The notes under the pieces: generated by a model
The model's database searches: none
Told to the model about the DNA's origin: nothing
Seen by the model: the letters and a program-made list of their open reading frames with translations, nothing else
Position numbers and translations under genes: made by a program
Origin: a virus
Taxonomy: Duplodnaviria > Caudoviricetes
IMG/VR virus record: IMGVR_UViG_3300044632_001473
Location: 1-59,911 of that record
Length of the DNA stretch: 59,911 bases
Strand: one strand, 5' to 3'
In this document: positions 1 to 59,911 of the stretch, in pieces
Position numbering within the stretch: the stretch's first letter is position 1
Layout: each line of letters begins with the position of its first letter

Positions 1-940
1 GTGTACTAGTTGGTTCTGGTGTTGGGGTACTAGTAGGGACTGGTGTTGCAGTTGGTTCTGGTGTTGGAGTACTAGTCGGTAATGGAGTTGGTGTACTAGT
101 AGGTACCGGTGTACTAGTTGGTTCTGGTGTTGGGGTACTAGTAGGGACTGGTGTTGCAGTTGGTTCTGGTGTTGGTGTACTAGTTGGTTCTGGTGTTGGG
201 GTACTAGTAGGGACTGGTGTTGCAGTTGGTTCTGGTGTTGGTGTTGCGGTTGGTGCTGGTGTCGGGGTTGGGTCTGAACAATTGAATAAAATAATATTTG
301 TTGGGTCAACATCAAATGAAATATAAAGATAAGGGTCAATTGTTAAGAAATTATCCGTATGTTGTCCTGGTTGTAATGTAATGTTTGTTATGTAGTTACC
401 ACAACAATCATTTCCACTAAATTGCCAGTTTACTGCACTATTATTTGTTAATGTACAACTATAACATTGTGGGGTTGAGGTTGGAGTTGGAGTTGATGTT
501 GGTTCTGGTGTTGGAGTACTAGTTGGTACCGGTGTTGCAGTTGGTTCTGGTGTTGGAGTACTAGTTGGTACCGGTGTTGCAGTTGGTTCTGGTGTTGGAG
601 TACTAGTCGGTACTGGTGTTGCAGTTGGTTCTGGTGTTGGAGTACTAGTCGGTACTGGTGTTGCAGTTGGTTCTGGTGTTGGAGTACTAGTTGGTACCGG
701 TGTTGCAGTTGGTTCTGGTGTTGGTGTTGGAGTTGCAGTTGGACAAGGTATATTAAAAATACATGTTTGATTAAAATCAGCAAAATATAATGAATAATCA
801 CCTAAGTAATTTTCGCTAATATAATCGTAAGGAATTATTTGTGAACCTAAATCAATTGTTCCGCCGCTACAAGGTGAAAATGTAATTGTGGCGGTTTGAC
901 CACTATAGTTTGTTGTTAATATTTTTATTACTGTTGCCAT
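1..940 (-). CDS. Pro/Thr-linker, Cys-rich putative virion decoration/fibre protein; runs off the window start; paralog of 966..1754
   Basis: Not in the ORF track. ATG at 940 reads [38 protein letters not shown]..., nearly identical to the N-terminus of 966..1754, followed by PT repeats; no stop seen before base 1. Confidence 0.85.
498..720 (-). repeat. Coding tandem repeat, 42-nt unit ([14 protein letters not shown]), about 5 copies
   Basis: gttggttctggtgttggagtactagt(t/c)ggtac(c/t)ggtgttgca recurs at 498, 540, 582, 624 and 666. Confidence 0.9.
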
Positions 941-965
941 TTCTATTTATACTTTAATTTTATTT

Positions 966-1754
966 TTAACATTGTTCGCCAGGTGCAAAACCTGTTACTA
1001 CACCAGTGGATGGATTTACGTTCCACAATGATGTGTTTATGAAAACATAACTATATCCAGTCAACGCATTCGGGAATGTATCAACATAAATTATACATCC
1101 AAGTCCGAATTCAAATGAATCGCAATTTGAATATAATATTTGAGGATTTAATGATGAATTACTACAAGCCGCTTCTGCTGTGTTTCCATAACCACAACCT
1201 ATGTATGAAAATGTTGGTTCTGGTGTTGGTGTTGGTGTAATAGTTGGTTCTGGTGTTGGTGTTGGTGTTGGTGTATAAGTAGGTTCTGGAGTTGGTGTTG
1301 GTCCCGATCCTCCACAAGCAATTGCATTATATTCTATTACATAATCCACTTTACCACAACCATCAGGACCACCTGCAATTTCTTCACGTAAATCAATTCC
1401 ATCACAGAATGTTCTTAATACTGTACCAGGTTCAGGACAAGGTGTTGGTGTTGGTGTAGGTGTTTCGGTTGGTGTTGGTGTACTAGTTGGATTAGGTGTT
1501 ACTGTTGGTGTACTAGTAGGTTCTGGTGTTGGGGTTGGTGTTGCTGTTGGACATGGAATAGTGAATGTGCAACTTTCATTATTACTCACAAAATATAATA
1601 GATAATCACCTAAGTGATTATCATCATTACTTATGTGATTGTAAGGTAACTCATGACTACCTAAATCAATTGTTCCACCACTACAAGGTGAAAATGTTAT
1701 TTGTGCAGTTTCTCCACTATAATTTGTTGTTAATATCTGAACTGTTGTTGCCAT
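966..1754 (-). CDS. Pro/Thr-linker protein with three small Cys-rich domains (putative virion decoration)
   Basis: 262-aa ORF; domain-PT-domain-PT-domain architecture. Confidence 0.75.
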   Translation of the reverse strand: MATTVQILTTNYSGETAQITFSPCSGGTIDLGSHELPYNHISNDDNHLGDYLLYFVSNNESCTFTIPCPTATPTPTPEPTSTPTVTPNPTSTPTPTETPTPTPTPCPEPGTVLRTFCDGIDLREEIAGGPDGCGKVDYVIEYNAIACGGSGPTPTPEPTYTPTPTPTPEPTITPTPTPEPTFSYIGCGYGNTAEAACSNSSLNPQILYSNCDSFEFGLGCIIYVDTFPNALTGYSYVFINTSLWNVNPSTGVVTGFAPGEQC

Positions 1755-1766
1755 TTTATTTTTATA

Positions 1767-2192
1767 TTATATCGTTGTTATTTCGTAGTTTATATCACAA
1801 GTCATATCAAATGGTACGACACTATACGTAATGTCACAGTTTTCACTAGATGGTACCATAAAATATGTGATATCACAAGTCATATCAAATGGTACAACAT
1901 TATATGTAATATCACAAGATACTATTGGGGTAGGTGTTGGTGTACTAGTTGGTGCTGGTGTTGAAGTTGCAGTAGGTTCCGGTGTTGCAGTCGGTACTGG
2001 TGTTGAAGTTGCTGTTGGTTCAGGTGTTGATGTTGCGGTCGGTAACGGTGTTGGAGTACTAGTTGCTAATGGTGTTGCAGTAGGTGTCGGTGTACTAGTT
2101 GGCACTGGTGTACTAGTTGGTACTGGTGTTCCTGTTGGTCCATTATTGCTATTTGGGACTATTCTAAGTCCTCCTGTAAATCGTATACCCAT
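1767..2192 (-). CDS. Pro/Thr-linker protein with four C-terminal CDI(T/N)Y repeats
   Basis: 141-aa ORF; TATTTAT motif upstream. Confidence 0.75.
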
Positions 2193-2200
2193 AGTATCCT

Positions 2201-2207
2201 ATAAATA
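2201..2207 (-). promoter_or_regulatory. TATTTAT putative late promoter (representative copy)
   Basis: The same motif lies 4-23 nt upstream of gene starts at 5690, 12575, 19725, 23854, 26521, 36902, 39106, 42253, 42844 and 50748, and upstream of the candidate ncRNA at 34691. Confidence 0.65.
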
Positions 2208-2228
2208 GTTTAATTTATTAATAAGAAT

Positions 2229-2259
2229 AAAAAAAGGAGGATTTTTACGTCCTCCTTTT
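2229..2259 (-). terminator. Intrinsic terminator
   Basis: aaaaggagga/tcctcctttt stem with a U-run on the minus strand, downstream of 2280..5666. Confidence 0.8.
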
Positions 2260-2279
2260 AATTTTATTTTTTTTGTACA

Positions 2280-5200
2280 TTAGAATGTACCACCATCTAT
2301 TGTATCAGTAAATACTAACCCTCCGTCGGATGATTTGTAACTTAAGAAACCTGAAGCTACAGTACTTCCTACCGTTGTTGAAACTTCACCAAATACGTTG
2401 TTCGCATTTTTGAAAGTAACATTAGATTTTGTACTACTTACTAAGTCACTACCATCAGTTGATACAGTTAATGTACCTGCAACTACTGTATTACCTGATA
2501 CTGATTCAACTGTGAACTTATCTGTATTGAATTGTAATGTTGTACCACTATATTTCAATAAACTATCACCGATTGTATTGTCGGAAGATGCAATTGGAAA
2601 TGTTCCACTTGTTAAACTTGTTTCACTTCCTAATGTACCAGCTGTTGTTCCAATTACTTTACTTGAATTGTTAGAACCATCAACTGTTAACCAATCATTA
2701 TTTACTGAGTCCCATAGTAAAGAACCTGATTGATCCGCTGAACCTGAATCATATCCACTGATACCTGCATATCTTTGGAATGGTGAATAAGCGTTTACTA
2801 AGATAATATTATCACCGATTTCAACTGTACTTGATTGAATATTAACGTTTGTTGATGAACCTAATACTTGTAAGTTTCCTGATACAAATAGATTACCACC
2901 TAACATTGTTGCTGAACCTGAACTTACTGTTAATGAACCTGTGATTGATGTGTTAGAATTAACTTGTAGACCCGCTGCTGTTACCGATGCAGTTACTGCA
3001 CCACTTGCAATCTTGTCTAATTGTAATCCTGTAACTCCACTTGCTGGAATGTTATATAAACCTGCACCATCACCTGTAAATGAACCTGAAATAGTTCCTG
3101 TTGATGTTATTCCACCTTCTACATTTAATACTGTTCCGTTATATGTTAAACCACTTTGACCTTCTACTAAACCTCCTGTTCCTGTTGCGGTTAATAAGTA
3201 TCCATCAACGTTGTTGTTAATTGTTGCTGCACCTGAAGTACCTGAAGAACCTGCGGTTCCACTCGTTCCAGATGAACCACTAGAACCTGATGTTCCTGAT
3301 GTACCCGCTGTACCTGAAGTACCTGATGAACCTGATGTTCCTGATGTTCCTGAAGAACCTGATGTTCCTGAAGAACCACTTGTACCAGAACTTCCTGATG
3401 TTCCGCTAGAACCTGAAGAACCTGATGTTCCTGATGTTCCGCTAGAACCTGAAGAGCCTGATGTTCCACTTGTACCCGCAGTTCCTGAAGAACCACTTGT
3501 ACCAGAACTTCCTGAAGTACCTGATGAACCTGAAGTACCACTAGAACCCGAAGAACCTGATGTTCCACTTGTACCGGCCGTTCCTGAAGAACCACTTGTA
3601 CCTGACGAACCACTTGTACCAGATGAACCATTAGAACCTGAAGTACCTGAAGTACCCGCCGTTCCTGAAGAACCACTTGTACCTGACGAACCACTAGTTC
3701 CTGAACTTCCTGAAGAACCACTAGTTCCAGATGAACCAGAAGACCCACTTGTACCTGAAGTACCTGCAGTTCCTGAAGAACCACTTGTACCAGAACTTCC
3801 TGATGTACCAGAAGAACCAGATGTACCTCCGGAACCTGATGTTCCTGAAGAACCATTACCACCGACAGTAGCAATTACTTTACCTGCTTGAGCAGATTCA
3901 AAGTAAACTGCTAAATTATTACTATCTTGAACTGTAATTCTTGTTGGTATGATTACATTATCGTTTACATCAAATACATTGATTGCTGGATATTTGTAAC
4001 CTAAATTATGATTGAATGACCATGTTGTTAATGCAGTAAACACTCCTGTTTTTGTTTCTCCTGAAACAATTACTGCGTTCATTGCGTGAGATGCGGTTAA
4101 AGCGTAGTTTGCATATGATGCGGTACCTGCGAATTGAGAACTTGAACCTGAAACATATGAGTTAAACGCTGACTCATCTAATTTACCTGTACCTACAGTA
4201 ACACCATTTAACATCAATGAACCTGTGATGTTAACTGAACCAGTGAATTGGTGAGTATCGTCTAATGTATCACCAAATCTAGTTGAACCTGATTGATATA
4301 ATATAGATGATGTTACATAATCAATATGTAATTCTTTTGCTGTTAATATACCATCAATATATGTGTCACCATTAACTCTTAATGCACCGTTTGTAATAGA
4401 TGCACTTACACTTCCACTAACTATTTTATTTAATTCAAGACCTGTAACTCCACTCGCAGGGATATTATATAAACCAGAACCATTTCCTTGGAAGTTAGAA
4501 CCTGTTGCAACAACCACAGAACCACTTACAGTTAAAATTGAACCGTCAAATTGTAAGTTAGATTCACCATTCACTAATCCATCAACTCCTGTAGCGGTTA
4601 ATAAGTAATTGTTTGTATTGTTGTCAATTGTCGCCGCTCCTGAAGTACCTGAAGAACCCGCAGTTCCTGATGTACCAGACGTACCAGATGTACCCGCAGT
4701 TCCTGATGAACCACTAGAACCTGATGTACCTGACGTACCAGAACTTCCTGAAGTTCCACTTGAACCACTAGTACCAGACGAACCACTTGTTCCTGAAGTT
4801 CCTGATGACCCACTTGAACCTGATGTACCTGCAGTTCCTGATGAACCCGAAGTTCCTGATGAACCACTTGTTCCACTAGAACCTGAAGAACCTGAAGTAC
4901 CACTAGTACCTGATGTACCAGAACTTCCTGATGTACCAGAACTTCCTGATGTACCAGAAGAACCACTAGACCCACTTGTACCAGACGAACCAGATGAACC
5001 TGATGTTCCTGATGTGCCAGAACTTCCTGAAGTACCACTTGAACCGCTTGTTCCTGAAGAACCAGATGTTCCAGATGAACCTGATGTTCCACTAGTTCCT
5101 GATGTACCGGCTGTTCCAGATGAACCACTACTACCCGAAGTACCTGAAGTACCTGCGGTTCCTGATGAACCAGATGAACCTGAAGTACCCGAAGATGCTG

Positions 5201-5666
5201 CTGTATATTCTGTTCCGTTTATAAATAAACTTCCTGTTACATTTATTGACCCACTTACATTTGCTTGATTTAATGTTGCAGTTGTACCACTTAAATTTGT
5301 AATGGTCATACCTGAAACGGTATTACCTTCTAAGTTACCTGTTAAATCCAATTTACTGTTACCAACATTATCATTATTTAAAATGTATAATGCTTGATCA
5401 TTACTTGAATAAAATGGTGTACCGTCTAAAACTGAACCGTAAGTTCCCGCTACAATTGTTGGTGCAGCAGCTCCTGAGTAAATTTTAGATACAGCATTAA
5501 ACGCACCTGCAACTCCTTCATTACCTATTACCGGTGAACCGATAAAGATAAAAGGACCTTGTAAGTCGTTAACCGAACCTGAAGCGATGATTAATTCACC
5601 ATTTCTTGCCGTTGTGTTTTTGAGGGTTGATATCGAACCCCTCCTGTGTTTGATAATTTGTGCCAT
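2280..5666 (-). CDS. Tail/head fibre protein with two SGT (G-x-x) repeat tracts
   Basis: 1128 aa. N-terminal IKHRRGS...NGEL resembles fibre attachment (Mtd_N-like) motifs; modules shared with 5744..10285; C-terminal IDGGTF. Confidence 0.75.
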   Translation of the reverse strand: MAQIIKHRRGSISTLKNTTARNGELIIASGSVNDLQGPFIFIGSPVIGNEGVAGAFNAVSKIYSGAAAPTIVAGTYGSVLDGTPFYSSNDQALYILNNDNVGNSKLDLTGNLEGNTVSGMTITNLSGTTATLNQANVSGSINVTGSLFINGTEYTAASSGTSGSSGSSGTAGTSGTSGSSGSSGTAGTSGTSGTSGSSGTSGSSGTSGSSGTSGSSGTSGTSGSSGSSGTSGSSGSSGTSGSSGTSGSSGTSGTSGTSGSSGSSGTSGSSGTSGSSGTAGTSGSSGSSGTSGTSGSSGTSGSSGTSGSSGTSGTSGSSGSSGTAGTSGTSGTSGTAGSSGTSGAATIDNNTNNYLLTATGVDGLVNGESNLQFDGSILTVSGSVVVATGSNFQGNGSGLYNIPASGVTGLELNKIVSGSVSASITNGALRVNGDTYIDGILTAKELHIDYVTSSILYQSGSTRFGDTLDDTHQFTGSVNITGSLMLNGVTVGTGKLDESAFNSYVSGSSSQFAGTASYANYALTASHAMNAVIVSGETKTGVFTALTTWSFNHNLGYKYPAINVFDVNDNVIIPTRITVQDSNNLAVYFESAQAGKVIATVGGNGSSGTSGSGGTSGSSGTSGSSGTSGSSGTAGTSGTSGSSGSSGTSGSSGSSGTSGSSGTSGSSGTAGTSGTSGSNGSSGTSGSSGTSGSSGTAGTSGTSGSSGSSGTSGSSGTSGSSGTSGSSGTAGTSGTSGSSGSSGTSGTSGSSGSSGTSGSSGTSGSSGTSGSSGTSGTSGSSGTSGTAGTSGTSGSSGSSGTSGTAGSSGTSGAATINNNVDGYLLTATGTGGLVEGQSGLTYNGTVLNVEGGITSTGTISGSFTGDGAGLYNIPASGVTGLQLDKIASGAVTASVTAAGLQVNSNTSITGSLTVSSGSATMLGGNLFVSGNLQVLGSSTNVNIQSSTVEIGDNIILVNAYSPFQRYAGISGYDSGSADQSGSLLWDSVNNDWLTVDGSNNSSKVIGTTAGTLGSETSLTSGTFPIASSDNTIGDSLLKYSGTTLQFNTDKFTVESVSGNTVVAGTLTVSTDGSDLVSSTKSNVTFKNANNVFGEVSTTVGSTVASGFLSYKSSDGGLVFTDTIDGGTF

Positions 5667-5743
5667 CTATTGTGTGGTTTTTCTTTTAGATAAATACTTT
5701 AGTTTTAATCATCTACGAATTATTTCTATTATTTTTTTATAAA

Positions 5744-8700
5744 TTATTCAAAATTTCCTAAATCAATCACTGTATTATTACTTCCTGAAGTCGTTTCATT
5801 AAAAATGACCTTTTCACTATTGAATTTTAAGGATGCTGATAGTATTTGAGAGTTAATATATGCCTGAACAATATTCATAGTTCCTGATACAATTAATGAA
5901 TCCATTAACAAATCAGTTGAACGTAATGTGGTTGTACCATTAACTATCAAATCTCCATCAATTATAACCGAACCTGTTGTTTTTAATGATCCTGTAAATT
6001 GATGAGTATCGTCTAATGTATCTCCGAACTTTGTTGATCCTGACTCATACAATATAGAAGACGTTACATAATTGATATTTAACTCTCTTGCAGTAATTGT
6101 ACCGTCAATAACAACGTCAGTATTAACTTTTAAAATACCATCTTCCAAAGAAGCACTTACACTACCACTAACAATTCTATCTAATTGAAGCCCAGTAACT
6201 CCACTTGCCGGTACGTTGTAAAGACCCGCACCATCACCAACAAATGAACCACTTATAGTTCCGTTGTTAACAGTTAAGTCTCCTGTATTAATAACTAAAT
6301 CACTGTTTGTTAAGTCAACTGTTCCGTCAAACATGTAGAAATTGGAACCGCTTGTTAAGTAGAACGATGAGCTATCCGTCATAATGACGTTAGAGTCAAC
6401 AACACCTAACTGTGAAGTAATATCTAACGAACCAGTAATTTGAACGTTATTTGTTGTAGCCCATACACTTCCTGTTAAGGCGAATAGACTATCACCTGAA
6501 GAACCAGAACTACCAGATGTACCAGAAGAACCACTTGTACCCGAAGTACCTGAAGAACCACTTGTTCCAGACGAACCACTAGTTCCTGATGAACCCGATG
6601 TACCAGAGGTTCCTGAACTACCACTAGTTCCTGAAGAACCACTTGTTCCAGATGTACCAGAACTTCCTGATGTACCAGATGTACCAGATGTACCAGATGT
6701 ACCTGATGTACCGCTAGAACCTGAAGTACCAGAACTACCGCTAGTTCCTGAAGTACCACTAGTTCCACCAGAACCTGAAGTACCAGAAGAACCACTTGTA
6801 CCAGATGTGCCGGCACCACCTACAGTTGCAACTACTCTACCTGATTGAGGTGAATTAAAATAAACTTCTAAATTATCTTGGTCAACAACATGTATATCTG
6901 AAGGAATTACTACGTTATCATCCGCATCAAATACATTTATTACGGGATATTTCTCATGTAAATTATGGAAGAAAGACCATGTACTTTGATTGATAAATGA
7001 TTGTTGTACGTTTGCACCTGATACAATAATAGCATTTAAAGCATAAATTGCATATGATGCGGTACCTTCTAATGAACCTGTAATACCATCACTAACATTT
7101 AATGAACCCGTAATTTGAATGTCGTTTGTTGTTGACCAAAACGATCCCGTTTGTCCAAATAAACTATCTCCACTTGTACCGCTAGAACCTGATGTACCAG
7201 AACTACCAGATGTTCCACTAGAACCTGATGTACCACTCGTACCGGATGTTCCTGAACTACCCGATGTACCAGAAGTACCACTAGAACCTGACGTTCCACC
7301 CGTACCACTTGTACCTGATGTACCATCAACACCACTTATACCAGATGAACCACTTGTGCCGGATGTACCAGAACTACCAGATGTTCCACTTGTACCAGAA
7401 CTTCCCGATGTACCACTAGAACCAGAAGTTCCAGATGAACCTGAAGAACCGCTTGTACCAGAACTTCCTGAAGTTCCACTTGTACCAGACGAACCACTAG
7501 TACCTGATGTTGATGCATTATAAGATGTTCCGTTGATGATTAAATCTCCACCGCTAATTTCTAATCTTGAACCAGTGATATAAACAGAGCCAGTGAATTG
7601 GTGAGTATCGTCTTGTGTATCACCAAATTTTGTACTTCCACTTTGATATAAAATTGAAGAAGTTACATAATCAATATGTAATTCTTTAGCTGTAATTGTT
7701 CCATCAATGTATGTGTCACCATTTACTCTAAACGTTCCGTCTGATTGAATGGACGCACTTACACTACCACTAACTATTTTATTTAACTCTAATCCCGTTA
7801 CACCTGAAGCTGGTATGTTATATAAACCCGCACCATCTCCGAAGAAAGCTGCAGTAATAAATCCACCATTTTCAATAATGATATTACTACCACTTGTTAA
7901 TATTAATGATGAACTATCAGTTAAAAATAAACTTGAATCAAAAATACCCGCTCCACTTGATACTGTTAATGAACCTGTAATTGATGTGTTTGTATTAATT
8001 TGTAAACCATCTTCGTCAATAGATGCTGTGGCACTTCCACTAGCAATTTTATCTAATTGAAGTCCTGTAACCCCGCTTGCTGGAATATTATATAAACCAG
8101 CACCATCACCAAAGAAAGCTGCGGTAATGAAACCACCATTTTCAACATATATATTTGATCCACTTGTTAAAATAAGTGAACCACTATCAGTTAAAAGAAT
8201 ATTAGCATCACTTACACCCAATTGTGAAGAGACACTTAAAGAACCTGTAATTTGAATGTCGTTTGTTGTTGCCCAAAAAGAACCTGTCTGAGCAAATAAA
8301 CTATCACCACTAGTTCCTGATGAACCAGATGTACCTGAACTACCACTAGTTCCTGAAGAACCGCTTGTACCTGATGTACCAGAACTTCCTGAGGTTCCAC
8401 TAGAACCTGACGTTCCTGAAGTTCCACTAGAACCAGAGGTTCCTGAACTACCCGATGTTCCACTAGTACCTGATGTACCAGAACTTCCTGATGTACCGCT
8501 AGAACCTGATGTACCTGATGTTCCAGAACTACCTGAAGTGCCAGATGAACCACTCGTTCCACTACTACCAGAAGTACCACTAGTACCTGATGTACCACTT
8601 GAACCAGAGGTTCCTGAACTACCCGATGTTCCACTAGTACCTGATGTACCAGAACTTCCTGATGTACCACTTGTACCGGCAGTTCCCGAAGACCCACTTG

Positions 8701-10285
8701 TACCAGAACTACCTGAAGTGCCTGATGTACCTGCAGTTCCTGAAGAACCACTTGTACCTGATGTACCACTAGAACCTGAAGTACCAGATGAACCACTTGT
8801 ACCTGAAGAACCACTTGTACCAGAACTACCTGATGTACCACTAGTACCTGATGTACCAGATGTACCGCTAGAACCACTTGTACCTGATGTACCACTAGAA
8901 CCTGATGTACCACTAGAACCTGATGTACCACTAGAACCTGAAGTACCACTAGAACCCGAAGAACCTGATGTACCGCTAGAACCACTTGTACCTGAAGAAC
9001 CACTTGTACCAGAACTACCTGATGTACCACTAGTACCTGATGTACCAGATGTACCGGAACTACCACTTGTACCTGCAGTTCCAGATGTTCCGCTAGAACC
9101 GGAGGTTCCTGAACTACCCGACGTTCCACTAGTACCACTACTACCTGATGTACCACTAGTGCCAGCGGTTCCTGATGAACCAGATGTACCTGCGGAACCT
9201 GATGTTCCTGATGAACCATCAACACCACTTATACCTGAAGAACCACTTGTACCAGAACTACCTGATGTACCACTAGTACCGCTTGTTCCAGATGAACCAG
9301 AAGTTCCACTAGAACCGCTTGTACCTGAAGAACCAGATGTTCCACTCGTTCCTGATGTCATCGCACTAAATGTAACTCCATCTATAATTAAATCACCACT
9401 ATTAATGTTTAATGATCCTGAATGTATAAAAACTGAACCTGTGAATTGGTGTGTATCATCATCAGTGTCACCAAATTTAGTTGAACCTGACGAATATAAA
9501 ACAGAAGATGAAACAATCGTTACATTATACTCTGTTGCGGTAATTGTACCATCAATGAATACATTTGTGTTTATTCTTAAATCACCTCCTTCCAATGACG
9601 CACTTACACTACCTGATGTAATTTTAAATAATTCTAATCCCGTTACTCCACTTGCTGGAATGTTATATAATCCACTACCGTCACCACTAATTGTACCTTC
9701 TTCAACATTTAACGAACCAGTTATTTGAAGGTCATTAGTTGTAGCATAAAAAGATCCCGTTTGTTGAAATAGTGAACTTGCAGCCTGAAAATCTGCTAAT
9801 TCAGTAATCGTATTACCAATAATATCATCAATCCAATAACCTAAATTTGTAAATGCTCCTTCGTTTTGTTGGAGATTTCCCAATTTAGCCGCTCCATCAA
9901 TGACTTCATAAAAGATACCGTTTTGATTTTCATCGGGGAAATTATTCGGTGGATCATAATTAGAATTTATATATTCTCTTAAATTAGTATCTCTTAATTC
10001 AATAATTGCCTCAGTGTCTGTAATTCCCGTAACCCCTATAACATCATACATTTTTGATGTTGGTAACGCAAATTTCATACCAATAGTGATATCATTTGCG
10101 TTATATAAATTAAGATTCAAATTTGAATCGGGATATGCACCTTGTTGGGGTATGATTGTGAAATTACATATGAATGACATGTAAACACCATCGTATGTGT
10201 CTAAAGAGGAATATGTTTCGTTTGGTATTGTTGTACCAAAATCTATACTACCAATTAATAATTTGTCAGGAGCCTCTAATGCCAT
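5744..10285 (-). CDS. Fibre protein with three SGT repeat tracts and repeated globular modules
   Basis: 1513 aa; GLYN(I/V)PASGVTGL x4, SGSTKFGDTxDDTHQFTGS x3, SLFxxTGSxxATTNxxQITGSL-type module x4. Confidence 0.75.
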   Translation of the reverse strand: MALEAPDKLLIGSIDFGTTIPNETYSSLDTYDGVYMSFICNFTIIPQQGAYPDSNLNLNLYNANDITIGMKFALPTSKMYDVIGVTGITDTEAIIELRDTNLREYINSNYDPPNNFPDENQNGIFYEVIDGAAKLGNLQQNEGAFTNLGYWIDDIIGNTITELADFQAASSLFQQTGSFYATTNDLQITGSLNVEEGTISGDGSGLYNIPASGVTGLELFKITSGSVSASLEGGDLRINTNVFIDGTITATEYNVTIVSSSVLYSSGSTKFGDTDDDTHQFTGSVFIHSGSLNINSGDLIIDGVTFSAMTSGTSGTSGSSGTSGSSGTSGSSGTSGTSGTSGSSGTSGSSGISGVDGSSGTSGSAGTSGSSGTAGTSGTSGSSGTSGTSGSSGTSGSSGTSGTAGTSGSSGTSGTSGTSGTSGSSGTSGSSGTSGSSGTSGSSGSSGTSGSSGTSGSSGTSGSSGTSGTSGSSGTSGTSGTSGTSGSSGTSGSSGTSGSSGTSGSSGTSGTSGSSGTAGTSGTSGSSGTSGSSGTAGTSGTSGSSGTSGTSGTSGSSGTSGSSGTSGTSGTSGSSGTSGSSGTSGSSGTSGTSGSSGTSGSSGTSGTSGTSGSSGTSGSSGTSGTSGSSGTSGSSGTSGTSGSSGTSGSSGTSGSSGTSGDSLFAQTGSFWATTNDIQITGSLSVSSQLGVSDANILLTDSGSLILTSGSNIYVENGGFITAAFFGDGAGLYNIPASGVTGLQLDKIASGSATASIDEDGLQINTNTSITGSLTVSSGAGIFDSSLFLTDSSSLILTSGSNIIIENGGFITAAFFGDGAGLYNIPASGVTGLELNKIVSGSVSASIQSDGTFRVNGDTYIDGTITAKELHIDYVTSSILYQSGSTKFGDTQDDTHQFTGSVYITGSRLEISGGDLIINGTSYNASTSGTSGSSGTSGTSGSSGTSGSSGSSGTSGSSGTSGSSGTSGTSGSSGTSGTSGSSGISGVDGTSGTSGTGGTSGSSGTSGTSGSSGTSGTSGTSGSSGTSGSSGTSGSSGTSGDSLFGQTGSFWSTTNDIQITGSLNVSDGITGSLEGTASYAIYALNAIIVSGANVQQSFINQSTWSFFHNLHEKYPVINVFDADDNVVIPSDIHVVDQDNLEVYFNSPQSGRVVATVGGAGTSGTSGSSGTSGSGGTSGTSGTSGSSGTSGSSGTSGTSGTSGTSGTSGSSGTSGTSGSSGTSGSSGTSGTSGSSGTSGSSGTSGSSGTSGTSGSSGTSGSSGSSGDSLFALTGSVWATTNNVQITGSLDITSQLGVVDSNVIMTDSSSFYLTSGSNFYMFDGTVDLTNSDLVINTGDLTVNNGTISGSFVGDGAGLYNVPASGVTGLQLDRIVSGSVSASLEDGILKVNTDVVIDGTITARELNINYVTSSILYESGSTKFGDTLDDTHQFTGSLKTTGSVIIDGDLIVNGTTTLRSTDLLMDSLIVSGTMNIVQAYINSQILSASLKFNSEKVIFNETTSGSNNTVIDLGNFE

Positions 10286-10299
10286 TTTATTTTTCTATA

Positions 10300-12555
10300 T
10301 TAAGTTGTTATACCAAATGTTATTATTACGTTCGTACTTCCTCCCGTTGCCGCACCTGTGTTTGCTGACGATACGGAATATAAAACCATACCGGTCCAAT
10401 TACCACCCGAATATTGTTGAAAAACACTGTGTTGAGCAGTGCTAGTTGCATTTGGTGATTTAGATAAAACCTCCGTACCATTAACACCATGTGTCATTAT
10501 ATTCACTATAGGTTGTGATTGTAAACCACTTGGTCTACCAATTTGTAATCTATTTGTTGTTGGTATTGTAAATGACCACCCTAAAGCTTCAAGAGCTGAT
10601 TTATTTTCACCATTAGGACCTAAAACACTCGCAATTGGTGTAGTGGCATCGGTGGATCCTCCTGTCATATTCAATACCACCTGATATCCTTTTATTGTTG
10701 CATCAACATATAAAGGTGATGTACCAGAAGTTCCTGAAGTACCCGCACTACCGCTAATTCCTGAAGTACCTGATGTACCATTAATACCCGATGTACCTGA
10801 CGTACCGTTAATACCTGAAGTACCTGATGTTCCTGAGGAACCGTTAACACCTGATGTACCTGATGTACCATCAACTCCCGATATACCTGAAGTACCTGAA
10901 GAACCATTACTACCACTAGAACCTGAAGTTCCGGCACTACCACTTATACCAGATGTACCTGAAGATCCGTTACTTCCTGACGTACCTGATGTACCATTAA
11001 TACCTGATGTACCTGATGTACCATTAATACCTGATGTACCTGATGAACCTGAAGTACCCGATGTTCCATCAATACCAGATGTACCTGTAAGACCTGGTTC
11101 ACCTAAAACAATTAATAAAAATTCGTCATCACTTGATGGGTCATTACCTCCAACGGCAATTTGTGATACTGTGTAGTTCTCAAAACCAGACTCATATGGT
11201 GAAACTGATGTAATTTGTAATATTTTAAAAATTGATGGGTCAGTTGCCTTAATCAATTTTAATATTGTACCGTTAGTTAAACTATCTAAATAAGTTGAAA
11301 AATCAACATTTGGTGAAAAACTAAAATTTCCAAAAGATATACTTGTTGTTGATAAACCCCAAGAGGATGTGTTTAATTTAAAATATCCGTTATTTGGGTT
11401 AACATTTGTATTTGTATTTGTATTAAACTTCCAAATTGCTAAATGTCCTTGATAACCATCGTTACCTATTGTACCTCCACCTGTTATTTGAACTGTTATA
11501 TTTCCTCCACCATTATCAACTACAGTTGCACCACTAAATGTGATTCCTGAAATATTTGTAATTGGTGAACCACCTTGTTCTTTTACATAAATTGATGATG
11601 ATGTTCCTGAAGAACCACTTGAACCTGATGATCCGCTTGAACCTGAAGAACCGCTTGAACCTGAAGTTCCTGAAACTCCTCCCGTACCACCACTTAAGAT
11701 ATTAACTCTCACATCACCATTACCTAAATTAGTAATTGATGCACCCGAAAAAACTATTCTATCAACCGATGTAACAGTTGTTGAGTTGTCGGTTACAGTT
11801 AATGCAGTTCCACCACCTCCACTTGTTCCACTTACGCCTGAAGCATATAAATTAACTGTCCAATCATTATGAGCACTACCACCTGAAACTTCAGTAACTA
11901 AAAATCTTAATGAACCGTTTGTTGGATTATATGAAATTACACGACCAATTAAATAATCGTTTATATCATATGCAACAATAATCATCTGACCTAAAGAATA
12001 GGAAAGACGTAAATCAACTGTTATAGTAATTTCACTTCCGACAAATTCATCAATGTCATCAATGTATGTTGTTGAAGTTGTTAGATAAACCGCTCCTGAA
12101 GTACCTGACGTACCAGAAGAACCTCTAGCTCCCGATGTACCCGAAGTACCTGATGTACCAGTTAAACCACTTGATCCTGATGAACCACTTGATCCACTTG
12201 TTCCTGATGTACCGTTAACACCATCTAATCCATCACTACCTGAAGTACCCGATGAACCAGATGAACCGTTAGTACCATTAACACCTGATGTGCCCGATGT
12301 TCCTGAAGAACCTCTAGCACCAGATGTACCTGATGTACCGCTAGAACCTGTTGCACCGTTACTACCTGATGTTCCTGAAGAACCGCTTGAACCTGAGGTT
12401 CCACTACCATTACCTGTTATATTATTACCGTTTACAATTAAACTATCGGCATATATTGTGGATAATGGAGTTGACTCAGAACCAAGGTTGACTGTTGACC
12501 CTGATGGAACATATTCACTATTGATTTGGTCCCAATTAATCTGTTGTAATGCCAT
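10300..12555 (-). CDS. Fibre protein with SGT repeat tracts
   Basis: 751 aa; G-x-x Ser/Thr repeats separating beta-rich domains; TATTTAT upstream. Confidence 0.7.
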
Positions 12556-12603
12556 TTTATGTAAAGTCTTTTACATAAATACTTTTATTCTACTTATGAG
12601 CAT

Positions 12604-12633
12604 AAAAAAAGAGGTATTTACCTCTTTTTTTTT
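12604..12633 (-). terminator. Intrinsic terminator (bidirectional-type)
   Basis: aaaaaaagaggta-tt-tacctcttttttttt. Confidence 0.8.
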
Positions 12634-12906
12634 CTAAATGTGTTTTTTTATTATATTAATTGCTTCTTCGTCACTCATAAAATCAACTCCAGCAACATAT
12701 ACAGGACCCGTATCTAAGTTTTCTTTTTTAATATAAACCGTAGGTAATGAGTTATGTCCAGTCTGATTTACTACCTCGTTCCAAATTTTTTGGTTATTTG
12801 TAATTTCAATTTCAGTATATGGTATTGATTCAATTCTCAATCTTTTTTTTAAAGATTTACAATGAATACAATCATTTAAAGTAAATAAAATTATAATATT
12901 AGACAT
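12634..12906 (-). CDS. Glutaredoxin/NrdH-like redoxin
   Basis: CIHC active-site motif; TGHNSLPTVYI cis-Pro loop. Confidence 0.85.
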   Translation of the reverse strand: MSNIIILFTLNDCIHCKSLKKRLRIESIPYTEIEITNNQKIWNEVVNQTGHNSLPTVYIKKENLDTGPVYVAGVDFMSDEEAINIIKKHI

Positions 12907-12910
12907 AATT

Positions 12911-13216
12911 CTACAAAGTATCTAAAATATTAGTGTATACACTATCAATATTAGCACCAACTGAACGGTTTACTAATGTAGTTCCGTTATAAATCATTAC
13001 GGTTGGAACTGTAGTAATGTTTAATTCTCTTGCAGAATCCATATTTTCTTCAATATCCAATTTAACAAAGGTAATATCTGAGTATTTGTTTGACAAATTT
13101 GATAACCTTGGTGTTAGTGCCTTACATGGACCACACCATGTTGCTGTATATTGAACTAATACTTTATTTCCTTGTGATAACAATTGTGATAATTGTGTTG
13201 CGTTTACGTTTTGCAT
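12911..13216 (-). CDS. trxA: Thioredoxin
   Basis: WCGPC motif; ITTVPT cis-Pro loop; 101 aa. Confidence 0.93.
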   Translation of the reverse strand: MQNVNATQLSQLLSQGNKVLVQYTATWCGPCKALTPRLSNLSNKYSDITFVKLDIEENMDSARELNITTVPTVMIYNGTTLVNRSVGANIDSVYTNILDTL

Positions 13217-13225
13217 TTTTTAATT

Positions 13226-14299
13226 TTAAAATCCTATTTTATTTCCTTTTGAGGATGTTTTATAGACTTCAGTGTCTATGTTATAAATATCAGCTAAGAC
13301 CATACCTTCCTCAACTGTGTGATTTTTTTTCAAAGATTTCAAAAGTTTGTTGGTATCGTCAACTGAAAGTCTCTCAAATTTATGTTCGGCGATTAAACGA
13401 CCTTTACGAAGTAAGGCTTGGTCAATTTTTTCTCTCTTCATATTGAAAGTTGCAATCACTTGAATATTCAAACAATCTCCCAAAATACCATCCGTTAAGT
13501 TAAGGATATTAGACACTCCTGCAGGTGAACCATTACCTTCTCTATCTGAAATAACCCTTTCCGCATCCTCAATAATTAGAATTGAGTTCTTATGGTCCAT
13601 TAAAAACGGAATGATTGTTGGTTCAGATAACATCTCAGCCATTGACGGTGGTATGAAAAGTATGTCTTTATCTTTAATTAAACTTGTGAGATATTTGATG
13701 TAAGATGTCTTTCCCGTGCCAGGGTCACCGTGAAGTAAAATAATCCCTTTGTCGTTTGTCTTGTTTAACCTATCAATAATAACCTTATGTATTTTTTTAA
13801 AGTCCTTACCATAGTTTAATTCTAAATCAATTGGTGGTACCATTAAATCATAGTCTTCGGTATCCAAATGACCCATTTCACTTTTTACCAATTGGATACT
13901 TGCCTTTTTCTTTTTTGTTTGAAATTTTTTCAAAGAATCCAAATCAAGTTGATTACCAATTTCTCCATTTTCAATAGAATAAGCAAAATCTAAATTAAGA
14001 TTACCTATTGTTAATTTGTCAACAGATGTATTTGTTTTAACAATTATTTTTTTATCCTTATGTACAAACATAGATTGTGAAAAAGAATCATAACTTCTAT
14101 TATTTGTTAATATTCTCAATTCTTCCACAAAACCCATCTTCATTAATTCGGTAATAACCAAAGGGTTATAAAGAATTTTACTATTACTAAATTTTGACGG
14201 TAATTTATCAAATAAAATTACATAGTACTGTTCCGTTGGTATTTCATTGCCGTAAACCGTATCGTATAGTGGGTAATTAACCGAAAACTTTTTTTCCAT
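13226..14299 (-). CDS. AAA+ ATPase
   Basis: Walker A GDPGTGKT; Walker B ILIIED; SRH-like IDQALLRKGRL. Confidence 0.9.
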   Translation of the reverse strand: MEKKFSVNYPLYDTVYGNEIPTEQYYVILFDKLPSKFSNSKILYNPLVITELMKMGFVEELRILTNNRSYDSFSQSMFVHKDKKIIVKTNTSVDKLTIGNLNLDFAYSIENGEIGNQLDLDSLKKFQTKKKKASIQLVKSEMGHLDTEDYDLMVPPIDLELNYGKDFKKIHKVIIDRLNKTNDKGIILLHGDPGTGKTSYIKYLTSLIKDKDILFIPPSMAEMLSEPTIIPFLMDHKNSILIIEDAERVISDREGNGSPAGVSNILNLTDGILGDCLNIQVIATFNMKREKIDQALLRKGRLIAEHKFERLSVDDTNKLLKSLKKNHTVEEGMVLADIYNIDTEVYKTSSKGNKIGF

Positions 14300-14335
14300 G
14301 TGGTAAATGTAACAAAAATAAATTTAGAAATAAAA

Positions 14336-14674
14336 TTAATTCAAACAAATCTTTCCAAAATTAGGATACTCAATAAAAATATTTGAGTTTTCTCCGATTG
14401 TAATGTCTATGTCTTCTGTGGGTCTAACAAAAGGTTTTTTGTCTGACGTAATTTTCAATACTAAAATTGTTTTTCTTAATAATTCAAATTGTTCTTTGTT
14501 TAACATTACTTCACCATTTGTTTCAAAATTTTTTTGTGAAATTTCTGATAAATGTTTATAAAATAATTCTTCATCTGCGTTTCCTAAAAAATATTCACGA
14601 GCCTCTTGGTTAGTTTCAAAATAATGTTTAACTGATTGAATATATATTAAAACTTCGGGAGATAGTTTTTCCAT
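14336..14674 (-). CDS. Hypothetical protein
   Basis: 112-aa ORF coupled to the nusG stop. Confidence 0.7.
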   Translation of the reverse strand: MEKLSPEVLIYIQSVKHYFETNQEAREYFLGNADEELFYKHLSEISQKNFETNGEVMLNKEQFELLRKTILVLKITSDKKPFVRPTEDIDITIGENSNIFIEYPNFGKICLN

Positions 14675-15198
14675 TAAGGTTTTTGAATTTGTTCCAAAGT
14701 TAATGAAACTGCTGTATTTCTCCCAAATATTTTTATTTCTACGTCAATCTTATCTCCCTTAATGTCAGATATAACACCTTCAAATGTTTTAAATGGACCT
14801 TCTGAAACGATAACACTTTCTCCAATAACAAATTTTAATTTTTTACTTTCAATATGTTCTTCTAATGTATCGTCTTTTAAGATTCTACGAACATCGGTTT
14901 CTTTTAATAACAATGGCATCTTATCACCCATCATACCCATAATATTTGGAATTGTTGATATTACTTTCAATTGCTCTTCCATTAATCTTTTTGGTGCTTC
15001 AAAATATAAGTAACCACTATATAAGACTTTTTCTCTTATTACTTTTTTATTTTTAACCACAACAAACTCTTTCTCTGTTGGACACACGAATCTAACAATA
15101 TTACTAATCCTTCCAAGAGATATCTCTTTATTAAATTGTTCAGTTAATGATCTTTCTTTTCCTGGTAATACTTTTACCACATACCAATTGTTTTCCAT
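14674..15198 (-). CDS. nusG: Transcription elongation/antitermination factor NusG
   Basis: NGN domain (WYVVKVLPGKE...LYSGYLY) and KOW domain (GESVIVSEGPFKTFEGVI...IFGRNT). Confidence 0.93.
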   Translation of the reverse strand: MENNWYVVKVLPGKERSLTEQFNKEISLGRISNIVRFVCPTEKEFVVVKNKKVIREKVLYSGYLYFEAPKRLMEEQLKVISTIPNIMGMMGDKMPLLLKETDVRRILKDDTLEEHIESKKLKFVIGESVIVSEGPFKTFEGVISDIKGDKIDVEIKIFGRNTAVSLTLEQIQKP

Positions 15199-15212
15199 AA
15201 TTTTTAATATTA

Positions 15213-16055
15213 TTAGTAATTCATTATTAAAACTTCAATTCCTTCGTTTTGTGTTCCGTCTTTTTTAGCTGCCGCAGCCTTTTTAAAACTTTTTTCCGAC
15301 CATTTATATTGTTCCTTAGGGAACCATTCTAAAAGTTTTGGAAACTCGTAATAAGATAAACTAAATTTACCTTTCATATTTTTTAAACACGTGGCTAATC
15401 TTTCGTGAGTTTCAATTGTAAAAATATGATTTGAATAATATCCTTCAGTTTTATAATATGGTGGATCCATATAATAATATGTTGTTGGTGAATCATATTT
15501 TTCAACAACATCTTGGAAATCCATATTTTCAACAAATGTAATCTTATCAAAATGTTCCCTATATTTTGGGTGTTTCAATTTATCCAAAAATATTAAAACT
15601 TTACAGCGATATTTTCCTTTATAATCCATATACGATGCGGTTTCTGGTTTTGAACCTGAAAAAACTTGTGTTAGTACATAGATATACTTACAAGCAATCT
15701 CTAAACTATTTTCATCGGTAATTACTAAATCATCATTGAACACTTCTTTCTGATATTGATTAAACATCTCAGCGTACTCAGGTGGTGTGTCCTCAACTTT
15801 CAATTGTTGACATGGGTATTTTAATAGTTCCGTATGTAGAACATCATATTGTTTAGCCCATTTCATTAAATTAGAGTTTAGTCTATTATAATCATTGTAA
15901 ACTACTGTCTTTAAATTGGGGTACTTACTTAAATCCATATTAAAGAATACCCAAAACATACCTGAAAATCCCTCTACATAGGTTTCAATATCTTTTGGAA
16001 TATGTGGTACAATCCATTTACCTATACGTGCCTTACCTCCAATATAACTTATCAT
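15213..16055 (-). CDS. dam: DNA adenine methyltransferase (Dam/D12 class)
   Basis: YIGGK, YVEGFSG, YND and DPPY motifs in alpha-class order. Confidence 0.88.
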   Translation of the reverse strand: MISYIGGKARIGKWIVPHIPKDIETYVEGFSGMFWVFFNMDLSKYPNLKTVVYNDYNRLNSNLMKWAKQYDVLHTELLKYPCQQLKVEDTPPEYAEMFNQYQKEVFNDDLVITDENSLEIACKYIYVLTQVFSGSKPETASYMDYKGKYRCKVLIFLDKLKHPKYREHFDKITFVENMDFQDVVEKYDSPTTYYYMDPPYYKTEGYYSNHIFTIETHERLATCLKNMKGKFSLSYYEFPKLLEWFPKEQYKWSEKSFKKAAAAKKDGTQNEGIEVLIMNY

Positions 16056-16124
16056 TTAACATTATTTATAATAAAATATACTCAAAATATTTTAAAAAGA
16101 GAAATTAAATGTATATATTTTAAT

Positions 16125-16277
16125 ATGGGATGTACAAAATGTAAAGAAAAAAGGGATATTAAGGAGGAAATGATAAAGTCGGGAGAATTCATAAATAAGG
16201 GAATCATTTGGTTTGCTATCGGATGGTCTTTACTTGGAATTTACGGTTTAATCACACTAATATCAAAAATATTATGA
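16125..16277 (+). CDS. Small membrane protein (MGCTKC..., 50 aa)
   Basis: ATG at 16125; C-terminal TM helix; ATGA overlap with the next gene. Confidence 0.65.
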   Translation: MGCTKCKEKRDIKEEMIKSGEFINKGIIWFAIGWSLLGIYGLITLISKIL

Positions 16278-16915
16278 GTAATAAAAAATATTCAATAGTT
16301 CTCTTTTGTAATAAAAAGAGAGTTAGTGTTTTATACAGTTGTATGAAAAGAACAACCGTATATGAATATTGGAGGGAATTTAAAACTCAACTTAGACCAA
16401 GGTATATAAAACAACAAACTGGTACAAGAAAAAATAAGGATTTATTATATGAATTAGCTCTCATATTTCCTAACAATAGATGGGCAACCGCAACATGGGT
16501 GAAGGATAGTTTAGGTAGAAATCAAGAAGCAAAAATAGAAAACGATAAATTAAGAATAAAAGAAATTATACCCTATTGGAAAGAGGAATTAATTTATGAT
16601 TTTAATTTGAAAAAAAGAATTAGGTATCATCAAATGTTAGAATACATTCTTTCAATCTCAGAAATTACACAAATTTTCATATTAAATAAAAATCTATTTG
16701 TACAAATTGAAAATGATGTGAGACTTTTTGGTAATAAAAATAAAGAGGACGCTGAGAGATTACTTGAATTAGTTAGAGAAGATTTAATAAATAAAAAAAG
16801 GGGTAATTTCTTTTTTGTAAAAGACATTAACACCCATCAAAGAAAACTTCTATATAAACTACTTGAATCTAAAGGATTTAATCGTAGAGAATTATTTAGA
16901 CACTACTCGTATTAA
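16274..16915 (+). CDS. Hypothetical basic protein
   Basis: Start MSNKKY at the ATGA overlap; ~213 aa. Confidence 0.7.
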   Translation: MSNKKYSIVLFCNKKRVSVLYSCMKRTTVYEYWREFKTQLRPRYIKQQTGTRKNKDLLYELALIFPNNRWATATWVKDSLGRNQEAKIENDKLRIKEIIPYWKEELIYDFNLKKRIRYHQMLEYILSISEITQIFILNKNLFVQIENDVRLFGNKNKEDAERLLELVREDLINKKRGNFFFVKDINTHQRKLLYKLLESKGFNRRELFRHYSY

Positions 16916-17129
16916 AAACAATATCTACACCACCTATTCTTATACTAAATGTATTTTGTGGTTTATCCATCTTCCTACCGTATTTTTTTTGTATGAGTTG
17001 GAATGTTTTCATAAAATCCTCTTCTGACATTTCTAAAACTATTGTGTTAGTTTCGGTCTCACAATTTATTTTTTCTAATAAGTCAGATATAATTGCTAAT
17101 TGGTTTAATAAATCACCTTTTTTTTCCAT
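16896..17129 (-). CDS. Hypothetical protein
   Basis: 77-aa ORF in an overlapping gene run. Confidence 0.6.
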   Translation of the reverse strand: MEKKGDLLNQLAIISDLLEKINCETETNTIVLEMSEEDFMKTFQLIQKKYGRKMDKPQNTFSIRIGGVDIVFNTSSV

Positions 17130-17316
17130 AACCTAATATCTTTAATATCTTTTCTATTATAGATATCCTCTTTTTTGGTTTTGGTTTAAACATTTCTGTT
17201 TTATCCAATTTTTTTATTTCATTAATCATCAGATTCTTCTGATTCTGTATCTCCATCTTGTCCTTCTCCATCTCCTTGTCCAACCACTCCTTCGCTTGTT
17301 GTAATCTCTTGTCCAT
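17113..17316 (-). CDS. Hypothetical protein
   Basis: 67-aa ORF. Confidence 0.55.
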   Translation of the reverse strand: MDKRLQQAKEWLDKEMEKDKMEIQNQKNLMINEIKKLDKTEMFKPKPKKRISIIEKILKILGYGKKR

Positions 17317-17677
17317 AATTACTCATTAGATTTATGTCTTTTAATTTATCTAGTGACTCATTTTGAAATAACTGTTGTAATTCCTTAACTTTTTGTTGAA
17401 ATAATCTTTGTTTCTCCTCTTCTTCTTTATTCTTGTGAACAATTTCATTTGCACACGCAAATACGACATCGTAACCATTTTGTGTTGATTGTGTAACTAA
17501 AGAAATAAGATTAAACTTTTCATTCTTATCTTGAACTTTAATTGATATTGAACTATACGGTTTTACTACCTCATCATATTTCCATGTCAAAGGTAATTTT
17601 ATATCTAAACTAACATTCTCTTGAACTTCTCTCAATGAATGAAAGTGTGGTCTTAATGTTTTTATATTTTCAAACAC
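17222..17677 (-). CDS. Hypothetical protein
   Basis: 151-aa ORF, GTG start. Confidence 0.65.
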   Translation of the reverse strand: MFENIKTLRPHFHSLREVQENVSLDIKLPLTWKYDEVVKPYSSISIKVQDKNEKFNLISLVTQSTQNGYDVVFACANEIVHKNKEEEEKQRLFQQKVKELQQLFQNESLDKLKDINLMSNYGQEITTSEGVVGQGDGEGQDGDTESEESDD

Positions 17678-17681
17678 GTTG

Positions 17682-17861
17682 TTAAATTAAAATGTATGTT
17701 ATTATGAATGATAATGAAATCAATAATAAAGTATCTTCAACCTTAGTTAATTTCATTTGTTCGGGATTTTCTTGTGTAAGTTTAATAACAAACTCAAGAA
17801 AAAATCGTAATGTGTATATAATACTCAATACGAAAAAAAATAGTTTAATCTGTTCCATCAT
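17682..17861 (-). CDS. Small two-TM membrane protein (59 aa)
   Basis: Not in the ORF track; translated by hand as MMEQIKLFFFVLSIIYTLRFF...LLLISLSFIITYILI*; fills the gap between neighbours. Confidence 0.6.
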   Translation of the reverse strand: MMEQIKLFFFVLSIIYTLRFFLEFVIKLTQENPEQMKLTKVEDTLLLISLSFIITYILI

Positions 17862-18033
17862 GTTTTTTCATTTCTTCAAGAATCTCTTTACGATATACAC
17901 CAATCAATTGTTTAATTTCTTGAGCGTATTTTCTCGCCCTAATTGATGCACTACGATTACCTTTCTCATATACCTTTTGAGTATCCACCGACATCTTCTC
18001 TACGAGTTCCTTGATTTTCTGTAGGGTTTCCAT
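17845..18033 (-). CDS. Histone H1-like (Hc1-family) nucleoid protein
   Basis: KVYEKGNRSASIRARKYAQEIK matches the Hc1/Bacteroidota 'histone H1' pattern KFxxKGNKAAGxRxRK. Confidence 0.75.
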   Translation of the reverse strand: METLQKIKELVEKMSVDTQKVYEKGNRSASIRARKYAQEIKQLIGVYRKEILEEMKKHDGTD

Positions 18034-18073
18034 AATTTATTTCGGTTTTTAATACGAATATATGGAAAAAATT

Positions 18074-18529
18074 TTACTTTTTCAAGTTTTGATCTAACAA
18101 TTTATATATTTCAGTTAACATGTCCAATTCGGACCTGGTTTTCCTATGTTCAAAATGGAATAAAATATAAAAGTATTCCTTTATTCTCATTACATTACCA
18201 TCCAATTGATTATAATAATATGCCTCCAAGAAAAAACTCCAAAAATAATTGTAGGCGGTTCCCCTTTCTTTAAAATAAATTTTTTCGTGACCGAAATTTT
18301 CTATGGTTTTATCCCAACACCAAGTAAAGTGGTTTTTTTGGTCGGTTTCGGTATCAGTAACCTCAGGACCTAAATAGGTTTCATTAATTAAATCATATAA
18401 TGACACAACAAATTCATGAAAAAGTTCTGTTTTTTCATAACTTACATTGTAAGCCTTAAACCACACATCAATTTGTTGTCTATAATTTTCGGAAGTTATA
18501 AATTCCAAATATCCTTCTTTATGTTCCAT
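18074..18529 (-). CDS. Hypothetical protein
   Basis: 151-aa ORF. Confidence 0.7.
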   Translation of the reverse strand: MEHKEGYLEFITSENYRQQIDVWFKAYNVSYEKTELFHEFVVSLYDLINETYLGPEVTDTETDQKNHFTWCWDKTIENFGHEKIYFKERGTAYNYFWSFFLEAYYYNQLDGNVMRIKEYFYILFHFEHRKTRSELDMLTEIYKLLDQNLKK

Positions 18530-18581
18530 AACTCATTATATATTAATAATATAAGGAGAAAAGAAAATAAAAAAAAGGATA

Positions 18582-19718
18582 TTACTGAGTTTTCTTATCG
18601 TAAGTGAAAATCTTTTTCATTTTCTCCAATTCTTCATTAAGAACATTTGTGAAACTTACTTTAGACTCATTCATTGTTGGTACAGCCTCTTTTTTATATA
18701 ATACTCTTTCTTCCTTATCTTTTTCTCTATCCTTAATTTGTTTTTCCATTTTTTTAACGGCGTCTTTTGATGCAACTACATTAGCAACATCTTCAGAACT
18801 ATTACCCATTAATTTATCACCTTCAATCGCCATCTTTAATCTTTTCTTAAATTGTTCAGATGGTTCATTATCATAATCTAAATTTTGTAAACCCGCAAAA
18901 TTCTTTGCAACTTCCTCATCTTCTTCTTTGGTATTTTGTCTTGCAACTTTTTCACCTTTACCTATTTGTTTAGGGAATTCAGGATTGTCGTTACCTTCCA
19001 CAGAAACCGCTTTTTTAATTTTTTGATCAACATCTGACAAATTAGCTTTATTTTCTTTACCGCTTTCAGTATGTGCTTTATTATATGCATTTAAACCTGG
19101 CACCGATTCTGTTACCATTTTAGCAATTAATTCTGTCAATTCAGTTTCAGTTAAACGTAATATTTTCTTTTTCTTAGATTCATTCATTTCACTACCACAT
19201 TCACAAAGTTCTTTACCACATTTTTCACATGTTTTCTTTTCTTCTTCCATATATGAACCACCACATTCATCACACTCTTCCTCTTCTTTCATTTCTTTAC
19301 TCCAACATTCTTCTACATCATATTCTTTACCATCTACTGTAAATGTTTTTTCACCTGCATCTTTTGCGGATTTAAGAGCTCCTGAGAATGCATTTCCTTC
19401 CATTGGTTGTTTTTCTGTATTTTCCATATTGTCTGTTTCTTCTAATTGGTCATTAATTTCATCTAATTTGTTCATCATATCGTCATGTGACTCATAAACA
19501 CCTTTCTCTATAATCAACTCTTTTCCTGGATGTTTTTCTTTGTAGTCAGGTAAAGCTTCTTCAGCCTCTTCTTGAGATTCAAATGTTGCTAAGGGTAAAC
19601 CTTCACATTTAATGTGATATTTCTCCATTTTACCCATTTCATTATCTTCCATTATGGTTCTTTTAACCTCCTCTGAAATTACTGATTCTATAATTTGTTT
19701 TAATTCACTTACTTTCAT
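18582..19718 (-). CDS. Acidic putative head-internal/scaffold protein
   Basis: Glu-rich; KKILRLTETELTELI and LNEELEKMKK motifs; repeated MNES; TATTTAT upstream. Confidence 0.5.
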   Translation of the reverse strand: MKVSELKQIIESVISEEVKRTIMEDNEMGKMEKYHIKCEGLPLATFESQEEAEEALPDYKEKHPGKELIIEKGVYESHDDMMNKLDEINDQLEETDNMENTEKQPMEGNAFSGALKSAKDAGEKTFTVDGKEYDVEECWSKEMKEEEECDECGGSYMEEEKKTCEKCGKELCECGSEMNESKKKKILRLTETELTELIAKMVTESVPGLNAYNKAHTESGKENKANLSDVDQKIKKAVSVEGNDNPEFPKQIGKGEKVARQNTKEEDEEVAKNFAGLQNLDYDNEPSEQFKKRLKMAIEGDKLMGNSSEDVANVVASKDAVKKMEKQIKDREKDKEERVLYKKEAVPTMNESKVSFTNVLNEELEKMKKIFTYDKKTQ

Positions 19719-19720
19719 AT

Positions 19721-20935
19721 CTAAATAAATATCTGTTTAATCTCATTTAATACAATATTTTCCACCTCTTGATGTGAAATTCCGTATTTTTTTGATACAT
19801 GTGTTATTGCTTCTTGTATTTCTTGGTCTTCTTTAATGAATTCTATTGCACCAGTATTACCTTGATTACAATATGGGAACTTCTTACACTTCTCTTTAAC
19901 CTTGACAAAAACACTATCTGGTCCTCCCCATTTAGGAAAGTTTTTATCTTTAACCGCTCTACCTTGATATTCACTACTTGGTCCGTCTATCTTTAATGGA
20001 TTCTTACGTCCTCCCTTTGTTGTCTTACCAAATGCCGGTACATCAAATGCACCTGAAGATGACGAAGTTGTTGCTTCTTCCACTTCCTCTTCTTCGTTTA
20101 AATCCATATTTGGGATGTGTGATATCTTTCTTTTAACTGTACTTGATTTACCAAATAATGGTGCTGAATATGCTCCTGATGAACTTGAGTCAGTTTCTTT
20201 AGCTTCAATCTTTTTCATTTTCGTGTAGTATGATGGGTCTTCCGATAAATGGTTTGTATCAATTTCGTGATTCTTTTCTTTATTATCAAAATTATTTTTT
20301 ATTAATTCTATATGACCTTCTCCCACAGTCGCTATAACTCTATAACCTTTTTTCCTATAATTTTTAATTTTGGTTACTAAATTTTTATCTCTAATATAAT
20401 TGAAGACATCGGTTAATTTACTCAATTCAGTCTCAGGTTTTCCTGTATCTTTAGGAAAACACAAGTTATACATTAGTTCAATATCTTCTTCGTCTGGTGT
20501 TTTTGGGTTTTTTATCCCAAAACTTTTTATCCATTCAATTCCTTCGTCATTTAATAAATGTGACATTTCTTGTGGGTAACTGGTTTGTCCAACAATAATC
20601 ACATAAATCGCTGCCATTACTTTGTTAGGTGATAATGACGTTTCTGATTGCATTTCTTTAAAAAGTGATGATTTTGGATTTGTAACATTTGTTTCTTTAC
20701 CATCCCAAGAATCATTTATAAAATTGGTGAAATATGTTTGTAATTCATTTTGAATTGCTTCTTGTTCACCTCCCTTTTCATATATGTTATCATCGTCACC
20801 ACCCTCACCCATAAAAACTATTTTATCATTTGGGTTGAAATTTTTTTTAACATAATTTGAAACCTTATCAACATCATCCATGTTATAATGTTGAACTCCA
20901 AAAATTAAAGAATCTCCAATTTTTAAAATTTTCAT
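19721..20935 (-). CDS. TraB/Tiki-like domain fused to a putative head-protein C-terminus
   Basis: LIFGVQH...FMGEG...RDKNL...VIATVGEGH, then HLSEDPSYYTKMKKIE and ETxSSSSGA repeats. Confidence 0.55.
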   Translation of the reverse strand: MKILKIGDSLIFGVQHYNMDDVDKVSNYVKKNFNPNDKIVFMGEGGDDDNIYEKGGEQEAIQNELQTYFTNFINDSWDGKETNVTNPKSSLFKEMQSETSLSPNKVMAAIYVIIVGQTSYPQEMSHLLNDEGIEWIKSFGIKNPKTPDEEDIELMYNLCFPKDTGKPETELSKLTDVFNYIRDKNLVTKIKNYRKKGYRVIATVGEGHIELIKNNFDNKEKNHEIDTNHLSEDPSYYTKMKKIEAKETDSSSSGAYSAPLFGKSSTVKRKISHIPNMDLNEEEEVEEATTSSSSGAFDVPAFGKTTKGGRKNPLKIDGPSSEYQGRAVKDKNFPKWGGPDSVFVKVKEKCKKFPYCNQGNTGAIEFIKEDQEIQEAITHVSKKYGISHQEVENIVLNEIKQIFI

Positions 20936-21174
20936 TACTTAACCGATTTTAATGCACTCTCCCAAAATGACTTTCTTTGCCATAATGTTTTAAATAATTC
21001 AACCACTACCTTAGTTGATAGGTCAACTATCTTATCGTCTATCTTTTTAACCCCTAACTCATCTTGAATCATTTTAACAACCATTTTATGTGCCTGTGTT
21101 GTTTCCATAAAAGATTTAATCTCTTTCTTGGTAATTCTTTCAATTTCTCTTTTATCTTGTTCTGTTAGTGCCAT
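20935..21174 (-). CDS. Hypothetical protein
   Basis: 79-aa ORF, coupled. Confidence 0.65.
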   Translation of the reverse strand: MALTEQDKREIERITKKEIKSFMETTQAHKMVVKMIQDELGVKKIDDKIVDLSTKVVVELFKTLWQRKSFWESALKSVK

Positions 21175-21176
21175 TA

Positions 21177-21704
21177 TTAGTTATTGTTTCTTTTTGTAAT
21201 TAATGGTTCCATTGCAGTTTTAAATGTTTCCTCAAATTTAGCCAACTTTTCTAAAGCGGTTCCTGTTTCTGTAGTTAACTTTAACATATCTGCATTTATA
21301 TAAACTCCGTTTTCCTCACCAGCAATAAATACAAAACTAACGTCATCATCGGTTAAGACACCATCTAATCTAATTTGATTTTTATTAATTGTCATTCCAG
21401 GTTCAAAATCAACGATTTGTGAAACTTGTTGTCTAAAATTATCAATAATGGCTGAAATTGCTTGTTTTTGGTCTTCCATTAATTGCATATCCGTTTCATC
21501 CGTAGATAACATATTAACTTCAACATCATTAATAACTATAAAATCGTTTTTTTGAGTTTGAGTTTGTTCTGGTTCTTGTGTTTGTTGAGTTACTTCTTGT
21601 TGCTCTCTTAGGACATTCATAGACGTTTTTGATTCATTAAGTTTCCTTATTGTATTCAACATCTTTTTAGTGTCGTCATATCCTGTCATTTGGTTGTTTT
21701 GCAT
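21177..21704 (-). CDS. Hypothetical protein (possible head-internal)
   Basis: 175 aa; KKMLNTIRKLNES and LREQ motifs. Confidence 0.6.
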   Translation of the reverse strand: MQNNQMTGYDDTKKMLNTIRKLNESKTSMNVLREQQEVTQQTQEPEQTQTQKNDFIVINDVEVNMLSTDETDMQLMEDQKQAISAIIDNFRQQVSQIVDFEPGMTINKNQIRLDGVLTDDDVSFVFIAGEENGVYINADMLKLTTETGTALEKLAKFEETFKTAMEPLITKRNNN

Positions 21705-22296
21705 TGTTAAAAAATATTCTAAAATTAAACGAAGGGTTTATATCTGTATAAATACTTGAAAAGTTGGATTTACATACAATCCCGTGGAAATTTGATGCTC
21801 TCTCTATATATCCTTGAGATGGTACTATCTGTTTGAAAATAAGGTGTTTTTCACATAAGTCTTCACATAACTCCGCTAACGAACTCATTTGACTATCAGT
21901 ATATGAATCCCAAAAATAGTAATTCCTCCAATTTTTTATATGTGGTTCGGACCTATATGGGTCGCCAATCCAATTATTAAGGACACCAGTGATGGTATTT
22001 TTATTTAACCACCCCAAGTTCTCAATTGCAATTTTAATCTGTTTTTTGTCAATTGTGGGGTCATTAAAGGTATTTGAGGTATGGTTGGTATCAAACAATT
22101 GATATATGACCCCCAATTTAGAAACAACAAAATGGGGAACATCTTCATATTCCCCATTCTTCCTATATTTTATCTTATTTAAAAAGTCGTCTAATCTTCT
22201 TTGAGTATCGTATAAAAAAATTTGTGATTTTTTTGTTTTCTTTTTTGTAACATTCAACTTTTTCTTATCTAAAATTTCTACGTCTTGGACTAACAT
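21676..22296 (-). CDS. Amidase_2/PGRP-like protein, probably catalytically inactive
   Basis: PHFVVSKLGVIYQLFD, IAIEN, YTDSQ..SL..L and TDINP follow the amidase_2 scaffold, but YDT replaces the HxT Zn ligand. Confidence 0.65.
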   Translation of the reverse strand: MLVQDVEILDKKKLNVTKKKTKKSQIFLYDTQRRLDDFLNKIKYRKNGEYEDVPHFVVSKLGVIYQLFDTNHTSNTFNDPTIDKKQIKIAIENLGWLNKNTITGVLNNWIGDPYRSEPHIKNWRNYYFWDSYTDSQMSSLAELCEDLCEKHLIFKQIVPSQGYIERASNFHGIVCKSNFSSIYTDINPSFNFRIFFNNAKQPNDRI

Positions 22297-23848
22297 TTCT
22301 TGATATCACATTTTTTGGGGTCGGTGTTGGGGTTATTATTTCTTCTTCGGACGACGGTATTATAACTTGATTGTTTTCCAAATCATATATTATTTGATTT
22401 GGATTGTTATCATCTTTTTCCCAATATAAATCTTCTACTTGAGATTCTGTACTATAATCTATTGATTCTGACGTTTCCATTACCACCTCGGTTTCTAAAT
22501 CCTCCGAAATTACCAAGTCTAACGTTTGTGGTTGGAACTCGGTTAAATTTTTTTTTTCATCTTCTTCTGAAGATGTGTCATCAATTTGAATTTCGTCTAT
22601 GATTTGATTTTCCTCTTCTATTGATTCTTGATTAAATTCGTTAATTGCATCTTCTAACAATGAAGTTGGTATTTCATCAACAAATTTTTCGTCAGTGTAA
22701 CCCTCTGCAGGGGAGTTAAAAAAAGAATTTTCTCTTGCTATAACATTTATTTTATCCAAATATGTTGGAGTTGGTGTTGGTGTACCTGTTTCTGTTGGTG
22801 TGGGTGTTGGTGTAGGTGTATCAGTAGGTAAAGGTGTTGGAGTTTCGGTTAAGACCAACATGTCACTAACCGGTTCTTTTTTCTCAACCTCTTCATTATA
22901 TTTTTCCGCAGCCTGAGTTAAAAATTCATTAGGTGGGGGTGGGTTAAGTAACACCTCTTCTAATTTTTTTAAATCATTTTCAGATAATCTAAGTCTAGAT
23001 ACTTCTGCAACAATATCTTTAGCCTCTAATGTTATTTTTTCATCCACAACTTCATCTTCATCAATATGTGGTTTCGTGGTTTCAATCTCATCTTTACGTT
23101 TATTCATTATTAAACCATTAAAGGCAATAATTAAAGCAACCGCTAATGGGTCAAATACAATTACAATAATGAATATAAAAAATTTAACGACAGTGTTTAA
23201 TTCTAATCCAAACGCATCGGCCACAAAACGAAAACCGCCAACTTCTCTTTCAATTCCAATATTTTTGTTTCTTATTGAATTAATTGAATCTGCGGCAATA
23301 TTATTATCTTGGGTTAGTTTATTAATTTTTGCCGATATTGATGTTATTTCTTTATCTGCAGTTTTAACCATCTGAGTTAAACGAGATGTTGATCCATTTT
23401 TTTCAATAACTTTTGATAAGTTATTTTCTTGTGAATTACGAATATTTTGTTGATTAGTTAACTGTGTAGTATAACGTGTAATTTCAGATTCGTTTTGTTT
23501 AATTTTATTTTGATAAACCGAAACTTCTCTTTCAATTTTTTGTAATTCTAAATTTTGTTGTTGAAATGCATTTGAAAGATATCCAAAAATACCTGCCGAT
23601 GTAATTAACATTAAAGTACCAACTGAAATAGTTAAATACCATTTATTAAATCCTTTAATATTATCCCATTCTTGTTTAAGATATGTTGCCGCAACTAATT
23701 TAGCAAATTCTAAAGAACCCGCCATAACCATTACAGATATTGCCGCACCAGCAAATAATACACCTAATCCTGTCACAGAAAAATAGGCGGCACATCCGGC
23801 AACAACAACCGCCGAAAGTCCAACCAAATATTTTAACCAATTATTCAT
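22265..23848 (-). CDS. Multi-TM coiled-coil membrane protein with an acidic PT-containing tail
   Basis: 3 N-terminal TMs, coiled coil, TM (IVIVFDPLAV), acidic C-terminus. Confidence 0.75.
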   Translation of the reverse strand: MNNWLKYLVGLSAVVVAGCAAYFSVTGLGVLFAGAAISVMVMAGSLEFAKLVAATYLKQEWDNIKGFNKWYLTISVGTLMLITSAGIFGYLSNAFQQQNLELQKIEREVSVYQNKIKQNESEITRYTTQLTNQQNIRNSQENNLSKVIEKNGSTSRLTQMVKTADKEITSISAKINKLTQDNNIAADSINSIRNKNIGIEREVGGFRFVADAFGLELNTVVKFFIFIIVIVFDPLAVALIIAFNGLIMNKRKDEIETTKPHIDEDEVVDEKITLEAKDIVAEVSRLRLSENDLKKLEEVLLNPPPPNEFLTQAAEKYNEEVEKKEPVSDMLVLTETPTPLPTDTPTPTPTPTETGTPTPTPTYLDKINVIARENSFFNSPAEGYTDEKFVDEIPTSLLEDAINEFNQESIEEENQIIDEIQIDDTSSEEDEKKNLTEFQPQTLDLVISEDLETEVVMETSESIDYSTESQVEDLYWEKDDNNPNQIIYDLENNQVIIPSSEEEIITPTPTPKNVISRNVSPRRRNFR

Positions 23849-23851
23849 AGT

Positions 23852-24661
23852 CTATAAATAGTTTAAGAGACCAAAACTTTCATTTCTTAGTTTCTTAATT
23901 GCCTTATCACGTAATTGTCTGATACGTTCTTTTGTACATCCAAATTCTTCACCTAAGTCTTCTAAATTAGATTCAACACCCGTAAGACCATAATATCTTT
24001 CTATAATAATCTTTTCTCTATCGTCTAAAACACTTAACATTTGATTAACTTTTTTCTTAACTTCTTCAGGAGAATTTAAAATTGCATCAGGACTTTCCGC
24101 TTCTCTATTTGGTATAATATCAATTAATTGGTCTCCCTCTTCATTAATTTCTTTATATAAACCTATACAATATGGTAAGTTACTATGTACCGGTTGATCG
24201 TTATTATAAACAAAAAAATTATCTTCTTCGTTAATTTCGTCTTTTTTATATTTTTGAGCTTCAGTTACTAAATTTGATGGGAGTCTAATTGTTCTTGCAT
24301 TATCATTTAATGATGCCATTATTGATTGTCTAACCCACCATACTGCATATGATATAAATTTTAATCCACTTGTTGGGTCAAACCTTTCTGCTGCTTTAAT
24401 TAAACCGATATTACCTTCAGATATCAAATCCATTACATCCAATCCTTGATTTTGATACGTTTTTGCAACTGATATTACAAATCTTAAATTACCCTTCACT
24501 AATTCATCATATAAATCTTTCCTATGTTCTTTTGTGATTCTTTTATCATTTAATTGACTGAAGATTTCTTCTTGTCTGATGTGTGAAATAACAGGTATCT
24601 TCTTAATATCTCTGATATACTGTTGAATTTCCTCTGGATTGGTGATGGTGGATTTCTTCAT
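23852..24661 (-). CDS. RNA polymerase sigma-70 family factor (RpoD/RpoS-like)
   Basis: Region 2 NLRFVISVAKTY...DLISEGNIGLIKAAERFD...FISYAVWWVRQSI; region 4 TKERIRQL. Confidence 0.95.
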   Translation of the reverse strand: MKKSTITNPEEIQQYIRDIKKIPVISHIRQEEIFSQLNDKRITKEHRKDLYDELVKGNLRFVISVAKTYQNQGLDVMDLISEGNIGLIKAAERFDPTSGLKFISYAVWWVRQSIMASLNDNARTIRLPSNLVTEAQKYKKDEINEEDNFFVYNNDQPVHSNLPYCIGLYKEINEEGDQLIDIIPNREAESPDAILNSPEEVKKKVNQMLSVLDDREKIIIERYYGLTGVESNLEDLGEEFGCTKERIRQLRDKAIKKLRNESFGLLNYL

Positions 24662-24711
24662 TGGTTGGTTAATTTAAATTAAAATGTATATATAAAAATA
24701 AGAAAAATATT

Positions 24712-25158
24712 TTACTTATCAAAATTGTCAAGGAAGTTTTTTTCCTCAGGTGTTAAAGACTCAAAACCCATGGAATTTAACTTATCTAATACCTCATCCA
24801 AATCAAATTCAATTGATTTTTTTTTCTTATATTCTATTTTTAACATCGCACTTTCAGGTGTGTCGTCCTTAAAAACAAAATTATTGATTGGGTCAGGTAA
24901 ATTGACACTCACAATTGAGTTTCTTTCTAATAAAAAATAAAATTTAACACTATCATTTAAACATAAAAGGTAAATTTCTTCGGATAATTTTCCGTGGTCT
25001 AACTCGGAATCAAATATAACGATTATATTTTTACTATTTTCAACCACATATTTTACTGATTTAATTACGGGGGATTGACCTAAAATTTCTACACAAAAAA
25101 ATTCCATGTCTTCGTAATCGTCAAATATTCCATATACAAATAAAATATATGTCTTCAT
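24712..25158 (-). CDS. Hypothetical protein with a C-terminal DUF6576-like motif
   Basis: LDEVLDKLNSMGFESLTPEEKNFL. Confidence 0.65.
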   Translation of the reverse strand: MKTYILFVYGIFDDYEDMEFFCVEILGQSPVIKSVKYVVENSKNIIVIFDSELDHGKLSEEIYLLCLNDSVKFYFLLERNSIVSVNLPDPINNFVFKDDTPESAMLKIEYKKKKSIEFDLDEVLDKLNSMGFESLTPEEKNFLDNFDK

Positions 25159-25174
25159 ACTAAGATATAGTATT

Positions 25175-25816
25175 TTATTTTTTCTTTAAATTAAGTCTCC
25201 AATAAACACCACCACCCAAAAATGGTGATAATGTTCCGTTTGTCCCATCTGGTCCGACTATGTTAGATACCCCGACACCTAATTTATATAGGTGTTTATC
25301 ATCTTTATCTTTAAGAATAAACCCAAGACCAATTAAATTAACAACATTAGGTTTATCAAATTTTGCATCAACACCAAAATATAATTCATTCTTTCTCGGT
25401 AATGGTGTGAATATGGTATCTTTAATGACTTTTTGTTTTACTTTACTTGTGAATGAACGACCTAAAATTCTATTGTTAGATATTGTATCAAATAATGTAA
25501 CTGTACCGATATTACCCGGTAATTCTAAAATATCCTTTTTAAATTGTTTATTTTCGGAGTATAATTTGACTATAGCTTCTGTATCTACTTTTTGAATAAC
25601 CTGTACTTCAACTAATTTTTCAACTACAACAGGTACTTCAACTTCCACTTCAACCTCATATGGAATTGTATCATGTACTGCGTACGGTATTGAATCAATT
25701 TGTTTTACATATGTAATCCTATTTGGAAGATATCCTCCTGGATTAAAAAATTCTAAAATACATATTAATAATAATATTAATATTAATACGTGTCTGATGT
25801 CAAAAATTTTTTTCAT
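25175..25816 (-). CDS. Membrane-anchored protein with a beta-rich C-terminus
   Basis: N-terminal TM, VEV repeat, C-terminal amphipathic beta strands (GGGVYWRL). Confidence 0.65.
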   Translation of the reverse strand: MKKIFDIRHVLILILLLICILEFFNPGGYLPNRITYVKQIDSIPYAVHDTIPYEVEVEVEVPVVVEKLVEVQVIQKVDTEAIVKLYSENKQFKKDILELPGNIGTVTLFDTISNNRILGRSFTSKVKQKVIKDTIFTPLPRKNELYFGVDAKFDKPNVVNLIGLGFILKDKDDKHLYKLGVGVSNIVGPDGTNGTLSPFLGGGVYWRLNLKKK

Positions 25817-25818
25817 GT

Positions 25819-26244
25819 TTACTTAAGAAGAAATAAAGATGTCATTATTACACCCGCAAAAGTACCAACCTTATAAAGAAAAGTTTTTCTTCGTTGTCCT
25901 TTTAATTCTTTAAATAAACTTTCAGATTTTTGTCTTTCTAAACCAAATTGTTCATCTTTTTTAGTGATGATAACCTCCAAATTAGAAATTTTTTGACTTT
26001 TGAGACTATCCTTTTGATTTAATAAACCAATATTCTGATCTTTTAAATTGATAACTTTATTTAATTCCACAATCTCCGACTTAGCTCCATCATAACGAAG
26101 TAAGTCTTGATAGACTAGTCTAGCAACTTTTGTTGATATGGTTACTTTAGTTGTATCTAATACTAAAACTTTAGTTGTATCTGTTTGCGAATAACTGCTC
26201 AAGCTCAACATTACCAATAGTGGTAATAGAATTAACTTTTTCAT
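25819..26244 (-). CDS. Exported coiled-coil protein with a C-terminal TM (possible spanin component)
   Basis: Signal peptide ...SSYSQ; coiled coil; overlaps 26171..26506. Confidence 0.55.
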   Translation of the reverse strand: MKKLILLPLLVMLSLSSYSQTDTTKVLVLDTTKVTISTKVARLVYQDLLRYDGAKSEIVELNKVINLKDQNIGLLNQKDSLKSQKISNLEVIITKKDEQFGLERQKSESLFKELKGQRRKTFLYKVGTFAGVIMTSLFLLK

Positions 26245-26506
26245 CTGTTTCGTTTTTAATTAAGGTTATGTTCTTTGTTACATTATTGATATTGCGGTCA
26301 ACCACATCAATATCTTTATCAATTGTAACGATTTGTTCGGTGATTTTGTGATTTTCAACCTGAACAGAATCTATATCATTTTGGATTAACTCTATTTTTT
26401 TATTATATCCATCAACGTCGGTTTTAATTCCGGTTGTTGTAAAAATATTCCAAGCCGCCAAAACGATTATGATTACTAATAAAATGTTGGATTTATTTAT
26501 CTTCAT
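26171..26506 (-). CDS. N-terminal TM coiled-coil protein (i-spanin-like)
   Basis: Type II membrane topology; TATTTAT upstream. Confidence 0.55.
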   Translation of the reverse strand: MKINKSNILLVIIIVLAAWNIFTTTGIKTDVDGYNKKIELIQNDIDSVQVENHKITEQIVTIDKDIDVVDRNINNVTKNITLIKNETDEKVNSITTIGNVELEQLFANRYN

Positions 26507-26532
26507 ATCTATCTTTTATTATAAATATGAAG

Positions 26533-26554
26533 AAAGGGGGTTTTATCCCCCTTT
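26533..26554 (-). terminator. Intrinsic terminator after clpP
   Basis: aaaggggg-ttttat-cccccttt. Confidence 0.75.
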
Positions 26555-26559
26555 AACCT

Positions 26560-27234
26560 TTATTTCTTCTTTTTAACAATTTCATCGATAATTCCGTAGG
26601 AAAGTGCTTCTTCGGACCCCAGCCATAAATCTCTGGTTGCGTCATTTTTAACTTGTTCTGCGGACTTTCCACAGTATCCACCTAATAACTCAAATAGGGT
26701 ATCATTGATTTTTTCCCATTCCACCATAGTAATACGAGCGTCTTGGATATTGCCACCAGCTCCTCCTGATGATTGGTGTAACATAGTTCTTGAGAATCTT
26801 AAAGACCCTCTTTTACCTTTAGTTCCCGCACCTAACAATACTGAACCCATAGATGCCGCCATACCAGTGTTGATGGTTCGGATGTCTGAAGTAATATACT
26901 CCATAACGTCCACCATAGATAAACCTGATTTAACAGACCCACCAGGACTATCAATGTGCATTGTGATATCATTATGGTCAATACTATCTAAGAACATTAA
27001 TTGAGCTTGTACGATGGTTGACATGTGGTCATCCACACCTCCAGCAACCCAAATGATACGTTCCATCATCAAACGTGAGAATACGTCCATAACGGTTACA
27101 TTCAAACTTCTTTCTTCTAAAATATATGGGGTTAAACTATCCTCAACTCTTTGGTTATAACGATGTAAGTTTAAAGAACCAACTCCGTGGTCTTTCGCGT
27201 AAAGACCAAAATCTTTGTACTGATTAGGTGTCAT
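26560..27234 (-). CDS. clpP: ATP-dependent Clp protease proteolytic subunit
   Basis: DVFSRLMMERI, IDSPGGSV, GMAASMG (catalytic Ser), MLHQ, RDLWL, YGIID. Confidence 0.95.
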   Translation of the reverse strand: MTPNQYKDFGLYAKDHGVGSLNLHRYNQRVEDSLTPYILEERSLNVTVMDVFSRLMMERIIWVAGGVDDHMSTIVQAQLMFLDSIDHNDITMHIDSPGGSVKSGLSMVDVMEYITSDIRTINTGMAASMGSVLLGAGTKGKRGSLRFSRTMLHQSSGGAGGNIQDARITMVEWEKINDTLFELLGGYCGKSAEQVKNDATRDLWLGSEEALSYGIIDEIVKKKK

Positions 27235-27256
27235 GATTGTAAATTTAGTTTATTCA

Positions 27257-27264
27257 CAAATATA
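27257..27264 (-). promoter_or_regulatory. Bacteroidota-type -7 promoter element TATATTTG
   Basis: Exact TAnnTTTG upstream of clpP; variants (TACATTTA, TATATTCG, TATATTTT) lie upstream of 14299, 18033, 16055 and 31397. Confidence 0.5.
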
Positions 27265-27280
27265 ATGTATAATTTTTAAA

Positions 27281-29617
27281 CTAAGAAATTTTTGTTGTAA
27301 TAAAATCTACAGATGAAACATTCTCTTCTTTCTTAATCATAATGATATTATCTGACCAATTACGTATTAAAGAATTGTGTGATATGACAAGAATATGGTC
27401 AAAATAGTTTTTAATCTTTTTGAAGAATTCTCCCACCATTTCAAGGTTCTCGTCAGCAATTTTACCGAACACTTCATCCATAACCACGATGTTAGGTTTA
27501 GGTAATGACGATATCTTTGTTAATACACTACGAAGTGCTAATGAGGATATTGTTCTTTCGTAACCAGAACCCGCATTAAGGGGTTTAACTATACGTGTCT
27601 CAGTATCTATCATAATAAATTCAACCTCGTTCTTATCGTTTATATTCATTTCTAAAATGAAGTGACAACTATCAACCAATAAACGATATAATTCTTGATT
27701 GATTAATGGAATCATATTTTTAAGAATAATTTTAGATATTCCATTCTTACCATATACCGTTAAGTAAATCTTGAATACTGCAGATAACTCTTCTTCTGAT
27801 GTAATCTTTTTAATTAAGTCTTCATTAATACCAATCTTATCATTCATGTTTGAAATGTTGTTGGTGTGTCTTTCAATATTAGTATTGGTTTGTCTAATGT
27901 CTCCGTTTGCTGTTTCAATCTTTGTTTTAAGGGCGATTACTTCTGAATCAATCTTTTGATTCTCCTCAAGTTTCTTTTTATTATTTTCGTAATTGTCTAA
28001 TCTTTTTTGTTTACCGTCAATCTCCAATTGTTTTTGTTCTACCTCCAATTCATATCTTTCTTTACGAAGTTTATTTCTTTCGTAATTTTCAAATTCAATT
28101 TTTAATTTATCAAACCCTTCAGATTGTTCTTTCAATAAATCAAATTGACTTTGATTTAATTCTATATCTTTAATAATCTCTTCAATTTCCTTTTTAATCT
28201 TTTCAATTTCATCCGTATGGTCTACTTCATCTAATGCTCTATTACAAGTTGGACAAACAGTTCCTTCTTCAAATTGTTTAATTAATTTTTCTCTTTGGGT
28301 TTTTTCATATTTGCACGCAACATCAATTCCTTGAATATTTGCCATTTCACCTCTTAGTTCTTTGTGTTCTTCTTCATTATAGAATTGAGAAGGTTCTATT
28401 ACATTAACTCCGTCAGCATTTGTTTGACTGAGGTTTCTTTGTTTTGTTAAATCATCAACTTCTCTTTGTAATAAAACTGGATTAGTATTGATAAGTTCTT
28501 TATCTACGTCGTTGTTTCTTTTTAAGAATACTTCGTCTCTTTTCTTTTCTAACTTTTGTAAATCCTTTTCAAACTTACCTAATTCTTTTGTAAGTCTTAC
28601 AATTTCACTTTCAGAATTGATTATACTTTCCTTATGTGTTTCATTATCAGTTTCTAAACTAATTTTATTATATGTGTTGGATACTAATTTCTTAGACCAA
28701 TCATTGTACATCTCTTTAGCAATTTCTTCTTTTGCTTTAAGACTTTCTAAACCCATAAACTTTGTTAAAATCTGTCCACGAGCCGTTGGTTTAGATTCAA
28801 TTAATTCTTCTAAATTATAACCGGTAGTAAGAATGGTTGATAAGAAATCTTCTTGTGTACCAATTGCTGAAGATATAAACGCTTCGGTTTCTCTTCTTTG
28901 TTCACCTGATAAGTTTACAATAGAACCGTCTTCGGCTTTCTTAAAAAATTCTAATTCATTTTTAACAGTGTATTCACCTGACTTACTCATCTTACGAGAT
29001 GTGTTTCTTTCAATAACATAATCTTCACCATCAATTGTGATTTCACCACGAACACTTACGTCATTCTTATCGGTAAACCTATTGAAGATTTCTCCATTGG
29101 TTTTTGTTTTAGTGGTTGTATTAAAAAATAAGAACATTAATAAATCTACAGATGATGTGGATTTACCTCCGAAGTTCTTAGGTGTGGATTCAATTACTGT
29201 AATGCCGTCCAAACCTGTAAAATCAATAGTATTGTTATCACCAAATGAAAGAAAGTTTGAGAATTCAACTTTCTTGATGTACCATTTGTTATACCTGACC
29301 TTATTTTCATTTAATTTATCTATTTGAGTGTTGACCTTATTATCTAATCTTTCCATCAACTCCTCTTTAATAACTATGTTGTTATCCGAAAGAAAATCTT
29401 TCATCAATTTCTTTTGATATTGATGATCTAAGATATTGTCAGATGCCTCTAAAGACTCTAAACGTGTTTGATTAACGTTAGTTAAAGTCTTAGTGATTAC
29501 CTGAACGGTCTTTGCATTATATTTTTTCTCAAAATAAGATTTCACCCTTCTGATTTTTTCAGGGGTGAAATTTTCGGGTACATCTTCCCAAGTTACTTTT
29601 ATAAATGGATTACTCAT
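27281..29617 (-). CDS. SbcC/Rad50/gp46-like recombination ATPase
   Basis: FSNFLSFG, NFGGKST Walker A, CPTC zinc hook, SGYE signature, VVMDEVFG Walker B, ISH. Confidence 0.93.
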   Translation of the reverse strand: MSNPFIKVTWEDVPENFTPEKIRRVKSYFEKKYNAKTVQVITKTLTNVNQTRLESLEASDNILDHQYQKKLMKDFLSDNNIVIKEELMERLDNKVNTQIDKLNENKVRYNKWYIKKVEFSNFLSFGDNNTIDFTGLDGITVIESTPKNFGGKSTSSVDLLMFLFFNTTTKTKTNGEIFNRFTDKNDVSVRGEITIDGEDYVIERNTSRKMSKSGEYTVKNELEFFKKAEDGSIVNLSGEQRRETEAFISSAIGTQEDFLSTILTTGYNLEELIESKPTARGQILTKFMGLESLKAKEEIAKEMYNDWSKKLVSNTYNKISLETDNETHKESIINSESEIVRLTKELGKFEKDLQKLEKKRDEVFLKRNNDVDKELINTNPVLLQREVDDLTKQRNLSQTNADGVNVIEPSQFYNEEEHKELRGEMANIQGIDVACKYEKTQREKLIKQFEEGTVCPTCNRALDEVDHTDEIEKIKKEIEEIIKDIELNQSQFDLLKEQSEGFDKLKIEFENYERNKLRKERYELEVEQKQLEIDGKQKRLDNYENNKKKLEENQKIDSEVIALKTKIETANGDIRQTNTNIERHTNNISNMNDKIGINEDLIKKITSEEELSAVFKIYLTVYGKNGISKIILKNMIPLINQELYRLLVDSCHFILEMNINDKNEVEFIMIDTETRIVKPLNAGSGYERTISSLALRSVLTKISSLPKPNIVVMDEVFGKIADENLEMVGEFFKKIKNYFDHILVISHNSLIRNWSDNIIMIKKEENVSSVDFITTKIS

Positions 29618-30485
29618 TTGTCTTTTTTGTTTTATCTAACCACACATTACCTAATTTAACAAATATAGGATTAATTTCAAAACCCACAAACTCACAATTT
29701 AAATCTCTAGCAACAATTAATTCACCACCTGAACCTGAAAATGGTATTAATATTTGTGGAACACTATCTTTAGGTATTGATGAGGATATTAATTTTTTTG
29801 TTAACTCATAAGGTTTTTGTGTTGGGTGATTAATAATTTCGTGTTCTATATGATTTTTCTTTTCAGTCGGATGATACGCAGAATCACAATTTGTACAATA
29901 GAACCATCTTTCTTTTGCACCAGCTCCTCCAGCCAATGCTGACACTTTAAACACATCTCTTGGTAATGCACCATTATCATGTGCCTTATATGTCGTTTCG
30001 GTTTCACCTTTACTAAATCTTCCCTTAGTTGCCCTTCTTTTCTTACCTGCAGCATTTTTTAAAAAAGATTTTGTATACTCTTCTCTAACATCATCAGTAT
30101 TGAATATCTTTTCTTTCCCTTTCCATAAATGTATAATTGACTCATGTGACCTTTGCCAATCTTTTAATGATGGTGTAGTTTTATTTGTGTAATGCCAAAC
30201 TAACCATCTTTTAGTTTTATATTCAATGTCAACAAATATTTGTGCTAATATTTCACTAAATCCGTAAATAAAAATTGAACCGTGTGGTTTCAATACTCTA
30301 TAACATTCAGATATCCATATTTTATTCCATTCGTAATATTCCGACATAACTTGTTTATCGGAGTCATTACCGAAATCCTTACCAATATTATATGGTGGGT
30401 CGGCAATAATAACATCAATAGAATTATCCCCTAATTCTTTTATACCTTCAATACAATCTCTTAATATAACTTTATTTGGTAACAT
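29610..30485 (-). CDS. N4-cytosine/N6-adenine DNA methyltransferase (beta class)
   Basis: DPPYN near the N-terminus; HPTQKP; PFSGSG SAM-binding motif near the C-terminus. Confidence 0.9.
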   Translation of the reverse strand: MLPNKVILRDCIEGIKELGDNSIDVIIADPPYNIGKDFGNDSDKQVMSEYYEWNKIWISECYRVLKPHGSIFIYGFSEILAQIFVDIEYKTKRWLVWHYTNKTTPSLKDWQRSHESIIHLWKGKEKIFNTDDVREEYTKSFLKNAAGKKRRATKGRFSKGETETTYKAHDNGALPRDVFKVSALAGGAGAKERWFYCTNCDSAYHPTEKKNHIEHEIINHPTQKPYELTKKLISSSIPKDSVPQILIPFSGSGGELIVARDLNCEFVGFEINPIFVKLGNVWLDKTKKTNE

Positions 30486-30486
30486 T

Positions 30487-31083
30487 CTATTTTTTTAATT
30501 CATATTCATATGTACAAATAATATCCAAATAATCCTCATTAACTTCAAACCATAATTGATTTGACATTGATTTATGAATAAAAAATTTATTGTCTTTTGA
30601 TTTGTATCCTGAAAACATTCCTTTTTTTCCAAATTTTTCAATCCACTCAATATTTTTAAAATCAATCTTTGATTTTATTAAAGAACCCCATTTAACAATA
30701 TGTTTATTAGATGTTTCATATGTTAAACATACCAAATATTTTTCAAATGATTCATCTCTTTTTTGTATTTCTTTATTTATTTCATCAATAGTTTTACAAG
30801 TTGTTAATCTATATGATGAAAGTTTAAATGTGTTTTTATTTTTACTTTTAATTTTGACCGCCTTTAATGAATTTGGTTCTCCCATAATATTCATATCAAA
30901 ACCAGACTTATGAGAACCAGATTTCCATAAAGAATCTCTACCACATCTTTCTTCTGCTTTGTCTGCGGTTATTTCCATAATTTCACCTTTTATATTAGTT
31001 TTACCTCTAGACCATTTATAAGTCTCAATAGTTTCATCTAATAATGCGTTAGAAAATTCTCTTAATTTTTCTTCTTGGTTCAT
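30487..31083 (-). CDS. Putative restriction endonuclease partner of the MTase
   Basis: Lys-rich 198 aa directly upstream of the MTase; E...GFD...SLK resembles a PD-(D/E)xK variant. Confidence 0.45.
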   Translation of the reverse strand: MNQEEKLREFSNALLDETIETYKWSRGKTNIKGEIMEITADKAEERCGRDSLWKSGSHKSGFDMNIMGEPNSLKAVKIKSKNKNTFKLSSYRLTTCKTIDEINKEIQKRDESFEKYLVCLTYETSNKHIVKWGSLIKSKIDFKNIEWIEKFGKKGMFSGYKSKDNKFFIHKSMSNQLWFEVNEDYLDIICTYEYELKK

Positions 31084-31397
31084 TACTTAATTCTACTTTC
31101 TTCAAAGAACTCAATTATGGTGTTCAATGCCCATACAGAACCGGCGGTAACCATCCCGTCAAAAAATAAATGTAAAAACCAAACAGTTTCAAAATATTGA
31201 ACTGATAAACTACCTAATGTTAACGACATAAAAAATCCAACCCATGTGGAAGTACACAACGTACAACTAATCAGGTCTCCAAAAAATTTGGAGTGTTTCT
31301 TTATCCATGTTCTTTGATTTTCAAAAATTGCTCCCCATACTAAAATTGAGGTCATTCCATAAGCCGCTAATACCCAAAATAATAATATCATAATCAT
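31083..31397 (-). CDS. DUF1360-like membrane protein
   Basis: LISCTLCTSTWVG motif with TM helices. Confidence 0.65.
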   Translation of the reverse strand: MIMILLFWVLAAYGMTSILVWGAIFENQRTWIKKHSKFFGDLISCTLCTSTWVGFFMSLTLGSLSVQYFETVWFLHLFFDGMVTAGSVWALNTIIEFFEESRIK

Positions 31398-31457
31398 TTT
31401 TATTTATAATTAAAATATAAATAAAAGATTCAATAAAAAGAAATATATTGCCGGAAA

Positions 31458-31985
31458 TTATTCATCGTAAAGTGAACCTAAGTCACTATTTTTCATAAAT
31501 CTACCACGACCCATATTATTAATTGAGTTGGATATTTTATTCAAATCTTCTTTTAATTTTTCATTCTCTTTTGTTAATCTGTTTATTTCTTCCATATTAA
31601 CAACTTCTTTTACAACCTCAACAATTTTTTCTACAGGAACTTCTTTTATAACTTCTTTCACAACAGTTTTAGTTTTCCCTTCTTTTTTAACTTCCACTTC
31701 TTTTACAACTTCAACAATTTTTTCCACTACAATCTCTTTAATAACTTCCTTAATCACCTCCACCGGTACTTCAACAATTTTATCAACCTCTTTAATTACT
31801 TCAACTTCTTTAATTACTTCAACCGTTTCTTTTATTCTATTACCATATGGTGTTTCCCCATATTTCAACAAAGAAAACCCTCTTGCGAAGGTTTCTTTTG
31901 CTAATTTATCTATGTTGTCTATGTTATTTAATTCACAATATTGAATAAACTCACTATCCAAGATTAACGTGCTCTTCGGTTTCAT
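31458..31985 (-). CDS. VEVIKE-repeat protein
   Basis: Val/Glu/Lys repeats followed by a coiled coil. Confidence 0.7.
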   Translation of the reverse strand: MKPKSTLILDSEFIQYCELNNIDNIDKLAKETFARGFSLLKYGETPYGNRIKETVEVIKEVEVIKEVDKIVEVPVEVIKEVIKEIVVEKIVEVVKEVEVKKEGKTKTVVKEVIKEVPVEKIVEVVKEVVNMEEINRLTKENEKLKEDLNKISNSINNMGRGRFMKNSDLGSLYDE

Positions 31986-32772
31986 TTTCTATATCTTTGA
32001 TATCGTTTATTCTAAAGTGTAAGAAGGGTTGTTCATTTGGTAAATCATGAAATGTATATTCATTTGTTTCAACATCGTATATTCCATACCCGTGATGTTT
32101 TACCGTCTCACCAAAATTTTGTTGTATGAGACTACCAACCATAATTGCATGACCTCCGTTTGGTAATGTGAATTGTTGTCTCTTGTGAATATCTCCACAT
32201 AATAATAAATCCAAATCAACAAAGTTTAATTGGTCATAGGCATCTTCAAACTCATAACCTAAATCGGTTGACAATCCCATAATTGGTCCGTGAAATAAAC
32301 CAACAGTTATTTTGGTCTCGTCTTTCGTAAATTCGGGACGTGAGTTATGTTGATATAGTGAATACACTACCCATTGTATATTTTCATCTATATAATCACC
32401 ACTATCTTTATAATAAGCAATATTTTCATTATCTAATAAATCTACCACAGGGCTAATACTATCTAATCGTTGTGTATTATTCTCTAAGAAATCATGATTA
32501 CCCGGTATAATTACTACATTACCCAAATGAGATAATTCTCTAAGAAACCAACTTGTTAACATCAGTTGTTCATTTGATATATTAATCTTTTGATGTGCGA
32601 TATCTCCAGCAACAACGATTCTTATATTATCCCAAGTTAATCCTTCTTCAACCCAATTCCAATGATGAACTCGTAATTCACTTAATAACTTTTCAAATTG
32701 TTCTTTATACAAATCATGCATTTGAATTGTACGAATATGTAAGTCGGCAATGTGTATTATTTTCTTGACCAT
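31954..32772 (-). CDS. SbcD/Mre11/gp47-like metallophosphoesterase nuclease
   Basis: ADLH, AGD, PGNHD, FHG, GDIH, GSLIQQNFGE motifs. Confidence 0.92.
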   Translation of the reverse strand: MVKKIIHIADLHIRTIQMHDLYKEQFEKLLSELRVHHWNWVEEGLTWDNIRIVVAGDIAHQKINISNEQLMLTSWFLRELSHLGNVVIIPGNHDFLENNTQRLDSISPVVDLLDNENIAYYKDSGDYIDENIQWVVYSLYQHNSRPEFTKDETKITVGLFHGPIMGLSTDLGYEFEDAYDQLNFVDLDLLLCGDIHKRQQFTLPNGGHAIMVGSLIQQNFGETVKHHGYGIYDVETNEYTFHDLPNEQPFLHFRINDIKDIENETEEHVNLG

Positions 32773-33626
32773 CTTGAAATGTATTTTGATAAATCCATAG
32801 TAAGGATTGCGTTATTAATTTGTGGGGGAACTTTATATTCAACAAATGTTGCGTCATCTTTTAATAAAACAACAACATTACCTAATAATTTAATATCTTG
32901 GTATTTTGTTCCTTCTAACATTTTACGTAACAATCTTCCATATAATGGTAATTGTAAATAGTAATGACCTAGTGCATTATCGTGATAATTGTTGAATGGT
33001 GGATATAGTTTACCAGTATAATGATGTACCTCAAAATTCTTAGGTTGGTTTGTTTTCCAATCTGTAATAACAAATCCAAATCCATCTTTCTCTTTGTTTT
33101 GCATCAACCATACTTTATCAGGTTGTCCTGTGTATTGTTCAGTTGGGTCACCTAATACAATCTCCGTATCTAATAATATCCCGCCTCTTTCTAACATTAA
33201 ATCAAGAAATTGTTTGCCGGCACTAATCATATTATCACTCTTACGTTGTTGTTCTTCATTGATAGTGAATATAGGTTGTCTAACTTCTTTGTAGTTATCA
33301 AAACGACCAATCAATTCAGATTCCAATTCAAAGTGAACACGACTACCCATATTTGTTGATAGGTCACCAGCTTGTCTCCATTCAGCAAGTAATTGAGCTT
33401 GACCTTCAGGGTCACCTTTGGACATCTTTAGTGCCATACCTTCAGCATCAAATGGTTTATGAAATTTCTTAACGATTTTAGATACTGATGGAAAGTTCTT
33501 TTTTATTTCACCATCAACATCTTTCATATAGTAAATGTGTTCTTCTTCTATAAATGTTAATTCTAATTCTTTTCTTCTTTTTTCTAATAAATCATTAATT
33601 TCTAACGATACGTCTTTTAAATTCAT
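32757..33626 (-). CDS. PD-(D/E)xK exonuclease
   Basis: PSVS, GSRVH, E...GQPD...DWKT, YYLQLPLY. Confidence 0.85.
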   Translation of the reverse strand: MNLKDVSLEINDLLEKRRKELELTFIEEEHIYYMKDVDGEIKKNFPSVSKIVKKFHKPFDAEGMALKMSKGDPEGQAQLLAEWRQAGDLSTNMGSRVHFELESELIGRFDNYKEVRQPIFTINEEQQRKSDNMISAGKQFLDLMLERGGILLDTEIVLGDPTEQYTGQPDKVWLMQNKEKDGFGFVITDWKTNQPKNFEVHHYTGKLYPPFNNYHDNALGHYYLQLPLYGRLLRKMLEGTKYQDIKLLGNVVVLLKDDATFVEYKVPPQINNAILTMDLSKYISRWSRK

Positions 33627-33628
33627 TT

Positions 33629-34573
33629 TTATTCTATTTGTTTCATTTTATATTCATTTAAGTTTCCCTGTAAATCGGCAATATCTTTATCTCCCTCCAA
33701 TTTAATACTCCACACCTTACCCATCAACTTACCACAATTTAATTTATGATATAATTTTTCTTGATCGCCATATGCGTCAGGGTCTAATACTATAATTATT
33801 TTTTTTGCCTTTTCATAAAGTGTCATAAATAAATGTTCACTCATAAATTTTCCTAACATTGGTATTGCGTTTGGTATAAAAATACTATCAAATGCACCTT
33901 CAACGATATAGACGGGTTTAGTCCAATCAATTAAATATTCATTGAATATTATAAGTTCCTTTTGTGCTTCAGGATTTTTATATTTAAATTTTGTTTTCAT
34001 TAAATAAGACCTAGCAATAAAATAATTTAATCTATTATTTTCATCATATGAAGGAATTATTATTCTATTCTCATATAATCCTGTTGCACAAAAACCAATG
34101 TTATATATTTGTAACATCAAATCAGTGATGTTTCTATTTTTAATATAATTGTACGCCTGTTTATATCCAGGTGTCAATTTCATTCCAAATGAGGCATCTT
34201 TAAATGAAACAAATTCTTTAGGTAATTTAACTGGTTTATACGTTCTTTTTGATATATCTTCATCATCTTCAGGTTTCAATAAAAGATATTTCTTTAATTG
34301 CCTTGGATTACCAAATTTCTTAATTAATTTAAATACTGAACCGTGTGTTCCATGTGTTTCAGCACATACCCAACATTTATAAACACCATATTTGTAATTG
34401 ACTTCAAGATTTCCTTTCCCATCACCGTGGTCTAACCCTTTTATCTCATGTGAACATATTGGGCAATCAAAAGATACTTGGTGTCTATAGTCATTGTGAT
34501 TCTTATAGTCACCAAACATATCCTCTAAAATCTCAAATACCGCGGAATAGTCAACTTCTTCTTGGGTGCTCAT
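33629..34573 (-). CDS. DNA primase (Zn-binding domain plus TOPRIM)
   Basis: CPIC...CWVC, RIIIP, KYKNP, IVEGAFD, LDPD, KD motifs. Confidence 0.9.
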   Translation of the reverse strand: MSTQEEVDYSAVFEILEDMFGDYKNHNDYRHQVSFDCPICSHEIKGLDHGDGKGNLEVNYKYGVYKCWVCAETHGTHGSVFKLIKKFGNPRQLKKYLLLKPEDDEDISKRTYKPVKLPKEFVSFKDASFGMKLTPGYKQAYNYIKNRNITDLMLQIYNIGFCATGLYENRIIIPSYDENNRLNYFIARSYLMKTKFKYKNPEAQKELIIFNEYLIDWTKPVYIVEGAFDSIFIPNAIPMLGKFMSEHLFMTLYEKAKKIIIVLDPDAYGDQEKLYHKLNCGKLMGKVWSIKLEGDKDIADLQGNLNEYKMKQIE

Positions 34574-34616
34574 TTAGATAAAATACAAAAAATAAACGAT
34601 AATAAAAAATAGTGAG

Positions 34617-34688
34617 CAAAAAATTGGGGCGAGAACACCACCTCTCGCCCCTCCAACCAAACCTGTATTTCTACAGGTCCCGTCCTAT
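34617..34688 (-). ncRNA. Candidate small structured RNA (~72 nt, two hairpins ending in a terminator-like stem and U-tract)
   Basis: GC-rich intergenic island: GGACCUGUA-GAAA-UACAGGUUU, linker, GGGGCGAGA-GGUGGUGU-UCUCGCCCC-AAUUUUUU; own TATTTAT at 34691-34697; no ORF. Confidence 0.55.
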
Positions 34689-34719
34689 TAATAAATATAG
34701 GTAAGTTATTTTCAAAAGT

Positions 34720-34742
34720 AAAATATTAGTTGCCCAATATTT
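34720..34742 (-). terminator. Probable terminator of the UDP-GDH-like gene
   Basis: AAUAUUGG-GCAA-CUAAUAUU followed by U-rich sequence. Confidence 0.45.
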
Positions 34743-35566
34743 TATACTACCGCCCTACCTTTCATATTTTCCCAATCCCTATTAACTCTTACAGTGTTAT
34801 TAGTGTCATTTGTGGATTTTAAAACATTATTTAAGGTACCTAATTGATTTGATAATGATATTAACGCAGATAAATCTTTTGGAAAACAATGACCTCCAAA
34901 ACCATAATCACCATCATGACCAGGTACTGACCAATGTGAATGACCTAATCTTTCATCGTGAATTGCGTATTCAACTACTTTATCGTAGTCAATATTCAGT
35001 TTTTCACATAGTTGGTATATCTCATTTGCAAAAGATACTTTAACCGATAAGAAAGTATTAATAAGGTACTTTACCATTTCAGCATGTGTTGAATCTGTTT
35101 TAATGATTTCCGCCTTAGGAAAAACCTTACTGAATACTTGTTTTAGTTTAGTTGTCGCAGTCCTCGGTCCTCCTAATATTATTCTATTTTGATTTTCGTA
35201 ATCATCAATTGCATTACGTTCCGTTAAAAATTCAGGATTAAAAGCAATCGTAATATTCTCATATTTTGAGTTTAATCCATCTGTGGTACCAGGCGTTATT
35301 GTTGATTTAATAACAACAATTTTATTTTTTGAGGTGTCGTTAATTTTTTTAATTACTCCTTCAACAATATCAATATTACAACTACCGTCTTGATTCATCG
35401 GTGTTGGTAGACATACAAATATAACTTCTGATTTTTCAATTAAATCAGTTTCAGATGAATTACTTTTAGTTTCATCTAAATCGTATGTTAAAACATTATA
35501 ATAATTTTTAAACTTTTGGTATATTGCGTTACCAACAAATCCTTGTCCTATTATTCCAATAATCAT
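34742..35566 (-). CDS. UDP-glucose/GDP-mannose dehydrogenase family protein (short form, no C-terminal domain)
   Basis: GxGxxG, CLPTP, KST, NPEFL, EMVKY..N, GFGGHCFPKD (catalytic Cys). Confidence 0.9.
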   Translation of the reverse strand: MIIGIIGQGFVGNAIYQKFKNYYNVLTYDLDETKSNSSETDLIEKSEVIFVCLPTPMNQDGSCNIDIVEGVIKKINDTSKNKIVVIKSTITPGTTDGLNSKYENITIAFNPEFLTERNAIDDYENQNRIILGGPRTATTKLKQVFSKVFPKAEIIKTDSTHAEMVKYLINTFLSVKVSFANEIYQLCEKLNIDYDKVVEYAIHDERLGHSHWSVPGHDGDYGFGGHCFPKDLSALISLSNQLGTLNNVLKSTNDTNNTVRVNRDWENMKGRAVV

Positions 35567-35567
35567 T

Positions 35568-36179
35568 TTATGCAGTTTGTTTGTTCATGTTTACATATCC
35601 GATAACACAACATGCAGCATCTGCCATATCGTAGTTCTCTTTTTTAAGGTTACCTGTTTTTCCATATAACCAATTAACATCGGGACATACACTATTAACG
35701 TGTTCCCAAATAACATGTTTCTTATCAATATCTTTTGGGTACCCACCGAATAAAACATTACGTCCTTTATCATTTGGACCAACCAAATCGGGAAATGCAA
35801 ATTTTCTTGAGTTGTACGTTGAGATAAACGTTGGTAACACTCCTAATACATCGTAACAATTCTTTAAAATTAAAGTGTTATAACGTAATAACGTTCCGAT
35901 AGTGTAAATGTTATTTGATTGTAATAAAGGTTCCTCAATGACGACACGGAGAATTCCCATGTCTTTATAACCCTCTAAATGTTTTTTAAACGCATCCGCT
36001 TTTTTAATCAACTCTTCAATCTTATCTACAGGTTGAGGTTTTATTTTAGGGGAAAAATGAGTTAGTTCTAATAATTTAGAACCTGATATATCAAATAAGG
36101 CAAATCCAATAACTTTAGTACTGATATCAAGACCTAAAATTTTAGGTGTATTTTTTAATTTAATTAACTTGTCATTCAT
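35568..36179 (-). CDS. RuvC-like Holliday junction resolvase
   Basis: ILGLDIST...VVIEE...YDMADA (RNase H-fold acidic residues). Confidence 0.8.
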   Translation of the reverse strand: MNDKLIKLKNTPKILGLDISTKVIGFALFDISGSKLLELTHFSPKIKPQPVDKIEELIKKADAFKKHLEGYKDMGILRVVIEEPLLQSNNIYTIGTLLRYNTLILKNCYDVLGVLPTFISTYNSRKFAFPDLVGPNDKGRNVLFGGYPKDIDKKHVIWEHVNSVCPDVNWLYGKTGNLKKENYDMADAACCVIGYVNMNKQTA

Positions 36180-36897
36180 AATATTTCCATTTATATCCGG
36201 CCGCTGTTTTTATTTTACCTAAACAACATTCACCAATGTGATTATTTTTATACTCTTTTTTTGCTTCCGAAATTGATTCCCATATTTTTATTTTTTTACC
36301 ATCCAAGGTTAACTGTATGATTTTTCTTTTTTGATGTGAATGGGAATTTGATATTTTTTTACCATACTCTTCGTCATATTTTCTTCCTTTATTTGGTGAA
36401 ACTCTACCCTTCGTAGATAAAGATAGATTTTTTCTGTGTAAAAGTGAACGCTCTTTTCCATTATTTAAATGTGGAATTGGTTTACCTTTTTTTGCCAATG
36501 AAATATTTTTTTTTGTTTCCTCAGATCTTTTTTTTCCCTTATTATTTTCTGAAATTCTTTTTAATTGTTCGGGTGTCCATTTTCTTCCTAACGCACTTGG
36601 TGGATTTTCTCCTCCTTCTGATATATTTGTTAATTTACAACCAATAGATTTATAATATGAAATATAATGTTTTTCCCAAAATTCCCAATTACATTCATCA
36701 ACTTCATCTATTATTAATAATTCTGGTTTGTTATTATTTTCTAGTAAAGAAAATATCCATTTATCTTTATAACTTATTTTTTTATTACTGTCCTGTAAAT
36801 GTTTTCTATAACGAGATTGTGGATTAATACTTTTACCAATATATTTTAATTCATTTTTTGATTTATCAACTAAACCATATATATATACTTTTCTCAT
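36172..36897 (-). mobile_element. Free-standing GIY-YIG homing endonuclease with NUMOD3 and NUMOD1 domains
   Basis: YIYGL...YIGKS...R...E...N; KRSEETKKNIS repeats; C-terminal WESISEAK...KTAAGYKWKY. Confidence 0.88.
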
Positions 36898-36958
36898 ACT
36901 AATAAATATATGAAAAGTGTGAAGAGGATATATTTTGTAGTAATATCTAACCCAAATA

Positions 36959-39100
36959 TTAGAAATCTAATTTAACTGATAAAACTTGAGTACCTAATCT
37001 CTTAATCGGTAACGGAGCCTTTGCAACAACTAATGGTTCTTTATTATCATTTAACAATTGAACTTCAGTTATAACCGGTGTACATGAACTACACGTTGGG
37101 TTTTGTGATGTTACAAATGCGTTTGACGGTAGGTTAATTAAAAAATTCATTTGTTCAATATCGGTAGCTCTAACTAACCTAACACTACCAGGGAATGGTT
37201 GTTCGTCACCAAATTGAGGTTGTGTTGTTGAACTTGTTGTACCTAAATAATCTGTACCAACACTTGTCATATGTGTTTCTAAATTGAAGGTTGTTGCTCC
37301 TGAATAATCTGAATATTTAATTGTAAATGTTGTTGCTAACAAATTATTTTTAGTAAACACTCCATTAATCTGTGAGGTGATATCAATATATTTCCAACCA
37401 TCTGGTGATGGTAAAGATGTAATATTTTCAACTCTTTGGATTAACGCAAATATTTTGTTTGCAACAAGTCCGTTTGATACGTCGTTTAAACTGGTCTTTA
37501 AAAAATTAAATTCATCACCAAATTTAAATGAGATTTGTGATGGAATTGCAGGAAAACATCCGTCTTCAGTACCTCCTAATCTAACTTTATTAAAATAGTT
37601 ACAAGGTAATGCATTAATCGTTTGATTTGATGTAAAGGTCATCATGTATGTTAACCAAACAGTTTGACCTGTTGTACTTAACATTGAACTATTTCCTACT
37701 GTATCGCTTGGTGTTGCATACACTTTTGGTGCAGGTAACGTATATTTTCTATTACTTCTGTAATCTAATGTTGCAACCAATTCTTGGTCGTCAAAAACCA
37801 CTATTTTATTATTGTAAAATACTTTACCTACTCTAACATTAGTCTCATCTAACAAATATCTAAATGGTAATGTAGAAGTTGCATTTTTTGTTGATTTAAC
37901 ATAGTAGTCTATAGAATCCATAGTAAATAATGCTCCGATAGTTGTTCCTGTACTTCTATGATATAATAAAAATGGTATATAAACTTCAAAATAATCTAAA
38001 TCGGTTATTAATTCATCATCATTATCAGTGGCTACATTGTTTGTAATTCCAGTACTAATATAGTCATCATATTTAAAAAATCTTTCTGGATCATTAATAA
38101 CATCACCCAATTCAGAATAATGAATAATTGCAACACATCTTTGTTCAGATGGTAATAATTCAATTACTTCATCATATGAATTTACAAAACTTGTTCCGTA
38201 ATTTTCATTAGTGAAATCTGGTATTGATATACTTGAAGTTGATAATCCCGAAAATGGTACAAATGTTTGTCCTGTACTCGTATATCCTAATCTTTCTTTA
38301 GTTGATACAAATACATTACTTGTATAACCTGATAAAGTTTCATCGCTAGTAGTTCCTCCAATTGGTTGTTGTGTCCAAATTGTATTTAATGTCCAAGAAT
38401 TTAATTGTTGTGATGGGTCAATTGGTGTTGGTAAACATACTGAAGCAATTTCACTTTCAATTGAATACTCCAATTCACATTCATTAGATATAACGGTTCC
38501 TGTTAAACTTAGTGAACCAGTTAAATTTGGTAAGTTTCTATCTAATGTTAATACATTACCAGATTTATTCGTTACTTTATAAACGAAACTATTCAAACTT
38601 GATTGTATTGTTGCAGTTTCACCATATAATTCACCTAACGTCAATGTAACATAACTACCACTTGCAAAATAACTTCCACTAGCCGACGTTGGTATTGTTA
38701 TTGTGTTACTTCCATTAATTGAACCTGAGGTAATTGTGAACGTTTCACATTCAATTGTTGTATTGTTTGGTATGTAATTTGAAACAAATCCCGCAGGTCC
38801 CATTTCATTTTTTATAGTGTATAATGTAGATTGTTGTACAGGATTTCCATATGTACTACTATCACTTGAATTTAACTTTAAAGGATATTTTACACCCGTT
38901 TCTTTATCAAACGGTGAGAAAACTTTTTCGTTTGGTTGAGTTCCTCCTGTATATGATGAAAACGCCGTTGAGTAATCAAATTCAGAATCCCCGACTTGGA
39001 AATAATTTATTTGAAAGTCACCCTTTGCAATTGCCTTTCTACCTTTTTGGGTGATTCTTGCTGATAAGTATTGTGCGTTATCGTTGTTTAAAAAACTCAT
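36959..39100 (-). CDS. Tail/baseplate structural protein
   Basis: N-terminal ITQKGRKAIA..YFQVGD and C-terminal ITEVQLLND..LVVAK resemble tail-collar/fibre attachment domains; TATTTAT upstream. Confidence 0.6.
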   Translation of the reverse strand: MSFLNNDNAQYLSARITQKGRKAIAKGDFQINYFQVGDSEFDYSTAFSSYTGGTQPNEKVFSPFDKETGVKYPLKLNSSDSSTYGNPVQQSTLYTIKNEMGPAGFVSNYIPNNTTIECETFTITSGSINGSNTITIPTSASGSYFASGSYVTLTLGELYGETATIQSSLNSFVYKVTNKSGNVLTLDRNLPNLTGSLSLTGTVISNECELEYSIESEIASVCLPTPIDPSQQLNSWTLNTIWTQQPIGGTTSDETLSGYTSNVFVSTKERLGYTSTGQTFVPFSGLSTSSISIPDFTNENYGTSFVNSYDEVIELLPSEQRCVAIIHYSELGDVINDPERFFKYDDYISTGITNNVATDNDDELITDLDYFEVYIPFLLYHRSTGTTIGALFTMDSIDYYVKSTKNATSTLPFRYLLDETNVRVGKVFYNNKIVVFDDQELVATLDYRSNRKYTLPAPKVYATPSDTVGNSSMLSTTGQTVWLTYMMTFTSNQTINALPCNYFNKVRLGGTEDGCFPAIPSQISFKFGDEFNFLKTSLNDVSNGLVANKIFALIQRVENITSLPSPDGWKYIDITSQINGVFTKNNLLATTFTIKYSDYSGATTFNLETHMTSVGTDYLGTTSSTTQPQFGDEQPFPGSVRLVRATDIEQMNFLINLPSNAFVTSQNPTCSSCTPVITEVQLLNDNKEPLVVAKAPLPIKRLGTQVLSVKLDF

Positions 39101-39133
39101 ATGTTATAAATATCTTTATTTAATTTTGTTTTA

Positions 39134-40657
39134 TTAATCTCCTAAATCGTAATTTAATAATATAATGTTGTTTACTTTAATTCTAATATTATCAATCTCA
39201 TCTGATCCACCACTACAATTACTTCTATATCTTGCATACATATCTTGAACAAATGTACTGCCTGTTGGTGTCCATGTTGTATATGTCGTTCCATTTATAC
39301 TATATTCCACAGTTGTATCTGGAGTTACAGGTCCACTTGTTCCATTAAAAGTAAATGTTACAGTTGAGACACCGGCATTATATGGTGTACTACCATCTTG
39401 GCAATATTCATTTAAAGGTGTTCCCTGTCCTATAGTTGCGGTTATACTTACAACATTACCCGCAACACCCGCCCCTCCACCAGAACCTCCAGCGGTAATA
39501 CAATCAGGACATGCATTGGTTCCTGTAAAATATCCATCCATGTATATTGGTGCTGTTTGAGTATATTCAAAATAAAATGGTTTTGCTTTATATGTCGTTT
39601 TAGTTGTAACTCTTCTACATACATTATCATCTAAATCTGTGGTAATAACGTCATTTACCGCCACATCGTCATTATCCGTCCAAATAGGTGACATATATTG
39701 ATCTATTACACCATCACATCTTGTCGTTTCCATCATATAATATAAGTCACAACTATTACAATTTGCAATAGAGCTTCCGTTCAAAACAATACCCGGAGGT
39801 ACCGTTAACGTAGCAAAAACACTATTTACCAATGGACCGTCATATCCACCAATCATACTTCCCCATGTTACACAATAACTATCTAATACATTTCCATTTT
39901 GGTCATATTCAATTACAGGGTAAATTGAACCCGAAACCATTACCGGCGCACTTAAATTATTCGCATAAGCTACATTTTCTGCACCTGATCCACATACTGT
40001 CACAGTGTAACCACTATATGTAAATCCTGCAAATTCACCATATATACAATCATAACATGTCCCATCAAATGGAGATATTCCATCAAGATTTATTGTCCAA
40101 TTTTCAGTTGGTGAAATCTCAATAACTGACCAACAATTATCACCAATGTCATAAACTGTTCCTTCTGTGATTTCAGCGGAAGACCTACCAATTGCCGATG
40201 GTACATATTCCTCCCCGAATCCACATGGGTCGGAATAATCCATAACTAAACTTTGCATTCCCCAATCTATTGTTTCATAATATTCCGCCACCATTGCTTC
40301 AGTCATACAAACATCAATAATTAACTGAGGACCAAATGGAAATTTAGTGACTTCTTTTCCTGCATATCTTAAATCACTACAATCACCTAAAGCATAATAA
40401 TAATATGTTGCGTCAGGTATATTTTGAATTGTTAAAAATCTGTCTGTTCCGTCACAAGTTCCAGTTGAACTCATTTTTATTACCTTAGTGGTATCAGAAA
40501 CTGTGTATACTGCTCCTGTTAATAAACTAGCTCTAGTTACTCCCGTTGCAAGGGCCGTTCCACTACAAGATGCACTACTAACACTGGTACATTCATATAA
40601 ATTAAATGGACCTGTTACTGTTGTTGCGGTTATTGTTATTGTAATTTGAAATGACAT
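39134..40657 (-). CDS. Cys-rich putative virion protein with the shared N-terminal 'GPFNLY' domain
   Basis: 507 aa; many Cys and CxxC pairs. Confidence 0.65.
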   Translation of the reverse strand: MSFQITITITATTVTGPFNLYECTSVSSASCSGTALATGVTRASLLTGAVYTVSDTTKVIKMSSTGTCDGTDRFLTIQNIPDATYYYYALGDCSDLRYAGKEVTKFPFGPQLIIDVCMTEAMVAEYYETIDWGMQSLVMDYSDPCGFGEEYVPSAIGRSSAEITEGTVYDIGDNCWSVIEISPTENWTINLDGISPFDGTCYDCIYGEFAGFTYSGYTVTVCGSGAENVAYANNLSAPVMVSGSIYPVIEYDQNGNVLDSYCVTWGSMIGGYDGPLVNSVFATLTVPPGIVLNGSSIANCNSCDLYYMMETTRCDGVIDQYMSPIWTDNDDVAVNDVITTDLDDNVCRRVTTKTTYKAKPFYFEYTQTAPIYMDGYFTGTNACPDCITAGGSGGGAGVAGNVVSITATIGQGTPLNEYCQDGSTPYNAGVSTVTFTFNGTSGPVTPDTTVEYSINGTTYTTWTPTGSTFVQDMYARYRSNCSGGSDEIDNIRIKVNNIILLNYDLGD

Positions 40658-40681
40658 ATATTATTTATAACTTTTTATTTT

Positions 40682-41857
40682 TTAATCGCACGCACATCCC
40701 GTACCGGTATATGTTTTTATTTCATAATTTGCTGGTGACGTATATTGAATACCATTAAGTGGTGAGAAACAATTGCCTTCAATTGTTATACCTGATGGTG
40801 CACTACCACTAAGTGCTACCGAATATATCGGTGATACACCTGAAGTTGGTCCTGTACATCTAACATAATCATAATAGGATTCTGGTATAGGAGTTACGGT
40901 AGGTCCTGGAGTTGGGGTAGGTGGGTTTGAACAAGAAGTACAAGATGTTTGTGCTGTTCCGGTTTGTGCTGAACCATCTCTTTTAAACTCTCTTTCATCC
41001 GTTCCATTAGACACCCAAAAAGTGTCATCATTTGTCATATCACCATATACGTTACCGTATGTGGGTGATGATAAACCTAATACCTTAGTTAAAGTACATA
41101 ATGATGTACCTCTAACTGTTACATTTACTGCCGCATATTCACCACCGCTACAAGCTGATGGACCATTATTTAAACTCACATAACCACTAAATGTAGTTTC
41201 AAATGGAGTAGGAGTTGGGTCTGGTGTTACAGTTGGTGTTGCAGTTGGTGTTACGGTTGGATTCGGTGTAGCGGTTGGTGTTGGTGTTACGGTTGGATTC
41301 GGTGTCGGTGTTGGTCCCACCGCAGTTGCGGTTGGTGTTACCGTTGGTGTGCTAGTAGGATTTGGTGTTGGTGTTGGTAACGTATTACCATAAACTGCAC
41401 TACCATTGAAATCACAACCCGGTGTTGGTGTTGGTGTAGGTGATGGTGTTGGTGTAGGAGTTGGTGTATTAGTTGGTGGTGGTGTTGGTGTTAAAGTTGG
41501 AGTCGCTGTTGGTGTGGCTGTTGGTGTAGGTGATGGGGTCGGAGTTGGTGTAGGTGTAGGGATACCAATAATACAAATACTTAATGGTGGATTATCTATA
41601 CAAACTCCTTTAAAACGTATTTGTATTTTCTTAGTTAATGGTGATGGTGCTGTGAATGTATAACCAGTACTTGCGGTTAAACCTGTAATACCATCTCCTC
41701 TCGGTACGTCAACTAAAAACGGTGTTGTTGATATTTCACTCGCACTACAATTTTGTCCATAAATTCCCGTATTATCAGTTACCGAATATAAATCAAAGGG
41801 ACCACAACCGGGACCTACTTCATCATGATTAACAAAAATTTTAGCAACAAACGACAT
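40682..41857 (-). CDS. PT-linker, Cys-rich putative virion protein
   Basis: 391 aa; N-terminal GPFDLY domain; CDF motif; shared Cys domain. Confidence 0.65.
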
Positions 41858-41868
41858 AATAGTTTTTT

Positions 41869-42246
41869 TTAAAATCCAGACACATATAATGCACTTGGGT
41901 TATCATCAAATTCACAACAATAGATACAATCTGAATAGTATTCTTTTTCGTGTATGTTTATATTTTCAATAACATAGTTACCTGTTACGTTATCGGTTAT
42001 TCTTACCCAAAACTTTAAATTATTGTATTGATTTGGAAAAACTTCAGGATTTCTTTGATTCGGCCAATTTGTTGGATTATAATATGAATCAATTGTTGTA
42101 CCAGAAAGATTCAAAGTATTGGTTGTATTATTATTAGAATACGTTTGCCAAGATGTAACACTATTAGGTGTTGCACCCGTTTTAAACTCAACTTTATAGT
42201 TGGTACTAAAACCCGTTATATCATGTAATCTAATAACTAATCCCAT
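41869..42246 (-). CDS. Hypothetical virion-associated protein
   Basis: 125 aa; TATTTAT upstream. Confidence 0.6.
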
Positions 42247-42279
42247 ATTCCAATAAATAGTGTTATCTATAAATTAAAT

Positions 42280-42307
42280 AAAAAACCCCTTATAATAAAG
42301 GGGTTTT
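42280..42307 (-). terminator. Intrinsic terminator
   Basis: aaaacccctt...aaggggtttt. Confidence 0.75.
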
Positions 42308-42331
42308 AATATTGTTATTTGTTTAAATAAA

Positions 42332-42826
42332 TTATTCACAATCGGAACAATCAACATTTGTGGTACAAGGTGTTGCGCAAGGCACTGATGTCATTAATCC
42401 AGAGTCAGAATCTATTTCTGTACCATTTCGTACACATACTGTTCTAGAAGAACCTGGTCCAACAAGCAATGAGGATAAAACATTATCTAAACATCTATAA
42501 TATGTGAATGTTATACCACCATCGTCTCGTCCTCCCTCATTATAAACCGTATAACATTCACAAGGTAATACTGGTTCAGATGTGGCCCAAGCTATTTGAG
42601 TTGTACAAAATCCACCACTTTCGGAACCTGTACTTGTAATTGTTCCTCCTGTTATTGAATCCGATAAACCTGTTGCGGTGTATCCAGTTGTAAGTACTGC
42701 TCTTGTTATTCCTGATGCAATAAAAACTCCGTTTAGTGCTCCACCACTTGTTGTGCCTGATATACTATAGTTACCAGATTGTGTGGTTCCTGATGTTGCT
42801 GCCGTTAATTTAAATGTTATGTTCAT
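42332..42826 (-). CDS. Two-domain protein: shared N-terminal domain plus a Cys-rich tip duplicated from the upstream gene
   Basis: 164 aa; C-terminus near-identical to that of 42874..49149. Confidence 0.75.
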   Translation of the reverse strand: MNITFKLTAATSGTTQSGNYSISGTTSGGALNGVFIASGITRAVLTTGYTATGLSDSITGGTITSTGSESGGFCTTQIAWATSEPVLPCECYTVYNEGGRDDGGITFTYYRCLDNVLSSLLVGPGSSRTVCVRNGTEIDSDSGLMTSVPCATPCTTNVDCSDCE

Positions 42827-43101
42827 ATGTCTTATTTCTTTTTATAAATATCTAGTTATTTTAATTATTTTTACTAACACTCCAAACAATCACCATTTGT
42901 AGTACATGGGCCTGGACAAGGCACTGATGTCATTAATACGGAGTCAGAGTCTATATCTGTACCATTTCGTACACATACTGCTCTAGAAGACCCTGGTCCA
43001 ACACTCAATGAGGTTAAAACATTATCTACACATCTATAATATGTGAATGTTATGGCACCATCGTCTCGTCCACCCTCATTATAAACCGTATAACATTCAC
43101 A
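42378..43101 (-). repeat. 185-bp direct repeat (42378-42562 / 42917-43101) encoding a Cys-rich C-terminal domain
   Basis: Manual alignment gives 13 mismatches in 185 nt and no indels. Confidence 0.9.
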
Positions 43102-46100
43102 ACTTGAAGGGTTAGGTGTTACCGTTGGTGTACTTGTCGGTAATGGTGTATTTGTTGCAGTTGGTTCTGGTGTTGGTGTTGCTGATGGACAAGTTACACA
43201 AGCCTCTTGTGGATATGCTCTATTAGATGATCCGAATTTACGATAATATCTTGATTGTCCCGATCCTTCACTTAACCAGAAATACCCGTTTATATCAATT
43301 TCTGCTTGAATAATGGTACCTTCAATATAACTATTAGCTTCGCACATTGTTCCATAAAATCCATTAAATTGATATGCAAAGTATGGTGTAAAGCTTCCAC
43401 CATTACACGCATCATATCCACTATCTAAACTAACATATGCCGTAAATGAAGTTGGTGGTATTGGAGTTAGTGTTGGTGTACTAGTAGGTTCTGGAGTTAC
43501 CGTTGGTGTACTAGTAGGTTCTGGAGTTACCGTTGGTGTGCTAGTTGGATTAGGTGTTACAGTTGGTGTACTGGTTGGATTAGGTGTTACAGTTGGTGTA
43601 CTAGTAGGTTCTGGTGTTAGTGTTGGTGTACTAGTAGGTTCTGGTGTTAGTGTTGGTGTACTTGTCGGTAATGGTGTGTTGGTTGCAGTAGGTTCCGGTG
43701 TGCTAGTTGGTAATGGTGTATTTGTTGCTGTTGGTAATGGTGTATTAGTTGGTAATGGTGTTGGTGTATTAGTTGGTAATGGAGTTGGTGTGCTCGTTAT
43801 AATAGTTAAATCCACATCAAAATCACAATTCGGTAATGGGGTTGGTACCGGTGTGTTGGTTGGTAATGGAGTTGGTGTACTTGTTATAATAGTTAAATCC
43901 ACATCAAAATCACATACTGGTGTTGGTGTTGGAGTTACAGTTGGAGTCGGTGTTGGAGTTGGTGTAAATGTTGGTTCTGGTGTTGGTGTTAGAGTTGGTG
44001 TTGCAGTTGGAGTTACAGTTGGGTCAGGCGTAGGTGTTGGTGTTACAGTTGGATTAGGGGTTACTGTTGGTTCAGGAGTTGGAGTGCTAGTAATTATTGT
44101 TAAATCCACATCAAAATCACATACTGGTGTAGGTGTTGGTAATGGAGTTACTGTTGGTTCAGGAGTTGGAGTGCTAGTAATGATTGTTAAGTCTACGTCA
44201 AAGTCACACGCTGGTGTTGGTGTTGGAGTTACAGTTGGAGTCGGTGTTGGAGTTGGTGTACTAGTTATTATAGTTAAGTCTACGTCAAAATCACATACCG
44301 GTGTTGGTGTTGGGGTAACTGTAGGAGTTGGTGTAGGAGTTGGAGTGCTAGTAATTATTGTTAAATCAACATCAAAGTCGCACACTGGTGTTGGTGTTGG
44401 AGTTACAGTTGGAGTCGGTGTTGGAGTTGGTGTACTAGTAATGATTGTTAAATCCACATCAAAGTCGCACACTGGTGTTGGTGTTGGAGTTACAGTTGGT
44501 GTAGGAGTTGGAGTTGGTGTACTTGTTATAATTGTCAAATCTACATCAAAGTCACATACTGGTGTTGGTGTTGGTGTTGGTGTTGGAGTACTAGTAATAA
44601 TTGTTAAATCCACATCAAAATCACATACTGGTGTAGGTGTAACAGTTGGTGTTGATGTTACCGTAGGAGTTGGTGTAACGGTTGGTGTTGGTGTTAAAGT
44701 AGGTGTTGTTGTTGGAGTACTAGTTGGTACTGGTGTTGCAGTTGGTGCTGGTGTTGCAGTTGGTGCTGGTGTTGCAGTTGGTGCTGGTGTTAACGTTGGC
44801 GTACTAGTTGGTAAAGGAGTTGGAGTACTAGTTGGTAAAGGAGTTGGGGTTGTATATAAAAAAGGGCTATTACAATCACGTGCTTCTAAACATTCTGTAT
44901 TTCCGTTATAAGTTCTCGTTAAGGATTCTACTGTTGGTGGTGTTACGTAACATGGGTCTTCGGTATCAAATGGACCACATACAGAATCAATATAGAATTG
45001 TTGTGTCTTTAAATCAACTCCATTATTTTTTACATATTTGTGTTGTAAAATAAATTGTTGATTATTAATACCATTGAATAAAATTAAATTTGTTACCGAT
45101 TGAGAGACATTTATATTAAAATATAAATCCGCGTCACAATACTCTAAATTAACTGAAATTACTTCAAATAGTTCTCCGTTTTTAGAAATTAAATAATCAC
45201 CATAATCGTAATAATCCTCATTATGATTACAACAAGGTTCAATAGGTGTTTCAGGTTTTACTTGTAATTGCTCAGCATATCTATTGTCAATAAAATGACT
45301 TTTAGTTCTAACAACTTCATTACCTGAAATATCTTTATTTGTATAAATCCTTAATTTTGTTGTCGGTAAAACTTCAATCTCAATATTCGTACCTCCTGTA
45401 ATTGGTCTAACTGTTACAACATTCTTTTTTATTGAAGCTAAAGTATCTTTAGATGTTACCGTTAAACCTGTTGTATTGTGTAATTGACTATAATCATTTT
45501 CTTCACTAAAATTTACAAATTGTTGATGTGTAAATCCTGTTAGTGAATTTTGTGTGACTGACATTAAAACATCACCAGGTATAATGTCCTTTACTTGTTT
45601 TGTTGTACCATTATTTAAAACAACATATGTGTCATATTTTAATCCATAATCATATGAATTTCTATATTCAATATTTGGAACAACTGTAAAACCAAGATTA
45701 TTTACATTTATATCGTCTTCAATTAGTCCTGTTGTTGATGGATTATCTTCATGTAGGTATTCTACATATTGTAAACTTAATCCATTAATTCTAACTTTCA
45801 AGTTACAGTTAGCTGCGTCTGTGAATAATAAATCAATAACGTCGTCTTCTTCAAATCCTAAAATAATACTACCACTATTACTACCAACCAATGGTACAAC
45901 ACTAACATTTGTATTTGTAAAATTATCTATTTTATAATAATCACTGAAAGTATCTTTATGGATATATACTGATGGGTATGAACCAATTGAACCACTTTGA
46001 ATAAATTGTGTTGTTCCTGTAATGTTGAATACAATATCTGCGTTTAGTTTACAATCAGTTCCTCCAGTATAAATCACAGGTAAATTATCGTTACATATTG

Positions 46101-49100
46101 TTGTAAATTCAACATCAATTCCACAAGAAGATGTTGCAGTTGGGGTTGTTATAAATCTATAATCAAAATAATCATTTACAGAACAATCATATGTGTCATT
46201 TTTTATTGAATTGAATTTAACTTTTTCAATTCCATCTACGTCAGTAAAAAATTCATACTCAATTTTCTTTTTTGGTAATATTGAACCAGTTAAAGAACTT
46301 ATAGTAGTCCCTGTATTAAAAGAATTATATGATGATGTGTATTGATTAAAAAGTGTTTTACCTGTATAATCTATTTCAGTATATAGTGAGCCTGTCACTA
46401 TTATACTTTTATCAAAACCTGGATAGTTACCTAATTCACCATTTATGTTATCAATAACATTTACCAATGCATTTTGCCATAATGTTTTTATTGAACCTGT
46501 GTCAGGACTAACATGATTTTTATAATCACATATTAAAGGTAAACTACCTGTTATAGTTGTATTACCCGTTAAACCAGTTATTATAAATGAATTAAATAAT
46601 TTTGCACTACTACCTCCATTAGTTGTTCCACTTATAGTTACCGACGCACCACTATACGTTGTACCGTCAATTTCAACTACAGGATAATAAACAAAACTAG
46701 GCACTTGTATAAGTCCTCTAAAATTTTGATATAATCCTGAATTATCTTCTCCACCGGCAAGTAATGTTTCTAAATCTTCTTCAATTGCATTTTCAAAATC
46801 AGGATATAATTCTTCAACGAATTCTTTTGGTTGACATCCGTACTTATATTGATATTTTGAACGACCGAACATACCATTACTAACTAAATTACCTCCAGTC
46901 CACAACGTTGTTGCTGGTATGAATTGTTCCAAAATTTGAACCCAATATGGGCTCATTTTATTGATGAACTCATTTATGTCTATTAAATTATAAGGTGTAA
47001 ATTCAGTACTATTAATATAGTCTTCATAGATTTTCTCTAACTTAATATAATTTTTTCTATACTTAATTGAATGTGAATTTCTTATTTGTTGATTAATTGT
47101 TTTTTCAACAAATTCTGCGAAAGACATTTCTTGTGTTTGACCTGATGTAAGTGTTCCAAAATTTAATGATAAATTTCTTGACTTACGATGTATATCATAA
47201 TCAATACCTTGTGAAGGTGAAATAAAAATATTAATATTTTTTCTACCTAAAATATATGGTGAGACATCGTCAATTAAGTCTGTTTGGTCATTGTCAATTT
47301 CAGATTGTAATTCGTAACCAAAATCTAAACCAGGTAATGTTCTATATAAATCAAAATAATCTTCACCATACGTATATGGTTTATTTTTTGTTACAATATT
47401 TTTTGTCTTACCTGTTGTAGTTGAATTATCTTCATCTATCATTAATGATGAACGATGTTGTAATGTTAAATCATACCAACCAGAACCTTTTTGAAAGAAG
47501 TAGTCTCCCGTAGTTCCCGTAATTGCTCTTGGTGAGAAAGACTCTTCCTCAACAGGATAACCTGCTCTATCCAATATTGTTGAACCTGTAGTTGTTTTTG
47601 ATGTATATGTGTATCCTGAAAGTGTAAATTCTTTTGTTGTTGTTACTCTTGTTCCTGATATTAAATCATATATATCACTTTCTAAATCAAATGACTTAGG
47701 TAATGAGGTTACTTTATAAATGAATTGGTCAATTTGTATTAATGGTTCTGGTGCACCTAAGAACTTTAAGAAAAATTCAATAGATTTTCTAGTTCCTTTT
47801 GATTTATATAAGTGAACTAAATTAACCAACAATCTTCTATAAAATTCATACTCAGCATCAGTTGCTGATATTGGTGAACCGACACCTCCATATTGTGTGT
47901 CTACTTTTGTATATAATAAATCGTCAAGTGTTTTACCTTCAAGTAAATTAACACTTTCTAATCCTAAAGTATTTGCTAAATTTTTTAATAAGATATCAGG
48001 TAGATTATTAACACCATCATAACTTACATTTCTCATGTAAGCAATATTATCTATGAACTTTTTTACTTTATCAAATGACTGTCCGTATAATTGAAAAATT
48101 GATTCCGCTTTTTTATCTTCAGTATCAAATTCAAATAATTGAGGTGATGTTAAAAATCTTACAAATAAATTTGATTTATAATCATCAATTTCATTTGCAA
48201 TATCAATTAAATCCTCAATATATGTTTCGTAATCCAAACCTACAATTTGTAAGTTCCAATTATCTTTACCCGACACCGGCCAATTGTGTTCAACAAAAAT
48301 TATTTCAGTTTTTGAACCGTCAAACGTATCTCTTGGCACATTAAAACTTGCGGTATAAATCGGTGTTGTTTCTCTATTTAAAAGACTTGATTCTAAATCA
48401 TCTAAACCTAAGAAAAACTCTTCGGTAACACCATTATTTGGTCTTATTAAAATACTGTCACTATATTGACTAACTCCATTAAATGGATTACCTTTTACTT
48501 TTAATGTTGATACATTATCAGTATTAGGTTCTGTATATGTTAAAACATCATATGTAATATTATCAATATGTAAAACATATTTTTTATATGATGAATAAAA
48601 ATTTCTTAATGGATTTTCAACTACAACCTCAACATTGGTTAACGGTTTTTGAATTAAAATATCAAATGGGTTGTATAACATACCCGATTCAAAACTAAAT
48701 AATGTTGTATCTGTTAATACATCATATTGTATATTAAAAGCAGTAAACCCGCTTACGGTTACAAAACTATCTTTATCAATTGTAATACCAGCTGGAAATT
48801 TTTTTATTATATTTTTAACCGAAACGTAAATTCTTTGATTTAATGAACCAAATAATGATTTTGCAGCATCTTTCTTTTCACCCTTAAATTTTATTTCCTT
48901 TTTTCTTGGTGTTTTTGCTGACTTTAATTCTCCAGTTTCAGTTTCACCTTTTAAATCATCTAACGTTAAAAAGTCCGAAAATGGATTTGTTTTAAATGTT
49001 TTCGGGTCACGTTGAATAATTGGATTATCTAAATTAAAGTTCGTATTAGTCAATTGACCAGTACCAGTGGTGATTTGAACACCTACTAAATTATCACTGA

Positions 49101-49149
49101 ACGTATCAGCACCACTTGCAGCTTGACTAGGAACTTTTCTTCTTGCCAT
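42874..49149 (-). CDS. Large baseplate wedge-like protein with a degenerate Hint domain, PT stalk and Cys-rich tips
   Basis: 2091 aa; [25 protein letters not shown] resembles the gpI/wedge motif. Confidence 0.7.
43790..44626 (-). repeat. Nine [12 protein letters not shown] modules separated by PT linkers
   Basis: Copies near 43808, 43895, 44102, 44190, 44276, 44364, 44451, 44537 and 44606. Confidence 0.9.
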
Positions 49150-50075
49150 TAAACGTTTGTAATTGTATCAAAATCTTGACTTTCGTCTATATCTGGTCTT
49201 TCTTCTCTGATTTCAAATAATGATTCGTTAAGATCATCTTTAATTTCAAATAAGTTATATTGTTTATAGATTGAGTTATTATTGTTGTTATCGTAAATCG
49301 TGTAAATACCTCTCGCAATGTCCTTACTTTGATTACCGTAAAGTGCATGTGCTAATGTAGATGAATCATGTTCTACCATTTCAACCTCAATAGTTGTTGG
49401 GTTGAAATAGGTATTTGTTAAAATAATCTTTTGAGCGGGACTACCTATAAACGGAATTGTATTCGGTTTATTTGATGGTGCGGAAGATGGTGTTATTGTT
49501 AAAAACATCAAATTACTTGCATTTTCACTATATTGGTATCTAACTGATTTTTGAGTACTACTTGATAAGTTAGCGGTAACGGGTGTACAATAAAAAGACG
49601 ATGTTACAACTTTATAAAAATTAGGTATTTTTTGATTGGTTAATGAATTAATATACTCAATTCTATATCCAACTAAACCCTGTGGTGTAAATTTATTTCT
49701 ATCACCTGATGGTACATTAGATAAGTCAATTACAACTCCTCTAACTGATGGTAATGAAGCTAAAACTCCACAATCCGTAATTGTTGTTCTAATTTGTTTT
49801 GGTCTGATGTGAAGTGTATATATACCTAAATCCGTAAAATCATCTGCGGATAGTTTTAAATTATACATTCCACCCAAAATTTCAACATTCTGTGCTTGAT
49901 TATCGTTTGTCGTTCCTGAATTATGATAAACAGGTGTCAAGACACTAATTGATGTTAATTTTTTTAACGTAACAGGTGCGGTTGTGGTTCTACCTGAGAC
50001 ATAATGATAGAATATATCCACATCATCTGGTGATACATCCGCCGGTCTAACTATCCCATAAGATCCAATTGCCAT
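49149..50075 (-). CDS. Putative baseplate/tail structural protein
   Basis: 308 aa, coupled to the wedge-like gene. Confidence 0.65.
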
Positions 50076-50076
50076 A

Positions 50077-50742
50077 TTAAAATATTTTTAATTCTTCTTC
50101 GTTTATTGAACATTTAGTTCTTTTTTTTACATTTTCTTCCCAAGGAATAAATTCTAAGTTTATAATATTACCAATAATCCATGGACTTATCTTTTGTTTA
50201 AATCCCTCAACAATTGAAAATTTATGATCTAAATGATAATTTCCGTCCACCCCAGATACTCCTCTTTTATTAAAATTTAATAAGTTGTGGATTGGTTGTT
50301 TTTTAGTTATACTAACGACCTTTCTTTTGTATTTTTTAAAATCATTTAAATTTTTTAAAAAATCTTCATAAGATATTCCACTAAATCTTTTTAACATTCC
50401 AATAGTTGTACCTTCGCTTTTTGTTCTTCTTTAGTTTTATTTTGAAAGTATTTTCTCAATATAAGATTTATTCAACTTCGTTATTTTTGAGATTTCTTCC
50501 CTATTTTTATGTTCAACAACATATAATTCTTTTATTTTATTTTTTTGTTCTTCGGATAATATTATTTTTTTACCGTCACTTTTACCTTTTTTTAATAAAT
50601 TTAAATCTTTAAGTAATTTATTAATTGGCATTTTACTCATATTAAATGATTTTCCAATTTGTTCACAGGATAAATTTAAAACAGTATATTGATGTACTAT
50701 TTCATTAATGTCGGTTTTAGTAAAAATTATCCTATTACTCAT
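50077..50742 (-). pseudogene. HNH-type homing endonuclease interrupted by two in-frame TAA codons
   Basis: ORFs 50437..50742 and 50077..50397 are in the same frame (...LSK*N*RRTKSEG...); N-terminal HTH-like repeats; C-terminal YHLDH...NLEFIPWEEN. Confidence 0.75.
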
Positions 50743-50760
50743 ATGTTATAAATATATTTT

Positions 50761-51690
50761 TTATTGTTTTCTCACCTTAAAATATCCATTTCCATAGATT
50801 TCTAATTCATCCATATTATCAATCTCCCCTAATCTTAAGTTATTTTCCATAACACCTTGTTTACCTCTTTCAACAAATATGTCAGAATAAACCTGTGGGT
50901 CATCAATAAATCCAAGAAAATGTTCATTTCTTGTAATTACTTTATTAAAAACTTCTTCTTTTGTATAACCTGTGGTGTTACCTGTAATCATGGTATAACC
51001 ATCCTCAAAATCTCTATATGATAAATTATCTATCGTATAACCAGTAAATAATGAACCTGAAAACGAGCCTGAAGTTAAACCAGTGAAAACCGTAGTTCCA
51101 TATTGACGTAATTCACCAATTCTACTACCCCCTATTGCCATATAGGTAAATGTAGTATAACCTGTATTATTCGTGTATTCTAAATCATTTAAATAATCTT
51201 GAGTTTGTCCAGTTATATTGGTATATGCGGGAATTGTCATACCTGTAAATGTTCCTAAAGGATTAGTAACTGTAATATTTTGTGGTACTGTAATTGTCTT
51301 TTTAAGTACTTCTGTTGACCAAGGTGTTGATGAAGATATTGTAATAGTGTATTGTGTACTACCAGTATATGTTTTTACAACTGAAGGTAAATTATTTCCC
51401 ACTATTCCACTATTAACCGTTAAACCTGATGTTGTTCCATCCCCCCAATTTATTGTGAACGTTTGTTCTGTGATTTTTCTTAACTTATCTGGATTTACAG
51501 AATTATATATGGTAATAGTTGAACCTGATTGTTTGTATGTGAAATTACATAGTTGTTCAATTTGTTCCATATCACCATCAAATGAAACCATAACACCCAT
51601 TTCATCAACTGATGAATCTAAAAACACAGGTATTTGATATGAACCTGTATAATCGTTAGATTTTAATATTTTATGTTCAATTCTTTTCAT
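50761..51690 (-). CDS. Putative tail/baseplate protein with a PKD-like segment
   Basis: 309 aa; INWGDG motif; dense in [ST]GxT. Confidence 0.65.
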   Translation of the reverse strand: MKRIEHKILKSNDYTGSYQIPVFLDSSVDEMGVMVSFDGDMEQIEQLCNFTYKQSGSTITIYNSVNPDKLRKITEQTFTINWGDGTTSGLTVNSGIVGNNLPSVVKTYTGSTQYTITISSSTPWSTEVLKKTITVPQNITVTNPLGTFTGMTIPAYTNITGQTQDYLNDLEYTNNTGYTTFTYMAIGGSRIGELRQYGTTVFTGLTSGSFSGSLFTGYTIDNLSYRDFEDGYTMITGNTTGYTKEEVFNKVITRNEHFLGFIDDPQVYSDIFVERGKQGVMENNLRLGEIDNMDELEIYGNGYFKVRKQ

Positions 51691-51700
51691 CTTTTACTTT

Positions 51701-54244
51701 TTATTCAGGGGTTAGAACTCCTCCGGAGGTTATACATGGTAATGGTGGTGCGTCAGTGATTTGAATACTTTCTCCGACATATGTAACATATATGTCAACT
51801 GGTGATGCTATTGGAATTGAAACTCCGTATATTGTTCCTTGTAATCCAATACCCGTATTGGTTAATATTGCACCTGTTGAATTATCAAATCTTGACTCTG
51901 AAAATGCTCCATCAGCAAACACATTAACCCTTATTTCTCTATAAGCACATTCACCATCTTCAACTCTTCTAAACACACCTAAATTAAGATTTGCTCCTTG
52001 ATTAACACTAAGAGATAATAAGTATGTTCCACTTTCGGTTGATGATTTTTGAATACCTCCAAATGAAGAACCAATAGAACTTAAAGTTGTACTATATGTT
52101 TGATAAATTAATTGAATATTATTAGTTGTTGAATTATATGGAATTCCACTTAATTGACCGTAAATGTTAACCGTAGTTAATGGTATAGGTGTTGGGGTTG
52201 GTGTTGGGTCATTGATATTTAAACAGTTAATACAATTACCACTTGGTAATAAAGTATTTGTTAATCCTGATCTCTTATAAAGTCTAACATAACTACCTAA
52301 TGTTGAGTTGTGTGTTATACCGGTTTGTGATATCCAAATATATTGATTCTGAGTCATTTCATCTAATACCCAGTTATAACCTAGTGAATTATCAGTTTCA
52401 ATAGAAGTGGCATCACAAATATTTGTTGCTGAGTATAGCCACGCATCCACTCCTCCATATTCCGTATTAATAGGACTGGTATGTTCACATGATGTGTCAT
52501 CACCAAATTCAACGTCTCCTGGGTCACCCACCCATAAATCATTTGCAATAATTCTATTTGGTGTAGGTGTAGGTGTTGCTGTAGGTGTAGCCGTAGGTGT
52601 AGGTGTTACAGTAGGTGTTGGACTTGGTGTAGGTGTAGGTGTTGCTGTAGGTGTTGGACTTGGTGTAGGTGTAGGTGTTGCAGGTAAACAAGTTACAGTT
52701 GCATATGTTATATTATTATAATCTTCTTCATTAGGTGAACTTAATGTATTTACTTGGAGGCAATCTTCAATCGTTACAAATCCCGTTGTCGTATAAATTC
52801 TAGATTGTGACACTCCTTCACAATCCAAATAGAAAATTTCAAATGGAGCATCTATAACATTAAATGTCACACCTGTTACACAACTAACTGGATTACTATC
52901 ACAATCAACTACCACGGAATTAACTCTTATGTTATTGTAATCTCCGTTATCTCTCATTACGAAATACCAAGTACCATCTGGTATGTTAGTCCATGATTCT
53001 CCATCGGTATATCCATAATTTGTCGCAGCTAACGCTTCCGCAGATGTTGCAAAGTAATTACGTCCAAACTGATAAACTCCAGAACCGCCACTTCCTTCTC
53101 CAATTGTTACATACCCTATTTGACCAACACAAGTCTTAGTTATTACAAAGTTGACTTGGTCTTCTGAACCAGGTATTGGTGTTGGAGTTGGTGTAGGTGG
53201 TATGAATACCGGTTGTGTTGCTAAAGTACCTCCACCTTTTTCAAAAAATTGTATTGTTTTTGTCAATCCACTATCACTAAATCCGACTCTATCTCCTTTA
53301 GTTCCTCCCGTGTATTTGTATATTTGATAAGTTCTACCAGTTAAATTGAAATCAACTTGATAGTACATATCATTTTTTTCATCTATAGTTGCACCAGTAC
53401 TTAAAGCTCTATTTGTAAAATCTAATATATCACCATCTTTAGCGTTAAAAAATTTAGCAGTCATAAAGAAAGTGTTACTTGTTTCTGTTCCAATTAAATC
53501 ACTATCTTCTAAAACTGTTTCATCTTCAAACCAAAACAAATACATGTTTTCTTTGTTTTTATAATTTGAACCCATAAAAACAGGTACATGAATATTGTAA
53601 CCAAAATTTAATCCCGTATAAAAAAACTTTTCACCTAATGGTAAAGAAAGATTTTTTGCAAAAACTAATCTTCTATTTTGTCTTGTTGGTGGTTCACATA
53701 ATAATGTATTAACACTAGTTAAAGTCCAACCACTACCAGTTTGTGGATTATTATTTATATTATTTGAAATATTTGAAGTATAAGTATTACCTGTAAATGT
53801 CGTTGTAGTTCCACTTGTAGTTGACGCAATATAATAAACTTTATCACCTATACCATAGGTTGTATTATTTATCCAATTTTTTGGTGGAGTCTTAAAAAAT
53901 TCTAATCTAAAAAAACTTTCTGTTGATTGTTTCAACATTAATTCGTTTTCTCTTTTAGTGATTCCAACTGCTTCATAATCTTGTACATATGTTGAACCAG
54001 ATTTGAAATAAAATTGAAACCATATGTCTGTTTGATTTAATGTAACTCCACTAATTGTTTTATTATATGGTTCATGAATATATCTAACGGTTTCATAATT
54101 ATCTGCCGGATTAATAATATCTTTTAAAACCTCATCCTCAAATTGTACAAGATTATCTTGCCAACCCAAATCTGTTTGAAAATTTTGTTCACTATTAATA
54201 ACAATATTTAAATCATTTGTATTTTGTAATATTTTCATTAACAA
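51701..54244 (-). CDS. Putative tail protein with PT linkers and Cys-rich modules
   Basis: 847 aa; globular N-terminal part followed by a modular C-terminus. Confidence 0.7.
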   Translation of the reverse strand: MLMKILQNTNDLNIVINSEQNFQTDLGWQDNLVQFEDEVLKDIINPADNYETVRYIHEPYNKTISGVTLNQTDIWFQFYFKSGSTYVQDYEAVGITKRENELMLKQSTESFFRLEFFKTPPKNWINNTTYGIGDKVYYIASTTSGTTTTFTGNTYTSNISNNINNNPQTGSGWTLTSVNTLLCEPPTRQNRRLVFAKNLSLPLGEKFFYTGLNFGYNIHVPVFMGSNYKNKENMYLFWFEDETVLEDSDLIGTETSNTFFMTAKFFNAKDGDILDFTNRALSTGATIDEKNDMYYQVDFNLTGRTYQIYKYTGGTKGDRVGFSDSGLTKTIQFFEKGGGTLATQPVFIPPTPTPTPIPGSEDQVNFVITKTCVGQIGYVTIGEGSGGSGVYQFGRNYFATSAEALAATNYGYTDGESWTNIPDGTWYFVMRDNGDYNNIRVNSVVVDCDSNPVSCVTGVTFNVIDAPFEIFYLDCEGVSQSRIYTTTGFVTIEDCLQVNTLSSPNEEDYNNITYATVTCLPATPTPTPSPTPTATPTPTPSPTPTVTPTPTATPTATPTPTPNRIIANDLWVGDPGDVEFGDDTSCEHTSPINTEYGGVDAWLYSATNICDATSIETDNSLGYNWVLDEMTQNQYIWISQTGITHNSTLGSYVRLYKRSGLTNTLLPSGNCINCLNINDPTPTPTPIPLTTVNIYGQLSGIPYNSTTNNIQLIYQTYSTTLSSIGSSFGGIQKSSTESGTYLLSLSVNQGANLNLGVFRRVEDGECAYREIRVNVFADGAFSESRFDNSTGAILTNTGIGLQGTIYGVSIPIASPVDIYVTYVGESIQITDAPPLPCITSGGVLTPE

Positions 54245-56046
54245 TCAATTGGGTTTATATTATTAAAGTTATTTAATCCATCTGTTTTATTTGTGAACGA
54301 TTTTTCATTTCTCAAATAAAAATTAATGTCTTTTACCACATAATGTAAATTATTAATGAATGGAAAATTTGTTCCGTTTCCATCTTGATCTAAAAAACCA
54401 TGGTCATACAAATCTCTCCATCTCCATAGATTTTCTTTTTCATCATAAATAGTATTTTCAGGTAGATTAAGAATGTCTTTTGTTTTTGATGTTTCTATAT
54501 ATGGTGATAACTCTCTAAGTTTAACTCTATAATGTGGTTGATAAAAGTATCCTACTGTATTACCTGATGTTGCACTAGAATAATTAGAACTTGAATCTTG
54601 TCTATGATTAAAAATCGTTGTTCCTCCTATTGTTTTATTATGTGAAAATTTATGAAATGATTCACTAATAATTCTTTCTTTAAAATCTTTTTTATTATAC
54701 TCAACAAAGGCACCTGTTAATACTGTCCCCAATGGTACTGTATTTCCACTTGTAAAACCAGTGGTACCGGTATTACCGGTAAAAAATGTTTTTCCTATTG
54801 ATGTTTCCGTTGCTGTATCTCCACTAAATTGTGTATCAACCCATGTATTATGAAAATTAAATTTATAACCGACTTTTGGTGGATATGTAAAATAACCATT
54901 TCCATTTCTCAATAATACAGTTATATAAACTTCAGTTGGTGTATACCCTAAATTATTTGTAATACCAGTTAACGTAAATGTTTTTTTAAAATCATACAAA
55001 ATAGATTCTGGTCTATTCCTTTCAACCAACACATCATTTTCTTGTAATGGATTTTCAAATAATATTTTTCTTTCGTGTTCCCAAATTGGCGTTTCAAAAC
55101 CAACTTTATCCATTATATAATCATCTACAGTGGTTAATGTTTTATGTTTATGTACATAATATTGTGAAGTTGTACCTGTGATATCCAATAAACTTAAACA
55201 TCTTTTTCCTAAAACAAATGTTACTGCGTTTAATGTTAAACCTGTGGTAAATTCATTTTTTTGTAAATTAATTACATATTTTTCAGAATCATATGTTTCA
55301 TTACCAACACTTTCAATATAAAAGGTTCTACCCGTAACATTTATAGAACTGTTTAATGTTCCACCTGAAATTGTTATATATTCACCTTGTAACATTCCAT
55401 GTTCTACAGGTGATGTTAAAATAAAATAATTCCCTCCATCGGTAACTCTAAATGGTATACCATCACCAGAAGTGAAACAAAAAGTTTTACCATCACCACA
55501 TCCAGTTGTTGTTCCCGATAATGTATATTTTATTGGAAATGTTGAATCTTGTCCATAAACATAACTCAAATATAAATTCCAATTCTTGTATGGAGCTTCT
55601 ATTGATGTTGTTGTTGTATGTCCTGTATATCTCGTTCCTTCTAATGTCATACCAGATGATACAAATATATTCATAGTACTACCACTATAAGGTGTGACTA
55701 CTTCTCTTAGTACATCATTTCTGAGTAATGCAAATTCATTATAAGGAACATAACCATCATTACTTCCCGTTCCGTCACCAGCAACATAAAAGTTTTTTTT
55801 CAATGGGTTATATTCAGTTGAACCTGAATACATATTACGAAAAATCATTTTCATCTTTCCAAAAATCTTATATGTTTTTGATTGATTTCTTTCATCATCA
55901 AATAAAGTTGGTAAATCTAAAATAATGTTTCTTTCACCTTCTCTCATCAATGTTTCATTATTATCTAATTTAACATTTAGAGTTACATCTTCTTCGTCAG
56001 CCTTAAAGTACCTTTTAGTAGGTAATAATATTTCTTTCTTTTTCAT
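54238..56046 (-). CDS. Putative tail/baseplate structural protein
   Basis: 602 aa; dense in [ST]GxT; coupled to both neighbours. Confidence 0.7.
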   Translation of the reverse strand: MKKKEILLPTKRYFKADEEDVTLNVKLDNNETLMREGERNIILDLPTLFDDERNQSKTYKIFGKMKMIFRNMYSGSTEYNPLKKNFYVAGDGTGSNDGYVPYNEFALLRNDVLREVVTPYSGSTMNIFVSSGMTLEGTRYTGHTTTTSIEAPYKNWNLYLSYVYGQDSTFPIKYTLSGTTTGCGDGKTFCFTSGDGIPFRVTDGGNYFILTSPVEHGMLQGEYITISGGTLNSSINVTGRTFYIESVGNETYDSEKYVINLQKNEFTTGLTLNAVTFVLGKRCLSLLDITGTTSQYYVHKHKTLTTVDDYIMDKVGFETPIWEHERKILFENPLQENDVLVERNRPESILYDFKKTFTLTGITNNLGYTPTEVYITVLLRNGNGYFTYPPKVGYKFNFHNTWVDTQFSGDTATETSIGKTFFTGNTGTTGFTSGNTVPLGTVLTGAFVEYNKKDFKERIISESFHKFSHNKTIGGTTIFNHRQDSSSNYSSATSGNTVGYFYQPHYRVKLRELSPYIETSKTKDILNLPENTIYDEKENLWRWRDLYDHGFLDQDGNGTNFPFINNLHYVVKDINFYLRNEKSFTNKTDGLNNFNNINPIDC

Positions 56047-59000
56047 TAATCTTCAGATGTAAATGCGTCTTTAGGACCATACAAGTCAATAAATTTATCC
56101 ATTCCACTTTTTCCCGCAATTAGACCAAAGTAAAATTGGTATGGTGTTGATAGAATTTGTTTATTTCCACTATAATAATCTTCTCTCCTTGGTATTACTA
56201 AATCTGTGGTGTCCGTCCAATTAATTACTTGCCATCCTGTTGCTCCCGACATTGGATTTGTAGTGTCGTTTCCTGCGTTGCCATATCTAACAAATAATTT
56301 ACCCGATGTTGGTACCGTTTCAGTTCCTCCTGTAACATACAAATATGTGAATCCTGGATATTCGGAATTATATTCTGTATATCCACTATTGGTACTTACA
56401 ACATCATAATCTACGTCATCCGTTAAATTTAAATTAGTATTACCTGTTACACCATTATTTGTTTTTGTCATAGGTAATAACATATATTTGTCAGATGGAT
56501 CTGAATATGAACCAGTTAATGTATAACCATATGTCATACCCTGTAATGGTTGTAATTCTAATGAACTATAATTCCATGATTGATTGCTTCTTCCTGCACC
56601 TCCAGGACCAAATCCCGTACCACCTTTGTCCCATAAATAAAATGGAACGGGTTGTGATGATTCTGTTAATCTACCAGGCTCATTTAAACATAATCTAACT
56701 CTTTCACCATCTTCATCTAATTCCATAGTTACAGGTAATGGACCATAACTCCCACTGATTTGAAAAAATGGCTTATTTAATTCTGGATCTAATGTATCAT
56801 ATCTATAACCTAAATATTTTGGATTTTCTAAATCAAATTCTTCAATACCCACTTCATTATTTATTGATAATAATTGAAGAATGTCACCATCTAAAACATT
56901 ACGAATACCTAATTTATATCGGAACCCTTTATTACTAAAAAACATATCTAAGCTACCTGTAGCGTCAGCCACATCCATTCTATAGTTAATTGCTAAACCT
57001 AATAAATCACCTAGTGGTTTATATGATGTTGCTCCTATTGAACGAGCAACAGAACAGTTCGGGTCTAAAGATTCATCAATACAAATTTCTTTTATAAATT
57101 CATCTCTTGGTCCTAAATCAACTATAGTTGTTGGTCTATTTAAATTGTTTTTATCAAATCCTGTTGTTGTTTTAAAAGATGCCGACCTATAATAAAATCT
57201 ATTTTGATCAAAAACAAAACGAGCTAAATTTCTACAATATTTTAAAACTGACTCAGATGTTGCATCTGCTAATTTTCTAAATTTTTTAGCCTTAAATTGA
57301 GTAAAATATAATGAGCCTGATAACCAGTTATCAATAAATCCATAGTTAACAATTCCACCACAAAACATTTTACCGACTCTTTTTCTTCTATAATATTCAC
57401 TTAAAATATCTAATAATCTTTTATTACTTTGTGAACCAGGTACCATATAAAATATACCATTCATAAATTCAGATTTACCAGAAATTGTTGTTCTCGTATA
57501 TGACTTTCCATTGTATGATTTTGGTAAAGCATAACCATCGGAATCTGAAACATTTGTTGCTACCACATCGGTACCATCGGATATAGTTGCAACACCACCT
57601 CTTGATGCTTCGGTTGATCCTGTTTGTGTATAATATAAAGAAATTAAAGATTCATTATATGGTGTATCATATACTCCACATCCTGATTCTAATGGTACTA
57701 TTGGATCAGTAATTGGTCCATTTTCACCATAATCTAAACTTACAACATCATATGTAAATACACCATTTTGTACTATAAAAGAATTACTTGGGTCATTAAA
57801 TACTAATAAATTATTTCCACCAATTGTAGAATATTTAATAAAAAGTTCTCCCGTGGTATTAGAAGCACTTAGTGGAAATACACCCGTATCTGTTTTAATT
57901 CCATAATTTTGTTGTATTGATAAAAAATTATTTACACTTGTTGGTGTTGTGGCATTTACACACTCTCCATTTGTTGGTTGTGTAAATGTTAAATAACCAC
58001 TTGGTGTTGAACCAGTAATAATACCTATTGGATTAGATAATATTCCGAAGTCGGTTACATAAAATTTTACTTCTCCAACAACACAATAATTTAAATCTGA
58101 TTCGCCATTTGATGATAAGGCCTCAGTACTACACTCATCACATTCAGGATATGATACTAACGGTAAACCTTTTTGTCCGGTATCCATTAAACTATAACCC
58201 ACATTTTTCATTCTTCTACCTAAACTACCTAATGGACAGATACCCAAAAAACAGGTATTTTCAAATGAGGTACCAATAGATATAAATAACTTAGATAATA
58301 CATTGAAGAATAATAAAGTAACAATATTAAATAAATTTTCAATTGCTAATAAAACATCCGATATTAATAATTTAAATGTATAATTTTTAACTCCGAAATT
58401 TGATGGTGGTGTTAATTTATCTCCACAATCTTCTTCTTCTGATGGAGTTGTTTCATTTATGTTGGCAAAATTATATTTTGTTGTTAAATCGTCTATTGGA
58501 GCACCAAAAACTCCTACTGTGTAGGCTGCAGTTGGAGCTAATCCTTTAGTTATTGCATCAACACCAAAAAAATGACTGTGAAAAGATGATACAGTATAAA
58601 CTTTGTTATATGTAAATCTATAAAAATAATCCTGTGGATAATATTCTCCATTTTGATTATTTAAAATTAATGACAGTGCATCAGATGGGTATCCACTATA
58701 TTGAGTACCGAAGTAATATGAACTATCGTCAATCGTATAACCAGTTTGTGAAGGTGTTGCACCTGTTTGTATTACTTTTTGAAACTCTCTAATATTAGGA
58801 ACTAAAAAATCTGCATTTGCTCGTGTTCTTTCTAAACTTTTATCATTTAAATTAAATCTAAATCTATAACATGCGGATGTTGGGATACCTTTATTTGGGT
58901 CATTAGTGATTTCATTCTCACCGAATTCGTTAGTAATAACATAATCCATGTTCATCTCCACAGGTAATACAAAACCACCATCATCTGGTATGTCTTCATC

Positions 59001-59911
59001 AATTGGTAAAAATTCTAAATAAGGTCTATTAAATTCATCCTTAATTGGCATAAATCTAATCGCCTCAATGTTGGCTGATTTAGTGACTAAGTCACATTTT
59101 CTACCCATTTTTCTTCTTGGAATACAGTTTTTATTAACTGAATTTTTACTTGAGTCAGTAAAAACTCCTCCAATCAAATATGCTTTAGGTTGTATGTTAA
59201 CACCTCTTTCTGATAAATCAAAATCGGTTCTTGTTATTCCTATTTCACATAATTCTTCGTTACCCCAAAATGGATATACCTCAACACTTCTATCAAATGA
59301 AATAATTTGTGGTAATGAATTCAAATCTTCAGATGATTTGAATGTGTAATTATTTTTAAAACTATCAACTCCAATACCCAATCTTTTAAAATCCGCAGGT
59401 CTTAATGAAAAACATCCAATGTCCGATAAATCAACATCTACATGTACTGTTTGTACTCCGATAGGGACACCCCATATCATAAAGTCGCCTGCACTATTTG
59501 TTTTAACGGTGTAATTATAATATTTTTCGTAAACTTCTAAAACCGCCTCATTTTCTAAAATATCAGATTGATCAGGAAATGTACCAGTTGATGCGTGACC
59601 TCCATGTTGTTTTCTTGATGGTAACAAGTTATATCTATACCCATCATCATTTTTATCTGTAACTTCCTTATATGGGTACAATACAGATATTACAGGGTCA
59701 TTTTCATCTTCTTCTAATAGGGGTATGAATATAGAAACTCTAGCATTACCAATACCAAATCCGTTGTTTGCTGTAATTCTACCACAAACAACACCATAAT
59801 CGGAACACATTGAGGTATAGATTTGCTGTTGTGTAAACTTTAAGGACAAAATTTCAAGTACGTCAAAATCTTGTTTGAGTTCAACAGTTACTTTTTGGTC
59901 CTTACCAATAT
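56046..59911 (-). CDS. Large tail/baseplate protein, start lies beyond the window
   Basis: The frame stays open past 59849 (IGKDQKVTVELKQDFDVLEIL...); N-terminal GRITAN..IGNARVSI is prealbumin-like; internal hydrophobic segment. Confidence 0.7.
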   Translation of the reverse strand, partial: IGKDQKVTVELKQDFDVLEILSLKFTQQQIYTSMCSDYGVVCGRITANNGFGIGNARVSIFIPLLEEDENDPVISVLYPYKEVTDKNDDGYRYNLLPSRKQHGGHASTGTFPDQSDILENEAVLEVYEKYYNYTVKTNSAGDFMIWGVPIGVQTVHVDVDLSDIGCFSLRPADFKRLGIGVDSFKNNYTFKSSEDLNSLPQIISFDRSVEVYPFWGNEELCEIGITRTDFDLSERGVNIQPKAYLIGGVFTDSSKNSVNKNCIPRRKMGRKCDLVTKSANIEAIRFMPIKDEFNRPYLEFLPIDEDIPDDGGFVLPVEMNMDYVITNEFGENEITNDPNKGIPTSACYRFRFNLNDKSLERTRANADFLVPNIREFQKVIQTGATPSQTGYTIDDSSYYFGTQYSGYPSDALSLILNNQNGEYYPQDYFYRFTYNKVYTVSSFHSHFFGVDAITKGLAPTAAYTVGVFGAPIDDLTTKYNFANINETTPSEEEDCGDKLTPPSNFGVKNYTFKLLISDVLLAIENLFNIVTLLFFNVLSKLFISIGTSFENTCFLGICPLGSLGRRMKNVGYSLMDTGQKGLPLVSYPECDECSTEALSSNGESDLNYCVVGEVKFYVTDFGILSNPIGIITGSTPSGYLTFTQPTNGECVNATTPTSVNNFLSIQQNYGIKTDTGVFPLSASNTTGELFIKYSTIGGNNLLVFNDPSNSFIVQNGVFTYDVVSLDYGENGPITDPIVPLESGCGVYDTPYNESLISLYYTQTGSTEASRGGVATISDGTDVVATNVSDSDGYALPKSYNGKSYTRTTISGKSEFMNGIFYMVPGSQSNKRLLDILSEYYRRKRVGKMFCGGIVNYGFIDNWLSGSLYFTQFKAKKFRKLADATSESVLKYCRNLARFVFDQNRFYYRSASFKTTTGFDKNNLNRPTTIVDLGPRDEFIKEICIDESLDPNCSVARSIGATSYKPLGDLLGLAINYRMDVADATGSLDMFFSNKGFRYKLGIRNVLDGDILQLLSINNEVGIEEFDLENPKYLGYRYDTLDPELNKPFFQISGSYGPLPVTMELDEDGERVRLCLNEPGRLTESSQPVPFYLWDKGGTGFGPGGAGRSNQSWNYSSLELQPLQGMTYGYTLTGSYSDPSDKYMLLPMTKTNNGVTGNTNLNLTDDVDYDVVSTNSGYTEYNSEYPGFTYLYVTGGTETVPTSGKLFVRYGNAGNDTTNPMSGATGWQVINWTDTTDLVIPRREDYYSGNKQILSTPYQFYFGLIAGKSGMDKFIDLYGPKDAFTSED

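Follow-up and report, generated by a model that had tools for sequence, protein, structure and literature searches.

A conserved two-hairpin RNA upstream of the primase gene of freshwater jumbo phages is probably a new family of phage small RNA

What does the intergenic gap upstream of a phage primase gene encode, when it holds two stable hairpins and no gene? The window (the whole stretch of DNA that was analysed, 59,911 nt) is a fragmentary virus record of 18% completeness, with about 30% G+C and nearly all genes on one strand. On its minus strand, a UDP-glucose dehydrogenase-like ORF (ugd; 34742..35566) and the gene of a DnaG-type DNA primase (33629..34573; phrog_47, E 1.6e-39, with a weak DNAG_N match) flank a gap of 168 nt, within a replication module of RuvC-like, primase, exonuclease and SbcCD-like genes. 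An earlier note on this DNA had placed a stand-alone small RNA at 34617-34697, and the minus-strand sequence that it quoted matches the window exactly. Its description of the gap as the largest intergenic one is roughly right; larger gaps do occur between ORFs of at least 100 aa, and these are occupied by smaller ORFs (59-90 aa) or by one on the plus strand.

The predicted small RNA is about 70 nt long (34617..34686, minus strand, as are all its parts; 5' AGGACGGGAC ... CCCCAAUUUUUU 3'), with ends placed by the position of an upstream box and by a U-run. Hairpin 1 (34655..34684) has an upper stem that covaries among relatives and an A-rich loop as its cap (GAAA in the window copy), above a nearly invariant lower stem, GAC-G-GGAC against GUUU-R-GUU, with three G·U pairs and a purine-purine mismatch. 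It is followed by a short unpaired linker (34652..34654; GGA in the window copy, GGUA or GGUG in most copies), which joins the 3' strand of hairpin 1 to make up the conserved GUUURGUUGGU. Hairpin 2 (34626..34651) consists of a freely covarying stem of 9-10 bp and a loop, GGUGGUGU (34635-34642), with a nearly invariant UGGUG inside, and leads into a tail (34618..34625) that reads AA and U6 in the window copy and A and U9 in most relatives. Two similar single-stranded motifs, GUUGGU and GUGGUG, are spaced 14-17 nt apart in the main clade. The two GC-rich hairpins of the earlier note are both recovered in the minimum free energy fold (-37.0 kcal/mol for 91 nt), and none of 200 dinucleotide shuffles is as stable (-21.0 +/- 3.1 kcal/mol; z = -5.23).

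Could the element belong to a known class? No ORF of at least 40 aa lies on the minus strand in 34574-34741, and ARAGORN detects neither a tRNA nor a tmRNA gene in the window (0 genes); the earlier note had likewise stated that there is no ORF and no tRNA fold. Since the same program finds four tRNAs and a tmRNA in the relative G001, the tool works on this clade. Rfam 15 gives 0 matches at the gathering score across the whole window, and the four matches at E<=10 within 34400-34900 are at chance level, in agreement with the earlier note, which could assign no family. The best of them, RF02459 (Virus_CITE_4, from necroviruses, which are plant RNA viruses), scores 18 bits (E 0.63), with the gathering score at 40. 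The match spans 78 nt of the element, with two hairpins and an aligned GGUGGUG-like loop, whereas the phage RNA has no counterpart to the outer helix of the model, which describes a cap-independent translation element of plant viruses; we regard the likeness as a chance resemblance. Full-text literature searches found no paper on such an RNA. None of the terms tmRNA, sigma, noncoding and promoter occurs in the main text of a study of bS21-encoding freshwater phages (Chen et al. 2022, PMC9723584), which names no regulatory RNA in its searched text, and a term search of a preprint (10.64898/2026.04.22.720137) gave 0 occurrences of ncRNA, small RNA, bS21 or tmRNA in its searched text.

The earlier note had pointed to the region upstream of primase in related phages as the place to check its proposal, and had held that loss of hairpin 1 or the linker there would leave only a terminator. 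A primase protein search of IMG/VR returned 105 related stretches, of which the best 80 (61-86% identity) were kept; several of these relatives lie on contigs of 300-335 kb. The loop motif is present within 260 nt upstream of primase in 80/80 of these best loci. When 48 distinct 120-nt segments from the primase-derived loci were aligned with the window (alignment A1, 49 rows), RNAalifold predicted 17 pairs, 11 of them with compensatory changes, and extended hairpin 1 downwards through the pairing of GAC-G-GGAC with GUUU-R-GUU.

A second alignment (A2) was built with MAFFT from 52 distinct copies found by a degenerate-pattern search (105 stretches) and was evaluated on a 19-pair structure. In this set, 98.5% of 986 cells are paired, compared with 72.0 +/- 1.0 in shuffles (0/500 reach the observed value) and with 35-61% in slid-partner controls, and changes on both sides are seen in 13 of the 19 pairs (223 cells). 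Compensatory changes occur in all nine pairs of hairpin 2. The ten pairs of hairpin 1 are paired in 100% of cells; its four upper pairs covary, and its six lower pairs, three G·U pairs among them, are nearly invariant. A covariance model made from A2 retrieved 68 matches, 67 of them distinct and divergent members included, and in the resulting alignment (A3) 98.9% of cells are paired against 68.5% in shuffles (67 distinct copies). As A3 was fitted to the covariance model, it leans towards the structure, a bias from which the MAFFT-based A2 is free.

Two properties of these sets bear on how the numbers should be read. The shuffle statistics are inflated because all members come from one phage clade; the slid-partner control keeps this relatedness and still separates clearly. 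In addition, the invariance of GTTGG and GTGGTG in A2 is partly forced, because the collecting patterns for some rows required both, and in the unbiased set, A1, TGGTG is invariant in 49/49 distinct primase-derived rows. A route through a phage sigma-factor gene 10 kb downstream found the RNA in 40/80 loci, the rest mostly having too little flank. Hairpin 1 and the linker remain conserved and covary even where the neighbouring primase or sigma protein is about 58-61% identical, and the region upstream of primase preserves both hairpins and the linker with abundant compensatory changes. The condition that the earlier note had set for its refutation did not refute it. The element is, almost certainly, a real structured RNA under selection.

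Divergent members, with scores from 70 down to 33 bits, show which parts are held most tightly. In these, the sequence of hairpin 1 and the GUUGGU linker drift and the lower stem is rebuilt from other pairs, while the loop of 7-8 nt, KUGGUGU, and the U-run are kept; L489 and L493, which diverge most, have lost the linker motif. The retention of the loop therefore marks it as the oldest and most constrained element of the RNA.

Hairpin 2 with its tail (AATTTTTT) was scored as terminator-like, with 10 pairs of which 7 are G-C; the surrounding 2.5-kb region has three terminator-like sites where 0.8 are expected. As judged from its sequence, hairpin 2 with the U-run is a canonical intrinsic terminator. 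A conserved T9-ATCA-T6 tract is found just 3' of the element in relatives. The form of hairpin 2, which is that of a textbook intrinsic terminator, raises the question of whether the whole locus is only the terminator of the upstream operon beside a fortuitous stable hairpin, the more so as the GAAA-capped top of hairpin 1 resembles many GAAA-capped terminator stems of these phages. However, a decorated terminator is made unlikely by the covariation of hairpin 1 and the linker over the protein distances given above. The GTGGTG loop, nearly invariant among relatives, occurs only once among the 69 terminator-like hairpins of the complete relative G001, where GAAA tetraloops dominate, and six columns of a promoter-like box in front of the RNA are invariant. 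With these points against it, we consider a mere terminator very improbable.

The strand of the functional molecule can be read from the same alignments. In A2, 218 of the 986 paired cells (22%) are G·U, and the mean fold is -30.4 kcal/mol for the sense and -18.2 kcal/mol for the antisense strand, the sense being better in 52/52 copies. The G·U content and the better sense fold therefore identify the functional strand as gene-sense RNA, in which wobble pairs are tolerated as expected of RNA, and the minus orientation that the earlier note had preferred is fixed.

This result also bears on the alternative that the earlier note had offered, a hairpin origin recognised by primase. More broadly, the locus could be a replication element, either a transcript that acts as primer or forms an R-loop at an origin or a single-stranded DNA hairpin recognised by primase, with the hairpins and the T-rich tract downstream marking the start. 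Its location in the replication module and the conserved T9-ATCA-T6 tract just after the RNA would fit such a role, for which the origins of T4 and ColE1, which use a promoter-driven transcript, are parallels. In DNA, however, the 22% of G·U cells, including the three invariant ones in hairpin 1, would become weak G·T pairs, with C·A mismatches on the other strand. In addition, a strong terminator would free the RNA instead of keeping a hybrid, one relative (L357) has the RNA and the primase gene parted by another gene, and the site shows no GC-skew turning point in the window or in G001, which is a weak test as skew follows gene direction. We therefore regard a replication element as improbable, with the primase-recognised hairpin disfavoured by the G·U content and by the L357 locus.

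The box in front of the RNA is one that recurs in front of genes of this phage. The promoter-like box TATATTTAT (34691..34699, minus strand) lies 4 nt upstream of the conserved 5' AGGACGGG, and six of its columns are invariant in the 49 distinct sequences of A1. Its core, TATTTAT at 34691-34697, which the earlier note had named as a promoter motif, occurs 23 times on the coding strand of the window and 9 times on the other. Thirteen of the 23 are in the intergenic 5.5% of the window and 13 precede an ORF start by at most 60 nt, seven of these at 5-9 nt from the ATG. Such distances suggest that leaders are very short or absent and that the start site is a few nucleotides past the box, which agrees with the spacing of 3-7 nt between box and AG(G)ACGG in relatives. 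A putative -35-like element, TTTTAC(T) (34717..34723, minus strand), is placed 17-18 nt upstream of the TATATT hexamer; TTTACT-17-TATATT gives 9/12 matches in the window, with a spacing that by eye is alike in relatives. The -35-like TTTTAC and the box together resemble the Bacteroidetes -33/-7 promoter (TTTG ... TAnnTTTG). At the level of sequence, then, a promoter-like box is present directly upstream of the RNA. In one metatranscriptome run (share of words 0.10) over 33600-35600, four contigs lie on primase and ugd and none over 34600-34700, and contigs cannot show ends.

The same box precedes the gene of ribosomal protein bS21 in G001 and G002 and the tmRNA gene in G001. In the phages of Chen et al. 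(2022, PMC9723584), the bS21 gene is described as expressed together with structural genes. The shared box before the bS21 gene is the sole basis on which the RNA may be called late, a putative assignment that the earlier note had also made.

Further upstream, the earlier note had described a terminator-like hairpin. The window copy does contain one, an A/U-rich stem of 11 bp with a GCAA loop (-8.5 kcal/mol), but a terminator scan passes over it and 30 distinct relatives average -1.4 kcal/mol at this place, many with 0, so it does not stand as a conserved terminator. What is conserved here is sequence and not structure: GGCAANT is found in 72/80 primase-derived loci, and in the window the GGCAACT box (34728..34734, minus strand), about 40 nt upstream of the RNA start, forms the top of that hairpin.

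Since the fold is kept across a phage group and matches no described family, the element is probably a new phage small RNA. Specifically, it is a single-copy structured RNA with a promoter-like box, its own promoter on our reading of the sequence, and a terminator, and would thus represent a new family. The covariance model has a single match in the window (81.1 bits; next-best 11.1 bits), and one match per genome is likewise obtained in the near-complete relatives G001 (335,630 bp) and G002 (323,865 bp).

How firmly is the RNA tied to its neighbours? Among the 105 pattern-derived loci, 101 fit a stricter regular expression, and in 98 of these the primase start follows within 200 nt downstream, the other three having no room. 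The upstream gene in the 101 loci is RuvC-like in 97 and ugd in one, with no room in three; the RuvC-like gene (203 aa, at 35568-36179 in the window) thus abuts the RNA module in most relatives, where ugd is absent. Of the four loci outside the stricter expression, two (L115 and L142) score 81-85 bits and are full members, L159, at 13.5 bits, is not one, and L120 has no match. In the window and in L035, L073 and L577, ugd is inserted between the RuvC-like gene and the module. In L357, a class-III aminotransferase gene (PF00202, E 3e-69) is inserted between the module and primase, which is found 1.3 kb further on with its own box kept. Genes are therefore inserted on either side of the module, which stays intact and is separable from primase, in line with the independence claimed by the earlier note. 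The RNA keeps its place between the RuvC-like and primase genes, yet it is separable from either neighbour.

These observations need to be weighed against a cis-acting role, in which the transcript from the box is meant for primase or whichever gene follows, hairpin 2 stops most of it, and a factor bound to hairpin 1 or the loop sets the read-through and so keeps primase low. Such a leader or attenuator would account for the conserved order of promoter, structured RNA and terminator with an ATG 45-55 nt further on, and for the primase start within 200 nt in 98/101 loci; the terminator upstream of dnaG in the E. coli rpsU-dnaG-rpoD operon is a parallel. The aminotransferase that follows the RNA in L357 argues against it, as does the separate box of primase. 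This TATATT-type box is found 4-9 nt before the ATG in relatives; in the window it is TATTTTAT (34578..34585, minus strand), 4 nt before the primase ATG and a putative promoter of its own, which bears out the separate primase leader described in the earlier note.

The fold itself also speaks against attenuation, since it offers no consistent antiterminator. In transcripts truncated ahead of the 3' arm of hairpin 2, the 5' arm of this hairpin pairs upstream over at least 4 nt in 28/67 copies and over 0 nt in 30/67, and blocking hairpin 2 would cost a mean of 17 kcal/mol. Moreover, this arm covaries freely while the upstream strand stays fixed, and the most conserved element is the loop of the terminator, which an expression platform does not need. 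In comparison with the leader terminators of dnaG, the phage RNA shares a terminator just upstream of a DnaG-type primase gene, whereas it has its own promoter-like box directly in front, no conserved alternative pairing, a primase with its own box, and a locus in which it is separated from primase. We therefore consider a cis-acting leader unlikely, and lean towards an independent transcription unit acting in trans.

Which phages carry the RNA? The carriers are a clade of freshwater jumbo phages of about 300-335 kb with bS21, which is encoded in both G001 and G002, and with one copy of the RNA per genome; G001 also encodes the tmRNA and four tRNAs mentioned above. The bS21-encoding freshwater phages described by Chen et al. 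(2022, PMC9723584) have genomes of 293-331 kb with 31-34% G+C and predicted Bacteroidetes hosts. Size, G+C, habitat and bS21 of the carriers fit the phages of that description, a resemblance by features and not a placement in a named clade. The genes of the window have no Shine-Dalgarno sequences and the nearest primases from isolates, at about 34% identity, are those of Flavobacterium and Maribacter phages, which is consistent with a Bacteroidetes host range.

The favoured reading, an independent small RNA acting in trans, can be compared with known RNAs of phages and prophages. DicF, lambda OOP and P22 sar are trans-acting small RNAs that end in an intrinsic terminator. In general description, they share with the phage RNA a length of 50-80 nt, an own promoter, two hairpins of which the 3' one is a terminator with a U-tail, and short unpaired stretches that are conserved; the phage RNA differs in having no Rfam family, no antisense partner gene at its locus, and its conserved element inside the terminator loop. 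To our knowledge, the predicted hosts, Bacteroidota, lack Hfq. The put RNA of HK022, a cis-acting antiterminator of two stem-loops, is likewise alike in general description, with about 70 nt, two adjacent stem-loops just downstream of a promoter, a conserved structure and a few conserved unpaired bases. The long U-run directly after the second stem of the phage RNA should, however, terminate transcription and not protect the polymerase as HK022 put does.

On the favoured reading, the phage promoter box TATATTTAT and the -35-like TTTTAC would drive a transcript of about 70 nt with its start at AGGACGGG or close to it. Hairpin 2 would terminate it efficiently and thereby release a stable RNA of that length with a paired 5' end, which would probably be co-expressed with the genes that bear the same box, bS21 included. 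Recognition in trans would proceed through the exposed UGGUGU loop, aided in the main clade by the GUUGGU linker, with hairpin 1 as a specific handle or stabiliser, and the partner would be an RNA site containing ACCA or CACCA, or a protein. Base-pairing through the hairpin 2 loop is possible as the mode of action, and we put it forward tentatively, as the less probable course.

Several pairing partners were considered. The gene of the phage sigma-70-family factor (23852-24661; Sigma70_r2 E 2.6e-18, r4 E 2.7e-12) has a CA-rich leader that in many genomes is complementary to the linker or the loop. Among about 25 local leaders, this one takes rank 1-5 in most loci, but composition-matched shuffled seeds do about as well (median p 0.21; 27 distinct pairs), so the sigma-factor leader is a weak lead as a candidate target. 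Within the G001 genome, exact complements of the loop, the linker and the 5' strand occur in chance-like numbers and in no evident pattern. A target in 16S rRNA was rejected. The 5' GACGGG complements the universally conserved CCCGUC, and in 16S rRNA of the E. coli type the bases beside it would be complementary to the loop too; in Flavobacteriales, by contrast, AAGCCA comes next in 24/24 places (18 of the 41 genomes searched), so the two-part match does not hold for the predicted hosts. Mimicry of a Shine-Dalgarno sequence was rejected as well, as GGAGGUG is present only in some copies and the conserved GUGGUG would leave a U·U mismatch against the anti-Shine-Dalgarno sequence.

A further comparison concerns the CCA ends of tRNAs, which are read by the UGGN of the T-box bulge and by the GGU loop of RNase P RNA. 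The exposed UGGU(G) of the phage RNA complements the (C)ACCA at the 3' end of tRNAs and tmRNA, whereas with 70 nt, no specifier, no Rfam match and another architecture it is otherwise different from both, and we take the resemblance as a lead only.

Alternatively, the RNA may act through a protein, as a sponge, cofactor or decoy, with the G·U-rich lower stem, its purine-purine mismatch and the UGGU motifs serving as recognition sites for that protein and not as pairing seeds. The lower-stem G·U pairs stay G·U in 50, 52 and 51 of 52 copies and almost never turn into G-C or A-U, while the upper stem varies freely; pairs so frozen suggest that wobble geometry is recognised. The spacing of GUUGGU and GUGGUG at 14-17 nt in the main clade, and the lack of any pairing target that stands out, point the same way. 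In contrast, no candidate protein was identified among the leads examined, and the linker motif is gone in L489 and L493. The neighbouring RuvC-like gene was examined as an RNA-guided nuclease or RNA-binding partner and rejected: its product matches a PHROG resolvase (E 2.6e-6) and Pfam RuvX (E 0.07), and its matches to RNA-binding proteins in the PDB are insignificant (E >=0.058, that is 0.06 or worse). We judge a protein-binding role to be quite unlikely.

Returning to pairing in trans, a more specific version has a small chance of being right, namely that the RNA is a riboregulator of Bacteroidota-infecting jumbo phages whose UGGUGU loop and GUUGGU linker pair with CA-rich sites (ACCA or CACCA). 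Such sites might be supplied by CA-rich 5' leaders among the minority of phage genes with a leader, above all that of the sigma-70-family factor, or by the (C)ACCA at the 3' end of tRNA or tmRNA, which T-box and RNase P RNAs also read. If true, such a riboregulator would couple the late programme, marked by the bS21-type box, to translation of the sigma factor or to the state of the tRNA and tmRNA pool. Bacteroidota hosts are not known to use Shine-Dalgarno pairing, and the RNA would be informative on small-RNA action where initiation does not depend on a Shine-Dalgarno sequence. A single-copy RNA under strong structural selection, with a nearly invariant loop and a promoter box of the bS21 and tmRNA class, offers a practical entry point to gene regulation in these phages. 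Such uncultivated phages of freshwater Bacteroidota, of about 300 kb, are abundant, and they are already known for carrying bS21 (PMC9723584).

The distribution of the RNA was also followed beyond the loci described so far. A DNA search of GenBank phages gave no match, and the sequences ahead of the primase genes of Flavobacterium phage immuto (L189) and the uncultured phage LR756508 (L190) contain no match to the model better than E 0.64. A loose-pattern scan of genome contigs for cellular homologues returned at least 120 stretches, of which none of those listed passes the model at E<=0.01. One viral candidate (L396; 25.6 bits, E 7e-4 after pattern pre-selection) has an unrelated context and was excluded as a marginal look-alike. 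Two looser viral pattern scans did turn up real new members, among the matches listed only in the same syntenic place, and the covariance model provides a marker for the clade.

The gap between the RuvC-like gene (window 35568-36179) and the primase gene (window 33629-34573, minus strand), in which the predicted two-hairpin RNA lies, is occupied differently among the relatives. In the window, it holds a short UDP-glucose dehydrogenase-like ORF of 274 aa (34742-35566, minus strand), for which Pfam reports a partial N-terminal domain and the central domain and does not report the C-terminal domain. This ORF is found at the same spot in few genomes only (the window and the loci L035, L073, and L577). 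One relative has an inserted class-III aminotransferase gene (L357, 12218-13441), which separates the RNA module from primase. The RuvC-primase gap has the look of an insertion hotspot for auxiliary genes. Directly upstream of the RuvC-like gene lies a GIY-YIG/NUMOD3 homing-endonuclease-like gene (window 36172-36897, minus strand), preceded by a TATATTTAT box of the kind seen elsewhere in the window. A GGCAACT box (window 34728-34734) lies some 40 nt ahead of the predicted RNA start and recurs as GGCAANT in 72 of 80 loci. In the window and its relatives, the sequence of this box is conserved and its pairing is not, and the box may be a regulator-binding site.

A look-alike of the RNA was found on an unrelated viral contig (L396, 1061-1138), where a G·U-rich hairpin is followed by a GUUGGU linker and then by a second hairpin, whose loop reads GUGGUG, and six U residues. 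Its predicted fold is stable (-28.9 kcal/mol, z = -4.4), and it scores just 25.6 bits against the covariance model built from 52 distinct copies of the RNA. Since the pattern scan that retrieved this candidate required those same motifs, the resemblance is probably due to chance.

Throughout the window, gene starts lack a Shine-Dalgarno sequence (e.g., at 50742, 39100, 36897, and 19718), and in many genes the TATTTAT box lies merely 5-9 nt upstream of the ATG. Together, these features suggest that the mRNAs of this phage are leaderless or near-leaderless. No ORF begins within 60 nt of two minus-strand TATTTAT boxes (16793 and 16197). A phage sigma-70-family factor with regions 2 and 4 is encoded at 23852-24661 (minus strand); in the window and many relatives, the 5' leader of its gene is unusually C/A-rich (ACCAACCA, ACACCAC, and the like).

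A gene for ribosomal protein bS21 occurs in both near-complete relatives (G001, 122185-122331, locus L580; G002, 83969-84118, locus L579), with tandem TATATTT boxes ahead of the gene, the proximal one 5 nt from the ATG. G001 additionally carries a tmRNA and four tRNAs (Glu, Ser, Met, and Thr) at ~86.3-91.6 kb (L195, 6275-6679 and 10452-11590); its tmRNA gene has a TATATTTG box upstream and, according to ARAGORN, specifies the tag ATSTVAVA.

Elsewhere in the window, a 1128-aa protein with collagen triple-helix repeats (2280-5666, minus strand; six matched stretches, E = 1.2e-52) probably serves as a fibre or structural component. A 235-aa ORF (16208-16915, plus strand) is the sole sizeable plus-strand ORF to occupy a stretch free of minus-strand genes.

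Follow-up and report, generated by a model that had tools for sequence, protein, structure and literature searches.

A short [ST]-G-x-T motif enriched in late-module proteins of uncultured jumbo phages, a possible O-glycosylation tag

Genes of the window

The window, the whole stretch of DNA analysed here, is an entire IMG/VR record (IMGVR_UViG_3300044632_001473, 59,911 nucleotides) and amounts to about 18% of its genome by CheckV completeness. Its main features are listed below, where fractions give the [ST]G dipeptides that are followed by x-T and z is measured against 1000 residue shuffles of each protein.

2280..12555, minus strand: three collagen-like proteins of 1128, 1513 and 751 aa (Pfam Collagen, PF01391)
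27281..29617, minus strand: SbcC/Rad50-like protein with a weak SbcC_Walker_B Pfam match, below cut-off; 0/5
34742..35566, minus strand: UDP-glucose/GDP-mannose dehydrogenase-like gene, 274 aa (PF00984, 1e-25; PF03721, 1e-22)
36959..39100, minus strand: 713-aa protein, last gene of the late module; 7/15, z = 5.3
39134..42826, minus strand: four variable genes (507, 391, 125 and 164 aa) for which BLAST found no counterpart in the relative G001
42874..49149, minus strand: 2091-aa protein; 16/38, z = 6.1
49149..50075, minus strand: 308-aa protein; 2/3
50761..51690, minus strand: 309-aa protein; 10/14, z = 9.7
51701..54244, minus strand: 847-aa protein; 12/23, z = 7.5
54238..56046, minus strand: 602-aa protein with a beta-rich fold, the strongest motif carrier; 16/20, z = 14.3
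56046..59849, minus strand: 1267-aa protein; 8/26, z = 5.5

Two of the window's ORFs use TTG starts, and a TacA-like domain is present. The collagen-like proteins matched PF01391 with E values of 1e-52, 5e-73 and 2e-30 (bit scores 175.9, 241.2 and 105.0; cut-off 27.2). They consist of (G-[ST]-S)n repeats, each of which also sets a Ser or Thr before Gly, and [ST]Gx[ST] accounts for 114/159, 182/230 and 58/84 of their [ST]G dipeptides, with x-T in only 10, 10 and 5 cases. These ORFs were analysed separately or masked in the motif counts. The dehydrogenase-like gene is the window's only sugar-nucleotide gene; it adjoins a GIY-YIG + NUMOD3 endonuclease at 36172-36897, and its only G001 counterpart is a paralog at another locus, 29% identical.

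The sequence-only reading described the late proteins as virion proteins. Synteny with G001 points to a virion role, although the late ORFs (36959-59849) gave no match to any Pfam or PHROG family. The 1267-aa protein is syntenic with G001 184356-187748, which comes after a gp6-like baseplate wedge gene (identified by phrog_219/phrog_6) and carries only 1/16 motifs; the G001 homolog of the 713-aa protein, at 201963-204041, carries 18/28. Among the four variable genes, 39134..40657 (3/13) and 40682..41857 (4/12) are individually not significant, and the two shorter ones reach 2/5 and 5/11 (p <= 0.003). The 75-aa C-terminus of the 164-aa protein is 84% identical to that of the 2091-aa protein, and this module was the only paralogy that BLAST detected among the late proteins. 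The 602-aa protein, which has 120 homologs at no less than 63% identity with 9-19 motifs each, gave an AF2 model with a pLDDT of 83.4 and a pTM of 0.84 but no informative Foldseek match in PDB or BFVD. The model of the 309-aa protein was poor (pLDDT 57).

The motif in the window and in other phages

The 13 late ORFs together contain 181 [ST]G dipeptides, and x-T follows 85 of them, compared with 16.0 +/- 3.9 in shuffles that preserve composition (z = 17.8). [ST]-G-x-T thus occurs at about five times its chance frequency in these proteins of the outer tail and baseplate region. The excess noticed by the sequence-only reading therefore stands far above composition-shuffled controls. Its hand counts for the 602-aa, 309-aa and SbcC-like proteins were reproduced exactly, as was its remark that three of the four exceptions in the 309-aa protein are [ST]GS (TGSY, SGSF and SGSL, with SGIV the fourth), and its looser estimates, about half in the 713-aa protein and many in the 847-, 1267- and 2091-aa proteins, agree with the counts listed above. 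In the 29 replication and other ORFs of 12911..36897, x-T follows [ST]G in 1 of 37 cases, and none of these ORFs was enriched by the per-protein shuffles.

The pattern is narrow. Thr follows [ST]G at +3 in those 85 cases, while other offsets give 16-42 of about 180, and the residue at +3 is Thr 85 times versus Ser 10 times. Around Gly, [ST] at -1 and T at +2 are coupled in the late ORFs (odds ratio 7.5, p = 6e-21); the same coupling in the early ORFs has an odds ratio of 0.45 and is not significant. With Gly as the middle residue the ratio is 0.47, with Thr 0.27 and with every other residue at most 0.14. Neither [ST]G.S (z = 0.2) nor [ST]A.T (z = -0.4) nor N.[ST] (z = -0.9) is in excess in the late ORFs. 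Codons at the motif are used as in the background, with AGT/AGC among those for Ser, so this is not a DNA motif. We conclude that [ST]-G-x-T, which usually follows a Thr and then a hydrophobic residue, is a short linear motif under selection in the protein and specific to this clade. Apart from the 75-aa module, the proteins that carry it show no similarity to one another. No information was found around the sites outside positions -2 to +3, which agrees with the earlier view that neither a repeat nor a common domain is responsible. The companion claim that x varies freely holds only in part, as charged residues are depleted there (6/85 versus 18% background).

The motif recurs in putative outer virion proteins across a large group of jumbo phages, all uncultured, whose genomes span 290-335 kb and measure about 335 kb in complete form. 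There x-T follows 1002 of 2545 [ST]G dipeptides in the near clade (26 loci) and 1847 of 6666 in the far clade (80 loci), against a Thr background of about 9%. Among the 351 ORFs of G001, seven are enriched at p < 1e-3; all lie at 143-204 kb, and one encodes the tail sheath. The motif avoids the inner parts of the particle in relatives: the G001 tail tube has 0/2, the gp6-like wedge 0/6, and the sheath core 0/9 versus 12/28 in non-core sheath (G001 and G003 combined; Fisher p = 0.018).

Motif positions turn over while their number is kept. Homologs in the 309-aa family (91 loci) carry 3-14 motifs each, and of 28 motif columns in the near clade and 30 in the far clade only 6 are common to both. 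Similarly, only 1 of the 16 sites of the 602-aa protein is shared with 56 distant homologs, in which 10-11 of the sites are mostly gaps. Among the 120 close homologs, 58 alignment columns hold a motif, some of them re-created in a hypervariable stretch. These gaps and the lack of motifs in the sheath core bear on whether the sites may be solvent-exposed, as does DSSP of the 602-aa AF2 model, which puts the motif Gly in coil at 12/16 sites versus 55% coil in the whole model.

Other phages differ. T4 shows no excess in 25 virion proteins (17/173, odds ratio 1.15, p = 0.66), nor does the complete cultured Microcystis phage Mel-JY01 in 22 proteins from its first 100 kb (6/125), nor do eight other phage contigs taken together (160/1884). 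The level in G009-G016, all of them fragments covering 19-52% of a genome, is 0.96-1.87x.

These data bear on an explanation that needs no enzyme, namely that the motif is an unmodified structural element, a way of leaving a strand for a loop that spread by descent and convergent drift. In detail, the Ser/Thr would form a cap resembling an ST-turn, the Gly would adopt unusual backbone angles and the beta-branched Thr would restart a strand. Several observations fit such an element. The positions before the motif resemble a strand end, with Thr at -2 in 21/85 sites and a hydrophobic residue at -1 in 45/85, and by-eye reading of the 602-aa AF2 model found strand residues in the six preceding positions at 11/16 sites. 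Ser and Thr interchange at position 0 (together 91%), with Asn and Asp next commonest, as in Asx/ST-turns. At majority-motif sites, 2.6% of cells have Val in place of Thr at +3, and single sites have Ile or Val there. Site 74 of the 602-aa protein is conserved in 20/56 distant homologs, a near-clade T-G-Y-T aligns with a far-clade T-A-Y-T, and x is kept within a site among close homologs (e.g. TGHT in 16/16). However, a physical preference would be expected to be universal, yet T4, Mel-JY01 and the eight contigs lack the excess. By DSSP, coil, strand and helix are all represented among the model's 16 sites and no single local structure recurs, and Ser at +3 is not in excess though it is common in loops. 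The turnover of positions at constant density and the re-creation of the motif in hypervariable insertions likewise argue against it. We regard the structural explanation as a serious contender, though a doubtful one.

Candidate enzymes and readings of the motif

The sequence-only reading suggested that a phage enzyme reads the motif and modifies the virion surface, probably by glycosylation, and proposed a glycosyltransferase search as a check. The window itself contains no TibC-like, GT2 or GT1 gene, but the search was strongly positive in the complete relatives, which encode two TibC-like genes along with several GT2/GT4 genes that pass the Pfam cut-off. Homologs of TibC, a bacterial protein O-heptosyltransferase, were found in all three genomes that are at least 97% complete: G001, G002 (64% identity) and G003 (47%). 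In G001, residues 370-700 of a 707-aa ORF (291982-294105) and residues 13-369 of a 376-aa ORF (286337-287467) match TibC (PDB 4rap) with E values of 2.8e-52 and 9.5e-51. For the 707-aa ORF, the strongest WaaC-type LPS heptosyltransferase match reaches only E = 0.06. Pfam matches were to Glyco_transf_9 and, in one weak hit, TibC_1st.

According to PMC4358343, TibC uses Asp-110 as catalytic base and has an iron finger of Cys-339, 342, 358 and 370. In alignments read by eye, Asp-110 (in an LGD motif) and the four cysteines (C-x-x-C-W ... W-C-P ... F-E-C) align in both G001 paralogs, as do a Trp and a Lys of TibC; a TibC Thr aligns with Thr in the 707-aa ORF and Gly in the 376-aa ORF. The sugar-binding Arg-286 aligns with Ile in both, so the donor sugar may differ from that of TibC. 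By similarity over the catalytic domain, the enzymes of G001-G003 are predicted members of the bacterial autotransporter heptosyltransferase (BAHT) family (TibC/Aah). Their presence in the window's own phage would be an extrapolation from relatives whose 602-aa proteins are about 65%, 58% and 37% identical.

Additionally, G001 encodes a sugar-nucleotide cluster, six GT2 matches (five over the Pfam cut-off), five GT1 matches (two over), SDR epimerase/dehydratases, a 2OG oxygenase domain, UGDH and a carbamoyltransferase. Its TibC-like region (286-294 kb) lies outside the span syntenic with the window (184-241 kb). The TibC-like cassette adjoins a collagen-like/S74 fibre gene in G001, G010, G011, G013 and G016, and because of this recurrence, seen in divergent phages, the fibre is the more obvious TibC-like substrate, which counts against a simple link between enzyme and motif. 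The window's collagen-like proteins are likewise candidate substrates of the enzymes found in relatives.

Because the motif is enriched and complete relatives encode enzymes of a protein-glycosylating kind, [ST]-G-x-T may be a sugar-attachment tag; the link between enzyme and motif is inferred. Under this proposal, a trans-acting phage factor would read [ST]-G-x-T, and its Ser/Thr would most likely accept O-linked sugars in the host cytoplasm, either while the particle assembles or earlier. The leading candidates for adding the sugars would be the TibC-like (BAHT-family) protein O-glycosyltransferases of near-complete relatives, acting with other phage glycosyltransferases and a sugar-nucleotide pathway. 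The same enzymes might also modify (G-x-S/T)n collagen-like fibres, each repeat of which gives an [ST]-G, and the enzyme would recognise Thr at +3 as a determinant peculiar to the lineage. The particle would then carry a coat of sugars on its fibres, its outer baseplate and the outward side of its sheath. That the motif is a clade-specific O-glycosylation sequon is plausible, and we hold this view tentatively. The fuller version, in which these jumbo phages coat their outer particle face with O-sugars at [ST]-G-x-T by their own TibC-like hyperglycosylating enzymes and related aquatic phages use lineage-specific [ST]-G variants, appears to us somewhat unlikely. If true, this would give bacteriophages their first described sequon-directed glycan shield and the BAHT family a new substrate class.

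In PMC4358343, TibC loads many sugars on Ser of a beta-rich adhesin, one acceptor Ser being in N-S-G-G, and modified Ser rather than Thr. Position 0 of the motif is Thr in 53/85 sites, which counts against a simple link to TibC. Possession of the enzyme does not predict the motif: of nine other TibC-positive contigs, eight lack it, as does Mel-JY01. One distant contig, G008, speaks for a link, since enrichment (42/189, four ORFs at p < 1e-3) accompanies a double TibC-like domain there. Within one lineage, no clade was found with the motif and without the enzyme, or the reverse.

The occurrence elsewhere of TibC-like enzymes without the motif favours a different trans-acting reader, which could involve phosphorylation, acylation, a radical-SAM change, docking of a chaperone or decoration protein, or hydroxyl-rich loops that bind an environmental or host-surface ligand directly. 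Clade specificity, residue coupling and turnover argue for some reader without saying which, and a radical SAM gene and a GDSL acylhydrolase adjoin the TibC-like genes in G001. Yet among the modification genes seen in the relatives, those for glycosylation far outnumber any other kind, and we judge another reader quite unlikely. Finally, a by-product of composition, low complexity or gene-calling error is extremely improbable: the late proteins are Thr-rich (12.9% versus 5.8%) and Gly-rich, Pro/Thr linkers and collagen-like repeats occur in the window (TP.P, seen with the linkers of the 2091-aa protein, is the pattern of highest enrichment) and TTG starts are used, but this explanation was tested and is not supported, given the 16 sites in shuffles against 85 observed, only 3 sites in tandem G-x-T register with most others isolated in globular proteins, motifs of the 2091-aa protein (aa 133-1251) upstream of its linkers (aa 1433-1901), the separate handling or masking of collagen-like ORFs, and persistence of the pattern in 120 close homologs from independent assemblies.

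Relation to known systems

The proposed tag resembles the action of TibC/Aah on TibA and AIDA-I in E. coli, where a cytoplasmic enzyme places many sugars on hydroxyls of a beta-rich surface protein. The known substrates of those enzymes are bacterial adhesins, whereas virion proteins are proposed here, and one G001 paralog is extended at its N-terminus by about 370 aa relative to TibC. The portion of PMC4358343 available describes no requirement for Thr at +3, in contrast to the motif of the window.

Phage-encoded glycosyltransferases also decorate virion proteins in mycobacteriophages, which is the same idea as proposed here. According to Freeman et al. (2023, Cell Host Microbe), as cited in PMC12619734, their glycans lie on the C-terminal ends of the subunits that form the capsid and the tail tube, whereas the candidate sites here are dispersed, internal, and found in fibre, baseplate-region and outer sheath proteins but not in the G001 tube. 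The passage that cites this work gives no sequon of the [ST]-G-x-T form. The same source describes the 'Moraphages', a lineage of large phages from aquatic habitats whose hosts are predicted to be Bacteroidota. They carry four core glycosyltransferase orthogroups as well as antitoxin-like genes. As uncultured aquatic jumbo phages with such genes they resemble the phage of the window, with its TacA-like domain; neither the motif nor a TibC-like enzyme is mentioned in the part of PMC12619734 available.

In collagen-like repeats, a Thr or Ser in the Y position of G-x-Y followed by Gly gives [ST]-G-x-[ST], as in the motif. Glycosylated collagen-like repeats exist, for example (G-P-T)n of Bacillus anthracis BclA; the window's collagen-like proteins have Ser, not Thr, at that position. 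The turnover of sites at constant density resembles shifting glycan shields. Like the N-x-S/T sequon, [ST]-G-x-T is short, leaves one position free and depends on a hydroxyl residue. It differs in that the proposed tag would accept an O-linked sugar on Ser/Thr, requires Gly and does not allow Ser in place of Thr.

The [ST]-G-x-T motif in the late proteins

The window is an entire IMG/VR record. CheckV rates it as 18% complete, so its 59,911 bases would belong to a jumbo phage genome of about 330 kb. Its GC content is about 30% and all long ORFs lie on the minus strand, arranged as follows:

2280-12555, minus strand: giant collagen-like proteins, three side by side, of 1128, 1513 and 751 aa
12911-36897, minus strand: replication and other functions (AAA ATPase, two DNA methyltransferases, sigma-70 factor, ClpP, amidase, SbcC-like protein, phosphoesterase, a weak primase-like match, UDP-glucose dehydrogenase-like gene, GIY-YIG endonuclease)
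36959-59849, minus strand: the motif region, with 13 late ORFs

The collagen-like proteins are built of (G-[ST]-S)n blocks broken by globular segments, and the GC content of their genes (0.37-0.40) is above that of the rest of the window. In the second region, a 527-aa protein (22265-23848) adjoining the phage sigma-70 factor (23852-24661) shows coiled-coil matches and a TacA-like antitoxin domain (PF08681, E = 7e-6). Among the 13 late ORFs, the ten that were scanned had no meaningful match to Pfam or PHROG families.

The sequence-only reading had counted, by hand, an [ST]-G-x-T motif (Ser/Thr, Gly, any residue, Thr) in the late proteins, and these counts were reproduced: x-T follows 16 of 20 [ST]G dipeptides in the 602-aa protein (54238-56046), 10 of 14 in the 309-aa protein (50761-51690), where three of the four misses are [ST]GS, 7 of 15 in the ORF at 36959-39100, where about half had been given, and none of five in the SbcC-like protein. 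Pooled over the 13 late ORFs, x-T follows 85 of 181 [ST]G dipeptides, an excess that holds against within-protein residue shuffles (16.0 +/- 3.9 expected, z = 17.8), and at the offsets neighbouring +3 Thr occurs only 16-42 times in about 180. The 29 early ORFs of 12911-36897 gave 1 motif in 37 dipeptides.

The motif is strict at its fixed positions. Around Gly the three positions are coupled in the late ORFs (odds ratio 7.5, p = 6e-21), with no significant coupling in the early ORFs (odds ratio 0.45). Only Gly works as the middle residue, its ratio being 0.47 against 0.27 for Thr and 0.14 or less for every other residue. Ser in place of Thr at +3 showed no excess in [ST]G.S (z = 0.2), and [ST]A.T and N.[ST] were at chance level in the late ORFs. 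TG.T and SG.T are the top a-b-x-c patterns there, apart from Pro/Thr linker patterns and a rare CD.D, and the [ST]G dipeptide is itself in excess (182 vs 118 +/- 9.5). Upstream, Thr stands at -2 in 21 of 85 motifs and a hydrophobic residue at -1 in 45 of 85, and positions outside -2..+3 carry no information. The x position had been described as varying freely; it does vary, but charged residues are depleted.

Several simpler sources of the pattern were rejected. Codon usage at the motif residues matches background and both Ser codon families occur, which rules out a DNA-level motif and indicates that selection acts on the protein. That the motif is neither a repeat nor a shared domain was borne out, since BLAST paralogy among the late proteins comes down to one 75-aa C-terminal module; hidden paralogy is thereby excluded at the BLAST level, as it is by the absent information beyond -2..+3. 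The Bacteroidota general O-glycosylation motif, D-[ST]-[AILVMT], is not the enriched tag, as it is depleted in the 13 late ORFs (16 vs 35.7 +/- 5.1 in shuffles, z = -3.9). Nor is [ST]-G-x-T a general habit of phage structural proteins. In 25 T4 virion proteins there is no excess of [ST]G (173 vs 157.5 expected) and no coupling (17 motifs in 173, odds ratio 1.15, p = 0.66), and the complete, cultured Microcystis phage Mel-JY01 shows no enrichment in 22 proteins of its first 100 kb (6/125).

The 2091-aa late protein (42874-49149) has long Pro/Thr linkers at aa 1433-1901, including five 17-residue PT runs at a spacing of exactly 29 residues, and GC skew is locally positive at this stretch. TP.P is the top-enriched pattern of the late proteins (113 vs 4.2 expected). 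The 75-aa C-terminal module is common to this protein and the 164-aa ORF at 42332-42826 at 84% identity, which suggests exchange of a distal, possibly receptor-binding, tip between neighbouring genes.

Sites in relatives, in the particle and in the fold

A 100%-complete relative, G001 (335,630 bases), is syntenic with the window over its 184-241 kb. Six window ORFs (39134-42826 and 50077-50742) have no BLAST match in G001 while their flanks are syntenic, which suggests a hypervariable insertion within this module of fibre and baseplate-region genes. Only seven of the 351 ORFs in G001 are enriched at binomial p < 1e-3, all between 143 and 204 kb:

Tail sheath (phrog_23): 7/17
519-aa protein without assigned function: 8/11
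1947-aa protein: 10/24
Homologs of late proteins from the window: four ORFs

With the sheath and these homologs among the enriched ORFs, the earlier label of virion proteins is reasonable. Of the [ST]G dipeptides in other virion proteins of G001, 3 of 7 belong to a motif in the major head protein, none of 2 in the tail tube and none of 6 in the gp6-like baseplate wedge, whose gene lies directly upstream of homologs of the window's genes. All seven sheath sites fall at residues 35-602, and none of the five [ST]G in the conserved core (653-963) is part of a motif. The sheath of the relative G003 has the same distribution, and pooling the two gives 0/9 in the core vs 12/28 in the rest (p = 0.018). 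The motif thus appears to favour peripheral parts of the particle.

The 602-aa protein has more than 1000 metagenome homologs. Among the matches listed, 120 homologs at 63-100% identity carry 9-19 motifs each in 13-25 [ST]G. Their alignment shows about ten well-conserved sites and a hypervariable stretch where the motif reappears in varying registers, and motifs start in 58 columns of the family alignment. In distant homologs, at up to 37% identity, the motif count falls to 0-4; they are mostly gapped at 10-11 of the 16 query sites, and of these 16 the query shares only site 74 with them (20 of 56). The motif is not restricted to the near clade, as the far clade, the more distant holders of these homologs, has it in other proteins and at other positions. 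Neighbouring genes there gave 1847/6666 pooled over 80 loci, and the near clade 1002/2545 over 26 loci, with a Thr background of about 9-10%. The 309-aa family has similar motif numbers in the two clades, and only 6 motif columns are common to the 28 near-clade and 30 far-clade columns. Hence in this family density is kept while positions move, though misalignment at 30% identity may make the shift look larger than it is.

AF2 gives a confident, mostly beta model of the 602-aa protein (pLDDT 83.4, pTM 0.84). The motif Gly falls in coil in 12 of the 16 sites vs 55% coil overall, and strand residues lie within the six preceding positions at 11 of 16 sites, as read by eye. In this predicted fold the sites appear to occupy mixed contexts with no single hairpin geometry. 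The protein has nothing in Pfam or PHROGs and no tblastn match in INPHARED, and its model had no Foldseek match in the PDB at E <= 0.001, only an uncharacterised homolog in BFVD, and an ESM Atlas score of 0.76, too low to be useful. The 309-aa model (pLDDT 57.4, pTM 0.38) was too poor for site mapping and was left out.

Candidate glycosylation genes and their possible relation to the motif

The window itself holds a UDP-glucose dehydrogenase-like gene as its sole candidate enzyme gene. The search for glycosyltransferases, which the sequence-only reading had proposed, gave no GT2, GT1 or TibC-like gene in the window and matches of all three kinds in G001. The window gene is a short, 274-aa UDP-glucose/GDP-mannose dehydrogenase-like gene near a GIY-YIG/NUMOD3 homing endonuclease (34742-36897); G001 has neither at that position, suggesting a mobile insertion. 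G001 has 6 GT2 matches (5 over the Pfam cut-off), 5 GT1 matches (2 over) and a sugar-nucleotide cluster with epimerase/dehydratases, a 2OG oxygenase domain, a carbamoyltransferase and a UGDH-like paralog. Its two homologs of TibC, a bacterial protein O-heptosyltransferase, match PDB 4rap at E = 2.8e-52 and 9.5e-51, and LPS heptosyltransferases score only 0.06. Both lie in a glycan island (284598-298710; loci L045, L064) around a collagen/S74 fibre gene, together with a GT4-FkbM methyltransferase fusion, a radical SAM enzyme, a GDSL acylhydrolase and two GT2-like genes. TibC homologs are also found in G002 (64% identity) and the far-clade G003 (47%), and so in all three genomes at least 97% complete. 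Overall they occur in 86 IMG/VR stretches and in only 4 of 50,697 deposited phage records.

Enzyme and motif are only weakly linked. A GT4/methyltransferase gene and a collagen-like fibre gene bearing an S74 chaperone domain repeatedly accompany the TibC-like genes as a cassette; many homologs elsewhere also neighbour collagen-like genes, with collagen matches in 6 of 9 contigs tested. Given this recurrence, and because every fibre triplet presents [ST]-G, the fibre would be the obvious substrate. Only one of nine other TibC-positive contigs, G008, is enriched (42/189), and the remaining eight gave 160/1884, all nine being 10-52% fragments. Mel-JY01, which also has a TibC-like domain, likewise lacks enrichment in its first 100 kb. 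The TibC-like gene of G008 is not inside a virion module, as its neighbours match G001 ORFs 179860-181638 and 177431-178807, a ribonucleotide reductase large subunit and a DnaB-like helicase. Some TibC-positive contigs have ORFs with a strong excess of [ST]G followed by other residues, such as [ST]GS in G011. Presence or absence of individual G001 glycosyltransferases in 11 other genomes, mostly fragments, showed no pattern tracking the motif, and no lineage among the genomes compared had lost enzyme and motif jointly.

Other loci show related arrangements. In an unrelated viral contig (L097, 574-2568; also L098 and L099), a 664-aa collagen-like protein, in which long runs of (G-Y-T)n/(G-D-T)n precede (G-x-Q)n and (G-P-x)n blocks, is encoded 3.4 kb from a TibC-like gene (38% identity). 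Major head protein homologs in G011 (67781-69436) and G016 (20405-22036) have 18 and 16 [ST]G, none followed by x-T and several in a hydrophobic-[ST]-G-S context. In Mel-JY01 (PP395634.1, 3065-8430; locus L272), a TibC-like domain is fused to an FkbM methyltransferase in a 1226-aa product annotated only as methyltransferase, and the adjoining 'structural protein' has 19 [ST]G, mostly hydrophobic-[ST]-G-S-hydrophobic. Mel-JY01 is a possible cultured test system for phage TibC-like enzymes.

Interpretation and comparison with TibC

Clade specificity, tight three-position coupling and strictness on Gly and Thr would argue for a trans-acting reader, as would the spread over unrelated proteins, the peripheral bias and the positional turnover. 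The gene content of the relatives makes glycosylation the likeliest such reader, and we tentatively favour the reading that the motif is a glycosylation tag. That the motif is structural and unmodified is somewhat less likely, though it has several points in its favour: the strand-end context, Asn/Asp as the next choices at position 0, the occasional Val or Ile in place of Thr at +3, and the fact that a few sites are ancient. A purely physical preference would, however, be expected in T4 and Mel-JY01 too, and it is absent from both. Another kind of reader, on which the same points for trans-acting recognition would bear, is unlikely, and an artefact is very improbable beside the shuffled controls.

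If the glycosylation tag is real, the structural genes of these phages would carry the plan of a sugar coat, written in a simple readable code; the coat could be predicted from sequence alone and followed over evolutionary time as its sites move. Such a coat would matter for virion stability, for attachment to polysaccharide-rich surfaces and for escape from proteases, grazers or host surface defences, and the tag would bring the TibC/Aah family from its E. coli adhesin niche into phage biology. Even a purely structural motif would be an unusual case, a clade-specific four-residue solution across many unrelated proteins.

In the literature outside subscription journals we found no description of a phage TibC-like enzyme or of an [ST]GxT tag. 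PMC12619734 describes aquatic 'moraphages' with four core glycosyltransferase groups and predicted Bacteroidota hosts, and refers to work on glycosylated mycobacteriophage virions, where the modification is at the C-termini of capsid and tube. In E. coli, TibC hyperglycosylates the TibA adhesin, with Asp-110 as its catalytic base; Ser-313 (in N-S-G-G) and Ser-322 are reported as modified and Thr as not (PMC4358343). In the alignments, as read by eye, both G001 proteins match TibC at the catalytic Asp and all four iron-finger Cys, and both have Ile aligned with Arg-286.
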